A stretch of DNA of 56,089 nucleotides, taken from contig JAZLCV010000207.1 in the NCBI GenBank assembly GCA_045614365.1, positions 1 to 56,089 of the forward strand, in the 5' to 3' direction. The notes beneath the pieces were generated by a model that was not told the origin of the DNA, did not search any database, and was given only the letters and a program-made list of their open reading frames with translations. The position numbers were made by a program, and so were the translations under genes. Origin of the DNA: Eubacteriales bacterium. Lineage in GTDB: Bacteria; Bacillota; Clostridia; Oscillospirales; JAAYXM01. This document shows, in pieces, positions 1-56,089 of the stretch; within the stretch, counting starts at the first letter, position 1; each line of letters starts with the position of its first letter.

Positions 1-1
1 C

Positions 2-697
2 AACACTGCGCTCAAGCACGGTCTTTCCGCAACGCTTATGCCCAAGCCTGTATATGGCGAAGCTGGCAATGGCATGCACGTCCATATTCTCCTTATGAAG
101 GACGGCGAGCCGGTTTTCTCCGATGACAACGGATATTCAAACCTCAGCGAAACCGCGCATTACTTCATCGGCGGACTTCTCAAGCACATCGCATCTCTCT
201 GTGCTATAACAAACCCAAGCACAAACTCCTTCAAGCGCCTTGTTCCCGGCTTTGAAGCACCGGTAACTGTCGGCTATGCAACCTCTAACCGCAGTGCGGT
301 TATCCGCATCCCGGCTTATGCAAAAACGCCGAATCTCCGCCGCTTTGAAATCCGCAATCCTGATGCAACCTGCAACCCGTATTTCTGCTATGCAGCTATT
401 CTTATGGCAGGTCTTGACGGAATAAAGAACAAAATTGACCCGCACACAAACGGCTGGGGTCCGTATGACGTAAACCTCTATAATCTCCCAGAAGAGGAAA
501 AAGCAAAGCTCAAAAGCCTTCCGACCTCGCTTGACGAAGCTCTCGATGCGCTTGAAGCGGATAACGATTACCTCACTGCAGGCGGCGTTTTCCCGAAGGA
601 GCTTATTGCAAACTTCATTAAAACAAAGCGTGAGGAATGCCGCCGTATGGCTGCCATCCCCCACCCCGCAGAATTCGAACAGTATTATAATTTGTAA
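2..697 (+). CDS. glnA: Glutamine synthetase (type I), C-terminal part. The 5' end lies outside the window.
   Basis: The frame is open from the window edge (..KHGLSATLMPKP). The motifs GNGMHVH, NPSTNSFKRLVPGFEAP and SNRSAVIRIP are typical of the GS catalytic domain. The stop is at 695-697. Confidence 0.9.
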   Translation, partial: NTALKHGLSATLMPKPVYGEAGNGMHVHILLMKDGEPVFSDDNGYSNLSETAHYFIGGLLKHIASLCAITNPSTNSFKRLVPGFEAPVTVGYATSNRSAVIRIPAYAKTPNLRRFEIRNPDATCNPYFCYAAILMAGLDGIKNKIDPHTNGWGPYDVNLYNLPEEEKAKLKSLPTSLDEALDALEADNDYLTAGGVFPKELIANFIKTKREECRRMAAIPHPAEFEQYYNL

Positions 698-704
698 AAT
701 GGAT

Positions 705-747
705 CAGAAGTGGCTGTTTCACTCATTTAGTGAGACAGCCACTTCTG
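705..747. terminator. Hairpin between the convergent glnA and DUF4838-like genes.
   Basis: 18-bp stem (cagaagtggctgtttcac / gtgagacagccacttctg, one G-U pair) with a 7-nt loop. A T-rich stretch follows further downstream. Confidence 0.5.
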
Positions 748-766
748 GGATGTTATAGATTCTTTT

Positions 767-2707
767 TTAGAATATAATAGCCCTTGCACCGTCTTTTGAC
801 GCTTCCATGAGATAGTGATTTACCGAATACTTCGAATAATAAATGTTGAAATATTTGCCGTATACGGCACCAATACTCTCACAAATTCGGTTGAACTTTT
901 CCTGATGTTCAACTGATTTTTCATCTTCACCTATGTACTTGGCACAAAATGCGCGTGCAAGCTCTGTAATGTATTCTGTCTGCATACCGAGAAGCTCCCA
1001 TGAAATATGCTGCGCTTTCGGAAGTTCTGCAGAGAGATACTTTTCGATTATGGGTTTAAAGTCATCTACAATACCTTCAACCTTTTCGGCAAAGACCTTT
1101 TGCTCATCACGAGTGCCCTCCGCATCCTTATAGTAGCGATAAACCAAAGAAAAGGCATCTGAAATCTTGCTTAAATATTCAAATGCTTCATCTGCGCCTT
1201 CACCATAGGTTTCTTCGTAGCACTGCTTTTCTTCCGCATAATAGTCAACATTTCTGTTCCAAAGTGTTCGTGCCAAAATTCTGTTGGGGAAATCATTCGG
1301 TATCTGGCAGTTGAATATCTCACAGGATATGTTTCCGCCAAGTCCAAGATTCTTCAGGTTGTACATATCTTCATAAACAACTCTTGAAACATTGCGAAAC
1401 CCCGGATCTCTATACTGATTCCACATGAGGTGATAATCAAAGAGGAAGGAATCGCCTTTGATTTGTTTTTCCTGCCAATCGCGGAGATATACAAGGTTTT
1501 CAGCTGCCGAGACCGGCCAGGTAAGTTTGTTGCGTACATAAGGCGTTTTCTCGGCGGGCTTGTCGAAATCGGAATAGCTTGTATCATATCCTCTCGTAAT
1601 CGGAGCGAACATAAGAATGAATCTGTCGGGATTCTGTACCGTAAACTCCACAGGCTCCCACAAAAGGTCAACGTAAATGAGACATACGACGCGTGACTTG
1701 ATTTTCTCTTCCGTGAGGCGTCTGTCAAGGTCGTTAAGCATCATTACATACCAATCGGACGGTCTGTGCTTCTGGCATTCCTCACACTCACAGTGGTTGT
1801 TGCAGCCGTCAGCAAGCCAGAAATGAAGATAATCCACATCTGTATTTTTCTTGAGATAATCTACAATAGCTTCTACAATTGAATCCCGAACTTTCTGCTG
1901 TGAATAACAGAGCTGGGTCGCCAAAAGTGAGAGCCTGAGACTGCGATACATCTCTCTTTTGCCATTGCGCAGAGCTAATATTGACCTTTGCTCTTCGGTA
2001 AGAGCCTCGTTAGTGGTAATCGCTCTGCACTTTGCCTCATCGTGAAATCCTACTGCCTGTATATGCCAGCCATGTCCGACTCCGTGTCTTTTCAATCCTC
2101 TTTTCTTTGCTTCATGGGTTATAGCTTTGAATGTTGCTTTGCTATCCTCGTCGGTAAAGTTTTCGGCGCTATAATAGCCGATGCAATTATTTTCGGGCTT
2201 AAGCCCTTCTTTGTAATAATTGTTCAGTCCTTCTTTGGGGAACCAATCGATTATATCAATCTGTGTCTGAGTTGAGCCTGATCCGCAAAGGTCCATACCT
2301 CTGAATCGGTAAGAAGCTTTTTCTTCGTAGTCGAAATTAAAGGGTGAAAGAACCTTTTTCTCAATAATCTCACCATCACGACCGGGGCGAATCCATTTGC
2401 ACCCGAGTTTTTTTAAAAGACTGTACACACCAATAAGCACGGATATCGGATTCGTGCCCGCAATCATACCTGCATTGTTATTTATTTTAATGCGGAATGC
2501 ATCATCCATGGAAGGCTCCGGAACTGCTGGTGCAAATGCAGGGTCTGCCATCAGCCAGAGTGCATCCTTGCGCCCCGGATTATATGCGTCATAACAGAAA
2601 ACTTCAACATCAACAGTCTCGTCTATTTTATAAAGGTATCTGCGAAGCTCATCTAACGCAAACTCCACTGTTTCATTAGTGCCAACACGGCAAATTCTTA
2701 TTTGCAT
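767..2707 (-). CDS. Cytoplasmic DUF4838-like glycoside-hydrolase-fold protein (646 aa). The family assignment is tentative.
   Basis: Long ORF with a GAGGAG RBS and no signal peptide. It carries the Cys cluster DGCNNHCECEECQKH and an N-terminal region resembling GH20/GH67-type accessory domains. It is the last gene of cassette 1. Confidence 0.5.
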   Translation of the reverse strand: MQIRICRVGTNETVEFALDELRRYLYKIDETVDVEVFCYDAYNPGRKDALWLMADPAFAPAVPEPSMDDAFRIKINNNAGMIAGTNPISVLIGVYSLLKKLGCKWIRPGRDGEIIEKKVLSPFNFDYEEKASYRFRGMDLCGSGSTQTQIDIIDWFPKEGLNNYYKEGLKPENNCIGYYSAENFTDEDSKATFKAITHEAKKRGLKRHGVGHGWHIQAVGFHDEAKCRAITTNEALTEEQRSILALRNGKREMYRSLRLSLLATQLCYSQQKVRDSIVEAIVDYLKKNTDVDYLHFWLADGCNNHCECEECQKHRPSDWYVMMLNDLDRRLTEEKIKSRVVCLIYVDLLWEPVEFTVQNPDRFILMFAPITRGYDTSYSDFDKPAEKTPYVRNKLTWPVSAAENLVYLRDWQEKQIKGDSFLFDYHLMWNQYRDPGFRNVSRVVYEDMYNLKNLGLGGNISCEIFNCQIPNDFPNRILARTLWNRNVDYYAEEKQCYEETYGEGADEAFEYLSKISDAFSLVYRYYKDAEGTRDEQKVFAEKVEGIVDDFKPIIEKYLSAELPKAQHISWELLGMQTEYITELARAFCAKYIGEDEKSVEHQEKFNRICESIGAVYGKYFNIYYSKYSVNHYLMEASKDGARAIIF

Positions 2708-2751
2708 AATCGTTCTCCTCTCGGTAAATACGCATTAACACCTATATGTTT

Positions 2752-4302
2752 TTACTTTACTTTATTATAGGCTGCCTCATAAACTGCAAGGATCTCATCA
2801 ACAGGAAGTGTTGCAAGTTCATTCTGGAAAGCATCCCATTCACTCAGCGGTTTCTGACCAATTGCAAATTTCTGAATATTTTCATTTACAAAGGTAGTAA
2901 GCGTTGTTGAAAGGTCGGCTATCTTCTGCGATTCCTCCGACGTAAGCGCCAACCACATCGTCGGGTTAAGCTCAGAAACCGTGTGTTCAAGGAGGAAATC
3001 GGTTACCTCATACTGTTCTTTTGAAACCGTTTCACCTATCGCATCAGGATCAAAGCAGATGTTTACGCCACTTGTATTGATACCATAAAGCGTCTGCACC
3101 GTTTCTGCGCCGTCTCCTGTTATGAACTTCTTTTCGCCGTTTACAATCTCGTAGGTTTCTCCCTCTTTTCCCCACGAAACGAGCTCTATTGCTTCATCGG
3201 TGTAAAGCCAGTTTATATATCTGAATGCGTTTGCTATGCTTGCTGCATTTCCGGTGTTCGCAATTGCATATCCCTGTGGCGGATAATTGTATTTGTTAAG
3301 CTTGTTCACACCGCCCTCTGCCTTCGGAGGCATCATAGCCGCCATTGTAAAATCAGGATTTTTAGGACGTGCAAGCGTGTTGAAGAAGTCTATACGAACC
3401 TGATATTCCGGCATGAAAAAGCCACGGTTTGTTGCTATAAGCTCCTGCCATGATGCAGTGTTTATAGTAAAGCAGTCCGGAGAAGCAAGGCCTTCGGATA
3501 TCATTTTATTCAGGAACGACACTATATCATACATCACATCTTCGCGCACGCCGTAGCACCATTTATCAGCATTAAAATCATAATATGCGCTGTAATGGAA
3601 GCCTTCTTTCCAAGATGAGCCGATTACGTTTATATTGCGAAGCGCTGTGCGGAGAGCGAAGGGGTATGAATCCGGATATATCTCTTTAAGCTTCTTTGAA
3701 ACCTCATAAAGCTCATCCATTGTTTCCGGAGCTTTTAAATCATGTTTATCGAAAATATCCTTGCGGTAGAGCCAGCCACGAATATTTGTGCTGCGCTCAA
3801 GTCCGTAAACGGGAGCATAATATATCTTACCATCGTAGCTACGGCGCGTATCAATCATCCACTGCTCGTCCTCCGGCACATTCTTCCAGAACTCATTGTA
3901 GTCCGGAAGAAACTCTTCATAGTCGTCGAATGCAAGAAATGCACCCTGCTCACAAAAGTTATTGAAACTTCCCGGTTTTTCACCAAGTGCGAAAATATCC
4001 GGCATTTTGTCAGGAGCTGCCATTACAAGTGTAAATTTTGTTCCGAAATCCGCTTCTGGGACTGCTGTTATATTGATCGTTCCGCCTACGTTTTCTTTGA
4101 CGTATTCCCAGATCTTCCAATCCTCTTCATACGGCCAGGACGGATGGCTGACCGTCATCACATTGAGAACTGCATCATCGGGAATTTGCTTACCTTCCGG
4201 GATATCGTAGGATACTCCGTCGGAACGTGTTCCTGTGTTGCCGCACGCGCAAAGCGAAAGCAGCATAAGTGTTGCAAGTGTCAGTGCTATAAGTTTTTTC
4301 AT
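2752..4302 (-). CDS. Extracellular solute-binding lipoprotein of an ABC sugar transporter (family 1, LplA-like), 516 aa.
   Basis: The start was moved to MKKLIALTLATLMLLSLCACGN (lipobox LSLC-AC) with a GGAGGA RBS at 4312-4317. It has the length and motifs of large oligosaccharide SBPs and is a close paralog of 29734-31296. Confidence 0.85.
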   Translation of the reverse strand: MKKLIALTLATLMLLSLCACGNTGTRSDGVSYDIPEGKQIPDDAVLNVMTVSHPSWPYEEDWKIWEYVKENVGGTINITAVPEADFGTKFTLVMAAPDKMPDIFALGEKPGSFNNFCEQGAFLAFDDYEEFLPDYNEFWKNVPEDEQWMIDTRRSYDGKIYYAPVYGLERSTNIRGWLYRKDIFDKHDLKAPETMDELYEVSKKLKEIYPDSYPFALRTALRNINVIGSSWKEGFHYSAYYDFNADKWCYGVREDVMYDIVSFLNKMISEGLASPDCFTINTASWQELIATNRGFFMPEYQVRIDFFNTLARPKNPDFTMAAMMPPKAEGGVNKLNKYNYPPQGYAIANTGNAASIANAFRYINWLYTDEAIELVSWGKEGETYEIVNGEKKFITGDGAETVQTLYGINTSGVNICFDPDAIGETVSKEQYEVTDFLLEHTVSELNPTMWLALTSEESQKIADLSTTLTTFVNENIQKFAIGQKPLSEWDAFQNELATLPVDEILAVYEAAYNKVK

Positions 4303-4327
4303 TTTTGTATTCCTCCGTTTTTTATTT

Positions 4328-5281
4328 TTATTCTTCATCGCCGTACAAACGCTTGACAGCGTGAACAATATCCAAACCATGCTCTCCCGTCACCGCCGGT
4401 TTTTTGCCTCCGGATTTCATTTCCTCGATGACAGCTGACATCTGGAAAAGCATTTTCTCAGGCTCACATTCTTTTTCTTTGAAAACACCGTCGACACCGC
4501 AGTATCTGACTGCATTACCAATTATTCGAATTTCGCCCTGAGTGAGATACAGCGAAACCATACATGTTATTGCAGCAGTATGTCCGATAAGATTAATCAG
4601 GCCAACTACGCCGTTTTCCATTTTTACAAACGCAACGGCACTGTCTTCAACATCATAGCCTTCTCTTATATGAACCTTTCCTGTAATCTCCGCAACTGAA
4701 GAATCTGTGAAAAATTTCATCTTGTCAAGGCTATGCGCACCGAGGTTCATCATTATCCCGCCACCGGACATTTCCTTTTTCAAAAACCATTGCGGACGGG
4801 ATGGGATAAAATAATTCTGATTTCTTGTTTCCGATATGCTGACAAGCTCTCCCAGTTCTCCAGAAGCAATAAGTTCTTTTGCAAAACGATATGCAGGAAC
4901 AAAGCGGTAAGGATGCCCTATCCAGAGCATAACGTCTGCTTTTTTACACGCCTCTATCATTCTTTTGCAGTCTTGTGAACTTACACCCATCGGCTTTTCC
5001 AGAAAAACATGAATTCCATGCTGTGCAGCAAAGCAAGTTGCCTCACCGTGAAGCGCATGCGGAAGCGTAATAAGCGCAAGATCAATATCTTCTCTTTTTA
5101 TCAGTTCTTTGTAATCAGCATATCCTTTCGCACCTGTTTTCTCACATACAGCCGCAAGGTTTTCGGAAGATATATCGCAGGCGGCAACAATTTCTGCATC
5201 ATCAATAGCTTCAATTGCCCTGACATGCTCCCAGCTTATCTTTCCACATCCGATAAGACCAATTTTTATTTTCATTTTCAA
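4328..5281 (-). CDS. Gfo/Idh/MocA family NAD(P)-dependent oxidoreductase (317 aa).
   Basis: N-terminal Rossmann motif IGLIGCGKIS and the EKP motif (FLEKPM). It sits between the giant gene and the SBP gene. Confidence 0.85.
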   Translation of the reverse strand: MKMKIKIGLIGCGKISWEHVRAIEAIDDAEIVAACDISSENLAAVCEKTGAKGYADYKELIKREDIDLALITLPHALHGEATCFAAQHGIHVFLEKPMGVSSQDCKRMIEACKKADVMLWIGHPYRFVPAYRFAKELIASGELGELVSISETRNQNYFIPSRPQWFLKKEMSGGGIMMNLGAHSLDKMKFFTDSSVAEITGKVHIREGYDVEDSAVAFVKMENGVVGLINLIGHTAAITCMVSLYLTQGEIRIIGNAVRYCGVDGVFKEKECEPEKMLFQMSAVIEEMKSGGKKPAVTGEHGLDIVHAVKRLYGDEE

Positions 5282-5328
5282 GTTCCTCTATCCAGTGGGT
5301 GGAAGCAAAGCTTCCACCCTGCATTTGC

Positions 5329-8300
5329 TTACTTTATATAATCGAGTATCCTCTTTATCAGCACCGCGACCTCGGCACGTGTGGTATAGTCGGTCGGTGC
5401 GATGAGGTTATTCTTGCCGTTGACAATTCCTGCGCCGATGAGGGCGGAAACAGCAGGTTTTGCATATTCCGCAACGATTGTGAAGTCAGCATATTTCGGT
5501 TCATCATCAATACCGAGCTCTACATTGAGCTTTTGCAATGCTCTGTAAACGATTACCATCATATCCTGACGGGTGACGGAATTTCTCGGGGCAAATTTAT
5601 TTTCGCCTATTCCACCGACAATGCCGTTATTACGCGCTATTGCAAGCTCGGCTGCAAAATAGTCACTTGCAGATACGTCTGCGAAATTCTCGGTGTTATC
5701 TGACTTTAAGTCAAATGCACGTACGAGAAGCAACGCAAAGTCTGCGCGGGTGATATTGTTTGCCGGTGAGAATGTTATTTCCGATGTTCCCTTTATAATT
5801 CCTGCCGTTGCAAGCTTGTTGATTGCATCGGATGCCCATGTGTGGTTACTTAAATCCGCGAATTGCGGAGCAATGTTCTCACCGTTTCCTGCATTGGTGC
5901 TGTCGGAAGCATCGGTATTGTCCTGCGGGACGTCGGATGAGACGTCTCCGGCATCATCTTTGGATGAATCTTCGGGTGTCGGTGAGGCACCGCCGCCTCC
6001 GCCACCAGCGGGTGGTGTATCGGTGGTTCCGGTTTCCTCGTTTTTACTTCCGCCCGTGGTAGAACCGTATACAGTTATATAGAAGTGAACGGTTGACTGT
6101 CTTCCGGATTCATCCGTTGCCGTAACGGCAAAGTGGTTTCTGCCAACCTGAGAGCTGTCAGGCTTCCACGTAACAGTTCCGGTTGCACCGTCGATGCTTG
6201 CGCCGCGCGGAAGTGTATTTCCTGAATACGTTACACTCTTGCCAAGATCACTATTTGCTTTAAGCGGAACTGATATAGAACTTCCCGCCGAAACAGAAAG
6301 CGAAGAGCTTATCGGATCAAAATACGGAGCAAAATCTTCACTATACGTTGCAGGAATACGTGCCGTCTGTCCTTCTGCTATCGTATATATGTATCCAAGC
6401 TCTGTATTAAATGAATCCTTATTCCTTCTGATAGGTGAAATTTTACCAACACTAAGAACAATATCCTCTCCGGACTGTTCTGCATCGTAAATTCTGAATG
6501 TTCCGCTTCTGGTTAAATCGCCGTTGTCAATAAATATGTATCTGTCGGAAATATCTTCTATCTCTTCATCTGTCAAATCTCGTTCAGGAATCAACGTGAT
6601 TTTATTGTCGGTTGATATTTCTTTCGTGAAATCCTTAACAACACCTTCAACCGTCGCTGTCGAAACAACTTCAGGCTTGCCGATAATATCACCGTCATGA
6701 ACATATTTATAAATATTTTCACCGTCTCCATTAACAGTGTATACCCCAACAAAACCACGGAAAAGAATGTCTTTACTCTCTCCTGCAATTTCATCGGTAA
6801 CTTTATACGTTACAGTATTGTTTGTAGCATAGAAGATATAATCCACTCTTCCATCCACATGAACAACCTTTATTGCACGGCTTGCATCACCGTCACTCTC
6901 AAAGCCGTCTGCAACTTCAATCGGAAGCTCAGAGCTTGCTTCGAGATATCGGTTTGTCCTATACGGTTCAAAAACTGTGGTAAAAACAGTGTCAAGATTT
7001 TTTCCGCTATTTTCAAGAAGTACATATTTAAGCTTATCAACCTCTTTGTTTTTTGCAGCCTGCGGCGGAAGTCCGTCAGCAATTGCAACATTTGCAGATG
7101 CACCACGGGCAACGTTACCTCCGTTGAGAACCATCATGCGTAAATGTAATCCCTTTGAGTCTTTAATATTCTTTTTGAAGTCGCGGATTTCAAAATCAAC
7201 TTCAAAAGCATCTTCCGGTGACTCATCACGATCTACATTCCGAAGCCATGTATATCCTTTCGGATGAGCGGGCTTTGCCGAATCTTTACCAAACGGAACA
7301 TTTTTTCCGGCATAAGTGCCAACGTACTCTCCCGATGCATCAACCTGAGGAATAAGAGAAAGTCCGTCTGTTTCTGAGATGGTATTGCTCGTCGCGTGGA
7401 GGCTGTATGTATGAGTATCACCACCGAGAACGCGGAAGAAATCAACTGTGTATGACACATCATCATTGACACGAACCATAACAAGTGAACGCCTGTACTG
7501 CCGGGTAGCCTTATAGACATAGTCTGCCGCAACGTCCATAACCTTAACTTGCCCGTCATCATCAAAATGCTTCATTTTCCCACGTGTTTCAGCATTCTCA
7601 GACTGCTCTTCCTCATTTACAAGAACAGTGTTGTGATTAATGGTTGTTCTCGTCCACTGCATACGCTCCGGATCACTTCCCGTAAGCTTTGGATATCCGT
7701 GGTCAGGAAGCATATTAAGGCCGAATGCCGTAAGACCGAGATTAAGTGTATCAAGATGTCCGTGTCCCGAATTGGAACCAAAATACATCCACACATCACG
7801 GCTTACATCCTTTGCGGTTGTTGTGTTGGTATCCGTGTAATCACCGTAATCACGAAGAATACCGAGGCCGAAGTTTGTCATTGCTCCGGAGCCTTGATTG
7901 AGAGGTCCATAGGTATCAATAACCTCCTGAACTTCGTCCTGGAGACTTTCCGGATTTTCAACTGTTATATCATAGAAAAGGCCTCTTGAGCTTCTTCCGT
8001 TCAGCTCATACATAACCTGAGCAAAGAGCGGGTCTTTAAGTTTTTCCCAACCATTACGAGCAGAGCTTACATTACCCCAATGACCTGTACCGCACGTTGT
8101 TCCGGAGTCGCCTATCTGAGGAGTATAGTTTGTCGACATCATCGGAATATATGCGTAAAACAGCTGAACAAATTTTACATTGTTAAACAGATTTACCTTA
8201 TCGTATCTGTCGTAGTTGTCGAAAATCTCCTGGATCTCGATAAGCGCACTCGACCAGTTACGGTTGTACTGTGAAGCCTCATCACCCTGACCATCCGCAT

Positions 8301-11300
8301 CTATTCTATCCATAAGAACTTCATTTACGCCACCGCCACGACACTCCTGAGTAGCCGAACGAACCCAACCCGGAGCCATAAGATAATCAAGCCACTCAGC
8401 AGTTTCAGGCATACTGTCAAGCACAACTGCACATATTGCATTAGCCTTCTGCGGTAAACCAAAGTTACCGGATACCGAGCAATCACGAAGCCCCTCAAGA
8501 GCCGGACGAATATATCCATCCTCAATATTGGTGCGTATCTGTGCGGCTGTATCCTTTGAATGACGCATTTTTATGGTCTTGGACTTATTTCTCAGATAAT
8601 CAACTGTATACGGATCCTTATCAAACACGTCATAAATCATATCATATGCCGTTGCAAGTCTTGCGACCTCTTCACATTCCCAGATACATCCGACCATTTT
8701 ACCCGTGTTCAATCCTCCATCAGTGTTTGCAAATAAATTGCCGAACGGACGGAGATCATAATCCTTATAGAAGTCAGCAAGTCTATCAAGAAGAATTGCC
8801 GCCACTCTGCCATACTTCACTTCACCGGTATAGAAATATGCATTTGCACACGTACTGATTGCTTTCTGAACAACTGCGCCGGTAGTGGCACCTTCCTGAC
8901 GGAACAGTCCAAAATGGACATATTCTGCAATGTAGGTGTGACGTTCAGGCTCTCCGTTACTGAAATAATGAATTTTGCCCTCATCGTCTGCAGGAATGTA
9001 TCCCCAGCTGTCGTCTACACCCCAGGTTTCCTCTGTCTCATAGTCGCGAAGCCCCTCACCGCCATTAAGTGTTTTTACCTCATCAAGGTCTGTATAAAGC
9101 TCGTTATACAGGAAGCCACCTTTAATTCCGTAGCCATAATACTCCTTCCATGCCTTGCTGTGCTCAACGCCCGGATCTGTAACACTTAAATCAAGAAGCC
9201 CCTTCTTAAGCATCATTTCGCGGTGAGCTTCAAGCGCATGCATGCGGTCAAATTCACCATACTCATTAAGCCCAAGCTCATAGAAGCTTTCAAAATCATT
9301 TGACGGGAAAAGGCGCTTACAATCCGGACATTGCACCTTCCACGGACGGTTGATGGGATCATGCTTCCACGAAAACTGGCCGTATTCTTCCATCAGATTA
9401 ATACCACAGAAGCGACAACTCCAGCCGTAAGGATCGTTGTATTGTCCTGTGGCGATGGATCTCGGCACTCCCTGCGACGGAATCATCGCATAAATGGCAT
9501 CCAACTGCCCAAGATAGTTTTCGGCAGATTTCACATATGATGCAACATTTTTCTCTGCCCAGGCGTATTTCTTAACGTTTTCGCGTGCAATTCTCGCTTC
9601 TTCAGCGGTGTAATACGTCGAGCGCGATTTACCATACACAACAGGAATCAGTACATCTTCAAGTGTGCGAACTCTTCCGTCAAGCTCAATGGTAACATCA
9701 AAATAAGCATTGCCCTCAGCCACTGGAACAAATCTGTTATTTGAGCTGTCCACCGTTGCGTATTCAGGATTTTTTGCAGTCGCCGAAATAATTATATCGG
9801 TTGTATCAAGCTCATCCCCAAGGTTATCATATGCTGTGATGTAAATCGGAACGGTGTCTTCGCATCCCTTGTCGGTAAGACGGATGCGCTCGCTTCCACC
9901 TGCCGTTACGATAAACTCCGTGAACCCCGCTTCTTCTATCCCAATTTCAACAACATCATCAACCGTTACGCCGTTGAAGGTTGAGGTTACCTTAATTTTC
10001 GCCGTTCCTGCCTTGTAGGTCTGAAGGATATTCGCATCATCACCGGTAATATCTGCAATTTCAGGCGTCAACGACTCAAAGCTGTTTATTGCTGACGCAG
10101 CATCAATAATATGTCCGTTCAAAAGCTTGGGCGTTGCTATAAGACGGGATGCATCTCCTGCATAAAGAGTTTTCGCCTCAACACGTGCACCGGTAGAAAC
10201 AAGAGGTTCGCTTACAACTTCAACCGGAAATTCTTTGATACTTTCCTTACCGTCAATATACACAGTAAATGTCAACACTGTCTCGCCCGGAGCTTTACCG
10301 GTAATGGTAAAATCATTCTTTCCGTCGGCAAGAATACCCGGAGTATGTGCGTTTACTGATACAAGATTTTTCGCATCAGACAGAACAACCCTGTTTTTTT
10401 CGTCGACAAGCGTTCCGGAATATGACGGACCGAAATGGCGCAAGCTTTCGTCATTCATAAATACATAAGCTGAAAGATCAATGCTTTCGCCTACCGAAAT
10501 TACCTCGGGAACATCCACATCAATCTTGCCAAAGTCCACATCAAACCCAAGCGGAGTGAACGTCATCTGCCGCAGGAGCATATATGGCGTTTCCCCCTCA
10601 ACTTTATCACGTGCGGCAATAATAATCTCATTCTTTCCTTCGTTTAAGTGAACCGAATTAAGAGTTTTCACCTCTCCGATATCTCTGTATGTTACCGGCT
10701 TCGGATCCCTGAATTTGTAGTCTCCGGCGTACTGTCCGTTAACAAAAACAGAGTAGTTTGAATTGACGTAGAATATACCGCCCTCAAACGATAATGCGTA
10801 ATCTCCCTCAACTCTTGCGTCAATCTCAATTGCAAAGGCGGCATTTACGAATCTCGTACTCGTTATTGGCCAGATGTTTCCTCCGGAATAAACCTGAAGC
10901 ATATTCTTTCCGCCGCAATTATAAATTTTGAAGTTTGCATTTGACGATATCGACGTCTTTATAGTGTATCCCGGTGTTGCCTCGGGAACCTTGGAATTGG
11001 AACCTAAAACCGTTTGCGAGAAATCAATAACAAGCGGAGTGATTTCATCATAAACATAAACTTTTATAACCTTTGAACATCGATTTCCGTTCTCTTTTAT
11101 GGCGATTACTGTAATATTTGCCTCGCCTTCGCTGATACCTCTTACAAGACCGTTTGCATCTATCGTTGCAACAGCTTCGTCCGAGCTTTCATAGGACAGT
11201 TCATAATCGGCAATATTTCCTTCAAGGCCGTCATCCATAACAGGCTTTACAGAAAGCTGTGAGCTATCCCCTACAAGAAGCGATGTATTTACATCCAGCT

Positions 11301-14241
11301 CAATTGATTCGAGAACAGGCTCGGGAAGAATGCTGATATCGGCATAGCCGGTAACAACGTTATTGTCCCAGTCCGTAACATCGGCATAGATTTTAGCATT
11401 TCCCGCTTTTACACCTGTTATTTCGCCTGTCTCCTCATCAACAGTTGCAATCTTATCATCACTGCTTCTGTATTTTACCGAGTAATCATAAACATATTCT
11501 TTAAAGTCGGTTGAACGGGTAAGTGATAGCTTTGTTTCTGTTTTTCTTGTTGCAGGAAGAGTGTCATCCCCAAAAGAAAGACCAACCTTATGTAATATCG
11601 GCTTTGCAATAATTTCAACAGGAATTGTATCTGTTACCTCTTCACCGTCAATTAAAGCCGTTACTTTAATGTTGGTTGTTCCGGTTTCTTTTCCTGTTAC
11701 AGTGAAGAAAACATTCTCCGTATCTCCTATTTCGGAAATTACCACATCGCCGACTTCAGCAATCGATTTATCCTCTGCTTCAATGCTCTTTATATCGTTC
11801 AATGTATCTTTTTTTCCATTATTAAGAAGTCCGAAATGTCGGTTTGAGCCATCTGACATAACAACAGAAAGCGAAGCTCTTTCAGAGTCTCCCACCGGAA
11901 CCATTGCAGACAGGTTTGAAGTCACATGGTCAAATACCGGAGCTTCATTTTCTTCAAGCGGCGTGAATGAGATATAATAAGGAACAAAATATGCATCGGT
12001 ATTCTGATTATTCCTGCGTGCGCGGAAGGATATTTCAACATCTCCGTACGGAAGGTAAATAGTATTCAGGCTTTTGGTAACGGTATAAAGCGATCTTCCC
12101 GAATCGGTCGCATTATAATCATTAAAGATAAAGTCGCCTGCATACTGTCCGTTTACGTAGATTGAATAATCAGCCGATTGATTAAGCCTTACGCCGGTAA
12201 AATCAACTTTATAATAGCCGGAAGCCAATATTTTTCGCTTAATTGTAAACTGTGCAGCTTTTTTTGTCGGCCACAGCCCCGAACCCGTAGAAAGCTGAAC
12301 AAAATATTTTGTGCCGATAAATCGTGGAGTGTATCTTGATGTTTTTGAGCTTGTCATTTTTCCGCTATCTAAAACAAGTTCAAATCCGTCGGTTTCCCAC
12401 GCCTCCGATGGTGCGGTTTTATCGTCAAATTTTATTGTGCTCTGTGTCATTTCAATTTGGACCGGAGATGGCTCTACAGCCTCCGTAATCTCCATCGTGT
12501 GAGTGTAATAATAGGGATTTGCTTCAAAAACCGTAGTAAACAGAAAGCTCGCCTCGCCGGCTTTCTTAGTCACAAGAGTTGCTGTGATTACGCCATCGTT
12601 AACAGCAATATCTGTAATCTCTGCAATATCGGGATTCTGTGAGGTTACAGTAATTCCATCTCTGTCTATTGAAGGAACAAATATATAATCATCGGTCTGA
12701 AGCATATATACCGATACCGGAATGGAATTCTCTGCTACTTCTGAAGCTGAAAGATTGTGAACTATACTGCCGTATTCCGGTTTCACATACGGCTTTACCG
12801 TAAGCTTTGCAGGGCGCACAGCAAAGCCGTTAGTAGGCTCTGTTGTTTCCCTTGCAACAAAAACGAGAGTATAGTCTCCGGCGTTTGTATTTTCAAATAC
12901 CGCCTTGATTTTTTTGCTTCCCGGATTAGTTGTGCTGTAAAAATTAACATTTTTAAAGACAGGTGCTGCCGAAGCAATTGCAGAAGAAATATTTTTCGCA
13001 ACGCCCGGGATTAGATATACATCCGCAACGGTGCCCGCCGCCGAGCTTACAATATAATTCAGCTCAACGCTATGCTTTCCTTCCGCAGGGAAATAAATTT
13101 TATATGCAGCATATTTGCCCGGGGAAAGGTTGTAAAATGCCCCCGCCCCTTCAAAGTTATACTTAGTTGTATTTGTGCTTGACGTTCCAAGCCATTCAAT
13201 CAACCCGGCGGTATTTTCATAGGTAAAATCAGCCGGTGTGGAAATTCCCGGCCACGAAGAGGAGGCGAAGGATATATCAAATTCATATGGCTCGGGTATT
13301 TCAACAACAGAAAACGGGTGTATGACATCTGTGGTTTCACCGTCAACAGTGGCTTTAAACTGAATATCCACATTGCCTGTTGTCTTTGTTTTTATCTTCG
13401 CTGTGTATACACCGTTTACATATGTTCCACCGATAATTTCTGCAACATCGGAATCACTGACGGAAACCTGAAGCCCATCCCCCTCTTTTTCCGGAATGAA
13501 AATTTCTCTTGGCGTATTTATCTGCGCAGAAAATTCAATTTCCTTACCAACGAACGCCGTATCTTCAAGGTTGTGTACAACTTCTTCGAAAACAGGTACT
13601 ACATAAGGCTTAAAGGTAAGACTTTTCGGGGTTGTGCATTGGCTTCCATCTTTACTTCTGCGAATAAAAACAATGATGTACTCTCCGGCTTCTTTCATCG
13701 TAACGCGCTTGCTGACTTTTCCGCTTCCGGCAGTAGCCGAATACATATTTACATCAGCAAAGAACGGAACATTTGCGGCATTGTTGATTTCATCCTTGAT
13801 TGTAGTTGTTCCCGCAATAAGCTCGGCCGCTTTTGACGGGTCAAAAAGATACATTTCAACGTCCTGCGTTCCGGCAGAATGTTCGGCATAATCAAGAGTG
13901 ATGGTGTATTCGCCTTTCTCTATGCCCTTTATTTTATAAGCAGCATAATTATAATGCTTGCTAAGATATCCCCACTGATACATACTAAATCTCGGAGAGG
14001 AAGATGCCCCATCCCATGCCAGAAAATCATTAGATGTTGAGTGAGAATAATTGCAATCAAAATATTCTAAGTTTCCGTTTCCTTTAGAATAAGAAAATTT
14101 GGTTGCATCTGATATGTTGTTATTATCCTTTTTCAAGAATGAAAAGACGAGCGTTTCCCGCGTATCTGCAGCAAGAGATATTGCCGGCAGAAGCCCGCAA
14201 AGCAAGCTCAGTGCAAGAATTGTTGAAATAATTCTTTTCAT
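5329..14241 (-). CDS. Giant (2970 aa) secreted, SLH-anchored multi-module protein with a heparinase II/III-type polysaccharide-lyase core.
   Basis: - Signal peptide MKRIISTILALSLLCGLLPAISLAAD.
- Four repeated ~170-190-aa beta-sandwich-like modules.
- Big_2-like repeats (YRSSDDKIATVDEETGEITGVKAGNAKIYA; YESSDEAVATIDANGLVRGISEGEANITV).
- Lyase core with HGHLDTLNLGL..DHGYP..INHNTVLVN.
- He_PIG-like Ig domain (LPRGASIDGATGTVTWKP).
- G/P/T-rich linker.
- Three C-terminal SLH repeats (FADLSNHTWASDAINKL.., FADVSASDYFAAELAIA.., YADFTIVAEYAKPAVSAL..). Confidence 0.9.
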   Translation of the reverse strand: MKRIISTILALSLLCGLLPAISLAADTRETLVFSFLKKDNNNISDATKFSYSKGNGNLEYFDCNYSHSTSNDFLAWDGASSSPRFSMYQWGYLSKHYNYAAYKIKGIEKGEYTITLDYAEHSAGTQDVEMYLFDPSKAAELIAGTTTIKDEINNAANVPFFADVNMYSATAGSGKVSKRVTMKEAGEYIIVFIRRSKDGSQCTTPKSLTFKPYVVPVFEEVVHNLEDTAFVGKEIEFSAQINTPREIFIPEKEGDGLQVSVSDSDVAEIIGGTYVNGVYTAKIKTKTTGNVDIQFKATVDGETTDVIHPFSVVEIPEPYEFDISFASSSWPGISTPADFTYENTAGLIEWLGTSSTNTTKYNFEGAGAFYNLSPGKYAAYKIYFPAEGKHSVELNYIVSSAAGTVADVYLIPGVAKNISSAIASAAPVFKNVNFYSTTNPGSKKIKAVFENTNAGDYTLVFVARETTEPTNGFAVRPAKLTVKPYVKPEYGSIVHNLSASEVAENSIPVSVYMLQTDDYIFVPSIDRDGITVTSQNPDIAEITDIAVNDGVITATLVTKKAGEASFLFTTVFEANPYYYTHTMEITEAVEPSPVQIEMTQSTIKFDDKTAPSEAWETDGFELVLDSGKMTSSKTSRYTPRFIGTKYFVQLSTGSGLWPTKKAAQFTIKRKILASGYYKVDFTGVRLNQSADYSIYVNGQYAGDFIFNDYNATDSGRSLYTVTKSLNTIYLPYGDVEISFRARRNNQNTDAYFVPYYISFTPLEENEAPVFDHVTSNLSAMVPVGDSERASLSVVMSDGSNRHFGLLNNGKKDTLNDIKSIEAEDKSIAEVGDVVISEIGDTENVFFTVTGKETGTTNIKVTALIDGEEVTDTIPVEIIAKPILHKVGLSFGDDTLPATRKTETKLSLTRSTDFKEYVYDYSVKYRSSDDKIATVDEETGEITGVKAGNAKIYADVTDWDNNVVTGYADISILPEPVLESIELDVNTSLLVGDSSQLSVKPVMDDGLEGNIADYELSYESSDEAVATIDANGLVRGISEGEANITVIAIKENGNRCSKVIKVYVYDEITPLVIDFSQTVLGSNSKVPEATPGYTIKTSISSNANFKIYNCGGKNMLQVYSGGNIWPITSTRFVNAAFAIEIDARVEGDYALSFEGGIFYVNSNYSVFVNGQYAGDYKFRDPKPVTYRDIGEVKTLNSVHLNEGKNEIIIAARDKVEGETPYMLLRQMTFTPLGFDVDFGKIDVDVPEVISVGESIDLSAYVFMNDESLRHFGPSYSGTLVDEKNRVVLSDAKNLVSVNAHTPGILADGKNDFTITGKAPGETVLTFTVYIDGKESIKEFPVEVVSEPLVSTGARVEAKTLYAGDASRLIATPKLLNGHIIDAASAINSFESLTPEIADITGDDANILQTYKAGTAKIKVTSTFNGVTVDDVVEIGIEEAGFTEFIVTAGGSERIRLTDKGCEDTVPIYITAYDNLGDELDTTDIIISATAKNPEYATVDSSNNRFVPVAEGNAYFDVTIELDGRVRTLEDVLIPVVYGKSRSTYYTAEEARIARENVKKYAWAEKNVASYVKSAENYLGQLDAIYAMIPSQGVPRSIATGQYNDPYGWSCRFCGINLMEEYGQFSWKHDPINRPWKVQCPDCKRLFPSNDFESFYELGLNEYGEFDRMHALEAHREMMLKKGLLDLSVTDPGVEHSKAWKEYYGYGIKGGFLYNELYTDLDEVKTLNGGEGLRDYETEETWGVDDSWGYIPADDEGKIHYFSNGEPERHTYIAEYVHFGLFRQEGATTGAVVQKAISTCANAYFYTGEVKYGRVAAILLDRLADFYKDYDLRPFGNLFANTDGGLNTGKMVGCIWECEEVARLATAYDMIYDVFDKDPYTVDYLRNKSKTIKMRHSKDTAAQIRTNIEDGYIRPALEGLRDCSVSGNFGLPQKANAICAVVLDSMPETAEWLDYLMAPGWVRSATQECRGGGVNEVLMDRIDADGQGDEASQYNRNWSSALIEIQEIFDNYDRYDKVNLFNNVKFVQLFYAYIPMMSTNYTPQIGDSGTTCGTGHWGNVSSARNGWEKLKDPLFAQVMYELNGRSSRGLFYDITVENPESLQDEVQEVIDTYGPLNQGSGAMTNFGLGILRDYGDYTDTNTTTAKDVSRDVWMYFGSNSGHGHLDTLNLGLTAFGLNMLPDHGYPKLTGSDPERMQWTRTTINHNTVLVNEEEQSENAETRGKMKHFDDDGQVKVMDVAADYVYKATRQYRRSLVMVRVNDDVSYTVDFFRVLGGDTHTYSLHATSNTISETDGLSLIPQVDASGEYVGTYAGKNVPFGKDSAKPAHPKGYTWLRNVDRDESPEDAFEVDFEIRDFKKNIKDSKGLHLRMMVLNGGNVARGASANVAIADGLPPQAAKNKEVDKLKYVLLENSGKNLDTVFTTVFEPYRTNRYLEASSELPIEVADGFESDGDASRAIKVVHVDGRVDYIFYATNNTVTYKVTDEIAGESKDILFRGFVGVYTVNGDGENIYKYVHDGDIIGKPEVVSTATVEGVVKDFTKEISTDNKITLIPERDLTDEEIEDISDRYIFIDNGDLTRSGTFRIYDAEQSGEDIVLSVGKISPIRRNKDSFNTELGYIYTIAEGQTARIPATYSEDFAPYFDPISSSLSVSAGSSISVPLKANSDLGKSVTYSGNTLPRGASIDGATGTVTWKPDSSQVGRNHFAVTATDESGRQSTVHFYITVYGSTTGGSKNEETGTTDTPPAGGGGGGASPTPEDSSKDDAGDVSSDVPQDNTDASDSTNAGNGENIAPQFADLSNHTWASDAINKLATAGIIKGTSEITFSPANNITRADFALLLVRAFDLKSDNTENFADVSASDYFAAELAIARNNGIVGGIGENKFAPRNSVTRQDMMVIVYRALQKLNVELGIDDEPKYADFTIVAEYAKPAVSALIGAGIVNGKNNLIAPTDYTTRAEVAVLIKRILDYIK

Positions 14242-14396
14242 AAGTTTCCTCCGATAATCACGAATGCTTGCACATTCAGGTTCACTTTTTGCGTATTTTT
14301 CTTGTTGTTATCCCCAAAAACCTCAAGAAAACTTTTCCCTTTGGGATAATTTGAGGAGGGTGAACGCCGTCCATCCTCCCCCAGTTGTTACTCTAA

Positions 14397-16286
14397 TTAA
14401 TCTAAATCTGCGTACAATACTTTGTATTCATCACCTGATTTGCAAATCAGGTATCCACGTGCTTTTGTGGCACTTGTTGCACCTTCGTGCGGCTGTGCAG
14501 TAAACTGGCCTGTATATCTCTTTGCTGCAGCCTTGTAACCGTTAGTGCTTCCGATATTCACGTTTCCATCACCGAAGAGAATACCTGCTTCGATAAGCTC
14601 GTAATCTCCTTCATCGTATGTAAGGAAATAATTTCCGTCTACCTTATCAAGAACGAGAACAGGTGCTTTTGTCATTGCTTCTCCAGTTACTTCCGTAAGC
14701 GTGATATTGCCGTAAACATCAAAGGTATAATCCTTTTCATAGCTTACAACCTTATCTCCAAGCTTCCAGCAGGAAAAGTTTTCACTGCCGTTTACCGTTA
14801 CGCTCTCGCCGTACTTTACGTTGCTTGCAATGGTTGTTTCACCATTCTTAACGGTAAAGGTTGTGTTTGCATCCTCATAAATTGCAACCGCGCGGGTAAG
14901 TGCCGTTATAAGATCAGTATCTTCTATTGCAACATTTGCATTCTTATCGCTCCAGTGGCTGAACTCAAAGCCCGTGAGTGTCGGCTTTGCAGGAACATTT
15001 GCAGCCGTCTTTGCAGCGCCAAATGTTGTGTTCTTAGCAACGCTTGCATTTCCGAGCGGGAGTCCGTTTCCGTTGTAGAAGTATACCGGAATTGCATCAT
15101 CTGTCGGTATCTTATCAAACACCGCGATAACGCCCATATTTGTATTTACCTTAAAGGTTTCGGTTGCACTTGTTGAGAGCACAACGCCCGCTGCATTCTT
15201 CCAGTATGCAAATGTGTAACCGGCGTTCGGTGTTGCTGTAACCGTAACGTCAGTGCCGATTGTTACTTCCTGAACAGCAGCATCCGAAACACTTCCGCCC
15301 TCGTATGCGCTTGCCTTGAAGTTTACTGTTGTGTCTGCTATTGCTTCTTCCTCGGGAAGTACAGTCGGTTTTACTACGTTTACCGTCGCTTCATACGTAT
15401 CTTCACCATATGTAACAGTAATTGTAGTCGGGCCAGTCTTTATTGCCTTTATATTTCCAAGCTCATCAATCGTGATAGACGGATCAGCAGAAAGTTCATA
15501 ATCCACAAAGCTGTTCAGCATTTTCTGAGTTGTTGTCGTTGTTCCTTCAATCCATGTTGCATTAACAGTTGCCTTTGCTGTTTCTCCAACTTCAAGAACC
15601 GGGTCATCTACCGCAAGAGAAATAGCGGGGTTAATAGGTACGAGATTTAATTCTTTAAAATATCTGTTTTTATCTATATTAAGAGTATCTATAACAAACA
15701 GAAGATCGCTGATACCATTGGAATAAACTATACCGTCAGTTTTCACCATACTTAAATCAACATAATCCTTGGTGGTGTTTCCTACATGACCGGTTTGCGA
15801 ATAAAACTTTGACGCACCACTCTTTATTGGATCTTCCAGATAATTATCAACATCCACTACTCCGCCGTCATACTTATTGAGATAAAGCTGTACCGAAAAT
15901 CTTCCTTTACTTTCAACTCTGTAGAATCCTACATTTTCAGGAGCCTTAAGAATAAAAGCTATCTTTATAGGTTTAGTAAGTGTATAAGTAGGAGAATTAT
16001 TATCACTCCTTTTCATAAGTAAATCATTGGCATTCAACTGCATAATACGATGATTCCCATTTGCCTCTGAAAGAGCATTATTATCTATATCTTTAAAATA
16101 CCATCCATGATTGCCAAAATTTTTGACACCATCAACACCTCCTCCTGAAGCAACTCCAGCTGCGCTTGCAGAAAAGTAATAAGTTTTTGTTCCCTCCACC
16201 TCTGCAAATACCGCAGGCATAAGCGATACCGCGATGCAGATTGCAACAAATGCTGCCGACATTCTCTTAAAAATCTTGTTTTTCAT
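14397..16286 (-). CDS. Secreted accessory protein (~629 aa): N-terminal module, Big_2-like domain and InlB-B-type (Listeria-Bacteroides) repeats.
   Basis: The ATG at 16286 is preferred over the GTG at 16298 because AAGGAG lies upstream. Signal peptide AAFVAICIAVSLMPAVFAE. Repeat signatures GYTFAYWKN and GFEFSHWSD. No anchor motif. It is a paralog of 39957-41909. Confidence 0.8.
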   Translation of the reverse strand: MKNKIFKRMSAAFVAICIAVSLMPAVFAEVEGTKTYYFSASAAGVASGGGVDGVKNFGNHGWYFKDIDNNALSEANGNHRIMQLNANDLLMKRSDNNSPTYTLTKPIKIAFILKAPENVGFYRVESKGRFSVQLYLNKYDGGVVDVDNYLEDPIKSGASKFYSQTGHVGNTTKDYVDLSMVKTDGIVYSNGISDLLFVIDTLNIDKNRYFKELNLVPINPAISLAVDDPVLEVGETAKATVNATWIEGTTTTTQKMLNSFVDYELSADPSITIDELGNIKAIKTGPTTITVTYGEDTYEATVNVVKPTVLPEEEAIADTTVNFKASAYEGGSVSDAAVQEVTIGTDVTVTATPNAGYTFAYWKNAAGVVLSTSATETFKVNTNMGVIAVFDKIPTDDAIPVYFYNGNGLPLGNASVAKNTTFGAAKTAANVPAKPTLTGFEFSHWSDKNANVAIEDTDLITALTRAVAIYEDANTTFTVKNGETTIASNVKYGESVTVNGSENFSCWKLGDKVVSYEKDYTFDVYGNITLTEVTGEAMTKAPVLVLDKVDGNYFLTYDEGDYELIEAGILFGDGNVNIGSTNGYKAAAKRYTGQFTAQPHEGATSATKARGYLICKSGDEYKVLYADLD

Positions 16287-16466
16287 AATTTTTAACACTC
16301 CTTAAAACATAAATTATTTTATATATAAAGCATCCGCTTCAGGGACGCGAATTTCTAAAGCGGAAATTTCTATATCATCAGTTGCATACTAAAACAATAA
16401 ACATTACAACTTTTGAGCAATTCCCACACGGTGTATTACCTCATAAGAGTAGCTTGAATATAAAGT

Positions 16467-17120
16467 TCAGTTTTTAACAACGAAATAACCTACCCTTTCC
16501 TGCAAAATTTTGCTGTCATGAAACAGCAGAGGAATGTATTTGCTTTTTCTGTATTCTGCGATGAATTTCCCGCTCGCTTCTTCGTTATGGGATGAACCTG
16601 TGCAAATCCCATCCGTCAAGCATTTTTCATAATAACATTCATCACCGCACAGCACATAGTTATCTGCTAAAACGATACAAGAACCAAGGGAATGTCCCGC
16701 GATTTTCTTTATAATTAAATTCTCCGATAACGTAAATTCATCATCAATCAAATGAACATCAAAGCTTGCCGAAATATACTCTCTTGCCGCATCATATTCA
16801 TCCTTTTGAATGTGTATGACGGCATTTTTATAATATCCAATGGCTTCTATGTGGTCGTGGTGTGAATGAGTAATGATAACATCAGTAATATCATCCGGAG
16901 AAAGACCGTATTCCTTTAATACATCAACCGGCTTTTTGAAGATTGACATCTTAAAGCCTGCACCGTCGTCACAGCCTACATCAACAAGAATATTTTTGTT
17001 TTCGGTTTGTATCAGATAAATTGTGAACGTAATCGGCAAAAGAACATCTTTTCTGCCACCTTTAAAAATATAATTTTCTCCGAATACGGATTCTCCGTAC
17101 TTTAATGCTATAATCTTCAT
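16467..17120 (-). CDS. MBL-fold metallo-hydrolase (possible lactonase), 217 aa.
   Basis: HxHxDH motif (THSHHDHIEA). Its start overlaps the upstream gene's stop (ATGA at 17117-17120). Confidence 0.8.
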   Translation of the reverse strand: MKIIALKYGESVFGENYIFKGGRKDVLLPITFTIYLIQTENKNILVDVGCDDGAGFKMSIFKKPVDVLKEYGLSPDDITDVIITHSHHDHIEAIGYYKNAVIHIQKDEYDAAREYISASFDVHLIDDEFTLSENLIIKKIAGHSLGSCIVLADNYVLCGDECYYEKCLTDGICTGSSHNEEASGKFIAEYRKSKYIPLLFHDSKILQERVGYFVVKN

Positions 17121-18094
17121 TGTACCTTAAGTACTACCTTACCTATGTTTTCACCACGGTAAAGAATATCGTGTGCCTCTTCAGCTTCTGTAATCGGAAG
17201 AACCTTATATACGGTAGGCTTTATCTCGCCGTTTGCAACCTTTTCCCAAACCTCACTGACAAGCTTTGAGAGGATTTCAGCTTTCATTTGGGGAGTACGT
17301 GAACGAAGCGTGCTGCCAACAATTCTGATGTTCTTTTTGTAAATATTTTTAAGGTTAATGGTTGTGTTCTCTCCTGCAAGAGCCGCAATTACTATCCAAC
17401 GGCATCCATATTTTACATAAGGCAGACAATCCCCAAGATTCTGACCGCCCAGACAGTCGATAGCAATATCAATTGCGCGCCCTGCGAGCTCTTCATTTTT
17501 GAGGACCTCCGGAAGACTTTGCTCCTTCGTGTTTACAACAATATCCGCACCAAGGTGCTTTATATTTTCAGGATCAGTGATAACACTTGTTACAACCCTG
17601 AGACCGAAAGCTTTTGCCATAGGGATGACAACACTGGCAAGTCCGCTTGCTCCTGCCTGCATAAGCAACGTATCTCCAGCTTTAGCATGTCCTTCAACAA
17701 ACAGCTTCAGATATGCAGTTGCAAACGCTTCAGGAATTGCCGCCGCCTCTGCCATGGTGCAGTTTTTCGGCACAGGCATACACATATCATACTTGACAGA
17801 AACAAATTCCGCATAACCGCCACCACCAAGTAGTGCACAAACTTTATCGCCGATTTTGTAATTTGATTTTTCTTTTGCACCATCTGTCATTTCAACAATT
17901 TCGCCTGAAACTTCAAGCCCCATCCATTCCGGACAGCCGGGAGGCGGTGGATAGTCACCCTCTCTTTGCATAAGGTCTGCACGATTCAGGGCCGCATATT
18001 CAACCTTTACCAGAACTTCATCTTCTGAAAGAACAGGATTCGGAACCTCATCCCATCTTAAGCTTTTATCATCGTTTACAAGTATTGCTTTCAT
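17117..18094 (-). CDS. NAD(P)H:quinone oxidoreductase-like medium-chain dehydrogenase/reductase (325 aa).
   Basis: Zeta-crystallin/PIG3-like features: NRADLMQREGDYPPPPG and the GASGLAS nucleotide motif. It is translationally coupled on both sides. Confidence 0.85.
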   Translation of the reverse strand: MKAILVNDDKSLRWDEVPNPVLSEDEVLVKVEYAALNRADLMQREGDYPPPPGCPEWMGLEVSGEIVEMTDGAKEKSNYKIGDKVCALLGGGGYAEFVSVKYDMCMPVPKNCTMAEAAAIPEAFATAYLKLFVEGHAKAGDTLLMQAGASGLASVVIPMAKAFGLRVVTSVITDPENIKHLGADIVVNTKEQSLPEVLKNEELAGRAIDIAIDCLGGQNLGDCLPYVKYGCRWIVIAALAGENTTINLKNIYKKNIRIVGSTLRSRTPQMKAEILSKLVSEVWEKVANGEIKPTVYKVLPITEAEEAHDILYRGENIGKVVLKVQ

Positions 18095-18900
18095 AATTTA
18101 CATCCTTTCTCTGTAATATCAGGCAAATAATCAAGATTATCCCGCACAGACTTTGCCGCTTTTATTGTAGGCTGAGTGGGAACAGCACGTTCATCATGCT
18201 CTCTCACTGCAAGATAAGAAACACAACCAAGACAAGGACCAATCATTCTATGAATTTTTGAATGAGTCCCGCCGGATAAGAACAAAAACGGAACCTTTAA
18301 CTCTTTTTTCAGTAGCGTTGTTATTCTTAAATTTTCCATTTGCTCTTCGTCAGAATTTGCTGCTGTTACAATTTTTACAATATCAGCGCCTCTCCGTTGT
18401 TGTTCATAAGCAATTCCCAAAACCGTTTCTGCCGAGACGAATTTCAAAACATGGGAGGACATTAAGGCTTCCTTTCCCATTTGATGGATTTTATCAATCA
18501 AGTCCATCTGCTTATCAATAGCAGATTGTTTCATAGAAAGCTCAAGCCCTACCCCAGCTTCGCTATCAGCGTCAAACCAGCTTGCCGGAACATCTCCAAG
18601 TGTTGCACCGCAGGATAGTGCCGCCAGAAGTCCGTCTGAAAGTTCTTCATCTGAAAATCCGCTGTTTTCATGCCCTCTGTAATTGGTTATATATATCGGA
18701 TGCCCGGAACACGCAGCAAATATCTTTTCGTAATTTTCTTCGCTTTTATATTCTTTTTTCAGACATTCGAGCTGTATGCCAAGACAGTCTGCTCCATCAT
18801 AGATGGAATTTTTAACTGCGAATCTTATGCTGTCGGGATTATCCTTCAATATCATGCCTGTAATCAATGGGCGATTTTGATTTAAAAACGTAGGCTTCAT
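18091..18900 (-). CDS. Type I 3-dehydroquinate dehydratase family protein (269 aa) in a non-shikimate context.
   Basis: Collinear by eye with AroD. SSHV aligns with the catalytic His region (SNHD). ADIVKIV aligns with the Schiff-base Lys motif (ADIPKIA). FLFLSGGTHSKIHRM aligns with ITMSMAKTGVISRL. Confidence 0.6.
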   Translation of the reverse strand: MKPTFLNQNRPLITGMILKDNPDSIRFAVKNSIYDGADCLGIQLECLKKEYKSEENYEKIFAACSGHPIYITNYRGHENSGFSDEELSDGLLAALSCGATLGDVPASWFDADSEAGVGLELSMKQSAIDKQMDLIDKIHQMGKEALMSSHVLKFVSAETVLGIAYEQQRRGADIVKIVTAANSDEEQMENLRITTLLKKELKVPFLFLSGGTHSKIHRMIGPCLGCVSYLAVREHDERAVPTQPTIKAAKSVRDNLDYLPDITEKGCKL

Positions 18901-18915
18901 ATGTCAGCACCCGCC

Positions 18916-19638
18916 TTAATTTTTCTTTCTGCAACCATCAATCTGATAATCCTGCCCTGAAATATATGCCGCCTTATCGCCGGCTAAAAAGCAAATCAAG
19001 TATGCATATTCTTCCAATCTTCCTGTTCTTCCCATATAGCATAGCTCTGTTTTTTCTTCTGCACCTTCGTTTCTCACACTTCCGGGAACAACATTGTTTA
19101 CTGTAATTCCTTTGTCAGCAACCTCTTTTGCCAGTGCTTTTGTAAACGAGCTTACTGCACCCTTCGTCATTGAATAATCAACCATATTCGCATTGCCGTA
19201 CACACCTGCAACTGAACCAATATTAATAATTCTGCCGTAAGAATTCTCTATCATATTCGGAAGAACTTCATGCGTAAAATACATCAAGCCCAAAACATTT
19301 ACGCCCAATCTTTTCTTCCATTCGTCGCTTGTTGTTTCCACAAACGGCTTCCACATTCTCCAAATTCCTGCGTTATTAACCAGAATATCTATTTTGCCAT
19401 ATTGTTCAATAATTTGCTGCGTTACCTCATGAACTCTATGTTCATCGCTCACATCACAAATGTACGATGTTACGTTTGCACCAATTGATTTAATTTCCTC
19501 GGCAAGTGCATCAAGCCCTTCGGCATTGACATCAACAATACATACATTTGCTCCGTTTCTTGCAAATTCCATGGCAGTAGCCTTGCCGATTCCGACAGAT
19601 GCGCCTGTAATTATGACGACTTTATTTTGAAATTTCAT
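18916..19638 (-). CDS. Short-chain dehydrogenase/reductase (240 aa).
   Basis: TGASVGIGKA cofactor motif, NNAG, and the catalytic YSMTK (YxxxK). Confidence 0.9.
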   Translation of the reverse strand: MKFQNKVVIITGASVGIGKATAMEFARNGANVCIVDVNAEGLDALAEEIKSIGANVTSYICDVSDEHRVHEVTQQIIEQYGKIDILVNNAGIWRMWKPFVETTSDEWKKRLGVNVLGLMYFTHEVLPNMIENSYGRIINIGSVAGVYGNANMVDYSMTKGAVSSFTKALAKEVADKGITVNNVVPGSVRNEGAEEKTELCYMGRTGRLEEYAYLICFLAGDKAAYISGQDYQIDGCRKKN

Positions 19639-19660
19639 AGCTAATCCTCCTCATTTTCCC

Positions 19661-20923
19661 TTAGCCGATAAAATCTTTCATCTCGATAACTCTATTCTCA
19701 AGACGAGCCTTTTCTGCAGCAAAGACCGTTGCATGGTTCATAACCGATATCCCTATTTCACTGATCATATCACCATGATAATCCTCTGCAATGTATTTAT
19801 ATAGTGTGTTGACAATGCCTCCGTCTCCGCCGCCGTGGCCGCCGGTTATATCTCCGCTGAGTTTTTCATCCAGCGGATTGATAACGGTATGCTCACGGGT
19901 TTTGAAGCTGAAGTAATCAATTGTGTTTCCTTCCATATCCCCGTAGAGTTCCCCATCAGTTCCCATAATGCGGATGTATCTTCCACCTTTGTTGAACGCA
20001 CACATATTAAAGGATGCAACCGCACCGTTTTCATATTCGATATTAACAACCTGATGGTCAACAACATCGTTGTCGCACTTGAACACACATTTGCCATATT
20101 GCGTTGTGCGAAGAACCTCTCCAAGCTCTTCATTTGTCGGATTAACCTTTTTCGCTGCTGCATTGCGGAACCAGTCATTTTCTTCATCATCAAGATAGAG
20201 CTTAACTGCGTTATAATAACATTTATCGCCGTAAGGGCAGCCGTCTATGCAATACTCCGGTGCTCCCTCAGGTGTATTTTCTTTCTTAAAATATGTAAGC
20301 GATCCAAAAGACGAAACCGACTTTGCCCGGCTTCCAATAAGCCACTGCATAATATCAATATCATGACAGGACTTTGCAAGAAGCATATTAGAACTTTCTG
20401 CTGTATTTCTCCAGTTACCACGGACATAGCTGTGGCTCTGGTGAACATTACCTACGCATTCACTGTGATGAATTGAAATAACATTGCCAAGCGCACCGTC
20501 GTTAATCAAGTCTTTTATTCTGCGGAAGAACGACGTGTATCGAAGCACGTGGCACACAAGCACCTTGACGCCCTTCTCCTTTGCTGCATCTGCTATATCT
20601 CTACACTCGCTGTATGTCGGCGCAACCGGCTTTTCCATCAAAAGATTATATCCAAGCTCTATCGCCTTCATAGCCGGAGCATAGTGGAGACTGTCACTCG
20701 TGGCAATGATCGCAATATCCGCGAATTTAGGAACAGACAATAAATCTTTCCAGTCAGAAAAGCACATATCCTCAGAAATGTTATGCTTATTCTTTATGTA
20801 ATTGCGAAGCTCGCGTATAGGCTCCGCTAGCGCAACAACGCGAAATCTGTCATCCGTCATATTGTCCGTATATATACGTCCGCGGCTTCCCGCTCCTATC
20901 AGAATAACATCAAGAGTTTTCAT
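19661..20923 (-). CDS. Gfo/Idh/MocA family oxidoreductase, long form (420 aa).
   Basis: The start was set at the ATG (MKTLDVILIGAGSRG) preceded by AAGGTGA. It has the EKP motif (LMEKPV) and is the first gene of the AraC-linked operon. Confidence 0.85.
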   Translation of the reverse strand: MKTLDVILIGAGSRGRIYTDNMTDDRFRVVALAEPIRELRNYIKNKHNISEDMCFSDWKDLLSVPKFADIAIIATSDSLHYAPAMKAIELGYNLLMEKPVAPTYSECRDIADAAKEKGVKVLVCHVLRYTSFFRRIKDLINDGALGNVISIHHSECVGNVHQSHSYVRGNWRNTAESSNMLLAKSCHDIDIMQWLIGSRAKSVSSFGSLTYFKKENTPEGAPEYCIDGCPYGDKCYYNAVKLYLDDEENDWFRNAAAKKVNPTNEELGEVLRTTQYGKCVFKCDNDVVDHQVVNIEYENGAVASFNMCAFNKGGRYIRIMGTDGELYGDMEGNTIDYFSFKTREHTVINPLDEKLSGDITGGHGGGDGGIVNTLYKYIAEDYHGDMISEIGISVMNHATVFAAEKARLENRVIEMKDFIG

Positions 20924-21037
20924 TTTTCTCACCTTAAATAATTTTTATATATTTATAATAGCATTTTTGTAAATATTATGATATAATTAACAGAGAGAAA
21001 AATATAAAAAACTCCGGATATTAAGGAGATGTAAACT

Positions 21038-21937
21038 ATGCCTAACTTATACGCCGAGCCCGAAAACATCATTCTATCCCAAAATGGCATCAATGTACTT
21101 TTCATCGAAACCCACTCTCCCGCAACGACTGCATTTGCACACATGCACAGTCCCATTGAGTTTTTATACTTCACACGAGGAAAATTCAAAGTAACAATTA
21201 ATGAAGAAAGCTTTCTTCTTCACGAAGGCGATCTTGTTCTTTTTCCCAAATATTCCCTGCACTCAGCAACGGCACTTTCCGATGATGGTGGTTCTTATTA
21301 CGTTTTCCAGATTCATCCGACAATAATCAAAGATATTGTAGAGCAGGAAAAAGAAGATTCTTTTCAGTTTTTCTTTTCTGTTGATAATTCACTCGCCACT
21401 CTTATATGGCAAAAAACGGTTCTTGAAAAAAATAATTTCATACCTTTAATACAGGATATAATTAAAGAATACAACTCCTATGATTATTTTTCCACAGCCG
21501 CACAAAAACTAAGTCTGTTCAGACTTCTTATTGCGATTATCCGTAGTCCTCAGACAAAAACCGTCGGAGTATTTAATAAGTTTAAAACTGGAACATATCC
21601 GGTTTTATATATACATAAAGCCCTTGAATACATAAATGCAAATTACTCAAGCGATATTAAAGCTGAAGATCTGGCAAACAGTCTGAACATAAGCTACAAA
21701 TATTTTTTGGATTGTTTTTCACATATTGCAGGAGAAAGCTTTAAGACGTATCTGAACAAAACAAGGATAAAACGCGCAAAAAGCAAGCTTATAAATTCGA
21801 ATACTTCAATAAGCGAAGTAGGATCCTCTGTCGGTTACAACAGTACCTCGTATTTTATCCTCGAGTTTAAAAAACAAACGGGTATGACCCCCCTGCAGTA
21901 TGTAAAGAAATACCGCGACAAGGGCGTTGAATTTTAG
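21038..21937 (+). CDS. AraC-family transcriptional regulator with an N-terminal cupin sensor domain (299 aa).
   Basis: AAGGAG RBS and a C-terminal double HTH (SISEVGSSVGYNSTSYFILEFKKQTGMTP). It is divergent from the 20923-16467 operon. Confidence 0.9.
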   Translation: MPNLYAEPENIILSQNGINVLFIETHSPATTAFAHMHSPIEFLYFTRGKFKVTINEESFLLHEGDLVLFPKYSLHSATALSDDGGSYYVFQIHPTIIKDIVEQEKEDSFQFFFSVDNSLATLIWQKTVLEKNNFIPLIQDIIKEYNSYDYFSTAAQKLSLFRLLIAIIRSPQTKTVGVFNKFKTGTYPVLYIHKALEYINANYSSDIKAEDLANSLNISYKYFLDCFSHIAGESFKTYLNKTRIKRAKSKLINSNTSISEVGSSVGYNSTSYFILEFKKQTGMTPLQYVKKYRDKGVEF

Positions 21938-22003
21938 CTCTCTTCATATTGTCTCATTCGCTATACCGATTTGTAAACCGGTAATATTTTACTGCAGTAA
22001 AAT

Positions 22004-22039
22004 AGGGATTGCAGCAAAACGCATTTTGCTGCAATCCCT
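22004..22039. terminator. 16-bp perfect hairpin between AraC (+) and abiEii (-). It has a near-twin at 55377-55414.
   Basis: agggattgcagcaaaa-cgca-ttttgctgcaatccct. It overlaps the abiEii stop codon, with A and T runs on the two sides. Confidence 0.6.
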
Positions 22040-22944
22040 TAAAATATACTTTCTTTCAATACTTCTTCTAAAACTTGTACGGCAGTGCTATAATCAACCG
22101 GTTTAAATAAAAGTGCAGAGGTTATATTTTCATAATCATAACGATATGCTTCTGTACTGATCATTTCGCTTATAAGTGAATTCATATTAATATTATCTTG
22201 AGCCGACAAACAAGTTTTGTGCTCCCTGAGCTCTTCCCGAACTGTTTTTACAAGGCTCTTTAATTCATCATTAAACTTAATTGTTGGAAGAAGCTTATAT
22301 AAGTCATAAATATGACGGGAATGCCCCTGTATTGTGTTTGCAAGATAATAATCGCCTAAAGCAAACAATTTGTCAACAAAAGTTCTGTCGGTTGTTTGAA
22401 CATTGAGAACAAACGGAAACAAATCATAAAGCGCGATAATATCATTGTTTTTGTTACTTAGCAGATAATTATAAACAAGACTATCGGCTTCCATCATCTC
22501 GGTAGGGTATGCTCTGAAAAATACAGCCGTTTCAATAATTAAATGTTGCTTCAAAAAGTTTGTATCAAACCGGGTAGGATAATCAATGATATACTTGTTA
22601 AAATCACGACGGCTGCGGATAGATTCAGGTTCTGTTAAAGTGAGGTTGCAATAATCAATCGCATCAATAATATGCGCCTTTAATCTTTTACGCTTGCTTT
22701 CTCCCGGTTTTGTATCTCCGATAATGTTGAGATCGATATCTTCAGAAAAGCGGTCTATTATTTTATAACATTTAGAAAGCGATGTACCGCCTTTGAATAC
22801 AATATCGGGATTACGCTTTGCTATTTCTTTTAAAATGAGAGTTACATAATAGTCTTTCTCGATAATAGCTATTGGCAATTTGCAAAAGTCTGCAGTATTA
22901 AAAATCACTTCTTTAAACAACTCTTTATTCTTATGCAAAAACAT
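22039..22944 (-). CDS. abiEii: AbiEii/AbiGii-family nucleotidyltransferase toxin (type IV TA).
   Basis: Signature KGGTSLSKCYKIIDRFSEDIDL. The start was set at MFLHKNKELF, which overlaps the upstream antitoxin gene by 14 nt. The region is AT-rich. Confidence 0.85.
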   Translation of the reverse strand: MFLHKNKELFKEVIFNTADFCKLPIAIIEKDYYVTLILKEIAKRNPDIVFKGGTSLSKCYKIIDRFSEDIDLNIIGDTKPGESKRKRLKAHIIDAIDYCNLTLTEPESIRSRRDFNKYIIDYPTRFDTNFLKQHLIIETAVFFRAYPTEMMEADSLVYNYLLSNKNNDIIALYDLFPFVLNVQTTDRTFVDKLFALGDYYLANTIQGHSRHIYDLYKLLPTIKFNDELKSLVKTVREELREHKTCLSAQDNINMNSLISEMISTEAYRYDYENITSALLFKPVDYSTAVQVLEEVLKESIF

Positions 22945-23560
22945 TGCTAAGCCCCATTTCGTATATAGATTTGTATATTTTATCGGGGAAAAGCGGAAGG
23001 TAATTATCAACCTTTTCTTTGGTAATTGATTTACTGAAAATATAATTGGAAAGTTTATCTTTGGTCTCTTCTTTAGTCAATTCGGAATATGTTTCTATAT
23101 CCTTCAAAAGCTCAAGAAACTGGAGAGTATACACATTTTCTTCGTTAATCTCAGTTCTCGCTTTTCTAATGATAAATGTTCTTCCGTTATAATCAAGTCG
23201 CTTTATAGGGTTACCCATTTCATTGGTTACTATTTCCTGTACAAAAGGCATCTGTGTAGATATTCCTATTTTATTGGCAAAAACATATCCGCTGTAATAT
23301 CCCATAATTTTGTTATTACGGGAAATATACTTTTTTTCCACAACAACTTCCGGTGGAATTGCAACATTGCCGCCAAGCAATGATTTTCTAGGAATATAGT
23401 ATATTCCGTTTTCAAAGCGGGATAATTTACCATTGTCAGTTAAAAGCTTAAACTGCCTGCGTTTATTAACCTCGGACAAGCCAATATTTATGTCAGATGC
23501 AACGATTGGTTCTCCGGGAGAATAGTTATCATATATATATTTCCATAACATAAAAAACAC
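22931..23560 (-). CDS. abiEi: AbiEi-family antitoxin / transcriptional regulator (209 aa).
   Basis: N-terminal wHTH pattern (FKLLTDNGKLSRFENGIYYIP). Its size and its position directly upstream of and overlapping abiEii also fit. Confidence 0.75.
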   Translation of the reverse strand: MFFMLWKYIYDNYSPGEPIVASDINIGLSEVNKRRQFKLLTDNGKLSRFENGIYYIPRKSLLGGNVAIPPEVVVEKKYISRNNKIMGYYSGYVFANKIGISTQMPFVQEIVTNEMGNPIKRLDYNGRTFIIRKARTEINEENVYTLQFLELLKDIETYSELTKEETKDKLSNYIFSKSITKEKVDNYLPLFPDKIYKSIYEMGLSNVFA

Positions 23561-23565
23561 CTCTC

Positions 23566-23634
23566 AATAACGAAAACGAAATAAATACTTTCACTTTCGT
23601 TATTAGTATATCACATAATATGCTTTTTAGTCAA
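23566..23634 (-). promoter_or_regulatory. Putative abiE promoter with an inverted-repeat operator.
   Basis: On the minus strand: TTGACT (23629-23634), an 18-nt spacer, then TATACT (23605-23610). Immediately after comes the inverted repeat AATAACGAAA-N19-TTTCGTTATT (23566-23575 / 23595-23604). Confidence 0.4.
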
Positions 23635-23653
23635 TAGTAAATGATTTCTCCCA

Positions 23654-24739
23654 TCATCTATTCCTGAAATTCTCCGCTACAACCTTTCCCGCGCCCTTTG
23701 CAAGCGCACGGATGGCTTCTATAAGTATCTTACGAGTTTCATCATCAAGCGTTCGGAGCGTTTTCAGTACCGAAACGGTGTTCCCGACCCAGTTTTCAGA
23801 AAGCTCGCGCACGGTTTTTGCATTCGTTTCCATAAGCACGGAATAAAGCGTATCCACAAGAATTTCGCGCTTTTCCGGAGTCATCGCGGCAATCCACTCT
23901 TTCAGTGTTCTGTCGATGAAGCGGCTTGCATCCGTAACCTTCTCAAGATACACAAACCGATCCCGCTCGACCTCCCACGAATACGTGTCGTGCTGCAACA
24001 GCCCGTTCTGTGTACTTTTTACAATTGTATATTCTTCCTCGTGATTTAAAAGAAGCCCTATCACCGATGACTGCGGAACGTAAGTATTCACGCGGCCTCT
24101 CACGGCAAGATATCCCGGAGATGCGAGCACCTTTTCATCAAACCCCGGTCCGTCAAAATTGTGTGTCTCGTCTATCCTGCGCACTGCCCCGGGTCTTGAA
24201 AATGCGGCAGCATATACCGCGAGGTTTCCGCCTTTTGAATGACCGCCAAGAATAAACCTTCCGCGCACGCGTCCTGCAATACGCTCAAAGTATTCCACAG
24301 CCATTTTTTGCGCCGGAACAGGCGTTATGAAGCTCATATTAAAATCCTCTTTCCATCCGACAAGGTTGTCGTCCGTTCCTCGGAAAGCAATATAAAATCG
24401 TCCGCGCATCAGCTGGAAGGTGATCGCCGAAAACTGAGTCTCGCTTTCCTCATCAACGCGGTTTACATATTCAAACAAGACAAGATTCCGGAACCTTTCG
24501 CTTTCTGCCATAAGCTCTAAAAGCCTTTTGTCGCTTTTCATAAGCAGCTTATCCTCTATGTTTTCTATTTCCAGAAGCGCACTGCATGCACTTCCAACCG
24601 TCATCGCACGTCTTCCGCCCACAAGCTCGAACGGAGCATACGACAGACGGGATAAAAGCATACCGTCCACCTCATTTATCCCTCTTGCCGAAAACGGAAT
24701 ATCTCCGCGCCACATCAGATAATCAAAAGCATTTGCCAT
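23654..24739 (-). CDS. DUF2974 (Mbeg1-like) alpha/beta-hydrolase, lipase-like (361 aa).
   Basis: N-terminus FDYLMWRGDIPF..LSRLSYAPFE and the nucleophile elbow GGHSKGGNLAVYAA. Confidence 0.7.
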   Translation of the reverse strand: MANAFDYLMWRGDIPFSARGINEVDGMLLSRLSYAPFELVGGRRAMTVGSACSALLEIENIEDKLLMKSDKRLLELMAESERFRNLVLFEYVNRVDEESETQFSAITFQLMRGRFYIAFRGTDDNLVGWKEDFNMSFITPVPAQKMAVEYFERIAGRVRGRFILGGHSKGGNLAVYAAAFSRPGAVRRIDETHNFDGPGFDEKVLASPGYLAVRGRVNTYVPQSSVIGLLLNHEEEYTIVKSTQNGLLQHDTYSWEVERDRFVYLEKVTDASRFIDRTLKEWIAAMTPEKREILVDTLYSVLMETNAKTVRELSENWVGNTVSVLKTLRTLDDETRKILIEAIRALAKGAGKVVAENFRNR

Positions 24740-24793
24740 ACCGCACCTCCGTTTTTCTCCGGTTTATTCTACGCATAACCGCGCCTTTTGTTT

Positions 24794-25708
24794 CTAATCC
24801 TTAACTGCTTCTATTCGCTGTTTTATGCAACTGATAAGCACCTTTTCATCAGGATTGAATATATGTCCCTTTCTGTATATTAGTATGTCACGGTTTACCT
24901 CTTTACGGTCAACGCATTTTTTGACCACAAGCCCGCCCGCACGGCGTACGTTCTCCGGAATACGTGACATCCACATATATGTTGTATGGACATTGGAAAG
25001 AATATCGCCCTGGCTTGCGCGCTCATACAAATATATACGCTTCGGTGATTTTTTCCGTAACAGCCGTTTTTCTCCGGATGTTCTCTCTTCCATATCTCCG
25101 TGAACAAGCTCTATGTACTCATCAAGCTCGCTTTCATAAATTTCTTCCTTTGATGCAAGCGGGTGCTTTTCCGACATAACGAGAACAGGCTCAAATTCAA
25201 GCAGCGGCTCAAAGTCCAGCCCTCTTTCACGCAGAATGGTCATCATATAATTTTCCGAAACATCTATATATCTTACAACACCGACATGTGCTTCTCCCCC
25301 CGCGACATGCTCAATTGTGCTCTTCGTTCCGAGCTCGCGTATATTAACGGAAATCTGCTTGCGGTCATGCAACGTATTCAGAAAATCGGTAAACGCAAGG
25401 CTTATATATGTCGCACGCGGACCACAGAAGGTCAGGTTTGTTTTTTTTGTTTTCTCAGATGTGTACATAGCATCAAAATTTACTATCTGCTCATATATCA
25501 CGCGCGCATTTGCAAGAAACTCTTCTCCCTCGCGTGTCGGCTTAACGCCCTTTGTTGTTCGTATGAATATTTTTATACCGATTTCTTCCTCAAGCTCCTT
25601 CATTGCTTTACTCAGGTTCGGCTGGCTTAAGAACAGATTCTGAGCTGCTGCCGTCATAGAGCCTGTTTGAGCTATTTCAAGCGCATATTTCATCTGTGTT
25701 GTATTCAT
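24794..25708 (-). CDS. LysR-family transcriptional regulator (304 aa).
   Basis: The start was set at MNTTQMKYALEIAQTGSMTAAAQNLFLSQPNLSKAMKELE (the HTH region). The candidate LysR-type box TTATA-N5-TATAA lies at 25748-25762. Confidence 0.9.
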   Translation of the reverse strand: MNTTQMKYALEIAQTGSMTAAAQNLFLSQPNLSKAMKELEEEIGIKIFIRTTKGVKPTREGEEFLANARVIYEQIVNFDAMYTSEKTKKTNLTFCGPRATYISLAFTDFLNTLHDRKQISVNIRELGTKSTIEHVAGGEAHVGVVRYIDVSENYMMTILRERGLDFEPLLEFEPVLVMSEKHPLASKEEIYESELDEYIELVHGDMEERTSGEKRLLRKKSPKRIYLYERASQGDILSNVHTTYMWMSRIPENVRRAGGLVVKKCVDRKEVNRDILIYRKGHIFNPDEKVLISCIKQRIEAVKD

Positions 25709-25890
25709 ATTGGCATAAAACCTCCAAATAATCGTCATAACTTTAAGTTATACCACCTATAACCATTATATATTTTACAAAGCAAAAAGTCAATGATAAA
25801 ATATAAATGTAATCGTTAAGAACCAAACGTTTACGTTTCACCTTTTTTAAACATAGTTCACCTTCTAATCCCCCTATATATACCATGCAC

Positions 25891-25922
25891 AATAAGACCG
25901 GTACGAAAGTACCGGTCTTATT
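25891..25922 (-). terminator. Hairpin just downstream of the GH30 gene.
   Basis: 14-bp perfect stem aataagaccggtac-gaaa-gtaccggtcttatt. No clear U-tract on the minus strand. Confidence 0.4.
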
Positions 25923-25933
25923 GCATTATTCTT

Positions 25934-27256
25934 CTATCTCCTAAAAATATATGTAGCAATAGAATGTGCTTCAGCTTTCGCCTTAATCACTTTTCCCTCT
26001 ATCCTGAAGAAAAAGTCTTTATCTGCATCTCCTCTGTTAAGTACAACAGAAACCACACTTCCGTCCGGATTTTTAAAGGAAACGGTGTCCAACTCGTCCG
26101 TCCACTTGCTGCTGCCGATTCTCTTTGCCCCTTGTTTTACAAATTTGCTGAAATGACCAATATAGTAATATGAATCATTTATGTGAACCACGTTGTTTTT
26201 CGTATCTGCCATTATGGGTGCGGCGCAGAAATTACCTACATGATTAGGTCCACCCTTTTCGTCAAGCAGCAGATTCCAATCGCAGAACATATTACAGCCG
26301 TTATTGAAATTACCTATCATATCGTGAGCGTATTTTTCGCCGATTTTAACTGTATCGATTAAACCACGTCCGTATTCATAGCACCCTTCGGAGAAAACTA
26401 TATCCTTGTCGGGATACAACCTGCTAAACATATCAAGCTGCTCAAAATGGTCTCCACTGTACCAATGCAGAGCAATACCATAAATATATTTTGTGGCATC
26501 CGCATCCTCAAGAATCACCCTTGCTCTTTCAATAATTCTCTCTTTATTATGATCCCAGAATAATATCCTGACACCGATATCGTTCATTTTCTTTCCGAGA
26601 TAATTCTTGACAAAATCCCGTTCTTCCTCAGCGGTGTAAACGCATGAATCCCATGTTTGCGTTGCCGCAGGCTCATTTTGCACCGATATCATACCGATAT
26701 CAATGCCTCGTTTTTTGTATTCCTCTATGAATTTCACATAATACTGTGACCAGAGCTCAAAATACTCCTCTTTAAGCTTTCCTCCTCCGTTCATCTGCCC
26801 GTTTGTTTTCATATACGGCGGTGGGCTCCATGGCGATGCAAAGAGAGAAATTTTATTATATTTCATTGCATCTTTTATCATCGGTATTATTGATTTTTCA
26901 TCATGGCTTATATCAAATGTCTCCAAAGTTTCGTCGTCTTCATCAACATAAGTGTAATTGCCAAGTGCAAAATCACAGCTGTTTATATGAACGCGCCCGA
27001 AATTATAGCCTATTCCTTTGACCGGATCAAAATACAGCTTCAATATTTTCTCTCGGTTTTCCTTGCTTAATTTGTCTATTGTGCTGGAGGCCGCTTCTGT
27101 AAACGCTCCTCCAAATCCCTTTATTTCCTGATATTCTATATCGGGAAGCACGCAGATAAGCGAGCCTTCTCTGTCTTTGCTTTCTGCTACAGAAAAATCA
27201 GCCACCTCACTCATCGCAGTTTTTCCTTTTATCGTTTTTACTACGCTTATATTCAT
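25934..27256 (-). CDS. Glycoside hydrolase family 30 (glucosylceramidase-like), cytoplasmic (440 aa).
   Basis: GFGGAFTEAAS, RVHINSCDF, SPWSPPPYMKTNG and VQNEP (acid/base Glu motif). No signal peptide. Confidence 0.85.
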   Translation of the reverse strand: MNISVVKTIKGKTAMSEVADFSVAESKDREGSLICVLPDIEYQEIKGFGGAFTEAASSTIDKLSKENREKILKLYFDPVKGIGYNFGRVHINSCDFALGNYTYVDEDDETLETFDISHDEKSIIPMIKDAMKYNKISLFASPWSPPPYMKTNGQMNGGGKLKEEYFELWSQYYVKFIEEYKKRGIDIGMISVQNEPAATQTWDSCVYTAEEERDFVKNYLGKKMNDIGVRILFWDHNKERIIERARVILEDADATKYIYGIALHWYSGDHFEQLDMFSRLYPDKDIVFSEGCYEYGRGLIDTVKIGEKYAHDMIGNFNNGCNMFCDWNLLLDEKGGPNHVGNFCAAPIMADTKNNVVHINDSYYYIGHFSKFVKQGAKRIGSSKWTDELDTVSFKNPDGSVVSVVLNRGDADKDFFFRIEGKVIKAKAEAHSIATYIFRR

Positions 27257-27382
27257 AAAAGAAACCCCTTTCTTCGAAAAACGTATTGTTAAGTTAAATG
27301 AAAGTTAAGAACCTTTCAAGCCTTCTGGTATAATGGTTTCACCACAAAACACATTTGCTCCCAAAAGAAAGGAAAGGTTCTC

Positions 27383-27583
27383 ATGATGAAATCATATCAC
27401 ATTACGTGCCCGAAATGCAACAACAATCATTCATTTTATCGTTACGGCAAAGATTCTGATAGATATCAAAAGTATCTCTACCGGAACTGCCATCATCAAT
27501 TTGCCCCCGAACGACCAAGCTCAGAGGTAGCAAATCGTCAGCGGAAATATCCACCTTGTCCCTGCTCAAGTTGCTGGTCTTAA
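27383..27583 (+). CDS. Small Cys-rich protein (66 aa) resembling the N-terminal zinc ribbon of IS1/IS1595-type transposases. It may be an IS remnant.
   Basis: The pattern CPKCNNNHSFYRYGK...YQKYLYRNCHHQF matches the CPxC...RYxCxxC..F transposase zinc-ribbon pattern, with one Cys replaced by Tyr. An extended -10 (TGGTATAAT at 27326-27334) lies upstream. No transposase body follows. Confidence 0.35.
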   Translation: MMKSYHITCPKCNNNHSFYRYGKDSDRYQKYLYRNCHHQFAPERPSSEVANRQRKYPPCPCSSCWS

Positions 27584-27796
27584 TCTACCTAAACGGAGAA
27601 AACGTGAGTTTTTGCTCGTTACGTGAAGTTTTCTTTGATTTCCAGAGCTATTTCTCCATTTTAACTTTACACTGCCTCTAAAAAAATAAAAAAATCCATA
27701 AAGCTTATACATTAGTCTGTTTTTTGTGAATACACGAAATATACCGTTTTATACCTTATGGTACTAAACATTTCTTTTTCATTGAATTTTCCTTTC

Positions 27797-29677
27797 TCAG
27801 TTCAAAACATTTGCCGTAACGTTTTTAACCCATGAATTGTTCTTCGTGACAGGGTATTCCGGATTGGAAACAGGATTAAACGGAAGTCTTTCTCTTTCCA
27901 ACTCTTCAAGCGAATCTACCTTTCCTTCAATATACCCTTCAAGCCGCTTTAGGGATACTTCAAGTCTTCTCAACACTCCGCCAAGTTTCAAATCCAGACT
28001 GTCAAGACCTATGATACGGTTTTCACACTCCCACTGCTTTGTTACAGAATCGCAGAACACTCGCATGCGCCTGATAATCTCCGGCATTGTTTCCTTTGTT
28101 ATCACTTGAAGAGATGCTTTATCTCCACTGTTGTATGCATTATACAGTTCCATGCCTACTGTGCTCTTAAGTTCCAGAACTCTGCATAAATCACGCTGAA
28201 GTTCAAACAGATAGCTCCATCCCGAGTTTTTATCCGCATACGCAGCAAACTCTTTCGCCCATTTTGAGAAATGCTCTTTATACTCTGGCATAACGTGCTT
28301 ATCAAATAATCCCATAAGAACATCCTGGTACAAAAGATAAAGCTCAGGATTGTTTTCTCCATCTGTTGCCTCTGCATTTTTTTCAAGGAGCCCCGGCATA
28401 TCAAGGTTATAAAACTCATCATAATTTGCCGACATGCAAGTTTCAAAACGCGCCCTGATATCATCCGAATTGTTTTTATAACAAAGCTCTGCCCAAAGCT
28501 GCACTGCCGGCATCATGGAATAATTGGACGCAAGGTTTCCGTTATCTCCCCACGCAGTTACAATCACCTCTGTAACACCGTTTTTACGACAGCATTTATG
28601 CTGAACTCTGCAGGTTTTCTCCGAATATCGGTTATTAGGTGAGAATCCTCCCCATTTCCACGCTCCCGGAGCAAACACGATATTTTCTGTTATTTCTTTA
28701 TGCCTTGCAAACATCCCGTCAACAAGCTTTTCATCATAATTGTAATAATCCCAATATACAAGATCAACATCTTCCGGGAACTGTTTTACAAGCGCAAGGT
28801 TCATCGGCTTGTCTATATAATAATACTCGTTTATAGGCGAAACCGCTCTGAAGAACATATCACTCCACATCATCGGCTTGAAGCCGTATTTTCTTGCAAT
28901 CTCAAATACCTTTTTGCAATGCTCAAGCATAATCTCAAGACGCGGCTTGTAACCCTTTGTCGCAAGATATTTACCCAGTCCCAATGTAAAAGCTTCATCA
29001 AGTCCTATGTTTATTCTGCGACTTGTAAAAACTTCTGCCATTGTTTTAAACTCGCACTCAATAAATTCATATGTTTCTGGACTGTCTGCAAGCAAAATAT
29101 CATCAGTATCCTTTAAGTTACCGCTTGCTTGCCAACGCAGAAAAGTTGCAAGATGTCCCAAAGTCTGAATACACGGCGTAAGCTCTATTCCGAAAATTTT
29201 TGCATATTCATCCATCTTTCGGATTTCTTCTTTTGTAAGCCTTGGACGCATATATCCGAAATACGGATATTCCGACATCTCATATGTATCTTCGGTATAC
29301 AGCTGAATCATCGAATATCCCATAAGTGCAAGGCGACAGGTTATATCCTTGAATGTATCAAACGTAACAACTGCATTTCTTGAACAGTCAAGCATGAATC
29401 CCAAAACCTTGTAACACGGATTTTCTGTAATTTTAAATGCAGCTTCACTTATTTTCAGTTTTTCTGCTATCAATCCTACACAGCGTGAAAAATGATGTTT
29501 TTCCGGATAAAAAACCGTACCGTGCTTTCCATCCCATTCAATGACAGCCTCTCCAGTCCGACACTTGAACTCAAACTCATATCCGGCATCATCTTGCCGT
29601 AAATCTAATATTTTGCCGAGTTCTTTTACTGCCTGCAGTTGCAGCTCATCAAAACCTTTAAAATTAACTTTTAGCAT
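27797..29677 (-). CDS. Glycoside hydrolase family 20 (beta-N-acetylhexosaminidase-like), cytoplasmic (626 aa).
   Basis: GFMLDCSRN at the start of the TIM barrel, a D-E pair in INIGLDEA, and a WxDY-type motif (VYWDYY). No signal peptide. Confidence 0.75.
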   Translation of the reverse strand: MLKVNFKGFDELQLQAVKELGKILDLRQDDAGYEFEFKCRTGEAVIEWDGKHGTVFYPEKHHFSRCVGLIAEKLKISEAAFKITENPCYKVLGFMLDCSRNAVVTFDTFKDITCRLALMGYSMIQLYTEDTYEMSEYPYFGYMRPRLTKEEIRKMDEYAKIFGIELTPCIQTLGHLATFLRWQASGNLKDTDDILLADSPETYEFIECEFKTMAEVFTSRRINIGLDEAFTLGLGKYLATKGYKPRLEIMLEHCKKVFEIARKYGFKPMMWSDMFFRAVSPINEYYYIDKPMNLALVKQFPEDVDLVYWDYYNYDEKLVDGMFARHKEITENIVFAPGAWKWGGFSPNNRYSEKTCRVQHKCCRKNGVTEVIVTAWGDNGNLASNYSMMPAVQLWAELCYKNNSDDIRARFETCMSANYDEFYNLDMPGLLEKNAEATDGENNPELYLLYQDVLMGLFDKHVMPEYKEHFSKWAKEFAAYADKNSGWSYLFELQRDLCRVLELKSTVGMELYNAYNSGDKASLQVITKETMPEIIRRMRVFCDSVTKQWECENRIIGLDSLDLKLGGVLRRLEVSLKRLEGYIEGKVDSLEELERERLPFNPVSNPEYPVTKNNSWVKNVTANVLN

Positions 29678-29733
29678 ATACTTTCCCTCTTCTCTTGTTG
29701 AAAAAGGGCGGCAATGCCGCCCTTTTTTCTTTC

Positions 29734-31296
29734 TTATTTTATTTTGCTATATGCGTTGTCATAGATTGCAAGAATCTCGTCAATCGGCTGCTCGGCAAGC
29801 TCTGCCTGGAACTTATCCCATTCACTCATCGGACGCTGACCGATGATGAACTTTGTGATATTCTCCTGTACCATTGTAGCCACAGAGGTGTCGAGATCTG
29901 AAAGTTGCTGTGACTCTGCAGATGAAAGCTGCATATAGAGAGTAGGATCAAGCTCCGGATATGTATACTGAAGCATAAAATCTGTTGTAGCTGCCTGCTC
30001 TTCGGAGATTGATGCATCAATGGATTCCGGATCTACACGGAGATATGTTCCGATTGTCTGGAAGCCGTAAAGAAGCTTTGCGCTGTCGCCTTCGTTCGGA
30101 AGGATATACTGTTTCTTGCCGTCAACGATCTCGTATGTTTCTCCTTCCTTGCCCCAGCTGATAAGCTCGCAGCCCTCATCAGAATAGAACCAGTTTACAT
30201 AACGCATTGCGTTTGCAATAGATGCTGCGTCGCCTGTATTCGGAACACCAAATCCCATCGGATCGTTGTTATATTTGTTAACCATCGAAATGCCTGTTCC
30301 ATTTGTGGACTTCGGCGGCATCATTGCAGCGATTGTGTATTCGGGATTATTTACACGTGCGAGATTGTTGAAGAAGTCAATACGAGTCTGGTACTCCGGC
30401 ATGATAAAGCCACGGTCGGTAGCAACAAGCTCCTGCCATGAAGATGCATTGATTGTGATGAAGTCTGCCGGAACAAGCTTTTCACTTACCATCTTGTTAA
30501 GGAACGTTACGATTTCACGCATAACCTCGTTCTCGGTCACACCGTAGCTCCACTTCTCATTTTCAAAATCGTAGTATGCACCATAGTGAAAATTCGGCTT
30601 GAATGACGATCCCATAACATTTATGTTGGACATACCCTGTCGTAAACAGAACGGGAACGAGTCCGGATACAGCTCTTTAAGCTTCTTTGAAACCTCATAG
30701 AGCTCATCCATTGTTTCGGGAGTCTTAAGACCGTGCTTGTCAAAGATATCCTTACGGTAGAGCCAGCCGCGGAGGTTTGTTGCACGCTCCATACCGTAGA
30801 TGGGAGCGTAATAAACCTTGCCGTCTGCTGCACGGCGTGTCTCACGCATCCACTGCTGATCTTCCGGAAGAGAATCCCAGAACTTGTTGTAGTCCGGAAG
30901 GAATTCTTCGTAATCGTCAAGTGACATGAACGCCCCCTGTTCGCAGTAATCTGCAAAGGTTGGCCTCTTTCCCTGGAAGCCGAATACATCAGGAAGATTA
31001 TCCGTAGCTGCCATTACGAGCGTAAACTTTGTTCCGAAGTCTGAAGACGGAACAGCGTTTACGTTGATGGTTCCGCCGATAGCCTCTTCAATATACTCCC
31101 ACACCTTCCAGTTTTCGTCATACGGCCAGGAAGCATGGCTTGCGATGGTGACGTCAAGAACTGCGTCATCGGGGATTTGTTTGCCCTCGGGGATGTCATA
31201 CGAAACCTCGCTGCTGACACCGCCGTTTCCGCCGCCGCACGCGCAAAGCGCGAGAATCATAATTGCGGAGAGGATAAGTGCTGTGATTTTCTTCAT
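29734..31296 (-). CDS. Extracellular solute-binding lipoprotein of an ABC sugar transporter (520 aa). Paralog of 2752-4302.
   Basis: MKKITALILSAIMILALCACGG lipobox and an AAGGAGGA RBS. Long identical stretches are shared with the other SBP (SYDIPEGKQIPDDAVL, GTKFTLVMAA, RGWLYRKDIFDKH, ETMDELYEVSKKLKE). Confidence 0.85.
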   Translation of the reverse strand: MKKITALILSAIMILALCACGGGNGGVSSEVSYDIPEGKQIPDDAVLDVTIASHASWPYDENWKVWEYIEEAIGGTINVNAVPSSDFGTKFTLVMAATDNLPDVFGFQGKRPTFADYCEQGAFMSLDDYEEFLPDYNKFWDSLPEDQQWMRETRRAADGKVYYAPIYGMERATNLRGWLYRKDIFDKHGLKTPETMDELYEVSKKLKELYPDSFPFCLRQGMSNINVMGSSFKPNFHYGAYYDFENEKWSYGVTENEVMREIVTFLNKMVSEKLVPADFITINASSWQELVATDRGFIMPEYQTRIDFFNNLARVNNPEYTIAAMMPPKSTNGTGISMVNKYNNDPMGFGVPNTGDAASIANAMRYVNWFYSDEGCELISWGKEGETYEIVDGKKQYILPNEGDSAKLLYGFQTIGTYLRVDPESIDASISEEQAATTDFMLQYTYPELDPTLYMQLSSAESQQLSDLDTSVATMVQENITKFIIGQRPMSEWDKFQAELAEQPIDEILAIYDNAYSKIK

Positions 31297-31595
31297 TGCG
31301 ATTTTCCTCCTTGAAATTTGTTTTTTTATATTAACACTTACGCGTGTTAAGCGTTTTTTGCCCTGCGCAGGGCAGGTTCTCTACACGCCCTATTCCACGT
31401 ACCTCTTTTCGTCGTTGCGCGCGGAGGGGTTAAAAGGGGAGGTTTCCTTGCGCCACGGGAGTGGGCGCGCGAGTTCTCCCCTTTTTCGCGTTCTTTGCTT
31501 ACTTTCTTGGCGAAACAAGAAAGTAAGAACCACTTCGGGATTTTGCCGAACAGCAAAGAAGGTATCCCTTCGCCCGGAGGCGAAAAAGAAGTACT
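31297..31595 (-). other. GC-rich, multi-hairpin non-coding spacer between the giant gene and the SBP gene.
   Basis: At least six stable stem-loops are readable on the transcribed (minus) strand. See the finding at 31297-31595 for details. There is no convincing ORF. Confidence 0.4.
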
Positions 31596-34500
31596 TCACT
31601 TTACATAATCTAAAATGCGTTTGAGAAGAACTGCGACTTCTGCGCGTGTTGTATAGTCCGTCGGGGCGATGCGTCCGTTTTTACCATTTACGAGACCTGC
31701 ACCGACGAGAGCAGAGACGGCGGTCTTTGCATAATCCGCGACGTTAGCGAAGTCGGGATACAGCGAGGGAGAAATCCCTCCACCGTCATTCGACGGTCCC
31801 ATCTCGCCCGGCTCGGTCACGTCGCGGTTCTGATAGTCCACCGGACTATCATTCATTGCCGCGCCGACATTCCGCTCCGCTTCACTACCCTTTAGGGTAA
31901 GGTAGGCTTCGAGTGCCCGATATACTATTACCATCATATCCTGACGGGTGATTGTGTTGCGAGGTGCGAATTTGTTATCACCGATACCGTTGATGATTCC
32001 GGTGTTGCGTGCTATTGCAAGCTCTGTTGCGAAGTAATCATTTGCCGATACGTCTACAAAGTTCTCGGTATTTTCACTTTCAAGCTTGAATGCGCGGACA
32101 AGAAGAAGTGCAAAATCTGCACGGGTGATGTTTGATGCCGGGCTGAACGTGCTTGCAGTCGTGCCCTTTATTATTCCATCCGCTGCAAGCGCGTTTATTT
32201 CATCAGCCGCCCATGCGTGGTCATCAAGATCGGTAAAGCGGAGAGAGTTATTTTCCGTGCCCGTATTATCAGTATTTTCTCCGCTTTCACCGCTTGTATC
32301 TGTTTCACCGGGATTCGCTGTGCCATCCGGCTTATCGGTCGGTGCGGCACCGCCACCACCTCCACTGCCACCACTGGCGGGTGGTGTGCCGGTTGTTCCG
32401 GTGTTGTCCGCCCCGGAGGTTTCCGTTTTGTCAGACGTTGATCCGCCCGTTGTGTTACCGTAAACCGTCACGATAAAGTGGACTGTGTCGGAAAGGACTC
32501 CGTTATCAACCGTTACTGCAACGTGGTTTTCGCCCACCTGAGAAGCATCCGGCTTCCATGTGAGAACTCCGGTTTCGGCGTTAAGGCTCATTCCGCGCGG
32601 AAGGCTTGTTCCGATAAGCGTATACTCACGATCGCTTGTAACATTAAGCGGAATCTTTATCGAGCTTCCGGCGCTTGTTGTAAACGTTCCTGAAACATCA
32701 ATCTCCGGCGCATTATCGGTTACATACGTAAGCGGAATTCTGTAAGTATCGCCTTTTGCAATGTTCATCACATAATCATTACCATCAGCTGTCAGCGAGC
32801 GGAAGTATGAAACGTCACCCGTTCCGATACGGAGATGATCCCCCTCTTTTTCCGCACTCTTAATCATATATGCACCATTCTGACTGCCGTCGTTTTCGAT
32901 GACAATCATTCTGCCGACAAGCTCTTCCGGTGCTATCTCTTCGTTATATGTTACTTCCATAAAGTTCTCAAGAGAAAGCGTATCGGTAAAGCTTACTATC
33001 TCGCCCGTAACTGCGCTATCCTTGTTCTGTATTGCGGCGCCGAGCGTCTTACCGTCGTGGAGATATGTTCTTACAACATCTGTGTTATCCGTTGCATTTA
33101 CGCTGTAAACGCCGACAAAGCCTTCAAAATCAAACAGATTGTCAATTCTGTAAGCAGTTTCGTTGTTTGCCGCATATACAACGTAGTCCACACGTCCGTT
33201 TGTAAGCTCAACCTTTATTGAGGTAACAGTCTCGTTTCTTCCGAGTTCAGATCCGTCTGCATATGTTACCGGAACGCGCGTGAGGCTGCGTATCTTGCTC
33301 TCATCCTCATACGGCTCGATTACGGATGTGAAGAGCGTATCGAGGTCTTTTCCGCTTCTGCGGACGAGCAGATAATCTGTAAACTCGGGGTTCACATCAT
33401 GCTGAACTGGCTGACCGTCGGCAGTGGCCACTTCGGATATGTTAAAATCGTTAAGCTGGGTGAGCTTTAAGTGGAGATTTCGCTTCCCTTTAAGGACTTT
33501 ACGGTAGTCCGTAATCTTAAAATCGATTGAAAACTCACCGGTCTGCGGTGCAACCGCACGTTTAACATTCGCAAGCCAGTTAAAGCCGTTTGTTGCGGTA
33601 TACTTTGTTTCTTCGCCAAACGGAACGTCAACGCCTGCGTAGCTTCCCTGCGGCTGAGCTATCATATCAACCCCCGTAACAACGCTTTCCTCCGACTGAC
33701 TGTGGAAGCTGTAAACATGCTCATCACCGCCAACTATGCGGAAGAAATCAAGAGCATAAGAAACCGTATCGTCCACGTCGATTGAAACAACTGTTCTGCG
33801 ATAAGTCTCCGTAACGCCGGGGTATGCCTGAGGTGCATCAACATCCATTATCTTGATGCTTCCCGCATCTTCAAAGTGGTACGGGTATCCTGCCTGCTGT
33901 ATTCTCACCTGCGGAGTATCGTTTACAAGCACGGTGTTGTGTGAAATTGTGCTTTCCGTCCAGTTTGCTCCCTGCGTTGTTCCTGTTCCGCCGGAGGATG
34001 AGAAGTAACCAAGATCCGGCGCCATATTCAGCCCGAATGCATCAAGGCCGAGGTTAAGTGCATCCTGATGCTTGTGCGTTGTTGCCGCACCGCCGAAATA
34101 CATCCACCAGTCGCGCATTGTGTTCGTCTGCGTAGGAGTTGTTACCTTATCATACATTACACCATCACGGAGTGCTGCAAACCCGTAGCCAGTTGTTATG
34201 GAGCTTTCTGAGAAATTGTATTCATCGTACTGTTCTACAAGCTGTTTTATCTGCTCTTGCGGAGATTCCGGATCTTCCACGAATATACCATAGTGAATTC
34301 CGTCTGCACTCTGACCGTTTGTGTGCCAGAGAAGCTGTGCAAATACCGGGTCACCCGTAAGCCGCAATCCTTCAAGCCACGAAGTTGTATAGTTCGGGAA
34401 AGATACGCCCGCAAACGTAGACGAATTGTCGCCTATGTTTGCGCTGCGAACACCTGCAAGATATTGATCGATGCCCATATACAGCATCTTAATAAACTTC

Positions 34501-37500
34501 GGATTCTTGTAAAGATTATCTTCATCGCGGAGACCATCCCAGTTTTCAATTGCTTCCATATACACTGAGAATGTGGAAACCCACAATTTCATATATCCCA
34601 TTGAGGATTCGTCTGCATACCCGTCGCGGTCAATCTTATTAAACAGCGCCGGACGCATTCCGCCGCCGGTGCATTTCGTCTGCGAGGTAACTCCCGGCTG
34701 CATAATGAACTCTATCATTTCGCTTGTATCCGGCTCACGATCAAGGATAACAGCCGCCAGTGCAAGGCTCTGCTGCTTCATACCAAAATTACCTGCTATC
34801 TGTCCGTTCTTTATTGCGGTATAGGTTTCAAAAAGCAGGTTCTCCTCTGCATTCTGACGGATAAGCTCGCCGTTTGTCTTCTTATTGTCAAGGTTCCATT
34901 GTTCTGCTTTTCCGGAAAGATAGCCTACTACCTCCGGATCATCATAGACATCAAAGAAGGCATCGTATGAGATGGTAAGAGTACTGTTCATCGTATTTTC
35001 CCAGATGCGCCCGACAACCTTACCGTTACCTCCTCCGTCGTGGGAGGACTGGAGCTTCGGGCAATCCGTGCCATAATCCATATCCGGATAAAGGTCTGCA
35101 ACTCTGTCAAGAATTATCGCACCAGCAATTCCGTACTTCTTATCACCCGTATACAGATACGCATCACGGAAGGCATTAAGCGAGCTTCGGACAAGTGCTT
35201 TTATACTTCCGGAGCCGTACCACACACCGTCGTGGTTGAATATCGCAACATAACGGTGGACATTTCTTATTTCCGTGTCTTCACTGCTTGTGTTGTAGCG
35301 TCCGGTGTCATAACCGAAGCCGTCATCAACACCCCAGAAATATCCGGTGGTCGGAACTCCGCTGTCTCCTCCGGTTTTGAAATCGCCCCAGCCCTGAGTT
35401 ATCTTGTCCTTATAGAACGGGTCAACCGCATCCGCGGCGTGAAGCTCGCTGTATGTTTCATTATAAAGATTACCCTTCGGGTCGCCGTAGCCATATGGGT
35501 TATCCTTTGCCCAGTCAAATACTACATACTCGCCTTTTTCGTTTCTTTCACCGCGACCGCAGAGAATTCCGTTTGCTTCTCTTGCAAGGGTATAGTCAAA
35601 CTCGCCGTGCTCGTCAAGTCCCCGCTTGTAGTATTCACCGAAGTCGTTACTCGGGAAAAGGCGCTTACAATCCGGACACTGTATCTTCCACGGACGTGCT
35701 ATCGCATCTATCTTCCATCCGTATTTGCCGTATTTGTAGTTTATGTCAACCCCGCAATAGAAACAGCGCCAGATAAGCGGGTCGTCCGTTTCAACAAGAT
35801 CGTAAGCGCGCGGAAGCGTATGCGCAGTTATCATATTATATATGAAATCATAATGCGGCAGATACTTATCCGCTTCTTCAATTGCCGCCTCTGCGGTATC
35901 CTCTGCCCAGTCATAAAGCTTTATGTTTTCACGTGCGGCGTTGACTTTCTTCTCCGTATAATACGTCTGGTCAGTCTTTCCGTCACGCACGGAAATTATT
36001 ATACTTTCGCTTCGTGAAACCCCATCAATTGTTACCGTTGCCTCGATTTCTGCAACGCCGGTATCAACCGGAGTTACGAAGCCTTTTTCATCAACGGTAA
36101 CTACGCTTTCATCCGACGATACATAGCTTAAGGCACCGTCCGGAACGGTAAGCGCCGCTCCGTTGTTGTCGTATGCACAGACAGAAAGCTTTATTCCTTC
36201 ACTGCTCTTCTTCAGAACCTGCGTTGCAGAGGTAAGCTCAAGGCTTGCAAAGCCTTCGCTGAGAACATTGAGCGGGATATAGTCTGAATAGTAAGTAGCT
36301 CCTCCAAAGGTTACCCTTGCCCTTACCGTTGTAGAGGCAGCCTTCACACCTGTTATCTTTTCTTCTGTGCTTACCGCAATTTCCGTATCAGCAACCTCAA
36401 ACTCAACAGAAATATCCTCTGCCTTGATTTCGCTTCCGTTTGTAAGATATGCTTTTACGACAGGAGAAACAGATCCTGAAACAAAGATGTCATACTGTGG
36501 TTCTGTAAATTCTATTCTGTCAAGCGTTTGCTCATTTACGGTAATCTCAATGCTTTTGCTTACCGCCGCGGCACCTTTTACATTTGCCGTTGCCGTTATT
36601 GTTGCCGTTCCCGGTGCCACGGCAACAAGCTTTTCACCGGATATTTTTACGATGCTGTCATCCGAGCTTTCAAGAGTAAGGTTATTTTCCGCATCCTTCA
36701 CGGTTTCCTTATCTCCGTGCTTTGCGCCGAAGACATAGCTTCGTCCGCCTGCCATAACCACACCCGGGGTAAGAGAGGTGCTTTCACCTGCCGCAAGAGA
36801 AGCTTTTTCTGCAGAAAGCTCTATTTTTTCAACACCGCCTTCTCCTTCAACATACGAAAGCTGGAGATAAGCGGGAATCATATATGAATAGCTTCCGGTG
36901 CTGTCTGTTTCCATTGCACGCATAGTGAAGGTATGCACGCCCTCTGTGAGATATATAGTGTTGAGAGATTTAAGCGCATTGTAGTTTCTGTTTGTAGACA
37001 TATCCGTCCAGAAGCAGAAATCACCTAAGAATTTACCGTCCATATACAGGTTTGTACGATTTGCACCGCGGTAGTACTGGGTTCCGAGGAAATCGAGCTC
37101 ATACCAGCCGTCATAATCCACCTGAATATCTATCGCGAGGTCTGCATTTCTTGTATTCCCGATTGTTTCCGTTTTAATCTGTACTCCCTGAGCATAACAA
37201 CGAAGATCCGGATTATTCGGGGTAATACACATATTCGCAGTTTTGTCCGTATTTATTTCCCAGCCGTATTGCTCTATCGTTACATTCGATGCAAAGCCGG
37301 ATCCCGGCTTACGGAAATCAATAAGCTTGCTCTTGGGAGATTTCGGCGTTACTTTAACTGAAAAAGGCTCACTTTTCTTGCTGTATTCTCCACACGTCAC
37401 CGTTGCAACAACATTTACGGACTCACACGCTGAAATGCCGGTGATAACTCCGGTATCGGGATCAAGCACAAGATACTGCTCATCCTCCGGATTTGCAAGT

Positions 37501-39812
37501 GCATAGGTCACCGTATATCTGTCGGCATTTTCAAGATCCGCCTCATTTCCGCTTTCATGCCATGCACGGACGGTAAGTGCCGTTGAGAAATCAACCTCAA
37601 CGTTGTCTGCACCGATAATCGCTGCATATTCAAACGGAGTATCATCCGCAACGGCAATATGCAGCGTTCCCTTTATCTGCACACCGTCTGCCTCAACCCA
37701 CACAGCAATATCTGCATTTCCCGGCCCACGGGCGGTAATGATACCGTCCTGCGAAACTGTTGCAACAGCGACATCCGAGCTTTCATACCAGTAAACAGAG
37801 CTTTCGCCGGTATACTCCTCTCCGTCATTGCAGAAAAGCTTATATTCTGTAATTTTTGCGGTTTCACCACGGGTAAGCTCCGTTTTATCTGCAGTCACCT
37901 CAGCGCGGTTAATAACAGGTTTTACATCACCAAACGATACAGAAACTGGTGCATCACGGGTTTCCCCGCCTATCGTTACGGTTGCAGTAATCTCTGCATC
38001 TCCGTTTGAAACAACAGTGATAACACCGTTGTTATCAACGGTAGCAATACCATCATCAGAAGATGTATATTTTATCTCACCGTCACCGAGTGCCGCGCCG
38101 ATAGTTATCGGATTCCCTGTGTTTGAATAAAGAGATAGCACGGTTTTGACTGTATCGCCGCACTGCAGGTCTTTTGTTTCCCCGGAAAGAGAAAGCTCTG
38201 CACGGTCAAATGCGACCTCATGTACCGAGAGGTGTGCCACCGATATGTCTGCTCCCTTGCATTCCGTTGCAATAAAATTAAGGCGCGGCTCAATACCGTA
38301 ATGAGTGTTATAGCCGTAATTTAAGTAAAGCGACGGGGTAGTAAACTTCGTCCACGGCTGATCTCCGCTCTTCTCTGCCCACAGCTGGGTTGCCATATTC
38401 TTCAACGACACAGCACTTGATGAGAGTTCGTTGTAATAATACATACGTATATCAGCAACCGGAAGGGTATTCGTGTTTTCGCTCTTTATATATCCGGTCA
38501 TTTCATAGAGCTTACCCGCACCTCCGACGAGGAGTGTTCTCTGGTCACTTGCTTTCGTTGAATAAGCTACATTTCCCTGAAGACGAATACGGTTCAGGTC
38601 CCCGGTCGGCTTCATAGAGAATTTCGGAATGTTGGTCGTCTCCCCTGTTATTTCCGAAACAATACCCTTCAAAAGCTCATAATCATATACATATGTACTT
38701 GTATTTTTCGACGATTTCCAGAAAGTGTCTTTCTTGCCAACCGAATTTGAACTATCGCCCAGATATACATCGCGTTCAAATTCACCGTGGTTATACGTTG
38801 TCACCAAAAGATTTTTGCCGATTATATTTACCTCGCATTTTGCGGAAATGCTGTCATTCCCCAAAGTTGCCGTTGCGGTAACCGTTGTTCTGCCGGGGGC
38901 AAGCGGCGTGAACACTCCGTTTTTCTGCGAAAGGATTTTTTCATTTTCAATCTTATAAGCAAGCTTTATTCCGGAACTCAGCTCTTTTCCGTCTCCGTCC
39001 GTAATGGTAAGCGGATATTGCTTCCCTGCAGTCAGAAGGTCTTCAGCAAAGGATGCCTCTATGCTTTCGGGAAGACGTACAACCTCATCCTCACTTACCT
39101 CCTGCCCCACCGGAACTATCCTTATTCCGGAAAGATACATTTCCTGGCGGTACCAGTAATAAGCAGAACTAGCTTCAGTCTCCATAACCGTTCCGTAAAC
39201 CGGATCATCCGGATTTTCATTTCTCCCTTTGTTGTTCAAGGCTAAGGAAGTTGGGTCTGCCACAAAGAGGATATAATAATCTCCCTTTTCAAGAGTTATT
39301 GTTTGTTTTGTTCCGTCTGCGCTTCCGTCAGCCGTAACCGGTGCATATTCACCCTTCGGTGCCTTGGAAAAGTTGAAATATCCAAGCGTTGTTTTCTCTC
39401 CTGTCAATTGATTAGGAGCTACGGCACCGGAAACTTTTTTATCATATTTTCCCATAGCAACCAACGGTGCAACGGATGTTTCCGTCGGATTATCGGTTTT
39501 AAAATAAAGATTATATTCCCCCGGCACATTTACGGTAACCTTTATTGCACCGTGTTGTGTATTCCCGTTATTGGAATCCACACCGCCACCGCCGCTGCCG
39601 TAACGTCGCACCTGGATACTTGTCCATGAAAGCACTGCGCTTGTGTATTCATATATACCTTTGCTGGAAACAGTGGAAGTATATGCGTAAAAATCAGACA
39701 GCGCAAGCTTCTGCTCCTCACCTGCCGCAAATGCCGGCATCACGGGAAGCAGGGATATTATCAGCGCGATGCTCAGAAGCAGTGATAAAATCCTGTTCAG
39801 TTTAGTTTTCAT
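31596..39812 (-). CDS. Giant (2738 aa) secreted, SLH-anchored multi-module protein with a heparinase II/III-type lyase core. Paralog of 5329-14241.
   Basis: - The start was set at MKTKLNRILSLLLSIALIISLLPVMPAFAAGE (signal peptide; the ORF extends upstream to 39893).
- CBM4/9-like segment.
- Big_2-like repeats (YTSSDDGIATVDNNGVITVVSNGDAEITA).
- Lyase core with HKHQDALNLGL..DLGY..ISHNTVLVN.
- He_PIG-like domain.
- G/T/P-rich linker.
- Three SLH repeats. Confidence 0.9.
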   Translation of the reverse strand: MKTKLNRILSLLLSIALIISLLPVMPAFAAGEEQKLALSDFYAYTSTVSSKGIYEYTSAVLSWTSIQVRRYGSGGGGVDSNNGNTQHGAIKVTVNVPGEYNLYFKTDNPTETSVAPLVAMGKYDKKVSGAVAPNQLTGEKTTLGYFNFSKAPKGEYAPVTADGSADGTKQTITLEKGDYYILFVADPTSLALNNKGRNENPDDPVYGTVMETEASSAYYWYRQEMYLSGIRIVPVGQEVSEDEVVRLPESIEASFAEDLLTAGKQYPLTITDGDGKELSSGIKLAYKIENEKILSQKNGVFTPLAPGRTTVTATATLGNDSISAKCEVNIIGKNLLVTTYNHGEFERDVYLGDSSNSVGKKDTFWKSSKNTSTYVYDYELLKGIVSEITGETTNIPKFSMKPTGDLNRIRLQGNVAYSTKASDQRTLLVGGAGKLYEMTGYIKSENTNTLPVADIRMYYYNELSSSAVSLKNMATQLWAEKSGDQPWTKFTTPSLYLNYGYNTHYGIEPRLNFIATECKGADISVAHLSVHEVAFDRAELSLSGETKDLQCGDTVKTVLSLYSNTGNPITIGAALGDGEIKYTSSDDGIATVDNNGVITVVSNGDAEITATVTIGGETRDAPVSVSFGDVKPVINRAEVTADKTELTRGETAKITEYKLFCNDGEEYTGESSVYWYESSDVAVATVSQDGIITARGPGNADIAVWVEADGVQIKGTLHIAVADDTPFEYAAIIGADNVEVDFSTALTVRAWHESGNEADLENADRYTVTYALANPEDEQYLVLDPDTGVITGISACESVNVVATVTCGEYSKKSEPFSVKVTPKSPKSKLIDFRKPGSGFASNVTIEQYGWEINTDKTANMCITPNNPDLRCYAQGVQIKTETIGNTRNADLAIDIQVDYDGWYELDFLGTQYYRGANRTNLYMDGKFLGDFCFWTDMSTNRNYNALKSLNTIYLTEGVHTFTMRAMETDSTGSYSYMIPAYLQLSYVEGEGGVEKIELSAEKASLAAGESTSLTPGVVMAGGRSYVFGAKHGDKETVKDAENNLTLESSDDSIVKISGEKLVAVAPGTATITATANVKGAAAVSKSIEITVNEQTLDRIEFTEPQYDIFVSGSVSPVVKAYLTNGSEIKAEDISVEFEVADTEIAVSTEEKITGVKAASTTVRARVTFGGATYYSDYIPLNVLSEGFASLELTSATQVLKKSSEGIKLSVCAYDNNGAALTVPDGALSYVSSDESVVTVDEKGFVTPVDTGVAEIEATVTIDGVSRSESIIISVRDGKTDQTYYTEKKVNAARENIKLYDWAEDTAEAAIEEADKYLPHYDFIYNMITAHTLPRAYDLVETDDPLIWRCFYCGVDINYKYGKYGWKIDAIARPWKIQCPDCKRLFPSNDFGEYYKRGLDEHGEFDYTLAREANGILCGRGERNEKGEYVVFDWAKDNPYGYGDPKGNLYNETYSELHAADAVDPFYKDKITQGWGDFKTGGDSGVPTTGYFWGVDDGFGYDTGRYNTSSEDTEIRNVHRYVAIFNHDGVWYGSGSIKALVRSSLNAFRDAYLYTGDKKYGIAGAIILDRVADLYPDMDYGTDCPKLQSSHDGGGNGKVVGRIWENTMNSTLTISYDAFFDVYDDPEVVGYLSGKAEQWNLDNKKTNGELIRQNAEENLLFETYTAIKNGQIAGNFGMKQQSLALAAVILDREPDTSEMIEFIMQPGVTSQTKCTGGGMRPALFNKIDRDGYADESSMGYMKLWVSTFSVYMEAIENWDGLRDEDNLYKNPKFIKMLYMGIDQYLAGVRSANIGDNSSTFAGVSFPNYTTSWLEGLRLTGDPVFAQLLWHTNGQSADGIHYGIFVEDPESPQEQIKQLVEQYDEYNFSESSITTGYGFAALRDGVMYDKVTTPTQTNTMRDWWMYFGGAATTHKHQDALNLGLDAFGLNMAPDLGYFSSSGGTGTTQGANWTESTISHNTVLVNDTPQVRIQQAGYPYHFEDAGSIKIMDVDAPQAYPGVTETYRRTVVSIDVDDTVSYALDFFRIVGGDEHVYSFHSQSEESVVTGVDMIAQPQGSYAGVDVPFGEETKYTATNGFNWLANVKRAVAPQTGEFSIDFKITDYRKVLKGKRNLHLKLTQLNDFNISEVATADGQPVQHDVNPEFTDYLLVRRSGKDLDTLFTSVIEPYEDESKIRSLTRVPVTYADGSELGRNETVTSIKVELTNGRVDYVVYAANNETAYRIDNLFDFEGFVGVYSVNATDNTDVVRTYLHDGKTLGAAIQNKDSAVTGEIVSFTDTLSLENFMEVTYNEEIAPEELVGRMIVIENDGSQNGAYMIKSAEKEGDHLRIGTGDVSYFRSLTADGNDYVMNIAKGDTYRIPLTYVTDNAPEIDVSGTFTTSAGSSIKIPLNVTSDREYTLIGTSLPRGMSLNAETGVLTWKPDASQVGENHVAVTVDNGVLSDTVHFIVTVYGNTTGGSTSDKTETSGADNTGTTGTPPASGGSGGGGGAAPTDKPDGTANPGETDTSGESGENTDNTGTENNSLRFTDLDDHAWAADEINALAADGIIKGTTASTFSPASNITRADFALLLVRAFKLESENTENFVDVSANDYFATELAIARNTGIINGIGDNKFAPRNTITRQDMMVIVYRALEAYLTLKGSEAERNVGAAMNDSPVDYQNRDVTEPGEMGPSNDGGGISPSLYPDFANVADYAKTAVSALVGAGLVNGKNGRIAPTDYTTRAEVAVLLKRILDYVK

Positions 39813-39956
39813 ACATTGGTCTCCTTTCAATTTTGCCCGCCGGCCGGGGGCTGTTTTTCTCTGTAGGGTTCGGCGCTTGCCGACGAACTGCATATATTCC
39901 CTCTTGTCTATTATAGCGGAGAGACTTAACTCTCCGCTATAGGTAAATTATTCCGC

Positions 39957-41909
39957 TTATTTCGTGTATGAGCCGTCGGTGTATTCTGTATATGTTCCGT
40001 CGGAATTTTTAATAACGGCATATCCCTTTGCACTTGTTGCATCTCCAAGCTCGACAGTAAACTGGGATTTCTTGCTTGTCATTGCAATTTTGGTCGTACC
40101 AAGAATTATTCCCTTTTCTACTGCATCGTCAAAGCCGATAAACTCTGCCATTACATTATTGTTGCTTCCGAAAACGTCGATTATGATCTTGCGCGCAACC
40201 GATGTAATCGGAGTGTGTTCTTTGTAAATAGCCTTTACTGTGCAATTTTCCCATGCGGAGAAGCGGTATTCTTCAGAATCTATGCTTACAATCTCTCCGT
40301 CCTTCTCCCACGCATAGAAGGTTCCTGTTCCGTTCGGCGTGCAGGTAACAATGTCCCCGTAAGCATATTTCGTCTTATCGGTTGTGCAGCCATCGGTTGT
40401 GATTGTGATGTCTGTCGACGGATCATCATACTTTGCAATAAGCATCATTGTTTCATTGACCGTTATCGGTACATTGCCGGCGTATGTTGTTCCGTCTTCT
40501 GCCACCCAGCAGCTTGCAGCGCCGTAGCCTGCCATCGAAGGAAGCTCGGGTGTTGTTCCGGTTGCCGTTTCTACCTTTCCGTAAAGCAAGCCGTTTGCAT
40601 TGTAAAACTCTGCCTTAGGAGATGTTGCGCCGTTCTTTTCATAAACTGCGATAAGGTAGTTTACAACATTTCCGGTCGGTGTGTAGATAAAGCTTTCTTC
40701 ACGAGAAACAACTCTTTTTGCTCCGCCATCAAGACCTTTTGCCCAGTAAAGGAATGTGTTATCTTTGTTCGCTGTTGATGTGCTCATCCGATATGTGCCG
40801 TCACTAAGCTGTGTTGCAGTTGCGGTTACGCCATCCGCAACCTCTGCGCCGTCAACATACGGAAGAGCCGTTACTTTGTCTGTGTATACAACTGCCTCCA
40901 CTGTTTCTGTATCATCCGGTGAAAATGCGTCAGTGAGACCCGGATCTTCTGCGGGAGCAGGAGCATTTACTGTAACAGTCGTTGTGTATGTTTTATTTCC
41001 GACTGTTGCAACGACAGTTGCAGGACCTGGATTTTTAGCTGTTATTACACCGGATTCGGGATCAATATCGATAAAATCCTTACCGCCTTCTTCAACGGAA
41101 TATGTTACAAAACTGCCCAAAACATCTGTGCCTTCGACCTTAATGGATGCTGTTGTTGTCACGCCTATCTCAATTGAAGGCTCTGCAACCGAAAAAACAG
41201 CATTGTCGGGACCGGCGACCTTTGTAAGCTTTAAGTTATATATATAAGCTTCGGTTATTCCAGCACTAATAAACGATTGCGTTCTTGTATAGATTCCAAA
41301 AATAATCGGAGTCGTGCCGTCTGTGTAAATCACTTTGCTATTATATGCAGAAAAATCCGTAGAAGCATTTTTACTGTTTCCGATCTGATGTTCTGTAGTT
41401 ATATAGTCTTCGATTGTTTTTTTATCGCTGAGCTTTGGTCCGGCAAATAAGATAGGTCCGGCAGTTCCTTTTGAAGAAAGCACATAATAACCGGCTTCAC
41501 TCGGTGCTTCAAGTTCTACACCGATTTTCGTTTCAGCAGGCATCGAGTCCTTATAAGCTTTATTTCTCAATCTAAGACCGTCATTCGTAACAGATACTAA
41601 GTTAGCGTCTCCTTGCTCAAGCCAGGACCAAACAGTAGCATCTACATCAAAATACTTCCAGCCATGATGGTATGTGCCGGTGTCGTCCGTACAACCGTAA
41701 GCCTTAATTCGCGCAAAACCATACTGGTGGTGTCCCTCAAGGGTTTCGTCCATAACCTCCGAACTCCAAATATGAACCCCGTTCTTCCCCGTGGCGGCTC
41801 GTCCAAAAACATATTCTTTTTCCACCGTTGCGGAAGCGCTTACAGTAATACCGGCAAACATTGATAAGCATATCGTCATTGCCAAAATAACCGAAATAAT
41901 CTTTTTCAT
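39957..41909 (-). CDS. Secreted accessory protein (650 aa). Paralog of 14397-16286.
   Basis: GGGAGGA RBS and signal peptide MKKIISVILAMTICLSMFAGITVSASA. It has a Big_2-like segment (YSVEEGGKDFIDIDPESGVITAKNPGPATVVA) and B-repeat-like segments (FLYWAKG, FYAWEKDG). No anchor. Confidence 0.8.
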   Translation of the reverse strand: MKKIISVILAMTICLSMFAGITVSASATVEKEYVFGRAATGKNGVHIWSSEVMDETLEGHHQYGFARIKAYGCTDDTGTYHHGWKYFDVDATVWSWLEQGDANLVSVTNDGLRLRNKAYKDSMPAETKIGVELEAPSEAGYYVLSSKGTAGPILFAGPKLSDKKTIEDYITTEHQIGNSKNASTDFSAYNSKVIYTDGTTPIIFGIYTRTQSFISAGITEAYIYNLKLTKVAGPDNAVFSVAEPSIEIGVTTTASIKVEGTDVLGSFVTYSVEEGGKDFIDIDPESGVITAKNPGPATVVATVGNKTYTTTVTVNAPAPAEDPGLTDAFSPDDTETVEAVVYTDKVTALPYVDGAEVADGVTATATQLSDGTYRMSTSTANKDNTFLYWAKGLDGGAKRVVSREESFIYTPTGNVVNYLIAVYEKNGATSPKAEFYNANGLLYGKVETATGTTPELPSMAGYGAASCWVAEDGTTYAGNVPITVNETMMLIAKYDDPSTDITITTDGCTTDKTKYAYGDIVTCTPNGTGTFYAWEKDGEIVSIDSEEYRFSAWENCTVKAIYKEHTPITSVARKIIIDVFGSNNNVMAEFIGFDDAVEKGIILGTTKIAMTSKKSQFTVELGDATSAKGYAVIKNSDGTYTEYTDGSYTK

Positions 41910-41947
41910 TTTGTTTTTCCTCCCTTATTTTGCTTGCTAAAGCTTTT

Positions 41948-41989
41948 TTGTATAACGTATGCATACGTTATACAAGGGGATATCCCCTT
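41948..41989. promoter_or_regulatory. Two abutting perfect palindromes upstream of cassette 2 (28 nt and 16 nt).
   Basis: ttgtataacgtatgcatacgttatacaa (41948-41975) overlaps aaggggatatcccctt (41974-41989). They lie ~40-80 nt upstream of the 41909 start codon and downstream of the 42041 stop. Confidence 0.4.
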
Positions 41990-42040
41990 CGTTTTTCATA
42001 TATATTTTTTATATTAACCGACTTTCGCCGGATTGTTTTT

Positions 42041-42847
42041 TTACTTTAACTTACTTGGTTGCCTGCCCGAAAAAATCTCCTGCGCATTGTTGTGAAAATC
42101 GCGGAGGGTAATCGGTCGGCTTGCATATTCTTTCGGTCCTGCAGACAGCTCATATATCCACGCGCCGTTATAACCTATTTCGCAAATCTTTTTATAAAGC
42201 GCAACCCAATCAATCTTTCCGTATCCCGCAAGCCAATGGCGTTCAGCAACGAAATCATAATCGTTAATATGCATTGTTATAAGCTTATCGCGAACCTTTT
42301 CTGCAAAATCATCGTGACTGTCAAAAAACAGATGATTTGTGTCAAAGCAAATGCGCAGCTTGTCGTTTGCGGAAACAAGCTCTAAAAGCTCATCTGCGCT
42401 GTTGCCGAGACATATCGGAATCATATTTTCAACCGCAATCCGCGCGCCCCGTTCATATGCAAAATCCGCAAGACCGAAAAGCGCTTCCATTGCATATTTT
42501 TTTGATTCCTCACGGCTTTTTCCTTCAATCGGACCGCCCGGGTGAATTACGAATTTATCCACACCGATATCCGCTGCCCGCTCTATCAGCATGCAGTGAA
42601 AATCATAAGCCCATTTTCTTTCCTCTGCGCTTGCCTGAACGATTGCCCACTGATCCCGAAACGGAAGATGGCATGACCATAAACAGATACCGTAACGGTC
42701 GGCAAGCTCACGCACCTTACAAAAATCAAGCTTTTCAGGTTCTCTCATGCAGGAAATCTCTGTTGCCGTCATACCTCCTCTTTGCATTTCGGCAAAATCC
42801 GCTTCCGTAAGCTGATTATCGTAATACCTTATTCCTATTTTTCGCAT
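42041..42847 (-). CDS. Sugar-phosphate isomerase/epimerase, xylose-isomerase-like TIM barrel (268 aa).
   Basis: AAGGAG RBS. Motifs FVIHPGG, IAVENM, CFDTNH and HINDYD are typical of the AP-endonuclease-2/xylose-isomerase-like fold. Confidence 0.8.
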   Translation of the reverse strand: MRKIGIRYYDNQLTEADFAEMQRGGMTATEISCMREPEKLDFCKVRELADRYGICLWSCHLPFRDQWAIVQASAEERKWAYDFHCMLIERAADIGVDKFVIHPGGPIEGKSREESKKYAMEALFGLADFAYERGARIAVENMIPICLGNSADELLELVSANDKLRICFDTNHLFFDSHDDFAEKVRDKLITMHINDYDFVAERHWLAGYGKIDWVALYKKICEIGYNGAWIYELSAGPKEYASRPITLRDFHNNAQEIFSGRQPSKLK

Positions 42848-42984
42848 TTAAAAAATCTCCTTTGCGCAAAGCCGCACCAATCAACATGATAAATGCGTAT
42901 AAAAAACAATTTGAGCTTCTTTGCAAAATAATTATATATCAACTTCGCCTTACATAAAATGCACGAAACTTTTTTATTTGCACC

Positions 42985-42997
42985 TTTTGGTACAAAA
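42985..42997 (-). promoter_or_regulatory. Candidate operator shared with the GRE promoter region.
   Basis: ttttggtacaaaa, preceded by ttgca. Its reverse complement recurs at 43989-44001. Confidence 0.35.
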
Positions 42998-43058
42998 CAT
43001 ATATTATAAATCTCAAATGACAATATCTGCCAAATCCCAAAACACGCACCGTTATAAG

Positions 43059-43093
43059 AAAAAACACAGTCCGTACCGAAACTGTGTTTTTTT
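43059..43093. terminator. Bidirectional intrinsic terminator downstream of the AraC gene.
   Basis: aaaaaa-cacagt-ccgtaccgaa-actgtg-ttttttt. Confidence 0.6.
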
Positions 43094-43117
43094 ATAACTA
43101 ATATTACCAAGCTGTAT

Positions 43118-43921
43118 TTACTTTGATGATTTATACCGCTGTATGAAAACCGACGGGGATATTCCGATATATTCCTTAAACTGACGGCTGAAATAATATA
43201 CGTTATCGTATCTGCACATCTGTGCCACCTCGGATATCGTATACCGTTCGGAGCTTAAAAGGTCGCAGGCGTAATTTATTTTCATTTGAATAATATACTT
43301 CATCGGCGTCACACCGAATTTTTTGATGAAAAGCTTTTTTAAGTATGATTCGCTTATTCTGCACCTTTCCGACAGAAACGGCACGGATATTTTTTCATTA
43401 AGAAAATTTTTCTCAATATATATGATTGCAGGTTTTATTAAATCATACTGGCTTTGCCCTATGTAGTTTGTTTTCTGCATCTCGGCAAAAATTTTGTAAA
43501 GCAGGGATATGCATTCAAAATAATATCCGTCATCCTTTGAAACCCACGCGGCAAAAAGCTTTTTGAACAAATTCCCGATACGCTCTGCATTGTTGCATTT
43601 TACTACAAACGCTTCGTCTGCAACGGGCAAATCAGTATCGAAAAATATATCTATACATTCAGCTCCTGCATCGTCTTTCTTATTTTCAACAATATACTGA
43701 CGGTTTTCCCCTTTCGGGAGAAAACGGATGGTGTTCTCCTCTACATTCATAACCTTGCCGTTAAAATAAACTGTGTTCCTGCCGGCTAAATTGTATATAA
43801 GCTCATTGTGTGTAAGCTGACTCTTAAAAACCACTCTTTCCTGAGGATATTCATTTTTGCCTACAAAAACAGCTCTTTCAATCGCCGTTATTCGGAAATC
43901 GCCGTTAAAATAATCATTCAT
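43118..43921 (-). CDS. AraC-family transcriptional regulator (267 aa).
   Basis: The start was set at MNDYFNGDFRI (the ORF extends upstream to 44026). C-terminal double HTH (YTISEVAQMCRYDNVYYFSRQFKEYIGISP). It is divergent from the GRE operon. Confidence 0.9.
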   Translation of the reverse strand: MNDYFNGDFRITAIERAVFVGKNEYPQERVVFKSQLTHNELIYNLAGRNTVYFNGKVMNVEENTIRFLPKGENRQYIVENKKDDAGAECIDIFFDTDLPVADEAFVVKCNNAERIGNLFKKLFAAWVSKDDGYYFECISLLYKIFAEMQKTNYIGQSQYDLIKPAIIYIEKNFLNEKISVPFLSERCRISESYLKKLFIKKFGVTPMKYIIQMKINYACDLLSSERYTISEVAQMCRYDNVYYFSRQFKEYIGISPSVFIQRYKSSK

Positions 43922-43988
43922 ATACAACACCGCCTCAGCTATTATAATACATAAAAATCTTCGCTGTGTCAACACACCAAAACTACTT

Positions 43989-44001
43989 TTTTGTACCAAA
44001 A
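43989..44001 (+). promoter_or_regulatory. Candidate operator shared with the TIM-barrel gene promoter region.
   Basis: ttttgtaccaaaa followed by ta-tgcaa, 78 nt upstream of the GRE start. It has the same orientation relative to its downstream gene as the 42985 copy. Confidence 0.35.
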
Positions 44002-44078
44002 TATGCAAGCATTGTCTTTTGTGCATTTACTTCTTCTGTTATTTAAATGTATAATCGCAACGAAAGGTGGAAGACACA

Positions 44079-46199
44079 ATGACAGAAAGAATAAAAGAGC
44101 TTACAAAATTAACGCTTGAGGGAAAAATGTATGCAAATCCCGTCAAGACCGAATTTAACAAGGAAGATATGCTGCTGCCGAAGCAACAGAAAGAAGCAAA
44201 GCAGCTTTGTGAATATATTTTAAATCAGGAACCGGTACTTACCCCATATTCAATGATGACCGGATTCTTTAACTGCAGCAATTCCGTTGTCGGCGATGTT
44301 TTCCGCCGTATAGGGCATAAAACATTCGCGGAGCTTTTCACCAGTCTTTACTTAAAGCCAATCGACAATCTCTCAACCTTTGAATGGCAGCATGCAACGG
44401 CTGATTATAAAAAAGTCCTCGAAAAAGGAATTTCGGGAATAATCGGTGAGATAGATGATTCTCTTAAGGTACATACGGATCCGAATGAGACAGAATTCTT
44501 AAATGCACTGAAATCCGTCGCCCACGCGCTCATCAGCTGGGCACACAAATGTGCAGACCGCGCGCTCGCGCTTTCGAAAACGGTTGATAATTGCGAATAC
44601 AAAGAAAATCTTGAAAAGCTTTCAGAAACGTTATACAGAGTTCCCGAAAACGCACCTTCTTCCTTTTACGAAGCCGTGCTTACAATATATCTCTGCTTTT
44701 CCGCAGATCCGGACAGCATTGGAACACCCGACCGTTATCTTACGCCATTTTATGAAAGCGACATAAAAAACGGAGTGATAACAAGAGACGGTGCTAAAGA
44801 AATACTTCAGGAGCTGTTTTTAATGCTTCAGGCAGCAACCCACGTGACATCAGCGTGGTTTACAAGAGGCGGCGAATCCCACTTCTGCATCGGCGGATAC
44901 CTCCCGAATGGCGAGGATGGGTTCAATGACCTTTCACGCCTTATTCTCGAAGGCTTAATGGAGCTTCCCACATGGATACCGCAGGTATCTCTTCGCTGGA
45001 CAAAAAAGATGCCGAAGGAAGACTTCCGATTCGTACTTAACTGCGAACGGAATGACCCCAACAAGAGAATTGCTTTCCAAAACGACGAAAAGCGCATAAA
45101 ATGCTATACCGAAATATGCGGCTTCCCGTTTGAAAAAGCGGTAGGATATACTACCGTAGGATGTAACGAACCGGTATTTCAGGGCGCAGTTACCGGCAGT
45201 ACCTCAGCGGTAAATTTTGCCCGTTCAACAGAAACCGTTTTCTACAAAAAGAGCGATGAAATCCTGAATGCAAAAACGTTTGATGATTTCTATAATGTTT
45301 TTATTACTGAATTGCTTTCGGATATTGACGTTGCCTGCGACTATGATGATAAATACAACCTCAAGCGCGCGGAGGATATCAACTATTTATCCTCTCTTTT
45401 CTTTGACGGCTGTATCGAAAAGGCAAAAAGTGCAACGCAAGGCCCCGGCACTTTCGCTATCGCATCCATTCTTTATATCGGAATAACAAATGTAATAGAT
45501 TCACTTATCATAACAAAGCAGTTCGTATTCGATGAAAAGCTTGTTACGATGCAAGAGCTTGTTTCCGCACTCCGCGCTGACTGGCAAGGATATGAAGAGC
45601 TTCACGCCACTATTCTGAAAAAGGGTGACTTTTTCGGCAATGACACCGAACGCTCAAATTATATTGCACAAAAGCTTTTCCAAAACCTTTACGAGCATCT
45701 GAAAGATAAAACAAATCTTTTCGGTTACCACTGGCTTATCGGCGATCTTACAGGATATCGCGATCATCCGAAATTGTTTGGTGAAAAAACAAAGGCTACC
45801 CCCGACGGAAGATATGCCGGCGATGCTCTGAAATTTGGCTTCGGTCAGAGCGAGGGCAAAGATCGGAACGGGCTCTCCGCGCTTTTAAATTCAATTGCAA
45901 AAGCCGATCCCAATGCAATCGGCTGCGGTTCAACTGTCACCAACATAATGATAGATGAGCAGTTAATCAAAAATGACGAGTATTTTGAGAAAACCGTTGA
46001 TATGCTTGAAACGTACTTCAAAAACGGCGGTGTACATTTTCAGCTTACTTATGTATCAAAAGAGGACCTTCTCAACGCAAAAGTTACACCGGATAATTAC
46101 AAAAACCTGCGCGTTCGCGTTTCTGGCTTTGCCGATTACTTCGTAAAGCTGAGCGATACTCTGCAAGACGATATCATCGAAAGGACAATGCAAAAATGA
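44079..46199 (+). CDS. Glycyl-radical enzyme, PFL-fold, short form (706 aa). Substrate unknown.
   Basis: AAAGGTGGA RBS before the ATG at 44079. C-terminal glycyl-radical motif RVRVSGFADYF (Gly codon 46125-46127). Cys loop TVGCNEP (Cys codon 45162-45164) with Glu at Cys+2. Confidence 0.9.
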   Translation: MTERIKELTKLTLEGKMYANPVKTEFNKEDMLLPKQQKEAKQLCEYILNQEPVLTPYSMMTGFFNCSNSVVGDVFRRIGHKTFAELFTSLYLKPIDNLSTFEWQHATADYKKVLEKGISGIIGEIDDSLKVHTDPNETEFLNALKSVAHALISWAHKCADRALALSKTVDNCEYKENLEKLSETLYRVPENAPSSFYEAVLTIYLCFSADPDSIGTPDRYLTPFYESDIKNGVITRDGAKEILQELFLMLQAATHVTSAWFTRGGESHFCIGGYLPNGEDGFNDLSRLILEGLMELPTWIPQVSLRWTKKMPKEDFRFVLNCERNDPNKRIAFQNDEKRIKCYTEICGFPFEKAVGYTTVGCNEPVFQGAVTGSTSAVNFARSTETVFYKKSDEILNAKTFDDFYNVFITELLSDIDVACDYDDKYNLKRAEDINYLSSLFFDGCIEKAKSATQGPGTFAIASILYIGITNVIDSLIITKQFVFDEKLVTMQELVSALRADWQGYEELHATILKKGDFFGNDTERSNYIAQKLFQNLYEHLKDKTNLFGYHWLIGDLTGYRDHPKLFGEKTKATPDGRYAGDALKFGFGQSEGKDRNGLSALLNSIAKADPNAIGCGSTVTNIMIDEQLIKNDEYFEKTVDMLETYFKNGGVHFQLTYVSKEDLLNAKVTPDNYKNLRVRVSGFADYFVKLSDTLQDDIIERTMQK

Positions 46200-46939
46200 A
46201 ACTGAGAAATGATAAAATAATTGTTTTCGGTGGCGGAGGAGGCATTGGTTCTGCCATTGCAAAACGCTTTTGCGATGCCGGAGCAAAAGTTTTGATTGCA
46301 GGCAGAAGTGAAGCTTCGCTTAAAAAGGTTGCCGATGAAATCGACAGCAGGAATTTATTTTACAAGACATTCGACATCTCAAAGGTTGATGAACATATTT
46401 CTTTTTTCGACGAAGCTGAAGCTCTTCTTGGCGAGATTAGCGGATTTGTAAACTCTGCCGCTCTCGGAAGCAAGGGAGGATATGAACCGTGGGATATAAC
46501 GAGTGCTGAATGGGATGCCATGTCAGACATAAACTTCAAAGCAGCATTCTTTTTAATGCGCAATGAGGTTGACTATATGCTTAAAAAAGGCATACGGGGA
46601 AATATCCTGAATCTTTCTTCCAATGCCGCATGTATGGATATCACAGGTAGCTACGGTGCATCAAAGGAAGCAATCGTCAAATGGACAAGAGCGTTCGGGA
46701 AAAGATTCGGTCACAAAGGAATTATCATAAACGGAATTGCTCCGGGTGCGACGTTCACTCCCATGATTTCCGATTATGCACACGATATCAACCAAAAGTA
46801 TGAACGCCACGCGATTGAGCGCTTTATCCGCCCCGACGAGATCGCAGAGCTTGCTTTTTATCTCATGAGCGACTATGGCGAAATAATCTGCGGTCATACG
46901 GTTGTTGCTGATGGCGGCGATAATGTGGCGACATTATAA
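46196..46939 (+). CDS. Short-chain dehydrogenase/reductase (247 aa).
   Basis: The ATG overlaps the GRE stop (ATGA). GGGGGIGSAIA cofactor motif and catalytic YGASK. Confidence 0.85.
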   Translation: MKLRNDKIIVFGGGGGIGSAIAKRFCDAGAKVLIAGRSEASLKKVADEIDSRNLFYKTFDISKVDEHISFFDEAEALLGEISGFVNSAALGSKGGYEPWDITSAEWDAMSDINFKAAFFLMRNEVDYMLKKGIRGNILNLSSNAACMDITGSYGASKEAIVKWTRAFGKRFGHKGIIINGIAPGATFTPMISDYAHDINQKYERHAIERFIRPDEIAELAFYLMSDYGEIICGHTVVADGGDNVATL

Positions 46940-47006
46940 AAAGCCTAATTTGTATCTGTATAACTCACGAATTATAAAATAAATTTTCCTTTTAGGAGCT
47001 ACATTT

Positions 47007-48146
47007 ATGTTTGAAAATTTAAAAAAGTTTTGCGACTCATTTTTAGAAATTGATGTTCCCGGGTTTGATTTGGCGGTTTATAAAGACGGTGAGTGTATCC
47101 TACGGCATATGAACGGCTACAGCGACCTTGAAAACAAAATCAAAATGAACGGAAAAGAAAAATACAATATTTATTCCTGCTCAAAGGTTATAACCTGTAC
47201 TGCAGCCTTGCAGTTATGGGAAAAAGGATTGTTTTCACTTGAGGACAAGCTTTCCGACTATATGCCCGAGTTTAAGGAAATGACGATCAAAACAGAGGGT
47301 GGCATCAAAAAAGCCGAGAACCCGATTTTAATAAAACACTTGTTCGAAATGACAGCAGGCTTTTCCTACAACTGTTCTTCACCGCAATTAAAGAAGGCTT
47401 TTGACGAAACGGCCGGTAGGTGCCCTACCCGTGAAGTAATGAAATATTTGGCAAAAGAGCCGTTGCTTTTTGAACCGGGCGACAGGTGGTTGTATAGCTT
47501 ATGCCACGATGTTTTGGCAGCTTTTGTCGAAGTGGTTTCGGGTGAGAAATTTGAAGCCTATGTCAAAAAGAATATTTTTGATGTTTTGGGAATGAATAAT
47601 TCTACGTTTATGCTACCCGAATCGGAAATTGAAACAATTGCACCGCAATACAAATTTAAAGACGGTAAAGCGATCAATATCGGAAGACCTATATCTAACT
47701 ATAAAATGGGCACTGAATACGCGTCAGGCGGCGCAGGTGGAATTTCTACCGTAGACGATTATATGAAATTTTTGGAAGCGCTTCGTACCCATAAACTGAT
47801 AAAGTCTGAAACGCTGAAATTGATGATGACCGACCGTTTAAGCGCTCATCAAAAACGCACCTATGAGGCAAAAAACACCCACGGCTACGGCTTGGGCGTG
47901 CGTTGTCCAATGGGTGACAAACGGTATATTGATTTCGGTTGGGGCGGTGCTGCAGGCGCATTTTGGGCTATTGATGTTGAAAATGCCATTTCCCTTTATT
48001 TCGGTATGCATTTATTGTCTTCTCCCTCCCAGGGGTTGCGTTCCATGCTTTATCTCTTCGTAAGAACAGAGCTGTTTGATAACAGCGAGTTTGATGATTT
48101 GTATAAAGATTTAAAAGAATTACACGATTATAATTTAACCTATTAA
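47007..48146 (+). CDS. Beta-lactamase-fold serine hydrolase (family VIII esterase / class C-like), 379 aa.
   Basis: SxxK motif (YSCSKVIT), a YSL (Yxx) second motif, and a WGGAAG third motif. No signal peptide. Confidence 0.8.
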   Translation: MFENLKKFCDSFLEIDVPGFDLAVYKDGECILRHMNGYSDLENKIKMNGKEKYNIYSCSKVITCTAALQLWEKGLFSLEDKLSDYMPEFKEMTIKTEGGIKKAENPILIKHLFEMTAGFSYNCSSPQLKKAFDETAGRCPTREVMKYLAKEPLLFEPGDRWLYSLCHDVLAAFVEVVSGEKFEAYVKKNIFDVLGMNNSTFMLPESEIETIAPQYKFKDGKAINIGRPISNYKMGTEYASGGAGGISTVDDYMKFLEALRTHKLIKSETLKLMMTDRLSAHQKRTYEAKNTHGYGLGVRCPMGDKRYIDFGWGGAAGAFWAIDVENAISLYFGMHLLSSPSQGLRSMLYLFVRTELFDNSEFDDLYKDLKELHDYNLTY

Positions 48147-48158
48147 CGGAGAGAAGCT

Positions 48159-48983
48159 ATGTCTGTTTCCACAATATTTGATATACAAAGAAATTCATTT
48201 GTTGACGGGCCCGGCATCCGCACGACTGTGTTTTTCAAAGGTTGTAACTTAAGATGCAGATGGTGTCACAATCCCGAAAGCCGGAATTTTGAAAAAGAAA
48301 TATTGTTTTATCAAAACAAATGTACCGGTTGCGGAAGATGCAAGGAGATAACTGCCGACAACATAGACTTTATTTGCTTTAGCGATGCAAAGGAAATCTG
48401 TGGAAAAGAATATACCGTTGACGAAGTTTTCGGCGAAATAATCAAAGATAAAACTTTTTATGAAACATCAGGCGGCGGTGTAACATTTTCCGGTGGAGAA
48501 TGTATGCTGCAGATTGATTTTCTCACCGAAATACTCAAAAAATGCAAGGATACCGGCATCCATACAGCTATTGATACTGCAGGGCATATATCTTGGGAAA
48601 GCTTTGAAAAAATTCTTCCGTACACCGACTTGTTTTTATATGACATCAAAACTATGGATGAAAAAAAACACAAGGAATATACAGGCGTCACAAACAGGCT
48701 TATACTTGAAAACATCAAAAATCTTCTCAAAACCGGAGCGGATATATGGGTAAGAGTCCCGGTAATTCCCGGTTTCAATGATAACGAAGAGGAAATGAGA
48801 AGCATCCGTTCTTTCTTTGAAAAGAACGGATATCCGAAAAAAATCGAGCTTCTTCCCTACCACGCGATGGGCGAACACAAATATACGGCACTGGGCGAAG
48901 AAGTTCATCACTTCGCCGTTCCAAACAAAGAAAAGATCGATGAACTGAATGCTGTTTTCTATGCCCATCGGCATAATTCATAA
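48159..48983 (+). CDS. Glycyl-radical-enzyme activating enzyme (radical SAM), 274 aa.
   Basis: CNLRCRWCHNPE (CX3CX2C) and a GGE motif (FSGGECM). It has one auxiliary Cys cluster (CTGCGRCKE...C), not the two usually seen in eliminase-type activases. Confidence 0.9.
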   Translation: MSVSTIFDIQRNSFVDGPGIRTTVFFKGCNLRCRWCHNPESRNFEKEILFYQNKCTGCGRCKEITADNIDFICFSDAKEICGKEYTVDEVFGEIIKDKTFYETSGGGVTFSGGECMLQIDFLTEILKKCKDTGIHTAIDTAGHISWESFEKILPYTDLFLYDIKTMDEKKHKEYTGVTNRLILENIKNLLKTGADIWVRVPVIPGFNDNEEEMRSIRSFFEKNGYPKKIELLPYHAMGEHKYTALGEEVHHFAVPNKEKIDELNAVFYAHRHNS

Positions 48984-49069
48984 AATACATCCGCACAGCT
49001 CCGGACAAAGGTGAGAACCCTTGCCCGGAGAAAATTGTATTTTGCAACTTTCAAGCAAATTAAAACATC

Positions 49070-49098
49070 TTGCAAAATATGGGGATTTTTGGTACAAT
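49070..49098 (+). promoter_or_regulatory. Putative sigma-A promoter of prmA.
   Basis: TTGCAA, a 17-nt spacer, then TACAAT with a TG extension (tggTACAAT). Confidence 0.45.
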
Positions 49099-49128
49099 AT
49101 ATAGTAGCAAATATTTGGAGGTTTTTTT

Positions 49129-50088
49129 GTGGAGTGGATTCAGGTAAGTATAGATACAACTCACGAGGGCATTGAGGCGCTGACCTCAGCTCTTGAGGAT
49201 ATCGGCATCCGCGGCTTTGAAATTGAAGATCCGGCGGATTTTTGTGAGTTTATGAATGCGGAATTCCCGTACCGCGACTATGTGGACGATGATCTTGTAA
49301 AAGAAAAAACGGAAGAGAGCGTAAAAGTGAAGATTTACGTCAGCGCAAATCCTGCAGGCCACGAACAGCTTGCCGCTGTGCGCGAGCTTCTTTCTTCCCT
49401 TTCTTCCGATGCATCCTTTGGAAGCCTTGCGCTTTCGTTTGAAACGATGAACGAAGAGGACTGGTCCGAAAACTGGAAACAGTTTTTCCATCCGCTTAAG
49501 ATAGGAAAGCGCGTTCTCGTCCGTCCCGAATGGGAAGAATGCGAGAACACCGACGGCAGAGTGGTATTTACCATAAACCCGGGAATGAGCTTTGGCACAG
49601 GCTCACACGCTACAACCCAGCTGTGCCTTGAAGCGATTGAGGAATACACAAAAGACGGAGACACAATTCTTGACCTTGGTTGCGGAAGCGGTATTCTCTC
49701 AATCACGGCATGCCTTCTCGGCGCAAAAAACGCAGTCGCCTGCGACATTGACAAAAATGCAGTAGATATTGCAATAAGAAATGCAGAGCTTAACGGCGTA
49801 AATCAGGATAAATTTGAGGCTCTTGCAGGAAATATTCTTGATGATGAAACGCTGCGCCGCCGTTTTGAAAACGAAAAGTATGACATCGTTGCAGCCAATA
49901 TCGTTGCAGACGTTATCATCGGCATCAGCCCGTTTGCATCAGGCTTTGTCAAGCCGGGAGGAATATTCATCGCATCCGGCATAATAACAGAGCGCCTTGA
50001 TGAGGTTCTGGAACATCTGAAAAAAAGTTTTAAAATTATTAAAATTTGCGATAAAAACGGCTGGGCATCTGTAATTGCAACGGTTTGA
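49129..50088 (+). CDS. prmA: Ribosomal protein L11 methyltransferase.
   Basis: GTG start after GGAGG. Conserved WxxNWK (WSENWKQFFHP), SFGTGSHATT and the SAM motif LDLGCGSGILS. Confidence 0.9.
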   Translation: MEWIQVSIDTTHEGIEALTSALEDIGIRGFEIEDPADFCEFMNAEFPYRDYVDDDLVKEKTEESVKVKIYVSANPAGHEQLAAVRELLSSLSSDASFGSLALSFETMNEEDWSENWKQFFHPLKIGKRVLVRPEWEECENTDGRVVFTINPGMSFGTGSHATTQLCLEAIEEYTKDGDTILDLGCGSGILSITACLLGAKNAVACDIDKNAVDIAIRNAELNGVNQDKFEALAGNILDDETLRRRFENEKYDIVAANIVADVIIGISPFASGFVKPGGIFIASGIITERLDEVLEHLKKSFKIIKICDKNGWASVIATV

Positions 50089-50161
50089 GGAAAATATTTT
50101 TCCGTATATCGGGCAAACTTAATAAAACAGTACTGGACAAACGACATTTTTTTTGGTAAAA

Positions 50162-50183
50162 TATAACGTATGGCATATGTTAT
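50162..50183 (+). promoter_or_regulatory. Imperfect palindrome related to the 41948 palindrome, at the start of the membrane-protein transcript.
   Basis: tataacgtatggcatatgttat lies directly after a TGGTAAAAT extended -10 (50154-50162). Confidence 0.3.
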
Positions 50184-50215
50184 GCCCTATGAGCTTTATT
50201 TGGGAGTGAACCGGT

Positions 50216-50995
50216 TTGAAAGAGAATAAGTCGCCGAAGGAAGCGGCAATGTACAGAAAAAAAGATTATGTGACAAACAAGCTCCTTCTTGTTTTCACGC
50301 TTGCATTTGCACTTTTGCTTTTGCTTATGAACGTAGGACGTATGATGAAGAGCACGGCAACGTTTATGGCAGCTTACACCGTCGTTAAGGTCGTTGCGGT
50401 TGCCGCTGTGGTGCTTGTCGCCGTGGGAATCGTTATGATGATTGTCGAGCGGTCAAAGAACAAAGATATGAGCTATCATCTCTTCTCGGGGAAGAATGTG
50501 ACGGTTGCATCGGTATTTGTTGCAATCTGCGCCATCGCCCTTTCCCTCGTCTTTTCTCAGAGTATGCTTATGCTTCTTTACATCTTCATCCCCGCAGTTG
50601 TTGTTTTGTATATCATCTATTATTCATATCAGCGCGAATTTTTCCTTATCGCTCTCGCTTCTATCGTCGGCGGTATCGGAATCTGGCTTTTAGGTTCTGA
50701 CCTTGTGAACACAAAAGACGTTCTTGCAATAGCAGGAGCTGCTGCTATTGTCGTTCTCACTGCAGGCTTTGCACTGTGGGCACAACTCGGCAAAGGCACG
50801 GTAAAGCTTTTCGGGCGTGAGTTTGCACCGTTTAAAGGTGATGCACGCTACGGCATCGTATACCTGACATGCCTTTTGGTTCTGATGCTTCTCGCTGCGG
50901 CATTCCTTGCTCCGGACCTTGCAATGTACTTTGTTTTCGCGCTCATTGCATACATCGTTCTCACCGGTGTATACTACACTGTAAAGCTTATTTAA
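50216..50995 (+). CDS. Polytopic membrane protein of unknown function (259 aa, ~7 hydrophobic segments).
   Basis: TTG start after GGGAGTGA (the alternative is the ATG at MYRKKDY). It has repeated hydrophobic helices and no recognisable motif. Confidence 0.6.
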   Translation: MKENKSPKEAAMYRKKDYVTNKLLLVFTLAFALLLLLMNVGRMMKSTATFMAAYTVVKVVAVAAVVLVAVGIVMMIVERSKNKDMSYHLFSGKNVTVASVFVAICAIALSLVFSQSMLMLLYIFIPAVVVLYIIYYSYQREFFLIALASIVGGIGIWLLGSDLVNTKDVLAIAGAAAIVVLTAGFALWAQLGKGTVKLFGREFAPFKGDARYGIVYLTCLLVLMLLAAAFLAPDLAMYFVFALIAYIVLTGVYYTVKLI

Positions 50996-51024
50996 ATTTT
51001 ATTTGAACTTTTACAAAAAAAGGC

Positions 51025-51053
51025 TTGACGTAGACGCATTTTTCATTTATAAT
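51025..51053 (+). promoter_or_regulatory. Consensus sigma-A promoter upstream of tRNA-Ser.
   Basis: TTGACG (51025-51030), a 17-nt spacer, then TATAAT (51048-51053). Confidence 0.6.
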
Positions 51054-51116
51054 ATATCAAGTAAGTCGGTATTCGGCTTGCAGAAAACCGAATACCGATG
51101 ACTTTATTTTCGACTT

Positions 51117-51208
51117 GGAGAAGTACTCAAGCTGGTCGAAGAGGCGCCCCTGCTAAGGGCGTAGGTCGCGAAAGCGGTGCGGGAGTTCGAATCTCCCCTT
51201 CTCCGCCA
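51117..51208 (+). tRNA. tRNA-Ser, anticodon GCU (class II, long variable arm), with encoded CCA.
   Basis: Folded by hand. Acceptor GGAGAAG/CTTCTCC. D stem CTC/GAG. Anticodon stem CGCCC/GGGCG with loop CTGCTAA. Variable arm 19 nt. T arm GGGAG-TTCGAAT-CTCCC. Discriminator G followed by CCA. Confidence 0.95.
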
Positions 51209-51212
51209 AAAA

Positions 51213-51241
51213 CTGACAAGTTTTGACTTGTCAGTTTTTTA
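51213..51241 (+). terminator. Intrinsic terminator after tRNA-Ser.
   Basis: 9-bp stem ctgacaagt-tttg-acttgtcag followed by a T7 run. Confidence 0.75.
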
Positions 51242-51296
51242 CTTTTCGCTTTTCTCTCTTCTCTATTCGTTTTTCACTAAAAGTGTATTTATATGC

Positions 51297-51314
51297 ATCT
51301 CCCCTTCTCTGCCA
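51297..51314 (+). repeat. Copy of the tRNA-Ser 3' end (17/18 identical).
   Basis: atctccccttctcTgcca here versus atctccccttctcCgcca in the tRNA at 51191-51208. Confidence 0.7.
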
Positions 51315-51339
51315 GAAAAAGCTTCATCATTCTCCCCCT

Positions 51340-51383
51340 GAAAAGTTGGCGAAAAGTTGGCAAAAACTTGGCAAAAACTTGGC
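51340..51383 (+). repeat. Four tandem 11-bp iterons.
   Basis: gaaaagttggc gaaaagttggc aaaaacttggc aaaaacttggc. Confidence 0.8.
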
Positions 51384-51547
51384 AAACCAAAAATTATTTT
51401 TGTGTTATAATTTATAACAGTGATGCTTTTGGAGTGAACCTCTATGAATTTGTGCGCGATTTATAAAGGACGCTCCGTGTGCGCAAAGCGTCAGATTTTG
51501 TATTGAAAAAACAATACAAATAAATTATAATAGAAAGGTAAACAACA

Positions 51548-52666
51548 ATGATAACACAAAATTTATTTAACAAAAAGCCAAAAACTTTTATGGACTACAA
51601 GCCGGGTAAGCTGCCAAGCAAAAAAGACCGGGGCTCGCAGACGAAAACTGAAACCAAAACTTATGACCCGTTTGCATCAAATGTAAAAATAGTTGGAGAC
51701 AATGTAACAAAAAAGGACTATGATGCTTTCTTTGAAGGGTTCAATGACCCGTACGGAGAAAAAAGAGAACAAGAACAGCAGCGGAAAGAAAGATTTGCTA
51801 ACATTCGTGCAAACGCCGATAATCGAACTTGGTCTTCTCAGAATACGGACAACCCGTTTCTTGAAGGTTTTAATGGAATTTTAAACGAAAGAGAACAGAA
51901 AGAAAAATTCCCAAACACTCGGTTTCGAACAAAACCTCAAAATGCATACTTGAAATTCCCTAATACACAACTTCATGCGAGCACCAAAAACGATGCATCC
52001 CTCGAAACATTTAGTAATCCCAACGGACAAAAAAATATCGTAGGCGAAGTTGCGTCTGAATGGGGTGAAAATATCGGAGCTCATATAGGTTTGCATAATA
52101 CAGCTCATGATCAATATCCTTGGATGCGGATTGCCGGCCTAACTTCTCCGATAGTTGCAGGAGCAATCGAAAATCGAATAACTTCATCAAGTGCTAAAGT
52201 TTCAAAACATCAGGACATAATAAATGATGTCTCAACTCGTTATAAGGTGCCAAGTGAGATTATCGGAGGAATAATATTTAAAGAGCAATTAACCAAGTCT
52301 CTTCCCGATACCCTTGGAAATATCCACACATCTATAACAAAAGATAGTCATTCTACCGGCTTGGGAGCCATTTTCCCAGCAACAGCAAGAGCTGCGTGGG
52401 GCGAAGTTGACTCTCAAAAAGAATTGCCAAAAACCAATGAGGAGCTTCAATATAAATTAACGCACGATAAACAATTCAACATAGAAACAATTGCCGCAGT
52501 ATTACTGTATGAAGCAAGGAACGAGGGACTTATTTCAGATGTATCCGAAGCTTCAAATTTGACTACCGAGCAATGGTGGAAAGCGATAGCAAAATATAAC
52601 GGTAGCGACGAATATGCGAGAAAAGTGTATGAGTATCTTCCTTATATTACTGAATTGTTAGATTAA
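51548..52666 (+). CDS. Hypothetical protein (372 aa): a charged, disordered N-terminal half and a C-terminal lysozyme-like / SLT-like domain (tentative).
   Basis: No signal peptide. It has internal repeats (FFEGFNDPYGEKRE / FLEGFNGILNERE; KFPNT twice). The C-terminus carries IIFKEQL...STGLGAI...AKYNGSDEYARKV, which resembles the SLT motifs ES...GLMQ...AYNAG. The region is AT-rich. Confidence 0.45.
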   Translation: MITQNLFNKKPKTFMDYKPGKLPSKKDRGSQTKTETKTYDPFASNVKIVGDNVTKKDYDAFFEGFNDPYGEKREQEQQRKERFANIRANADNRTWSSQNTDNPFLEGFNGILNEREQKEKFPNTRFRTKPQNAYLKFPNTQLHASTKNDASLETFSNPNGQKNIVGEVASEWGENIGAHIGLHNTAHDQYPWMRIAGLTSPIVAGAIENRITSSSAKVSKHQDIINDVSTRYKVPSEIIGGIIFKEQLTKSLPDTLGNIHTSITKDSHSTGLGAIFPATARAAWGEVDSQKELPKTNEELQYKLTHDKQFNIETIAAVLLYEARNEGLISDVSEASNLTTEQWWKAIAKYNGSDEYARKVYEYLPYITELLD

Positions 52667-52680
52667 ACGGAGGTGTTTTT

Positions 52681-53307
52681 GTGAAAAAACTCAAAATTCT
52701 AACTTCGATAATCATAGTGATTTCCTGTGTGCTCATTTTATCTTCATGTAAATATAAATATATATTTAAGCATTATAACGAAATAAACGAAGATATTCCC
52801 GACAACCTAACTTCAAGCGCAAGTATGGCAGAATATGCCCGTAATATAGTTGAGAAGGATTGCGGCAAGGAGTTTAATGTAGGTTCTGTCTATATGATTT
52901 TGGATTCGGAGTTAAAGGGAGAAGTGGAAGTTATTTTGGTAGAGAAAAAACAAAAAAAACCGTTGCTGGTCTATGTGGATTTTGATACAAAAAACAACAA
53001 GCTTCTTTCATTCAAGTATGTCAGCTGGCACAGCAAATTGGATCCCGGCGTTATAAATATACATAATTGGGGAATTGACTATGCAGAGGCAATTGAAATT
53101 TCAAAGGAGCTTCATTCAAAAACAGATGGTTTCCGATATGACGATGTCATAATCAGGACCGATAATTCTCATCCGTTTGAAGACGAAGATTGGGAAGTTT
53201 GGTCCGTAGCGTTTCGTGACTACCAAAGCAAAAAAAACTACGACACCCGCATTGAACCGTATACAGGAGAGATTCTTAATCACGGTATTTGGAAATGGGT
53301 AGGATAA
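52681..53307 (+). CDS. Hypothetical lipoprotein (208 aa).
   Basis: GTG start after GGAGGTG. Signal peptide with lipobox (VISCVLILSSC-KY). It is tightly linked to the upstream gene. Confidence 0.6.
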   Translation: MKKLKILTSIIIVISCVLILSSCKYKYIFKHYNEINEDIPDNLTSSASMAEYARNIVEKDCGKEFNVGSVYMILDSELKGEVEVILVEKKQKKPLLVYVDFDTKNNKLLSFKYVSWHSKLDPGVINIHNWGIDYAEAIEISKELHSKTDGFRYDDVIIRTDNSHPFEDEDWEVWSVAFRDYQSKKNYDTRIEPYTGEILNHGIWKWVG

Positions 53308-53360
53308 TACAGATTGGATTCAGTATGGCATTGACTTTGCAAATTCAGGGAGGGGAACTT

Positions 53361-53504
53361 ATGAAGAAACATTTTCTCATTAATGTTGCGAAAGATATAA
53401 AGCAGACTATACCAATTTTAGTGCTTATTACATTTGTGATGCTGTATCTTGCTTTGTCGACGCAAGATAGTTTGTGGGTTCGCGTCTTTGAATATTATAA
53501 GTAA
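53361..53504 (+). CDS. Small single-pass membrane protein (47 aa), hypothetical.
   Basis: ATG after GGGAGGGG. One hydrophobic helix (TIPILVLITFVMLYLAL). Confidence 0.35.
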   Translation: MKKHFLINVAKDIKQTIPILVLITFVMLYLALSTQDSLWVRVFEYYK

Positions 53505-53611
53505 TCCGGCTCGAAGCATAAACAAGAAACAGTGAACCCAACCACATTGCGAAATCAATTAAGCAATTAAATTTAATCCAGCCGAAGAATGTGTGCATAT
53601 GAGTGGCAGAG

Positions 53612-53625
53612 CTCCTTCTCCGCCA
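53612..53625 (+). repeat. Distal copy of the tRNA-Ser 3' end (att-like).
   Basis: ctccttctccgcca versus ccccttctccgcca in the tRNA. The last 12 nt are identical. A terminator follows immediately, as it does at the real tRNA. Confidence 0.55.
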
Positions 53626-53627
53626 GG

Positions 53628-53665
53628 AAAACCGTTAACTTTGATAGAAAGTTAACGGTTTTTTC
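53628..53665 (+). terminator. Intrinsic terminator following the distal tRNA-end copy.
   Basis: 13-bp stem aaaaccgttaact / agttaacggtttt with a 9-nt loop and a T-run. Confidence 0.7.
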
Positions 53666-53820
53666 AATGAAATACGCCTTTCGACGTGTGAAATAGCTTC
53701 GCTGTGAAATATTTGCTTCGCAAATGTTAAAGGCGTATTTCATTTCGCAGAAAGCGTCAGATTTCTATTTCACAATTTACGCAGTAAATTATTTCGCTAC
53801 CAGACAAGTCATCCGCACAC

Positions 53821-53856
53821 AAAAAAAGCCACAAAGAAACTTTTCTTCTTTGTAGC
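53821..53856 (-). terminator. Intrinsic terminator of the NSS transporter gene.
   Basis: Stem gccacaaagaa / ttctttgtagc with one mismatch. The A7 run on the plus strand gives a U-tract on the minus strand. Confidence 0.6.
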
Positions 53857-53880
53857 CTTTCTTATAACTTTTATTCAGCT

Positions 53881-55245
53881 TTAAATCTTGAAGATTCCGA
53901 ATGCATCAAGAACGGATGATATGAGGATAAGGACAATGCATATCGGTGCAACGTACTTTATAATCACCTCAAAAAGTCTCCTCTTCTTGAACTTAGCATT
54001 AAGCTCAACCTCTTCAATAACTGTTTTCGGCTTAATTACATAACCTACAAAGACGCAGGTGAGGAAAGCAACTATCGGCATAAGCACGCTGTTGCTGATA
54101 AAATCGAAGAAGTCAAGGAACTGAAGACCGATAATCGTGACATTCCCGAGCGGACCGTAACCGAGAGAGGAAAGAAGCCCGAGCGCAACGGAGAAAATAA
54201 ATACAACGAGGCATGAAAGCTTGCGGGAGAGCTTCGTCTTATCGCAAACGATGGAAACAACCGTCTCAAACAGCGAAATGGACGATGTAAGCGCCGCAAA
54301 GAGAACAAGAAGGAAGAAAGCAACACCGACAACTGTACCCGCGGTCATAGTCTCAAAAACCTTCGGTAAAGTTACGAACATAAGACTTGGACCCTTGCCG
54401 AGAGCTTCTGGCGTACCGCCCGAGAAAACAAACACGGCAGGTATAATCATAAGACCTGCAAGGAAAGCGACACCGGTGTCAAAAATCTCTATCTGAGAAA
54501 CGGACGATTCAAGGCTCACCTCTTTTTTCATATAGGAGCCATAGGTTATCATAATTCCCATTGCAAGAGACATTGAGTAGAAAAGCTGTCCCATTGCCGC
54601 AAGAACTGTAGTTGCAGAGAACTTCGAGAAATCCGGAAGAAGATAATACTTAACGCCATCCAAAGCACCGGGCATGCATACCGAATAAATCGCAATGAGC
54701 AACGATAAGACAACCAGAACCGGCATCATAATCTTTGACACCTTTTCAATTCCCTTTTCAACACCGCAGAGAACGACCAACGCCGTTATGCCGATGAAAA
54801 TGAGGAACCAGAAAACCGGCTGTCCGGTCTGCGAAATGAATCCTGTGAAATAAGTGTCGCTTGCAGCTTCTGCAGCGCCGCCGCTTACAAATGCGTAAAG
54901 ATACTTTGTTACCCATCCACCGATTACGGAATAATACGGCAGGATAATCGCCGGAATAATCGCCGCGATATATCCTATAAAGGAATACTTCTTGTTAAGC
55001 GCACGGTACGCGCCGATTGCGGAAAGACCTGTTTTTCTTCCTATTGCAACTTCTGCCGTCATAAGCGCAAAGCCGAAAGTGACAGCAAGAAGAATATACA
55101 CAAGAAGAAAAATACCACCGCCGTACTTCGCGGCAAGATACGGAAATCTCCATATGTTACCGAGCCCTACTGCCGAACCCGCTGCGGCAAGAACAAAGCC
55201 GAGCTTGCCGGTAAAACTGCTTCTGTTTTCGTTTGACATACTCAT
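53881..55245 (-). CDS. Sodium-dependent transporter, neurotransmitter:sodium symporter (NSS/SNF) family (454 aa).
   Basis: Hallmark GSAVGLGNIWRFPYLAAKYGGG and ~11-12 hydrophobic segments. The start may be the second ATG at 55239. Confidence 0.9.
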   Translation of the reverse strand: MSMSNENRSSFTGKLGFVLAAAGSAVGLGNIWRFPYLAAKYGGGIFLLVYILLAVTFGFALMTAEVAIGRKTGLSAIGAYRALNKKYSFIGYIAAIIPAIILPYYSVIGGWVTKYLYAFVSGGAAEAASDTYFTGFISQTGQPVFWFLIFIGITALVVLCGVEKGIEKVSKIMMPVLVVLSLLIAIYSVCMPGALDGVKYYLLPDFSKFSATTVLAAMGQLFYSMSLAMGIMITYGSYMKKEVSLESSVSQIEIFDTGVAFLAGLMIIPAVFVFSGGTPEALGKGPSLMFVTLPKVFETMTAGTVVGVAFFLLVLFAALTSSISLFETVVSIVCDKTKLSRKLSCLVVFIFSVALGLLSSLGYGPLGNVTIIGLQFLDFFDFISNSVLMPIVAFLTCVFVGYVIKPKTVIEEVELNAKFKKRRLFEVIIKYVAPICIVLILISSVLDAFGIFKI

Positions 55246-55273
55246 CTATCCTTTTCTTATATTATAATAGTAT

Positions 55274-55302
55274 ATTTTACCACATAACCCGCCGTATTAC
55301 AA
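55274..55302 (-). promoter_or_regulatory. Putative sigma-A promoter of the NSS transporter gene.
   Basis: On the minus strand: TTGTAA, a 17-nt spacer, then TAAAAT with a TG extension. It lies ~25-30 nt from the start codon. Confidence 0.45.
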
Positions 55303-55376
55303 GTATTTTTTCGCTTGCGCCGCAAATGGAAACGCCGGTGAGCTCCTGTACTGTTCTTCGTAACACACGCACTGTG

Positions 55377-55414
55377 AAGGGCTTGCAGCAAAATCCATTT
55401 TGCTGCAAGCCCTT
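55377..55414. terminator. 17-bp hairpin downstream of the dehydrogenase gene. Near-twin of 22004-22039.
   Basis: aagggcttgcagcaaaa-tcca-ttttgctgcaagccctt. Confidence 0.55.
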
Positions 55415-55426
55415 TTATTTTGCATC

Positions 55427-56089
55427 CTATCTTTTATATTCTCTCATCTTTTCTATTATCTCATCCGCGACCTGCGTGGTGTTTGCCTCTCCGCCAAGGT
55501 CGGGTGTCAGAACCTTTTTCTCTGTAAGAACAGCTTCAATACACTCGATAAGAATTTTGCCCCAATCCTCGTGACCGAAGAAATCAAGCATCTGGCTTGC
55601 TGACCATACGGTTGCAAGCGGATTGGACTTCTTCATTCCGGCAATATCCGGTGCCGAGCCGTGAATCGGCTCAAACATTGACGGGAACCTACGCTCGGGA
55701 TTGAGGTTTGCACCTGCTGCAAGTCCCATGCCTCCCGCAATCGCCGCACCAAGATCCGTAAGGATATCACCGAAGAGATTGGATGTTACAACAATCTCAA
55801 AGCGTGACGGATCCTTTATCATAAACATACTTGCCGCGTCAACAAGATACGAATATGTTTTAACCTCGGGATACTCGCGCCCTATCTCTTCAAATATCTG
55901 ATCCCAGAAAACCATTGAATAATTGAGCGCATTTGCCTTGCTTATGCTCGTAAGCGTTTTTCCCTGCGCTTTTGCAAGCTCGTATGCATAGCGTATAACC
56001 CGCTCGCAACCTTTGCGTGAGAACACTCCGACCTGAATTACAACCTCGTTCTCCTTTCCCTTGAAGAGCCAGCTGCCGCTTCCTGCATA
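55427..56089 (-). CDS. Isocitrate/isopropylmalate dehydrogenase family protein (3-isopropylmalate or tartrate dehydrogenase-like). The 5' end lies outside the window.
   Basis: NLFGDILTDLGAAIAGGMGLAAGAN and MFEPIHGSAPDIAG signatures. The frame stays open to the window edge. Confidence 0.8.
   Translation of the reverse strand, partial: YAGSGSWLFKGKENEVVIQVGVFSRKGCERVIRYAYELAKAQGKTLTSISKANALNYSMVFWDQIFEEIGREYPEVKTYSYLVDAASMFMIKDPSRFEIVVTSNLFGDILTDLGAAIAGGMGLAAGANLNPERRFPSMFEPIHGSAPDIAGMKKSNPLATVWSASQMLDFFGHEDWGKILIECIEAVLTEKKVLTPDLGGEANTTQVADEIIEKMREYKR

Follow-up and report, generated by a model that had tools for sequence, protein, structure and literature searches.

The window analysed here, a stretch of 56,089 nucleotides from a gut Oscillospiraceae contig, carries the gene order accessory-giant-SBP twice on its minus strand in copies 25 kb apart, which raises the question of how the two cassettes are related and what they do at the cell surface. 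The reading that we favor, and consider fairly probable, is that both loci belong, independently of each other, to a large family of modular, cell-surface glycan-harvesting cassettes in gut Oscillospiraceae. The open reading frames of the initial annotation were all recovered, and good ribosome-binding sites (GGAGG/AAGGAG) precede the shorter starts chosen there for G2 (39812), S1 (4302) and A1 (16286). The genes and one intergenic element are as follows.

14397-16286, minus strand: A1, 629 aa, accessory protein of cassette 1, secreted, with a signal peptide and a Flg_new_2 match (Pfam, 50 bits)
5329-14241, minus strand: G1, giant SLH-anchored lyase-like protein, 2970 aa (ORF, Pfam, signal peptide MKRIISTILALSLLCGLLPAISLA, good ribosome-binding site)
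4328-5281, minus strand: GFO1, cytoplasmic Gfo/Idh/MocA oxidoreductase (Pfam, 103 bits)
2752-4302, minus strand: S1, lipoprotein SBP, 516 aa (SBP_bac_1, 52.8 bits; N-terminus ...LSLCACG)
767-2707, minus strand: D1, DUF4838-like protein, 646 aa, without signal peptide (Pfam, 35.7 bits)
39957-41909, minus strand: A2, 650 aa, accessory protein of cassette 2, secreted, with 26-30% identity to A1 along almost its whole length
31596-39812, minus strand: G2, giant SLH-anchored lyase-like protein, 2738 aa
29734-31296, minus strand: S2, lipoprotein SBP, 520 aa (SBP_bac_1, 59.9 bits)
29700-29728, no strand assigned: strong GC-rich palindrome forming a hairpin, with runs of T and A, in the S2/GH20 gap (13 pairs, 7 of them GC)
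27797-29677, minus strand: cytoplasmic GH20C-type beta-N-acetylhexosaminidase (Glyco_H_20C_C, 185 bits; PDB 2epk GcnA, E 3e-146)

Between the two copies, BLASTP identities are 62% over 520 aa for the SBPs, 35% over 2350 aa for the giants (G1 727-2970 against G2 494-2738) and 26% over about 600 aa for the accessories. Nucleotide identity is only 46-66% over aligned codons and synonymous sites are saturated (pS of 0.78, 0.76 and 0.70 for SBPs, giants and accessories, respectively), in agreement with the earlier description of two diverged copies of the triad, kept under selection and differing at many synonymous positions. At the protein level the giants are 76% identical in the final segment of their alignment, which starts at G1 aa 2815 and takes in the greater part of the SLH tail, yet pS there is 0.77; synonymous saturation extending into this tail excludes an assembly duplicate or recent gene conversion. 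A collapsed or duplicated region produced by assembly or binning is refuted by these values and has practically no probability left; moreover, cassette 1 has a 90% identical orthologue on an independent MAG contig, where its gene order is preserved and D1 is 93% identical.

The initial annotation explained the repeat by an old duplication, in which one ancestral cassette of accessory, giant, SBP and cytoplasmic enzyme was duplicated in the lineage and the copies diverged under selection. Identical gene order and strand at a distance of 25 kb, homology of all three proteins between the copies and the saturation expected of an old event speak for this account, and the divergence under selection stands; as a single event it is too simple, because closer relatives of both copies are found in other MAGs. 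Members from other MAGs share 55-62% identity with the G1 core and G2 only 36-38%, the best match of G2 among the fetched loci (42%) lies in another MAG, and S2 is 72-73% identical to SBPs of other MAGs (loci L012, L025, L055 and L077) versus 62% to S1. Divergence of SBP and core is uncorrelated over 17 cassettes (Spearman rho 0.10, p 0.23). The near-identical tails that had been taken as a sign of duplication belong to a family-wide SLH anchor, 67-80% identical in relatives (for the 40 best-scoring of the 69 matches to the tail in 61 sequences), and indicate no special relation between G1 and G2. Likewise, D1 and GH20, proposed as matching fourth genes, show no detectable homology (no BLAST match, hhalign probability 1%), and the fourth position is not conserved. 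With at least 13-15 loci in each of three related Oscillospiraceae MAGs, descent of the pair from one duplication in this lineage appears unlikely.

Membership in a larger family, the origin that we favor, agrees with at least 524 genomic relatives and 1245 clusters (50% identity, E<=1e-30). The triad is kept in relatives, with the accessory immediately upstream of the giant in at least 23 of 54 cases and the SBP within two ORFs downstream in at least 17 of 54. GFO1 is an optional component that recurs in relatives, where a homologue is encoded after the giant at 11 loci and Gfo/Idh/MocA proteins make up 13 of the 127 neighbor ORFs. D1, separated from S1 by 44 bp, has no sequence relative that could be found in the PDB. 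In cassette 2, the hairpin downstream of S2 is probably a terminator and GH20 probably a neighbor on a separate transcript; a GH30 gene with Pfam support is located 540 bp beyond it. The downstream glycosidases lack signal peptides, in line with the cytoplasmic location proposed initially, and the Gfo/Idh/MocA, DUF4838-like and GH20 enzymes would finish degradation in the cytoplasm.

The giants combine N-terminal modules, a core and a wall anchor.

11542-14160, minus strand: G1 N-terminal modules A (aa 28-335), A' (aa 336-615) and B (aa 616-900)
10162-10986, minus strand: G1 module B' (aa 1086-1360), a second B-type copy (B against B', E 1e-29)
36393-37262, minus strand: G2 B module (E 1e-19)
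5329-5886, minus strand: cell-wall anchor of G1, a triple SLH repeat (aa 2786-2970; Pfam SLH, 96 bits; PDB Sap SLH, E 3e-12)

The proposed SLH anchoring is supported by three repeats in each giant (Pfam, 96 and 101 bits), and the quoted tail motifs were all found, including NITRADFALLLVRAF at G1 2829 and G2 2561 and APTDYTTRAEVAVL at G1 2948 and G2 2716. The giants would be exported by Sec and tethered to the wall by the three C-terminal SLH repeats, presenting CBM-like/Ig modules together with a catalytic core that spans about 1100 aa. A signal peptide is missing from some standalone homologues. Modules A, A' and B of G1 each consist of a CBM-like beta-sandwich and an Ig-like domain, with only weak Pfam matches to CBM35, malectin and Big_2. 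As the Ig-like part is the sole segment common to A and B, G1 does not contain four copies of one module, as had been claimed, and instead has two A-type (E 1e-27) and two B-type modules. In G2, the B-type module was recovered, whereas no significant similarity was found for the segments named A-type and CBM4/9-like.

The accessory proteins are connected to the giants through these modules. The AlphaFold2 model of A1 is an all-beta string of beads, beta-sandwiches with no enzyme fold among them, in which a variable N-terminal beta-sandwich and Ig part is followed by a C-terminal half that is conserved and contains Flg_new_2 repeats; family conservation begins at about aa 318. A2 has no match in Pfam. 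Across the family, the own giant is the best match of the accessory N-terminal module in 12 of 19 significant cases against a chance of 1/22 (binomial 3e-11 for the full set of 22 pairs), with identities of up to 89% at the protein level and 86% at the DNA level over aa 30-260 of both proteins. The A1 N-terminus ranks the N-terminal module of G1 first of 22 in a weak match (E 0.0018, 29% identity), and the A2-G2 match is not significant (E 0.097). Since the N-terminal module in relatives is usually a copy of the module with which the accessory's own giant begins, the accessory, which would be a secreted, non-catalytic, all-beta protein encoded upstream of the giant, probably binds the same polymer, and its conserved C-terminal half probably has a role, for instance docking, that all cassettes share.

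The following features were located in the cores of the giants.

6262-9744, minus strand: G1 lyase-fold core (aa 1500-2660), with alpha/alpha toroid, beta-sandwich and an extra beta domain
9292-9417, minus strand: G1 four-Cys insert in the core (CRFCG...QCPDCKRLFPSNDF)
8464-8466, 8266-8268 and 8107-8109, minus strand: G1 candidate partner residues N1926, Y1992 and D2045
7750-7764, minus strand: G1 HGHLD motif, with H2160 as predicted base and H2162 as predicted metal ligand (profile alignment)
32613-36092, minus strand: G2 core
35640-35765, minus strand: G2 four-Cys insert
34062-34076, minus strand: G2 HKHQD motif

A lyase-fold domain had been postulated and is borne out by Hepar_II_III_C matches in both giants (44 and 31 bits, cutoff 24) and by the AlphaFold2 model of the G1 core (pLDDT 88.3, pTM 0.88), whose best Foldseek match is the PL40 structure 9vtk (E 6e-26), followed by PL17 (about 1e-23), PL39 (6e-18), PL15, PL12, PL21 and PL33. 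The fold is of the heparinase II/III-like polysaccharide lyase type, an alpha/alpha-toroid plus beta-sandwich. The difference between HGHLD (G1 2160) and HKHQD (G2 1913) is as reported initially. In a profile alignment, in which sequence alignment to known lyases covers the C-terminal third only, the family HGH aligns with H485-G-H487 of Uly1040 and with the HGH of PL17, and an HNT motif is also conserved. The family residues N427, Y493 (+66), D546 (+53) and H661 (+115) resemble in spacing N245, Y305 (+60), D358 (+53) and H485 (+127) of Uly1040, whose roles come from mutagenesis (PMC12915356); Asn, Tyr and Asp were assigned from this spacing together with a single weak HMM segment rather than by structural superposition. 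The candidate Asn, Tyr, Asp and His-x-His are retained in G1, G2 and 85-87 of 88 related cores. Cys110 and Cys113 of the insert, possibly a zinc ribbon, are retained in 87 of 88, and the insert cysteines are absent from Paenibacillus homologues. By analogy with PL39 and PL40, the core would carry out beta-elimination at a uronate. The carboxylate would be neutralised by Asn (N1926 in G1, N1675 in G2) and the C5 proton abstracted by His (H2160, H1913), whose activation would come through Asp (D2045, D1795) and a second, metal-binding His (H2162, H1915); Tyr (Y1992, Y1740) would protonate the leaving oxygen.

The genes around the cassettes bear on regulation and substrate.

42041-42847, minus strand: xylose-isomerase-like TIM-barrel gene, upstream of A2
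43118-43921 (or 44026), minus strand: AraC-family regulator, two genes upstream of A2
16467-20932, minus strand: five-gene oxidoreductase/MBL operon directly upstream of cassette 1
21038-21937, plus strand: AraC gene divergent from this operon, upstream of A1

The earlier statement that the cassettes have no regulator is misleading, as AraC genes lie upstream of both A2 and A1 and are the commonest neighbors of the loci in relatives (29 of 127 ORFs). The target of the gene at 43118 is ambiguous because it also diverges from a glycyl-radical operon, and a terminator-like hairpin (16330-16348) lies between the oxidoreductase/MBL operon and A1; homologues of this operon and its AraC gene flank cassettes in L022, L023 and L030. 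The imported product is probably sensed by the AraC-type regulators, whose cupin domains are cytoplasmic. The suggested substrate containing uronate and HexNAc is weakly supported: GH20 makes up 6 of 127 neighbor ORFs and GH109 2 of 127, and neither of the unsaturated uronyl hydrolases GH88 and GH105 is within the 25 commonest neighbor families. The substrates of the two cassettes probably differ.

The absence of GH88 and GH105 from the 25 commonest neighbor families would suit giants that are C5-epimerases of the same fold, or non-catalytic adhesins or S-layer-associated proteins. Human dermatan-sulfate epimerase 1 (6hzn) matches the core in Foldseek (E 1e-11), and no characterised member was found for the clade of the giants, for which the source names are all the generic "heparinase II/III family" and no biochemical record was found. 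However, the 38 top structural matches are lyases without exception, conservation of the complete acid, base and neutraliser set argues against a non-catalytic role, and neighboring SBP, glycosidase and AraC genes fit catabolism, so that a function other than that of a lyase is improbable. A Paenibacillus homologue has as its neighbors an SBP, two permeases and a two-component system, and such an ABC-importer locus supports a nutrient-uptake role for the family.

The SBPs without a nearby permease or ATPase, noted initially in the window, extend to relatives: no CUT1/ABC permease was found in the window, nor in the 1.16 Mb that cover 80 loci of relatives with up to 10 kb on each side, and permease and ATPase families are absent from the 25 commonest neighbor families. 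This absence and the decoupled divergence of SBP and enzyme would fit surface glycan-binding or sensor proteins comparable to the SusD/E/F type, with uptake by another route. Such a role is doubtful, if somewhat less so than the alternatives above, as S1 and S2 are ordinary SBP_bac_1 lipoproteins, the Paenibacillus SBP lies beside two permeases, and the cupin domains of the AraC regulators are cytoplasmic, so that their inducer must be imported. In the uptake reading that we prefer, the lipoprotein SBP encoded downstream of the giant probably captures oligosaccharide products and would deliver them to an ABC permease whose genes lie elsewhere and which the cassettes share, much as several SBPs are served by one permease in other ABC systems.

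The accessory-giant-SBP order reported in the initial annotation is present twice on the minus strand, and the start codons chosen for these genes are those preceded by good ribosome-binding sites. The genes are listed below, where A, G and S denote the accessory protein, the giant SLH-anchored lyase-like protein and the SBP of cassettes 1 and 2, and D1 is the DUF4838-like protein.

Genes of the two cassettes and adjoining genes, with the basis of the call in brackets
16286->14397, minus strand, accessory protein A1, cassette 1 (ORF listing and Pfam)
14241->5329, minus strand, giant G1 of 2970 aa, cassette 1 (ORF listing and Pfam)
5281->4328, minus strand, Gfo/Idh/MocA oxidoreductase, cassette 1 (ORF listing and Pfam)
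4302->2752, minus strand, SBP S1, cassette 1 (SBP_bac_1, 52.8 bits)
2707->767, minus strand, DUF4838-like protein D1, cassette 1 (ORF listing and Pfam)
41909->39957, minus strand, accessory protein A2, cassette 2 (ORF listing)
39812->31596, minus strand, giant G2 of 2738 aa, cassette 2 (ORF listing and Pfam)
31296->29734, minus strand, SBP S2, cassette 2 (SBP_bac_1, 59.9 bits)
29677->27797, minus strand, GH20C-type hexosaminidase, listed with cassette 2 (Pfam)
27256->25934, minus strand, GH30, listed with cassette 2 (Pfam)
44026 or 43921->43118, minus strand, AraC gene before the cassette 2 genes
42847->42041, minus strand, xylose-isomerase-like TIM-barrel gene between the AraC gene and A2
16467-20932, minus strand, five-gene operon between the cassettes, directly upstream of cassette 1 (MBL-fold, PIG3-type quinone oxidoreductase, DHquinase-I/DeoC-like, SDR and 423-aa Gfo/Idh/MocA)
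21038-21937, AraC gene between the cassettes, divergent from the five-gene operon

BLASTP identities are 26% for A1 and A2, 62% for S1 and S2, and 35% over 2350 aa for G1 and G2, and all of the protein motifs quoted in support of the repeat are found at equivalent positions. In a codon-level comparison, synonymous divergence is saturated in all three pairs (pS 0.70-0.78). The final alignment window of the giants, which starts at G1 aa 2815 and takes in most of the SLH tail, is no exception, with proteins 76% identical and a pS of 0.77. As saturation holds for every pair and for the tail, the cassette repeat is real, ancient and under purifying selection, and reflects neither an assembly artefact nor a recent conversion.

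The derivation of both copies from one old cassette duplication, also proposed at first, is too simple given the comparisons of core, SBP and tail with other MAGs. The G1 core, the lyase-fold part of the giant, is 55-62% identical to members from other MAGs versus 36-38% to G2, and the best match of the G2 core among the fetched loci (42%) lies in another MAG. Likewise, S2 is 72-73% identical to SBPs from four other MAGs versus 62% to S1. In a set of 17 cassettes, the identity of the SBPs is uncorrelated with that of the cores (Spearman 0.10, p 0.23), which makes the cassettes mosaics. The near-identical protein tails, earlier taken as a sign of special kinship, are a family-wide feature, as the 185-aa SLH tail finds 69 matches in 61 sequences, the best-scoring 40 of the 69 being 67-80% identical; the tails therefore indicate one type of cell-wall polymer as the target of all these proteins, and imply no special relation of G1 to G2. 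In the related locus L001, the tail of the G1 orthologue (L001 8237-8788 against window 5332-5886) is 74% identical and the rest of the protein 90%, and as tails of unrelated paralogues reach 80%, the alignments suggest that SLH tails are swapped among paralogues. The fourth gene was likewise not an equivalent cassette member, as D1 and the GH20 protein give no BLAST match and an hhalign probability of 1%. As these genes are without detectable homology and a strong hairpin (29700-29728) separates S2 from GH20, the conserved unit is the accessory-giant-SBP triad rather than a cassette of four or five genes. GH30 lies 540 bp beyond GH20. Horizontal transfer of G2 and S2 was considered from their third-position GC (GC3 0.465 and 0.534, versus 0.34-0.39 for G1, A1 and GH20), but these values lie inside the gene-to-gene range of the window and thus provide no clear evidence for it. 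Promoter scans carry no weight here, since their counts do not exceed those of shuffled sequence in the cassette 1 region and lie only about 2 SD above them in the cassette 2 region.

The presence of a lyase-fold domain in the giants was borne out by HMM scanning, with Hepar_II_III_C (PF07940, Pfam gathering threshold 24 bits) scoring 44.4 bits in G1 (aa 2155-2276) and 31.4 bits in G2 (aa 1910-1973). The only PDB relatives of the core by sequence are PL17 alginate lyases, with E-values of 1e-3 to 8e-5 from the single sequence and 2e-12 with a profile. An AlphaFold2 model of the G1 core (mean pLDDT 88.3, pTM 0.88) consists of an alpha-helical toroid at residues ~47-612 followed, from residue 620, by strands that make up a beta-sandwich and an additional beta domain. 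In a Foldseek search of the PDB with this model, the first 38 places are taken exclusively by polysaccharide lyases of the alpha/alpha-toroid class, including the PL40 ulvan lyase Uly1040 (E 6e-26), PL17 (~1e-23), PL39 (6e-18) and also PL15, PL12, PL21, PL33 and GAG lyases, with a probability of 1.00 to PL40, PL17, PL39, PL15, PL12 and PL21 and sequence identities of 9-18%; dermatan-sulfate epimerase 1 follows after the 38 lyases (E 1e-11). The predicted structure thereby demonstrates a lyase fold for the giant core, and from ~35% identity across the whole core we infer the same fold for G2. Beta-elimination is the best-supported chemistry.

The mechanism of Uly1040 provides a template for assigning putative catalytic residues. 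In this enzyme, N245/W246 neutralise the carboxylate, Y305 is the catalytic acid and H485 the catalytic base, and D358 and H487-Mn activate the base, constituting a His-Asp-His-metal tetrad mechanism (PMC12915356). In a profile alignment built from 37 standalone relatives, collected as homologues of G1 aa 1500-2660, the family HGH coincides with H485-G-H487 in Uly1040 and with the PL17 HGH, and a conserved HNT lies further downstream. The family invariants N427, Y493, D546, H661 and H663 (alignment numbering) are spaced by +66, +53 and +115, versus +60, +53 and +127 in Uly1040, and the Tyr region is aligned to PL17 by one weak HMM segment only. From this spacing and weak segment, Asn, Tyr and Asp would take the roles given below.

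Predicted catalytic residues of the giant cores
Asn neutraliser: G1 N1926, G2 N1675
Tyr acid: G1 Y1992, G2 Y1740
Asp activator: G1 D2045, G2 D1795
His base: G1 H2160, G2 H1913
His metal ligand: G1 H2162, G2 H1915

The candidate residues are all kept in G1 and G2 and in 85-87 of 88 related cores; counted singly, the base His and the HNT His are each kept in 86/88 and the metal His in 83/88. The signature difference noted between the giants, HGHLD in G1 versus HKHQD in G2, does exist and affects non-catalytic positions only. The core also carries an insert with four cysteines (CxxC...CxxC, ending ...RLFPSNDF; window 9292-9417 in G1 and 35640-35765 in G2), which is kept in 87/88 Oscillospiraceae cores and may be a zinc ribbon. 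Paenibacillus homologues retain the motif around the insert and are missing all four cysteines.

The N-terminal region of G1 does not contain four copies of one module, as initially described, but two A-type modules (aa ~28-335 and 336-615, E 1e-27 to each other) and two B-type modules (aa ~616-900 and 1086-1360, E 1e-29 to each other), A and B sharing the Ig-like part only. For G2, the B-type module holds (E 1e-19 to G1 B), and the proposed A-type N-terminus and CBM4/9 segment yield no significant match. In Pfam, the module regions register only weakly, as CBM35/malectin-like beta-sandwiches with Big_2-type Ig domains behind them. Each giant has a signal peptide and three SLH stretches (96 and 101 bits; E 3e-12 to the SLH domains of Sap in the PDB), and the combination of a Sec signal peptide with three SLH repeats marks both as predicted SLH-anchored surface proteins. 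Between SLH repeats 2 and 3 (window 31599-32258), G2 has an insertion of ~35 aa (…EAERNVGAAMNDSPVDYQNRDVTEPGEMGPSNDGGGIS…) that G1 does not have.

The accessory proteins A1 and A2 are secreted, with no SLH, LPXTG or transmembrane anchor. Conservation in the accessory family lies mainly in the C-terminal half (from ~aa 318), composed of Flg_new_2-type repeats and a conserved terminal domain, and the N-terminal 300 aa are variable. In the structure model (pLDDT 75), beta-sandwich domains follow one another in a chain; the fold search with it returns only generic Ig/Fn3 multi-domain matches (TM ~0.1), no enzyme fold and hence no clue to function. When the first ~235 aa after the signal peptide are compared with the N-terminal regions of the giants in 22 accessory-giant pairs, the best match is the adjacent giant in 12 of the 19 significant cases and in 13/22 counting all pairs, as against a chance expectation of 1/22 (binomial 3e-11 over all 22 pairs). 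The matches reach E-values of 1e-188, occupy the same position (aa ~30-260) in both proteins and show identities of 41-89% for the proteins and as high as 86% for the DNA, so that some of the exchanges between accessory and giant are fairly recent. In the window itself the correspondence is weak, with G1 ranking first for A1 (E 0.0018, 29% identity) and G2 second for A2, not significantly. Movement of modules between giant and accessory is shown by a 945-aa secreted protein, encoded beside a standalone core on another contig, which joins a giant B-module to an accessory C-terminal half. The accessory is thus consistent with a putative substrate-matched binding partner of the giant enzyme. The standalone core at that locus (L082 5272-13051) is 1016 aa long without a signal peptide, and its neighbours are two aldose epimerases, an AraC gene and the hybrid, placing an apparently cytoplasmic lyase-like core beside a secreted helper.

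The family to which the giants belong is large. A scan of one genome per species confirms at least 524 relatives. The best 80 loci all lie in gut MAGs of Oscillospiraceae, Eubacteriales or Clostridia, whose hosts include goat and Hadza human; several of these loci have two cores, and single MAGs contribute as many as 15 of them (RGIG3057 15, SGB_470 14, SIG480 13). A HMMER scan of 1.84 billion representatives returns 1245 clusters at a cutoff of E<=1e-30 and 3980 when the cutoff is relaxed to E<=1e-3. Many members also occur in Paenibacillus, Cohnella and some actinomycetes, all under generic names. For complete giants in the related loci the median length is 2623 aa, and most of them end in the SLH tail; the longest family proteins reach 4110 aa, and one library protein of 4066 aa (P0273) holds two complete lyase cores within one polypeptide. 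The newer Pfam families PF26374, PF26918 and PF26182 occur among the precomputed matches. The triad is also conserved in relatives, with the accessory directly upstream in 23/54 informative cases and an SBP within two ORFs downstream in 17/54; as many of the contigs are short, both are minimum figures. Some related loci hold cassettes in tandem. In L001, the orthologue of cassette 1 is 90% identical and includes the same genes for Gfo/Idh/MocA, SBP and DUF4838. A search for literature on heparinase II or S-layer homology polysaccharide lyases in Paenibacillus or Ruminococcaceae found nothing relevant.

The neighbourhood of the family was surveyed by Pfam on 127 neighbouring ORFs of related loci, with the following counts.

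Families among the neighbouring ORFs of related loci
AraC, 29/127
Gfo/Idh/MocA, 13/127
GH20, 6/127
Xylose-isomerase-like TIM, 3/127
GHL6, 3/127
GH109, 2/127
GH39, 2/127
DUF4838, 2/127

ABC permeases, ATPases, GH88 and GH105 are all missing from the 25 commonest neighbour families, and tblastn with two Paenibacillus CUT1 permeases finds no match, either in the window or across 1.16 Mb of loci, in agreement with the initial annotation that the cassettes contain no permease or ATPase; its statement that they also lack a regulator has to be revised, as AraC genes are adjacent. The Paenibacillus contaminans homologue adjoins a two-component system, an SBP and two permeases.

Homologues of the five-gene operon and its AraC gene (16467-21937) also flank cassettes in loci L022, L023 and L030, and the operon may represent a linked cytoplasmic sugar-oxidation pathway. 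The TIM-barrel (42041-42847) and Gfo/Idh/MocA (4328-5281) types recur beside cassettes at the frequencies tabulated, and oxidative breakdown of glycans by 3-keto-glycoside routes typically involves the pairing of a xylose-isomerase-like TIM-barrel protein with a Gfo/Idh/MocA oxidoreductase. Matches to the NCBIfam glycoside 3-dehydrogenase models stay far below cutoffs, and neither the oxidoreductases nor the TIM-barrel protein nor the glycyl radical enzyme receives an equivalog-level name from NCBIfam. The glycyl radical enzyme, a short (710-aa) protein of the PFL2/dehydratase class, is encoded at 44067-48983 with an SDR, a beta-lactamase-fold hydrolase and a radical-SAM activase, in an operon that diverges from the AraC gene at 43118-44026 and reaches no NCBIfam equivalog cutoff. 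Between the cassettes, an AbiEii nucleotidyltransferase toxin with a DUF6088 (AbiEi-like) antitoxin (22039-23560; GC 0.33, low) is probably a mobile or defence island, and an Mbeg1-like protein (289 bits) adjoins a LysR regulator (23654-25738), its gene having the highest GC (0.486) among those between the cassettes. A single tRNA-Ser (GCT) gene lies at 51117-51208, and an Rfam scan of the whole window returns no family at gathering score.

Taken together, the data are best accounted for by cassettes that function as a surface glycan-harvesting unit. The SLH-anchored, multi-module giant would act as a lyase at the cell surface with a secreted accessory sharing its targeting module, a lipoprotein SBP would capture the products for a permease encoded elsewhere, cytoplasmic enzymes would finish the breakdown of the glycan, and an AraC-type regulator would sense the imported product. 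S1 and S2 are SBP_bac_1 lipoproteins, both above the 26-bit Pfam threshold and with N-termini containing ...LCAC-G. The AraC gene upstream of cassette 2 also diverges from the glycyl-radical-enzyme operon. As their modules differ, cassettes 1 and 2 probably differ in substrate. Of the uronate- and HexNAc-containing substrate suggested at the outset, the HexNAc part retains a modest hint in the presence of GH20C and the recurrence of GH20 and GH109. The GH20 neighbour has both GH20C/GcnA-type domains (Glyco_H_20C_C 184.8 bits, Glyco_hydro_20 28.5 bits) and aligns over its full length with GcnA (PDB 2epk, E 2.8e-146); D1 has no match among PDB sequences. That unsaturated-uronyl hydrolases are missing among the most frequent neighbour families counts against a classic GAG-type pathway. 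A wider reading, tentative and on balance doubtful, is that the lineage possesses a Gram-positive counterpart of the Sus-like systems, with more than 12 cassettes per genome, each comprising an SLH-anchored lyase of an uncharacterised family with a possibly zinc-binding insert, a module-copying accessory and its own SBP, and all served by one shared ABC permease elsewhere. If so, the lineage would be a specialist degrader of many uronate glycans of host, dietary or microbial origin, with an unrecognised uptake design of many SBPs and one permease.

Oscillospiraceae, abundant in the gut of humans and of ruminants, are poorly cultured, and their glycan acquisition is far less understood than that of Bacteroidetes. 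Should the surface glycan-harvesting cassettes work as proposed, they would mark a large enzyme family, with more than 1000 clusters at 50% identity annotated only as 'heparinase II/III family', and would show a cassette design in which a helper shares the targeting module of its enzyme and a binding protein operates without its own transporter; the core boundaries, catalytic residues and binding modules would then be targets for enzyme discovery and for glycan-diet prediction. Were the family inactive as a lyase, it would represent an unusual surface use of the lyase fold by bacteria. Overall, the core claims of the initial annotation stand, its evolutionary account and several details having been corrected, and the interest lies mainly in an uncharacterised, heavily multiplied enzyme family and in the unusual logic of its cassettes.

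Among characterised enzymes, PL40 Uly1040 (9vtk) and PL39 Dp0100 (6jp4) share with the giant core the two-domain architecture of an alpha/alpha toroid and an antiparallel beta-sheet, an H-x-H aligned with the catalytic base and metal ligand, and a similar spacing of the candidate Asn/Tyr/Asp/His residues. However, identity is only 15-18%, the TM-score is 0.44 on the query and 0.61 on the target, and the giant core is ~350 aa larger, with the four-Cys insert and one more beta domain at the C-terminus; the residue after the neutralising Asn is Phe in the giants and Trp or His in PL40. The giants are SLH-anchored proteins of 2700-3000 aa from anaerobic Firmicutes, whereas the PL40/PL39 enzymes have 800 aa and come from marine Bacteroidota/Proteobacteria. 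The PL17 enzymes Alg17c (4nei) and AlgL17 (9irq) resemble the core in the Hepar_II_III_C domain, the HGH..D..HNT motifs and the fold, but similarity is limited to ~120 residues of the beta domain at 14-17% identity; the NCBIfam oligoalginate lyase model scores 18 bits on the giant core versus a cutoff of 1400, and no alginate-pathway genes lie near the cassettes. Because only this ~120-residue beta-domain segment aligns, at 14-18% identity, the core appears to fall outside the PL17 and PL40 CAZy families proper, and it would work like lyases of the PL39, PL40 and PL17 types.

The gellan lyase of Bacillus sp. GL1, an extracellular enzyme of a Paenibacillus-like host, is made as a 263-kDa precursor with a 130-kDa active N-terminal part (~1170 aa), which, compared by size only, is similar to the giant core. 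A gellan lyase activity for the core is left unsupported, as no such name occurs among the best 120 of 648 matches to a Paenibacillus core and gellan lyases are placed in PL33 by published papers. The proteins of Paenibacillus and Cohnella annotated as 'heparinase II/III family' (P0075, P0097, among others) belong to the same core family, with cores 33-38% identical over ~1100 aa and CBM, Ig or SLH decorations, and are, like the giants, uncharacterised. They differ from the giants in being without the insert cysteines and, in some, in having a CBM-like domain inserted before HGH, and the P0075 locus combines a two-component system and an SBP with two permeases, the latter being absent from the window cassettes.

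At the level of gene organization, a Gram-positive polysaccharide utilisation locus (gpPUL) is defined by the clustering of a degradative CAZyme with a transport system and a regulator. Of these elements, the window provides the enzyme and the SBP, the permease and ATPase are absent, and AraC is adjacent as a candidate regulator. Like gpPULs and the Bacteroidetes Sus-like systems, the cassettes bring together a surface enzyme, a putative glycan-binding protein, an SBP, a candidate regulator and cytoplasmic glycosidases, and the unit is multiplied many times within a genome with varied specificity modules. They differ from these systems in that no cassette contains a permease or ATPase, in that the accessory copies the N-terminal module of its enzyme, for which we know of no described parallel, and in the use of SLH anchoring instead of a lipid or outer membrane to hold the enzyme at the cell surface.

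Follow-up and report, generated by a model that had tools for sequence, protein, structure and literature searches.

The 56,089-nucleotide stretch of DNA analysed here (the window, contig JAZLCV010000207.1), which comes from an uncultured gut bacterium of the Clostridia, contains an operon of four genes that is real and begins with an oxygen-sensitive glycyl radical enzyme (GRE) of a distinct clade of compact enzymes of 678-713 aa with a GCNE Cys loop. The best explanation of the locus, to which we would give a probability of roughly 0.6, is a functional, substrate-inducible, catabolic operon in which a CxE-type GRE performs an elimination or isomerisation, together with a short-chain dehydrogenase/reductase (SDR) and an exchangeable hydrolase. 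The compact GCNE clade is widespread yet unstudied, and this operon offers a promising starting point in the search for new chemistry in the gut.

The genes follow one another on the forward strand in the order GRE (44079-46199), SDR (46196-46939), beta-lactamase-fold hydrolase (47007-48146) and activase (48159-48983), with an AraC-family transcriptional regulator (43118-43921, reverse strand; Pfam HTH_18 and HTH_AraC) diverging from them. All of the genes described in the first-pass annotation were recovered, with E-values that exclude chance. The AraC reading frame reaches 44026, although its probable start is Met36 at 43921, where the sequence MNDYF begins, given that the homologues found beside related GREs mostly have 256-273 aa. 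The divergent intergenic control region (43922-44078) presents promoter-like hexamers on both strands (forward 44026-44055, reverse 43972-43944), which are pattern matches only, and the GRE ribosome-binding site AAGGTGG (44064-44070), 8 nt 5' of the ATG at 44079.

The GRE, of 706 aa, matches the Pfam PFL-like (E 6e-79) and Gly_radical (E 2e-18) domains. The unusual shortness claimed for it is genuine, and a mis-set start or a lost upstream extension is ruled out, given that the reading frame is limited upstream by a GTG at 44067 with an in-frame stop beyond, that the ribosome-binding site is well placed, that at least the 120 closest database relatives measure 705-718 aa, and that the AlphaFold (AF2) model is a compact and confident barrel (pLDDT 93.7, pTM 0.92). 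Family members down to 49% identity mostly have 703-707 aa once their annotated starts are brought into line with that of the query, and every characterised or solved GRE that was matched is longer (chains of 759-1150 aa). Many uncharacterised GREs of 700-760 aa also exist, which means that short length is not unique to the compact GCNE clade.

The catalytic motifs are those that had been read from the sequence at the outset. The Gly loop, R678-V-R-V-S-G683-F684 (46110-46130), retains the glycyl radical site (G683, codon 46125-46127), and the Cys loop, G361-C362-N363-E364-P365 (45159-45173, with C362-E364 at 45162-45170), holds the predicted thiyl-radical Cys and the CxE glutamate, i.e., it is of the single-Cys eliminase/isomerase type, unlike the Cys-Cys motif of PFL. 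His105 (44391-44393) maps by alignment to His164 of glycerol dehydratase (GD) and to His194 of IseG, and Asp212-Ser213 (44712-44717) lie in an invariant P-D-S loop that is 7 residues shorter than the GD loop bearing His281 and Ser282, a deletion which makes the correspondence of these residues uncertain. Residues C362, N363, E364, H105, D212, S213, H268 and G555 are invariant in all 74 family sequences, and H563 is found in 72 of them. In one related cluster at 90% (P0006), Arg stands in place of the radical Gly. The main subclade shows no variation in the residues around the active site, and the window GRE departs from it at four positions close to the pocket (V366, Q368, T375 and R561), given which its specificity may differ from that of its relatives.

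When this enzyme is set against the characterised GREs, identity reaches at most ~30% (26.9-29.3% to GD, HpyG, IseG and HpzG). The highest sequence scores are nearly equal (176-210 bits), being shared among HpyG, IseG, GD, HpzG, CutC, HypD, HplG, PflD and YbiW, and the differences between the top three (HpyG 210, IseG 205 and GD 201 bits) are not meaningful, whereas the decarboxylase HPAD (123 bits), BSS (107) and PFL (64) score far lower. Foldseek likewise matches the model to all of the solved eliminase and isomerase GREs, most of them with practically equal scores (TM 0.80-0.85, query-normalised), and the GRE falls far under the cut-off of every NCBIfam equivalog model, by up to 4-5 fold. 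The claim that no described GRE system matches was thus upheld: the GRE is equidistant from the dehydratases of glycerol, propanediol and hydroxyproline, from CutC, from the sulfonate C-S lyases and from the isomerases.

The sulfonate C-S lyases (IseG/IslA and HpsG) show a comparable similarity, and the W-x-H motif is common to IseG (W192 and H194) and the window GRE (W103 and H105), whereas the positions of the IseG sulfonate ligands Arg676 and Gln191 are occupied by Gly555 and Glu102, and the locus has no sulfite reductase context. As Cys362, Glu364, Gly683 and His105 are kept, while the binding residues of GD and of the sulfonate lyases are missing, the chemistry is likely to be a radical elimination or isomerisation of the CxE type, acting on a hydroxylated compound outside the assigned GRE substrates. 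Around the active site, the clade-invariant polar residues that were mapped are either acidic or His, and none of the mapped positions carries an Arg or Lys that is specific to the family and invariant in its 74 sequences, which favours a neutral or cationic, polyol-like substrate over a sulfonate, a phosphate or a carboxylate. Given that the loops bearing the substrate-binding residues of solved GREs are shortened here, both the mapping of Asp212 and this reading of the pocket charge are uncertain.

The radical SAM GRE-activating enzyme (274 aa, 48159-48983, forward strand) scores 332 bits against the TIGR02494 cut-off of 174 and, as its gene adjoins that of the GRE, it is probably the cognate activase. 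It presents the C29x3C33x2C36 motif and just five more Cys (55, 58, 61, 73 and 81; 48321-48401) in a shortened ferredoxin insert, in which Cys65 is replaced by Thr and the second motif has lost its CxxCxxC, such that one auxiliary cluster is expected, as opposed to two in the standard eight-Cys activases (such as CutD, HypD-AE and HPAD-AE) and none in PFL-AE. The standard enzymes share the CX3CX2C motif, the TIGR02494 level and a gene adjoining the GRE. The first-pass annotation had read a single auxiliary Cys set as an intermediate condition; exactly one set is kept, and, given that most of the 48 related activases compared keep eight or nine Cys, the one-cluster arrangement is a derived state of a subclade.

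The SDR (247 aa, forward strand; Pfam adh_short and adh_short_C2) is translationally coupled to the GRE, as had been proposed, through an ATGA overlap between its start and the GRE stop. It has the GGGGGIG motif, Y153 and K157, and an Arg37 after strand 2 that suggests NADP(H); no NCBIfam cut-off was reached, the best match being the glucose 1-dehydrogenase subfamily at a sub-cut-off score. The predicted cytoplasmic serine hydrolase that follows (379 aa, forward strand; Pfam Beta-lactamase, E 2.5e-55) carries the expected S57-C-S-K60 motif and is nearest to the family VIII carboxylesterases, its best solved relatives being the esterases 7pp3, Est-Y29, 4ivi and EstB (1ci8).

Comparison with related loci places these two partners in perspective. 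An AraC gene lies no more than two genes upstream of the GRE in 62 of the 68 loci evaluable for this feature, and, among the 51 with enough downstream sequence, only AraC, GRE and activase recur (activase in 41, SDR in 24). The accessory sets vary between none (14/51), SDR, phosphotriesterase (PTE)-family, M20 dipeptidase and beta-lactamase-fold genes, and an SDR and a beta-lactamase-fold gene are the sole accessory genes in just three loci, including the window and its sister genome. Since the main subclade keeps the same residues around the active site with every accessory set, and since this set varies or is absent altogether, the hydrolase is, to judge from these loci, an exchangeable add-on and not the defining step. 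Given the 14 loci without accessory genes, it is possible that neither the SDR nor the hydrolase acts on the GRE substrate or product. At the locus of a GRE only 33% identical (P0133), AraC, activase, PGA_cap and SDR genes are still present, and this SDR is 63-67% identical to those of the family loci. The fixed pathway first suggested, of hydrolysis, oxidoreduction and radical elimination, was derived from a single locus and, as the accessory set varies, is supported only in part.

The gene content, the motifs, the fold, the clade and the conserved partners are established by the analysis, whereas we infer the order of the steps, the class of substrate and, from the motif and from homology at 21-30% identity, the type of reaction. 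The reaction would proceed as follows. The AraC-type regulator would turn the operon on, the activase would place the radical on Gly683, and this would generate a thiyl radical on Cys362, which, on the model of all characterised GREs of the CxE type, would take a hydrogen atom from a carbinol carbon in a small hydroxylated molecule. In every characterised eliminase or isomerase GRE, the CxE glutamate binds the substrate hydroxyl (PMC13450708). Here, Glu364 would remove the hydroxyl proton, and the resulting ketyl radical would expel or cleave an adjacent bond (C-O or C-N), with possible acid/base assistance from His105 and Asp212, to give a carbonyl product through 1,2-elimination or ring-opening isomerisation. 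The coupled SDR might then interconvert this product with an alcohol or lactol, perhaps using NADP(H), while the beta-lactamase-fold module, if of the esterase/lactonase type, would either free the substrate from a conjugate or open an SDR-made lactone.

As to the compound itself, the accessory hints conflict, with a Sapep/PepV-type M20 dipeptidase in some loci and sugar-type ABC transporters beside distant members. The GRE could possibly dehydrate or ring-open a non-phosphorylated polyol (a sugar alcohol, deoxy- or anhydro-sugar, or cyclitol), a tentative proposal that would make it the unphosphorylated counterpart of the "anhydroglycolysis" isomerases YbiW/PflD, in which the SDR and the hydrolase would act as a de-esterification module or as a sugar dehydrogenase/lactonase pair. 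YbiW/PflD and HplG share the CxE loop and similar fold scores, at 21-24% identity in the structural alignment, whereas the window operon has no PTS, kinase or aldolase genes, and its substrate would need to be unphosphorylated. The lack of an invariant Arg or Lys suits an uncharged compound. AraC regulators are typical in sugar catabolism, and the carbohydrate link is possibly mirrored by the transporters of distant clade members, one locus having SBP_bac_8 and two BPD_transp_1 genes and another Peripla_BP_1, double ABC_tran, BPD_transp_2, a YesMN-like two-component system and an esterase. The neighbours in various loci include GH16, GH130, GH5, GFO/IDH/MocA, MR_MLE, BNR, DHDPS-family and xylose-isomerase-like TIM barrel proteins, an SDR adjoins a lactonase-like PTE-family gene in many loci, the best match of the window SDR is, as noted above, the glucose 1-dehydrogenase subfamily at a sub-cut-off score, and one operon (L011) has GDSL, BD-FAE and family VIII esterases. 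However, the transporters adjoin GREs just 33-35% identical and are absent from the window operon, the genes beyond the cassette differ by locus and are perhaps unrelated, a consistent link to a kinase, aldolase or isomerase is missing, and the recurrent M20 Sapep/PepV dipeptidase and PGA_cap would be unexpected.

These last partners agree better with a somewhat less probable substrate, a hydroxylated amino acid or amino alcohol, as in HypD, HpyG, HpzG, HplG and CutC, which the variable hydrolases would free from dipeptide, amide, ester or lactone conjugates before the SDR reduced the resulting imine or carbonyl. The M20 partner meets the Sapep dipeptidase subfamily cut-off (251 vs 208 bits), PGA_cap proteins are distant kin of a peptide C-terminal epimerase, D-aminopeptidases exist among beta-lactamase-fold enzymes, and the invariant acidic Glu/Asp102 and Asp212 might bind an ammonium group. 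Gamma-hydroxy amino acids lactonise readily, which would give a PTE-type lactonase a role. The hydroxyproline-type enzymes HpyG (8id1), HpzG (8iof) and HypD (6vxc), all of them high-scoring, have in common with the window GRE the PFL-like barrel, the Gly loop, the single-Cys CxE, a dedicated radical SAM activase and an origin in gut Clostridia, and HpyG is the top sequence match among solved structures. Nevertheless, this match has no meaningful lead, the window GRE is 27-29% identical and ~80 residues shorter, its loop is GCNE rather than GCVE, and HpyG has Glu at the position of the invariant His105. The HypD equivalog model gives only 245 bits against a cut-off of 1100, and no P5C (pyrroline-5-carboxylate)-reductase-type partner, amino-acid transporter or aminotransferase is linked.

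It is improbable that the GRE is simply a miniaturised dehydratase of glycerol, 1,2-propanediol or ethylene glycol, with the SDR as an aldehyde reductase regenerating NAD(P)+ and the esterases freeing the diol from esters. The B12-independent GD (1r8w) is the best structural match (TM 0.85, query-normalised), followed by propanediol dehydratase (5i2g), and the His164 equivalent, the CxE loop and the TPDGR motif are all kept; a reductase partner also parallels 1,3-propanediol formation. Against this, most solved eliminases score practically the same, the GRE is 28.6% identical to GD with an N-terminus 59 aa shorter, Tyr339 and the loop around His281 were lost by deletion, Asp447 and Tyr640 are not conserved, TIGR01774 gives 275 bits against a cut-off of 678, and no microcompartment, CoA-acylating aldehyde dehydrogenase or Fe-ADH genes are consistently linked. 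Finally, a different GRE chemistry (decarboxylation, formate-lyase or fumarate addition) or a decaying, inactive locus is very unlikely, for, even though HPAD-type decarboxylases also have Glu at Cys+2 and the P0006 cluster has Arg at the radical Gly position, the decarboxylases, BSS and PFL are far less similar than the eliminases, there is neither a Cys-Cys motif nor a small-subunit gene, and the catalytic residues are invariant across the 74 homologues.

All four reading frames of the operon are unbroken, and they are nearly identical in the sister genome (L003). A xylose-isomerase-like TIM barrel (42041-42847, reverse strand) adjoins the AraC gene in the window, and both had been listed as companions of the operon, but the segment holding the TIM barrel is absent from the sister genome, where synteny begins at 43112, which leaves it outside the unit. 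The tract from 44012 to 49111 is 97-100% identical between the two genomes in 300-nt bins, despite flanks that are just 77-92% identical, which argues that the operon is in use and marks the tract, i.e., the operon minus AraC, as the recently exchanged unit.

The operon encodes an uncharacterised, compact glycyl-radical enzyme (GRE) of the CxE type, which has an activase and a regulator of its own and no counterpart among the described systems. Its four genes share one orientation in the ORF map and the domain scans, as the first-pass annotation had described. The GRE (44079-46199, plus strand, 706 aa) bears the PFL-like and Gly_radical domains of the superfamily (PF02901, E 6e-79; PF01228, E 2e-18) and is followed by a classical SDR (46196-46939, plus; PF00106 and PF13561), whose start overlaps the GRE stop in an ATGA, by a beta-lactamase-fold serine hydrolase (47007-48146, plus; PF00144, E 2.5e-55), and by a radical SAM activase (48159-48983, plus), which scores as a cognate activase should (TIGR02494, 332 bits, cut-off 174). 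As PrmA lies directly downstream of the activase, the operon ends there. On the other side, an AraC-family regulator ORF (43118-44026, minus) diverges from the operon; judged from its sequence, it probably starts at Met36 (43921, MNDYF), because its homologues mostly measure 256-273 aa, and the listed 302-aa ORF is then 35 codons too long, which places a control region of 157 bp between this start and the GRE. No riboswitch or other RNA reached the Rfam gathering score across the whole window.

The shortness of the GRE is genuine, and a truncated gene or a mis-set start can be ruled out. The frame may be extended by four codons only, to a GTG inside the ribosome-binding site (AAGGTGG, 8 nt 5' of the ATG), and an in-frame stop lies upstream. 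The best 120 database matches (90% clusters, 73-100% identical to the GRE) have 705-718 aa, and the family found in 80 species-representative genomes, at 49-99% identity, mostly has 703-707 aa when alternative start calls are disregarded. An AlphaFold2 model built from a 33-sequence alignment is compact, free of disordered segments and of high confidence (mean pLDDT 93.7, pTM 0.92), and the predicted fold is the ten-stranded beta/alpha barrel of the superfamily: Foldseek paired the model with solved GREs at a probability of 1.00 and a query-normalised TM of 0.77-0.85, with 0.80-0.85 for most of the solved eliminases and isomerases, or approximately 0.67-0.77 when normalised to these larger targets.

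What is missing relative to the longer enzymes can be located by alignment with glycerol dehydratase (GD), HpyG, IseG and HpzG. About 59 residues are missing from the N-terminal helical region, seven are deleted from the loop that bears His281 and Ser282 in GD, three further residues are lost, including GD Tyr339, and a surface loop lacks 10-12 residues. The N-terminal helices form a conserved dimer interface in GREs (2026 review, PMC13450708). An exhaustive HMMER search of 1.84 billion representative proteins also returned many uncharacterised GREs of 700-760 aa, about 30% identical to this one, so reduced length is not peculiar to the clade of the window. At 706 aa, the enzyme is also small enough to serve as a convenient framework for structural studies and engineering.

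Within the superfamily, the GRE lies closest to the eliminases and isomerases, given that its scores against their solved structures (HpyG 210 bits, IseG 205, GD 201, HpzG 195, CutC 192, HypD 191, HplG 187, PflD 187 and YbiW 176) are well separated from those against HPAD (123), BSS (107) and PFL (64). The Cys loop, C362-N-E364, has the single Cys with Glu at +2 by which the CxE class is defined (PMC13450708), in agreement with the first-pass annotation. The possibility that the enzyme belongs to a characterised family is ruled out both by the NCBIfam models and by the absence of the substrate-binding residues. The GRE reached 245 bits for the HypD equivalog (NF043068, cut-off 1100), 213 for CutC (TIGR04394, cut-off 1050) and 257 for HpsG (cut-off 1000), and it falls short of all the equivalog cut-offs by a factor of 4-5; the PFL2/glycerol dehydratase subfamily (TIGR01774) gave 275 bits for a cut-off of 678, and pyruvate formate-lyase (TIGR01255) only 83 for 994, the G-C-N-E loop having no Cys-Cys pair. 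Identity to GD, HpyG, IseG and HpzG is 26.9-29.3%.

Relatives with a homologous N-terminus grade down to 33% identity (the database clusters P0121-P0125, P0133 and P0138, 678-713 aa). In a neighbour-joining tree, which was built without bootstrap support and used just to show the exclusivity of the core clade, 16 sequences of this graded set, all with the GCNE loop and all of 678-713 aa, form an exclusive clade at a uniform distance of approximately 0.79 from the four characterised enzymes. The median length is 800 aa for full-length representatives with the GCVE loop, the type found in GD, HpyG and HpzG, versus 710 aa for those with GCNE. Neither full-text literature searches nor the 2026 review turned up a GRE described as having such partners or such a length.

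The catalytic apparatus is intact in all of the 74 full-length family members, in which Gly683 (in the loop RVSG683F), Cys362, Asn363 and Glu364 (in the loop GC362NE), His105, Asp212, Ser213, His268 and Gly555 are invariant, and His563 is kept in 72. The conservation of Gly683 rules out an aminoacyl radical enzyme with a radical residue other than Gly. One cluster of relatives, P0006 (19 member sequences, 77% identical), is a single oddity, with an Arg at the position of the radical glycine (RVSRFS), which may reflect an error in sequencing, an allele without activity or some other peculiarity.

The mapping of the pocket rests on an alignment of the GRE with incomplete sequences of 1r8w, 8id1, 5ymr and 8iof, which had been reassembled from HMMER output. 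His105 is aligned with His164 of GD and His194 of IseG. The substrate-binding set of GD, which we take from the 1R9D literature to be His164, His281/Ser282, Tyr339, Asp447 and Tyr640, is retained only in this His; Tyr339 falls in a deletion, Asp447 and Tyr640 are replaced by Ser374 and Leu557, and the 281/282 loop is the one shortened by seven residues. Nor does the GRE retain the sulfonate ligands of IseG (Arg676 is replaced by Gly555 and Gln191 by Glu102, with Arg187 outside the aligned part), so that the anchor of two Arg and one Gln found in IslA, IseG and HpsG is not seen in this GRE. The conserved polar residues that map near the active site appear to be acidic or histidine, with an uncertain mapping for Asp212 due to the loop deletion, and no family-specific invariant Arg or Lys was found among the mapped positions. 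In all the characterised CxE GREs, a thiyl radical abstracts hydrogen, and the Glu then serves to bind and deprotonate a hydroxyl of the substrate (PMC13450708); the most economical assumption is that the present enzyme would begin its reaction in the same manner.

The accessory enzymes show the sequence motifs of their families. The hydrolase carries the S-x-x-K motif of the beta-lactamase-fold and family VIII enzymes (S57-C-S-K60), and its nearest solved proteins are the family VIII carboxylesterases 7pp3, Est-Y29 and EstB; no class C beta-lactamase or PBP model of NCBIfam was matched at its cut-off, and no obvious N-terminal signal sequence is present in its translation. The SDR has the GGGGGIG, NLSS and Y153xxxK157 elements of a classical member, with the Tyr-Lys pair intact, and misses every NCBIfam subfamily cut-off. 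The usual rule for SDRs is that an Arg after strand 2 denotes NADP(H), and the Arg in this position suggests NADP(H) as the cofactor of the enzyme.

From these partners, the first-pass annotation had read a pathway of hydrolysis, oxidoreduction and radical elimination, and it had listed a TIM barrel alongside. The identification of an uncharacterised CxE GRE stood; a fixed order of these steps, and a place for the barrel in the unit, did not. The ORFs called in all the fetched loci of related GREs were clustered by BLASTP and named by Pfam and NCBIfam, with partners counted in the 51 loci that extend 4 kb or more downstream, and the regulator counted in 68 evaluable loci. An AraC gene is found no more than two genes upstream of the GRE in 62 of these 68, and an activase is present in 41 of the 51. 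The SDR was found in 24/51, a phosphotriesterase-family protein (PTE) in 17/51, an M20 protein (a Sapep/PepV-type dipeptidase, 251 bits, cut-off 208) in 12/51, the beta-lactamase-fold hydrolase also in 12/51, and PGA_cap in 3/51, with 14/51 having no accessory gene at all. The SDR and the beta-lactamase-fold hydrolase are the sole accessory genes in three loci, including the window and the sister genome L003, and the three-step pathway therefore over-reads one among many combinations. At the other extreme, the operon of locus L011 (9893-20803) runs from the GRE through M20, PGA_cap, a YitT membrane protein, an S9/BD-FAE alpha/beta hydrolase, PTE, SDR, a GDSL hydrolase and a beta-lactamase-fold hydrolase to the activase, with six hydrolase types in all.

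In the main subclade (60-77% identity), the residues aligned with the active site are identical whichever accessory set is present, and the accessory enzymes thus look like exchangeable feeder or follow-up modules for one GRE reaction. The GRE of the window departs from the consensus of this subclade at V366, Q368, T375 and R561. In a second subclade (49-56%), the pocket signature is not the same, and another SDR (36-41% identical) lies upstream of the GRE. In six loci (L004, L028, L039, L043, L058 and L076), all from gut Clostridia MAGs, two or three different cassettes of AraC, GRE and activase follow one another in tandem, some with GDSL, PTE or EamA genes, and the GREs of these arrays (680-771 aa) are mutually just 23-30% identical.

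The TIM barrel (42041-42847, minus), which is xylose-isomerase-like, lies in the 38135-43111 region, in a segment without a counterpart in L003, and has homologues in just two other loci. Since the synteny with L003 resumes at 43112, it is a strain-variable neighbour outside the cassette, and its membership of the operon is ruled out; its best NCBIfam matches are CbiR, IolO and fructoselysine 3-epimerase, each below the cut-off. The window also contains two giant minus-strand ORFs (5329-14241, 2970 aa; 31596-39893, 2765 aa), of which the latter combines three SLH domains with Big_2 domains, He_PIG, a hyaluronate-lyase N-terminal beta domain and a heparinase II/III C-terminal domain, and probably encodes a cell-wall-anchored polysaccharide lyase. 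A tie between the operon and this S-layer heparinase II/III-like protein, by which the GRE would receive lyase-derived products, is not supported, because the cassette is found in unrelated contexts and the tract exchanged between genomes ends at 44012.

Positions 44012-49111 of the window, which hold the operon without the AraC gene, are 97-100% identical to approximately 9480-14560 of L003, whereas identity drops to 77-83% in the AraC gene and to 85-92% in the housekeeping genes of the PrmA region downstream. Codon differences between the two genomes number 19 synonymous and 10 non-synonymous in the GRE, and two synonymous and none non-synonymous in the activase. Such a sharp mosaic of identity points to a recent exchange of the operon alone, by recombination or horizontal replacement. 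In locus L001, a cassette of AraC, GRE, M20, a PGA_cap fragment, PTE, SDR and activase is flanked (1-9000 and 16600-17700) by genes for a serine recombinase, ParB, a relaxase, a NikA-like protein and RepA_N on one side and TnpV on the other, and this cassette may be the cargo of a mobile element.

The activase is the other distinctive component, and the reduced set of auxiliary Cys reported for it earlier is confirmed. Most GRE activases have eight auxiliary Cys, in a domain whose function is stated to be unknown (PMC13450708). Of the 49 related activases compared, 33 contain a compact insert (CxxCxxCxxxCP ... CxxCxxCxxxCP) with 8-10 Cys, and 16, including that of the window, have a shorter insert with five Cys (six in one case), so that the eight Cys in two CX2CX2CX3C motifs of a two-cluster activase are not found here. 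The insert of the window's activase (residues 55-81, 48321-48401) retains Cys55, Cys58 and Cys61, the first three Cys of motif 1, with Thr in place of Cys65 and the CxxCxxC of motif 2 deleted; the position of Cys73 is a Cys in 49/49 aligned activases, and our reading of the insert sequences equates it with the final Cys of motif 2. One cluster of the clostridial 2x[4Fe-4S] ferredoxins is ligated by the three Cys that open motif 1 and the one that closes motif 2, and the retained Cys would thus make up exactly one ligand set. Activases with five Cys are also paired with two unrelated GREs in the tandem arrays of L004 and L043. Given that the one-cluster type occurs beside close two-cluster relatives, nature itself supplies a comparison from which the role of the ferredoxin-like domain might be learned.

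Overall, the GRE belongs to a distinct clade with an unusual modular organisation and a one-cluster activase, which is not a new type of system, and its substrate chemistry is probably new. In the boldest reading, to which we give a probability of roughly 0.45, the compact GCNE clade carries out a GRE reaction on a substrate class new to the superfamily, from a plug-and-play cassette that would have a fixed core of AraC, GRE and activase, with interchangeable feeders (SDR, PTE, M20, PGA_cap and esterases), and would spread by recombination and mobile elements; if this is true, the one- and two-cluster activases make the role of the ferredoxin-like domain directly testable. The shortened active-site loops, the invariant Asn of the Cys loop and a combination of partners without parallel among the described GRE systems all speak for a new substrate, from which a new flux of hindgut metabolites may follow.

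GREs perform difficult anaerobic steps in the gut, such as the conversion of choline to TMA and of taurine to H2S, and the use of hydroxyproline and anhydro-sugars, and unannotated GRE clades are numerous. Whole clades still lack a function (2026 review, PMC13450708). The present one has clear limits, is abundant in gut metagenomes and lends itself to experiment: over 120 separate clusters at the 90% level share 73% identity or more with the GRE of the window, and related genes occur in 80 species-level genomes from the guts of ruminants, rabbits, birds and humans (Hadza), of which 0/80 are cultured organisms. Within the reading of a new substrate class, one candidate would be a compound of sugar-like or amino-polyol type, unphosphorylated and abundant in the hindguts of herbivores and humans.

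The neighbourhoods favour two rival classes of substrate. A carbohydrate-derived polyol is favoured by the locus of P0133 (33% identical), with SBP_bac_8, two BPD_transp_1 permeases, PGA_cap, AraC, activase and SDR, and by that of P0135 (35% identical), with a YesMN-like sensor kinase, an AraC-type response regulator, an esterase and a Peripla_BP_1/ABC_tran/BPD_transp_2 transporter, as well as by neighbouring GH16, GH130, GH5, GFO/IDH/MocA, MR_MLE, BNR and DHDPS-family genes. On the other hand, the genes for the M20 dipeptidase and PGA_cap speak for an amino compound. The SDR of the P0133 locus is 63-67% identical to those of the family loci, far above the conservation of the GRE itself. At L085 (9302-10057), an SDR 63-67% identical to the family SDRs stands next to a GRE only 33% identical to that of the window, so that either conservation is far stronger in the SDR partner than in the GRE, or there has been a reshuffling of modules.

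Follow-up and report, generated by a model that had tools for sequence, protein, structure and literature searches.

Tandem recombinase-less cassettes with a predicted polymorphic toxin at the 3' end of a tRNA-Ser(GCU) gene in an Eubacteriales genome

Introduction

Cis-mobilizable elements (CIMEs) and their tandem accretion at att sites have been described for ICESt1 and its CIME in Streptococcus thermophilus and for the tRNA-Lys composite island of S. agalactiae (PMC5704250). In Dehalococcoides, the islands at ssrA are also arranged in tandem; their direct repeat is preceded by a conserved 15-bp motif, and a CcrB-like serine recombinase, DsiB, is encoded on the reverse strand beside attL; some of these islands are without integration genes (PMC3146451).

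This study analysed a 56,089-nucleotide stretch of DNA from an Eubacteriales bacterium (contig JAZLCV010000207.1; hereafter, the window), in which the 2.4 kb following a tRNA-Ser(GCU) gene are two small inserted cassettes of approximately 100 nt and 2.3 kb (Table 1). The islet is a genomic islet of a known kind, well documented at this locus, and is classed as such because it is recombinase-less and its boundary site matches the att site of larger serine-recombinase elements. Positions 51209-53625 probably represent tandem recombinase-less cassettes that were integrated site-specifically at the 3' end of the tRNA gene, with a large serine recombinase as the most likely enzyme. The cargo of the larger cassette resembles polymorphic toxin systems, in which a conserved N-terminal domain is combined with interchangeable C-terminal toxin domains and a small cognate gene follows; the MuF-fused phage toxins belong among these systems.

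Table 1. Features of the tRNA-Ser(GCU) locus and the adjoining islet (positions in the window).
Feature	Position	Strand	Description or evidence
tRNA-Ser(GCU)	51117-51208	+	Putative integration target (attB left half and core); ARAGORN, Rfam tRNA 52.8 bits
Core copy 1	51197-51208	+	CCTTCTCCGCCA; last 12 nt of tRNA-Ser(GCU)
Mini-cassette A-mini	51209-51296	+	Terminator A (51208-51239), CT-rich tract, then ...aaaagtgtatttatatgc
Middle pseudo-tRNA end	51297-51314	+	17/18 identity to the tRNA end
Promoter block	51341-51411	+	Four phased 11-nt AAAANTTGGCA repeats, then extended -10 TGTTATAAT (51403-51411)
ORF1	51548-52666	+	372-aa polymorphic toxin; Pfam SLT_2, 3e-6
ORF2	52681-53307	+	208-aa lipoprotein (lipobox LSSC), candidate immunity protein; translation, weak PepSY match below cut-off
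ORF3	53361-53504	+	47-aa single-pass membrane protein
P arm and core copy 3	53592-53625	+	TGTGCATA-tgag-TGGCAGAG-CT-CCTTCTCCGCCA; conserved, putative recombination half-site
Terminator B	53628-53662	+	15-bp perfect hairpin and T run; inverted repeat I14
Gut-1-RNA-like element and inverted weaker copy	53665-53799		Rfam RF01706; separates the islet from the SNF transporter gene

Repeats and terminators at the tRNA-Ser(GCU) locus

The original prediction was of an AT-rich islet with three small genes, bounded by three copies of the tRNA 3' end. The repeat comparison recovered this family at 51191-51212, 51297-51318 (91%) and 53608-53629 (73%), and agreed that the last 18 nt of the tRNA recur in the middle copy with a single difference. 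At up to one mismatch, the 12-nt core CCTTCTCCGCCA has four matches in the window versus 0.11 expected from shuffles, none of which gave four. This full core is common to the GCU, UGA and CGA isoacceptors of tRNA-Ser seen here, and the GGA isoacceptor has TCCTTCTCCGCCA. The middle core (51303-51314) carries one mismatch and is degenerate in the window (CCTTCTCTGCCA); it is intact in two contigs 98% identical to the islet. For the distal copy, placed by the prediction at 53612-53625, an exact core was found at 53614-53625, whereas the sequence upstream of these 12 nt is not tRNA.

The terminators expected beside the real tRNA end and the distal copy are both perfect hairpins followed by T runs, the first with a 14-bp stem (51208-51239). 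The terminator consensus scan lists this first hairpin only, and the distal one is visible as an inverted repeat. The GC content is 0.374 in the islet; the window as a whole stands at 0.430 and the flanking genes at about 0.456. Of 269 sliding 2.4-kb windows, only 8 fall below the islet. Searches of its three ORFs against Pfam, NCBIfam and PHROGs showed no domain of a recombinase, an excisionase or a replication protein.

Downstream of the islet, the Gut-1-RNA-like element scored 46.7 bits (gathering threshold 50) at 53665-53736 on the forward strand, and its inverted copy 21.4 bits at 53732-53799 on the reverse strand. A bona fide Gut-1 (72.7 bits) lies directly after the tRNA and terminator C in G011. 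Upstream of the tRNA, an exact-protein look-up of the membrane protein matched only one contig, which ends before the tRNA.

Breakpoints at the core in related genomes

The flanks to the left and right of the core are swapped among G000, G001, G009, G011 and G017. Terminator A is preceded by the tRNA in the window, by the arm gtggcagagct in G001 and by a pseudo-tRNA arm in G017; terminator D is preceded by that same gtggcagagct arm in G001 and G011; and terminator F lies after the tRNA in G001 and after the distal copy in G009. Between conserved flanks the cargo differs as well, with the same islet in G009 (its toxin gene split into separate ORFs), two other toxin cassettes in G001 and a non-toxin cassette in G011. 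The toxin cassettes of G016 and G001 are in tandem, each closed by an arm and core. At strain level, two Logan contigs, L139 and L140, share 98.3% identity with positions 51190-53717 of the window, and to the left of the first core both carry DNA unrelated to it. In L140 this is a pseudo-tRNA arm of the type seen in G009 and G017, in L139 an arm resembling a tRNA-Ser(GGA) end. These alignments indicate recombination exactly at the core in related Oscillospiraceae.

The observation behind the original prediction is confirmed, and its interpretation as site-specific integration at the tRNA 3' end is supported with refinements: the relatives' flanks are shuffled exactly at the core as this interpretation implies, the sequence upstream of the distal core is not a displaced tRNA end, and terminator B, which had been taken for the displaced original terminator at attR, is not the ancestral terminator of the genus. 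An empty tRNA-Ser(GCU) site was sought in the closest clade; no truly empty one was found, and cargo replacement was seen instead. A BLAST summary had suggested G011 as an empty site, but its sequence proved to hold another cassette, of 1 kb, that has an arm and core of its own. Further copies of the islet had also been proposed as a check, and the own genome of the window yielded partial paralogues only (promoter, N-terminus, small ORF). Transposon readings (MITE, IS200/IS605-like) were rejected because terminal inverted repeats are lacking and the breakpoints act like those of a fixed site.

In other species the native terminator directly follows the tRNA, as does terminator X in G002, G016, G014 and G006. 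The unit of about 100 nt recurs as a mini-cassette (A-mini), and in G012 it sits exactly between the tRNA and a displaced TTCTCCGCCA with native terminator X, in keeping with the earlier suggestion of two successive events. Bounded by cores, A-mini was also found in G001, G017, G011:C9 (tRNA-Ser(UGA)) and G050 (tRNA-Ser(GGA)), and G004 has its left part only, without the distal core. On its left side A-mini has an arm that differs from the conserved one described below, and it may therefore belong to a different element family. A copy is placed just outside attR of the G011 element.

The diversity at this locus could also be explained if the repeats were old, now immobile scars, with variation supplied by whole-locus transfer between species and by homologous recombination between conserved cassette ends, namely the promoter with the N-terminal coding region, the small-ORF region and the tRNA flank. 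Approximately 400 nt of promoter and toxin N-terminus are indeed 70-90% identical across many loci, the distal small-ORF region is common to the window and G001, and the mutated middle core, the split toxin gene of G009 and the poor right half-sites of the window point the same way. This explanation is nevertheless improbable, as the breakpoints fall exactly at the 10-12-nt core and not within the long homologies, even between 98%-identical strains, and one mini-cassette occurs at the genes of different tRNA-Ser isoacceptors.

A conserved arm and a proposed recombination site

Upstream of the distal core, 22 nt form a separately conserved arm that is not tRNA sequence and that appears to be the element's own half-site. 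Together, arm and core (34 nt) are shared by 28 distinct sites, including 23 genome-collection loci, all from gut Clostridia MAGs, three metagenome contigs and the window; the DNA further upstream is not conserved among these sites. At L124 and L137 a complete 46-bp palindrome was found, TGTGCATA-4-TGGCAGAG-CTC/CTT-CTCCGCCA-4-TATGCACA, which ends in CCA-nnnn-TATGCACA and in which identity to the tRNA begins at the central CC. The sequence nnnn-TATGCACA, a mirror of the arm's outer motif, also follows about 19 genuine tRNA-Ser(GCU) genes in other Clostridia.

The recombination site is proposed to be a two-tier palindrome of about 46 bp (outer 8 - 4 - inner 8 - CTC/CTT - inner 8 - 4 - outer 8), of which the left half, TGTGCATA-nnnn-TGGCAGAG, would be borne by the element and the right half would comprise CTCCGCCA, the acceptor end of the tRNA, together with the DNA that follows it. 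With such a right half, the 12-nt repeat, core copy 1 included, would combine the central CC with 10 nt from the shared right half-site, and crossover would probably take place at the site centre. As read in L124 and L137, the site conforms to the att sites of large serine recombinases, which are quasi-palindromes of about 40-50 bp around a central dinucleotide, where attP and attB agree only in the centre and on one side. In the window, neither right half-site has the outer motif TATGCACA: they read CCA-aaaa-CTGACAAG and CCA-ggaa-AACCGTTA. With these weak right half-sites and a mutated middle core, the window sites may no longer be recombinase substrates. Searches with two patterns for the arm as an attP on phages gave no matches in viral contigs, and metagenomes gave three short contigs only.

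The distal 34-nt motif and its hairpin might alternatively be a dispersed 3'-end RNA or terminator module, with a likeness to the tRNA end that arose by chance or function and involved no integration. The motif is always followed by a terminator, and in several MAGs it follows ordinary genes and has no tRNA closer than 5-7 kb. Contigs that are long enough, however, show a same-strand tRNA-Ser upstream (at 11.7 kb in G050, 40.6 kb in G053 and 1-4.4 kb within the genus), the mirror image of the motif lies downstream of genuine tRNA-Ser genes, and no Rfam match was found at the motif, which together make such a module very unlikely indeed.

Recombinases associated with the site

Larger elements at tRNA-Ser(GCU) of other gut Clostridia carry the arm or an arm variant at their far end and, beside the tRNA, an intact large serine recombinase. 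In G053, the gene after tRNA-Ser(GCU) encodes such an enzyme, an intact protein of 505 aa with Resolvase, Recombinase and Zn_ribbon_recom domains, and a second core preceded by an arm variant (attR) lies 40.6 kb downstream. Recombinases of 53-55% identity lie about 1.1-1.3 kb after tRNA-Ser(GCU) or a pseudo-end core at L210 and L221, and a 60%-identical remnant lies directly after the arm and core at L123. The recombinase-bearing elements of G053, L210 and L221 belong to genera other than that of the window's genome.

A recombinase tied to the att core was also looked for, as originally suggested, in the window's own genome (82% complete), where none of the G053-type family was found. This genome has two serine recombinases, neither linked to the site: a small resolvase on C176 and a large serine recombinase on C125, which is 27% identical, adjoins a sigma-factor-like gene and is probably of the sigK-element type. 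It gave no PF00589 matches, so that even Xer is absent from the assembly. Matches to the recombinase family in the closest clade (G009, G001 and G011) reach at most 33% identity, and the best match in the genus, at 54% (G002:C21), has no adjoining tRNA in the sequence examined.

The enzyme could instead be a tRNA-Ser-specific tyrosine integrase that an ICE or prophage at another place in the cell would supply and that would act in trans on the shared acceptor-end core, as in the classical CIME/accretion model. Tyrosine integrases of about 320-400 aa adjoin tRNA-Ser(CGA) in G016:C56 and tRNA-Ser(UGA) in G011:C145, another adjoins a TTCTCCGCCA in G048:C4, the position of A-mini outside the G011 attR would suit such an enzyme, and the inner 8-6-8 inverted repeat TGGCAGAG-CTCCTT-CTCCGCCA looks like a tyrosine-recombinase core site. 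The integrases beside tRNA-Ser in relatives were rejected, however, because the attR of the G011 element contains 58 nt of tRNA-Ser(UGA) and not the conserved arm. Additionally, no tyrosine integrase lies near any examined arm site on the same contig, serine recombinases are present at the expected position, and the 46-bp two-tier palindrome is a better fit to serine-recombinase sites; a tyrosine integrase is consequently regarded as unlikely.

The toxin cassette

The 2.3-kb cassette contains a phased-TTGGCA promoter, a polymorphic toxin (ORF1), a lipoprotein (ORF2) and a small membrane protein (ORF3), and its cargo would constitute a polymorphic toxin-immunity module under that promoter. The 11-nt promoter repeat is present four times in the window and once in contigs L139 and L140, and the promoter architecture is repeated at no fewer than eight loci of the own genome, endolysin-type amidase genes among them. 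The TTGGCA repeats were ruled out as arm-type or iteron sites, given that the promoter block occurs at at least eight unrelated loci and that its copy number ranges from 1 to 4 between strains. By eye, genes at some of the loci with this promoter resemble those for phage capsid, terminase and portal.

Two domains were recognised in ORF1. The N-terminal one (aa 1 to ~110) is conserved, matched no Pfam family and is multicopy in 15 of 19 genomes in the genus; the C-terminal one (aa ~185-372) is lysozyme/lytic-transglycosylase-like. The family has at least 23 members in the genus, with at least six unrelated C-termini. In an AF2 model (pLDDT 93.9), the C-terminal domain shows a predicted toxin-type, cell-wall-degrading fold, with MltE, the T6SS muramidase Tse3 and g-type lysozymes as the top Foldseek matches (TMq 0.43-0.60, E about 1e-2). 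Within this domain, a conserved KEQ motif has an invariant Glu. The domain also occurs in fusions with RHS, MuF and PG_binding_1 domains. ORF1 has no signal peptide and no known secretion-system marker.

ORF2 accompanies ORF1 both in G009 and on Logan/ENA contigs, suggesting a candidate antidote with a predicted immunity role; being a lipoprotein fits, as expected, the protection of a cell from a wall-degrading enzyme. No homology of ORF2 to a known immunity protein was found, and neither ORF1 nor ORF2 had a useful match when its sequence was searched against PDB and PHROGs. A segment homologous to ORF3 closes the second G001 cassette, and another lies on contig C51 of the own genome. Direct repeats around other toxin copies were found at the C184 copy only.

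Integration model and significance

Under integration by a large serine recombinase, which would be the most likely enzyme, every event would keep the tRNA intact, bring a new terminator and move earlier cassettes distally, and successive events would result in the order tRNA, A-mini, toxin cassette and terminator B. Autonomous relatives carry a large serine recombinase on the reverse strand adjoining the tRNA, and the window islet would have lost its recombinase or never carried one. Lacking its own recombinase, the islet would therefore either have decayed or depend on an enzyme supplied in trans, and the best reading is that of a decayed or trans-mobilisable (CIME-like) member of a serine-recombinase element family, whose present-day mobility is a prediction.

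A more tentative extension, which we consider possible yet doubtful, is that tRNA-Ser 3' ends serve as an integron-like docking platform in gut Oscillospiraceae and related Clostridia, where miniature cassettes without a recombinase would still be actively inserted, excised and swapped in trans by a tRNA-Ser-specific large serine recombinase from larger elements. The content of such cassettes would be limited to a toxin-immunity pair, a promoter of the phage-late type, a terminator and a single 22-nt half-site, and strains would trade their antibacterial toxin repertoire one cassette at a time.

This locus gives a base-by-base view of accessory modules piling up at a tRNA gene in uncultured gut Clostridia. 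The 34-46-nt signature is searchable and marks island ends in such MAGs, which island finders that rely on integrases would miss; it is also connected to a large serine recombinase family with a natural tRNA-Ser target. Large serine recombinases with defined sites are useful as integration tools and, to our knowledge, a tRNA target seems unusual for them. Additionally, a leaderless, predicted cell-wall-degrading toxin family is located at recombination hot spots that vary in content among related species.

Comparison with known systems

Integron cassettes and Xer-dependent modules (IMEX, pdif modules) are, like the units described here, short modules, promoter- or recombinase-less, that are stacked between recombination sites and dependent on an enzyme encoded elsewhere. 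The likeness is an analogy only, as the islet has no IntI gene and no attC-type folded site, its site is unlike dif, its target is a tRNA 3' end and PF00589 is absent from the own genome. With polymorphic toxin systems, ORF1 shares the layout of a conserved N-terminus with variable C-termini and, by its predicted structure, a toxin-type C-terminal fold that also occurs on RHS- and MuF-domain proteins; it differs in an N-terminal domain outside the Pfam families and in a promoter type common with phage-like late operons of its own genome.

Like the Dehalococcoides ssrA islands, the islet has tandem units after a stable-RNA gene, short 3'-end repeats and a non-RNA motif directly upstream of the repeat; the reverse-strand serine recombinase beside attL corresponds to the islet's autonomous relatives, and the islands lacking the module correspond to the islet itself. 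The Dehalococcoides islands differ in their tmRNA target, 20-bp repeat, phylum and reductive dehalogenase cargo, whereas here tRNA-Ser genes sharing a 12-nt acceptor end are targeted and the window units are without any integration module. As in tRNA-targeted islands generally, a distal direct repeat and variable cargo with breakpoints at the repeats were found, and an internal recombinase gene was not.

The islet also closely matches the CIMEs, in which attL and attR are kept without integration or transfer genes, tandem units stand at the 3' end of a target gene and arrays have grown by repeated site-specific integration. The islet likewise has cores at both ends and an arm at the distal end, and autonomous relatives on the same att site exist in G053, L210 and L221. 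Its units of 0.1 and 2.3 kb carry polymorphic toxin cargo and their cis-mobilisation is putative; and whereas the streptococcal CIMEs are decayed ICEs or IMEs associated with tyrosine integrases, the att architecture and autonomous relatives of the islet point to a large serine recombinase.

Structure of the islet at tRNA-Ser(GCU)

The last 12 nt of the tRNA (CCTTCTCCGCCA, termed the core) were found to recur exactly at 53614-53625, with a middle copy (51303-51314) that carries one mismatch and, when extended, is 17/18 identical to the tRNA end. Core matches with at most one mismatch number four in the window against 0.11 expected, a count reached by no shuffle. Perfect hairpins with T runs lie 3' of the first core (14 bp) and the last core (15 bp), GC content is 0.374 in the islet vs. 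0.430 in the window (lower in just 8 of 269 sliding 2.4-kb windows), and profile searches of the islet's three ORFs returned no recombinase, excisionase, or replication domains. The original prediction of an AT-rich islet that lacks integrase, excisionase, and replication genes, is bounded by copies of the tRNA 3' end, and has intrinsic terminators after the real end and the distal copy was thus confirmed.

Coordinates of the islet features in the window and of promoter blocks on contigs (C) of the window's own genome
Feature	Coordinates	Content or context
tRNA-Ser(GCU)	51117-51208	
A-mini (mini-cassette beside the tRNA)	51209-51296 and pseudo-end 51297-51314	terminator A, CT-rich tract, ...aaaagtgtatttatat...
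Toxin cassette (second unit)	51315-53625	
11-nt TTGGCA repeats	51341-51384	
Promoter block, window	51341-51411	
Promoter block, own genome	C4:~17608-17629(-)	upstream of an amidase gene
Promoter block, own genome	C196:720-752(-)	upstream of an amidase gene
Promoter block, own genome	C184:~2250-2330(-)	upstream of paralogous toxin
Promoter block, own genome	C19:3673-3738	upstream of phage (major) capsid gene, by eye
Promoter block, own genome	C58:2820-2841	upstream of phage (major) capsid gene, by eye
Promoter block, own genome	C212:3707-3728	upstream of terminase (small and large)-portal operon, by eye
Promoter block, own genome	C163:3882-3903	upstream of a gene without identity

Exchange at the core among relatives

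The window's own genome is a MAG (82% complete), and the relatives are recorded as uncultured Oscillospiraceae/Eubacteriales from herbivore guts. Conserved flanks, comprising a membrane-protein gene and the tRNA on the left and an SNF transporter gene on the right, are common to four species at 86-91% identity, and the content between them differs. In genome G009 the toxin islet is also present (93% identity), with a different first mini-unit and the toxin gene split into separate ORFs; G001 carries two other toxin cassettes in tandem, and G011 a 1-kb non-toxin cassette. The relatives do not all share one segment; differing cargo between shared flanks was observed, no empty site was found in the closest clade, and no excised form was detected.

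Listing all cores with their flanks revealed that left and right sides are swapped exactly at the core, supporting integration into the tRNA 3' end. Terminator A is preceded by the genuine tRNA in the window, by the arm 'gtggcagagct' in G001, and, in G017, by a pseudo-tRNA arm; G001 and G011 both have terminator D after the arm 'gtggcaacgct'; and terminator F lies 3' of the tRNA in G001 and 3' of the distal copy in G009. In four more distant genomes of the genus (G002, G016, G014, G006), the tRNA is directly followed by a conserved terminator X (gtccgtacac...gtgtacggac). The G012 order (tRNA, ~100-nt unit, TTCTCCGCCA, terminator X) represents a precise insertion that displaced the tRNA end, and that of G016 is tRNA, X and toxin cassette, then arm, core, X and a second cassette.

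Two Logan contigs obtained by exact-protein look-up of ORF2 (L139, L140) are each 98.3% identical to window 51190-53717, and their DNA left of the first core is unrelated to the tRNA, being an arm similar to the end of a tRNA-Ser(GGA) in L139 and the pseudo-tRNA mini-cassette of G009 and G017 in L140. Such different left DNA beside near-identical islets indicates that the junction at the core changed recently. Both have an intact middle core, and the 11-nt TTGGCA repeat occurs once in each vs. four times in the window. Separately, Logan contig L138 from another sample, 98.5-98.8% identical to window 25098-25930 and 49055-51079, has 25930 immediately adjacent to 49055, so the ~23 kb separating them may be missing or rearranged in another strain.

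Mini-cassettes as separate units

The original prediction of two successive events, a small remnant and a ~2.3-kb element, was borne out by the recurrence of A-mini as a separate core-bounded unit in relatives. In G012 it sits at tRNA-Ser(GCU), and in both G001 and G017 it forms the second unit. In G011:C9, at tRNA-Ser(UGA), it separates the native terminator from the attR of an element that carries an integrase, and in G050 it lies 3' of an island of 11.7 kb at tRNA-Ser(GGA); G004 retains the left part only, the distal core being absent. Because the core, or at least TCCTTCTCCGCCA, is common to the tRNA-Ser isoacceptors seen (GCU, UGA, CGA, GGA), one unit can occupy different tRNA-Ser genes. 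The left arm of A-mini differs from the conserved arm, and A-mini may belong to another element family.

Additional units were observed. The mini-cassette between tRNA and second core in G009 (L021 2780-2960), G017 (L023), and L140 (1-95) contains a decayed tRNA-Ser 3' half (gcgaaagcggcgcgg...) and a reverse-strand fragment resembling a tRNA T-arm (ggtgagggagattcgaactc). In the window's own genome, the final ~25 nt of tRNA-Ser(UGA) at C16:300-545 (-) recur in degenerate form 147 nt downstream, together with the same terminator, a mini-cassette-like duplication with similar pairs at tRNA-Ser(GGA) in G049, G050, and G052. At C120:~2000-2230 (-), the last tRNA of a cluster, by eye tRNA-Cys(GCA), precedes a terminator and a CT-rich tract resembling A-mini, then ...tatatgcatct, a degenerate copy of the putative tRNA-Cys(GCA) 3' end, and a second terminator.

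The distal arm as a proposed recombination half-site

The distal boundary had been read as a displaced tRNA end; the 12-nt core is exact, but the ~22 nt upstream form a conserved, element-borne arm. Across seven arm and core sites in the genus, these ~22 nt are conserved and nothing beyond. The pattern TGYRCAYAYNNNTGGCNNNGYTCYTTCTCCGCCA matched exactly at 23 loci in a species-representative genome collection, all in gut Clostridia MAGs, and three times in metagenome contigs, with no matches of the arm pattern in viral contigs. The 28 distinct sites have the consensus TTGTGCAtATGagTGGCAg.GCTCCTTCTCCGCCA, beyond which come an A-rich stretch and a hairpin of variable sequence.

In segments L124 and L137, the right side (CCA-nnnn-TATGCACA) mirrors the left outer motif, giving a 46-bp layout of outer 8 - 4 - inner 8 - CTC|CTT - inner 8 - 4 - outer 8. 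A search for TTCTCCGCCANNNNTRTGCACA located the right outer motif naturally 3' of ~19 genuine tRNA-Ser(GCU) genes in other Clostridia, suggesting that the tRNA end and its downstream DNA constitute a ready-made right half-site, to which the arm would be the element-borne left half-site. The 12-nt repeat starts at the centre of symmetry (CC), a position expected for strand exchange at this point between attP and attB sites with similar right half-sites; we infer crossover at the central CC. Because the window's right half-sites are without the outer motif and the middle core carries a mutation, the islet may no longer be mobile. It yields a useful new site signature.

Candidate recombinases

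No recombinase lies in cis in the islet. Phage_integrase (PF00589) had no match across the 2.1-Mb assembly of the window's own genome, with even Xer absent, probably an assembly gap; most relatives have a conserved, closely spaced tyrosine recombinase pair (~300 and ~345 aa) taken to be XerC/D-like. An integrase tied to the same att core was not recovered from this genome, which has just two unrelated serine recombinases. Tyrosine integrases adjoin tRNA-Ser(CGA) in G016 and tRNA-Ser(UGA) in G011, the attR of the G011 element having 58 nt of tRNA instead of the arm.

Two arm sites (L123, by homology; L125, by eye) are followed by reverse-strand C-terminal fragments resembling large serine recombinases. 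The L123 fragment matches L145 (G053), where the DNA after tRNA-Ser(GCU) holds a similar terminator and encodes an intact recombinase of 505 aa (Resolvase, Recombinase, Zn_ribbon_recom); the next same-strand core, 40.6 kb away, has arm variant TTGTGTACATGAGATGCAATGCT before it and a terminator after. Recombinases of 53-55% identity lie ~1.1-1.3 kb past a tRNA-Ser(GCU) core or pseudo-end core in L210 and L221, and more distant homologues (31-33%) abut tRNA-Leu 3' ends. The best homologue in the genus is in G002:C21 (54%), and none above 33% was found in the closest clade. Site and recombinase are thus well linked at family level, but the link is missing for the window's own genome. Separately, G004:C28:20410-24330 (L092/L164) encodes a large serine recombinase (585 aa, sharing 34% identity with that of G053) and, 2-3 kb upstream on the other strand, a paralogous toxin cassette; the DNA separating them yielded no core-like site.

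Toxin cargo, promoter, and Gut-1 RNA

The first ~110 residues of ORF1 define a family in 15 of 19 genus genomes with at least six unrelated C-termini. Its C-terminal domain (aa 185-372) has a weak SLT_2 match and a confident model (pLDDT 93.9) with Foldseek matches to MltE, the T6SS muramidase Tse3, and goose-type lysozymes, and is elsewhere fused to RHS, MuF, or PG_binding_1 domains. ORF2 is a lipoprotein and probably the immunity protein; ORF3 is a 47-aa membrane protein. At C184:~300-2430 (-) of the same genome, a paralogous 300-aa toxin and a downstream 256-aa protein (by eye ankyrin-repeat-like) lie between two copies (37 nt, 81% identical) of the 3' end of a gene resembling a Gfo/Idh/MocA oxidoreductase, and each copy precedes a separate terminator; the insertion architecture is the same, with a protein gene as target.

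The TTGGCA repeats were ruled out as recombinase arm sites, as the phased array with an extended -10 precedes other genes too. This architecture, 2-8 phased 11-nt AAAANTTGGCA repeats and an extended -10, suggests one regulon joining toxins to a phage-derived gene set. The repeat-rich block 3' of the islet (53665-53799) scores 46.7 bits against Rfam Gut-1 RNA (RF01706), slightly short of the gathering score (50), and also includes an inverted copy that matches less well. In relatives' genomes, related segments occur in multiple copies, and G011 (L020 3217-3288) has a full-scoring Gut-1 (72.7 bits) directly 3' of tRNA-Ser(GCU) and a terminator.

Comparison with known systems

An integron cassette or Xer/dif module was ruled out by the features tested. 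In its structure, the islet fits the definition of CIMEs and accretion given in PMC5704250. Its closest match is the Dehalococcoides ssrA islands, which occur in tandem, have as boundary a repeat of the 3' end of the RNA gene with a conserved motif just upstream, and encode a CcrB-like serine recombinase, placed at attL on the reverse strand; some are without an integration module (PMC3146451). Unlike in those systems, the target here is the tRNA-Ser acceptor end, the units are very small, and the cargo is a toxin. Combined, the islet is a well-resolved further example of an already known kind of element.
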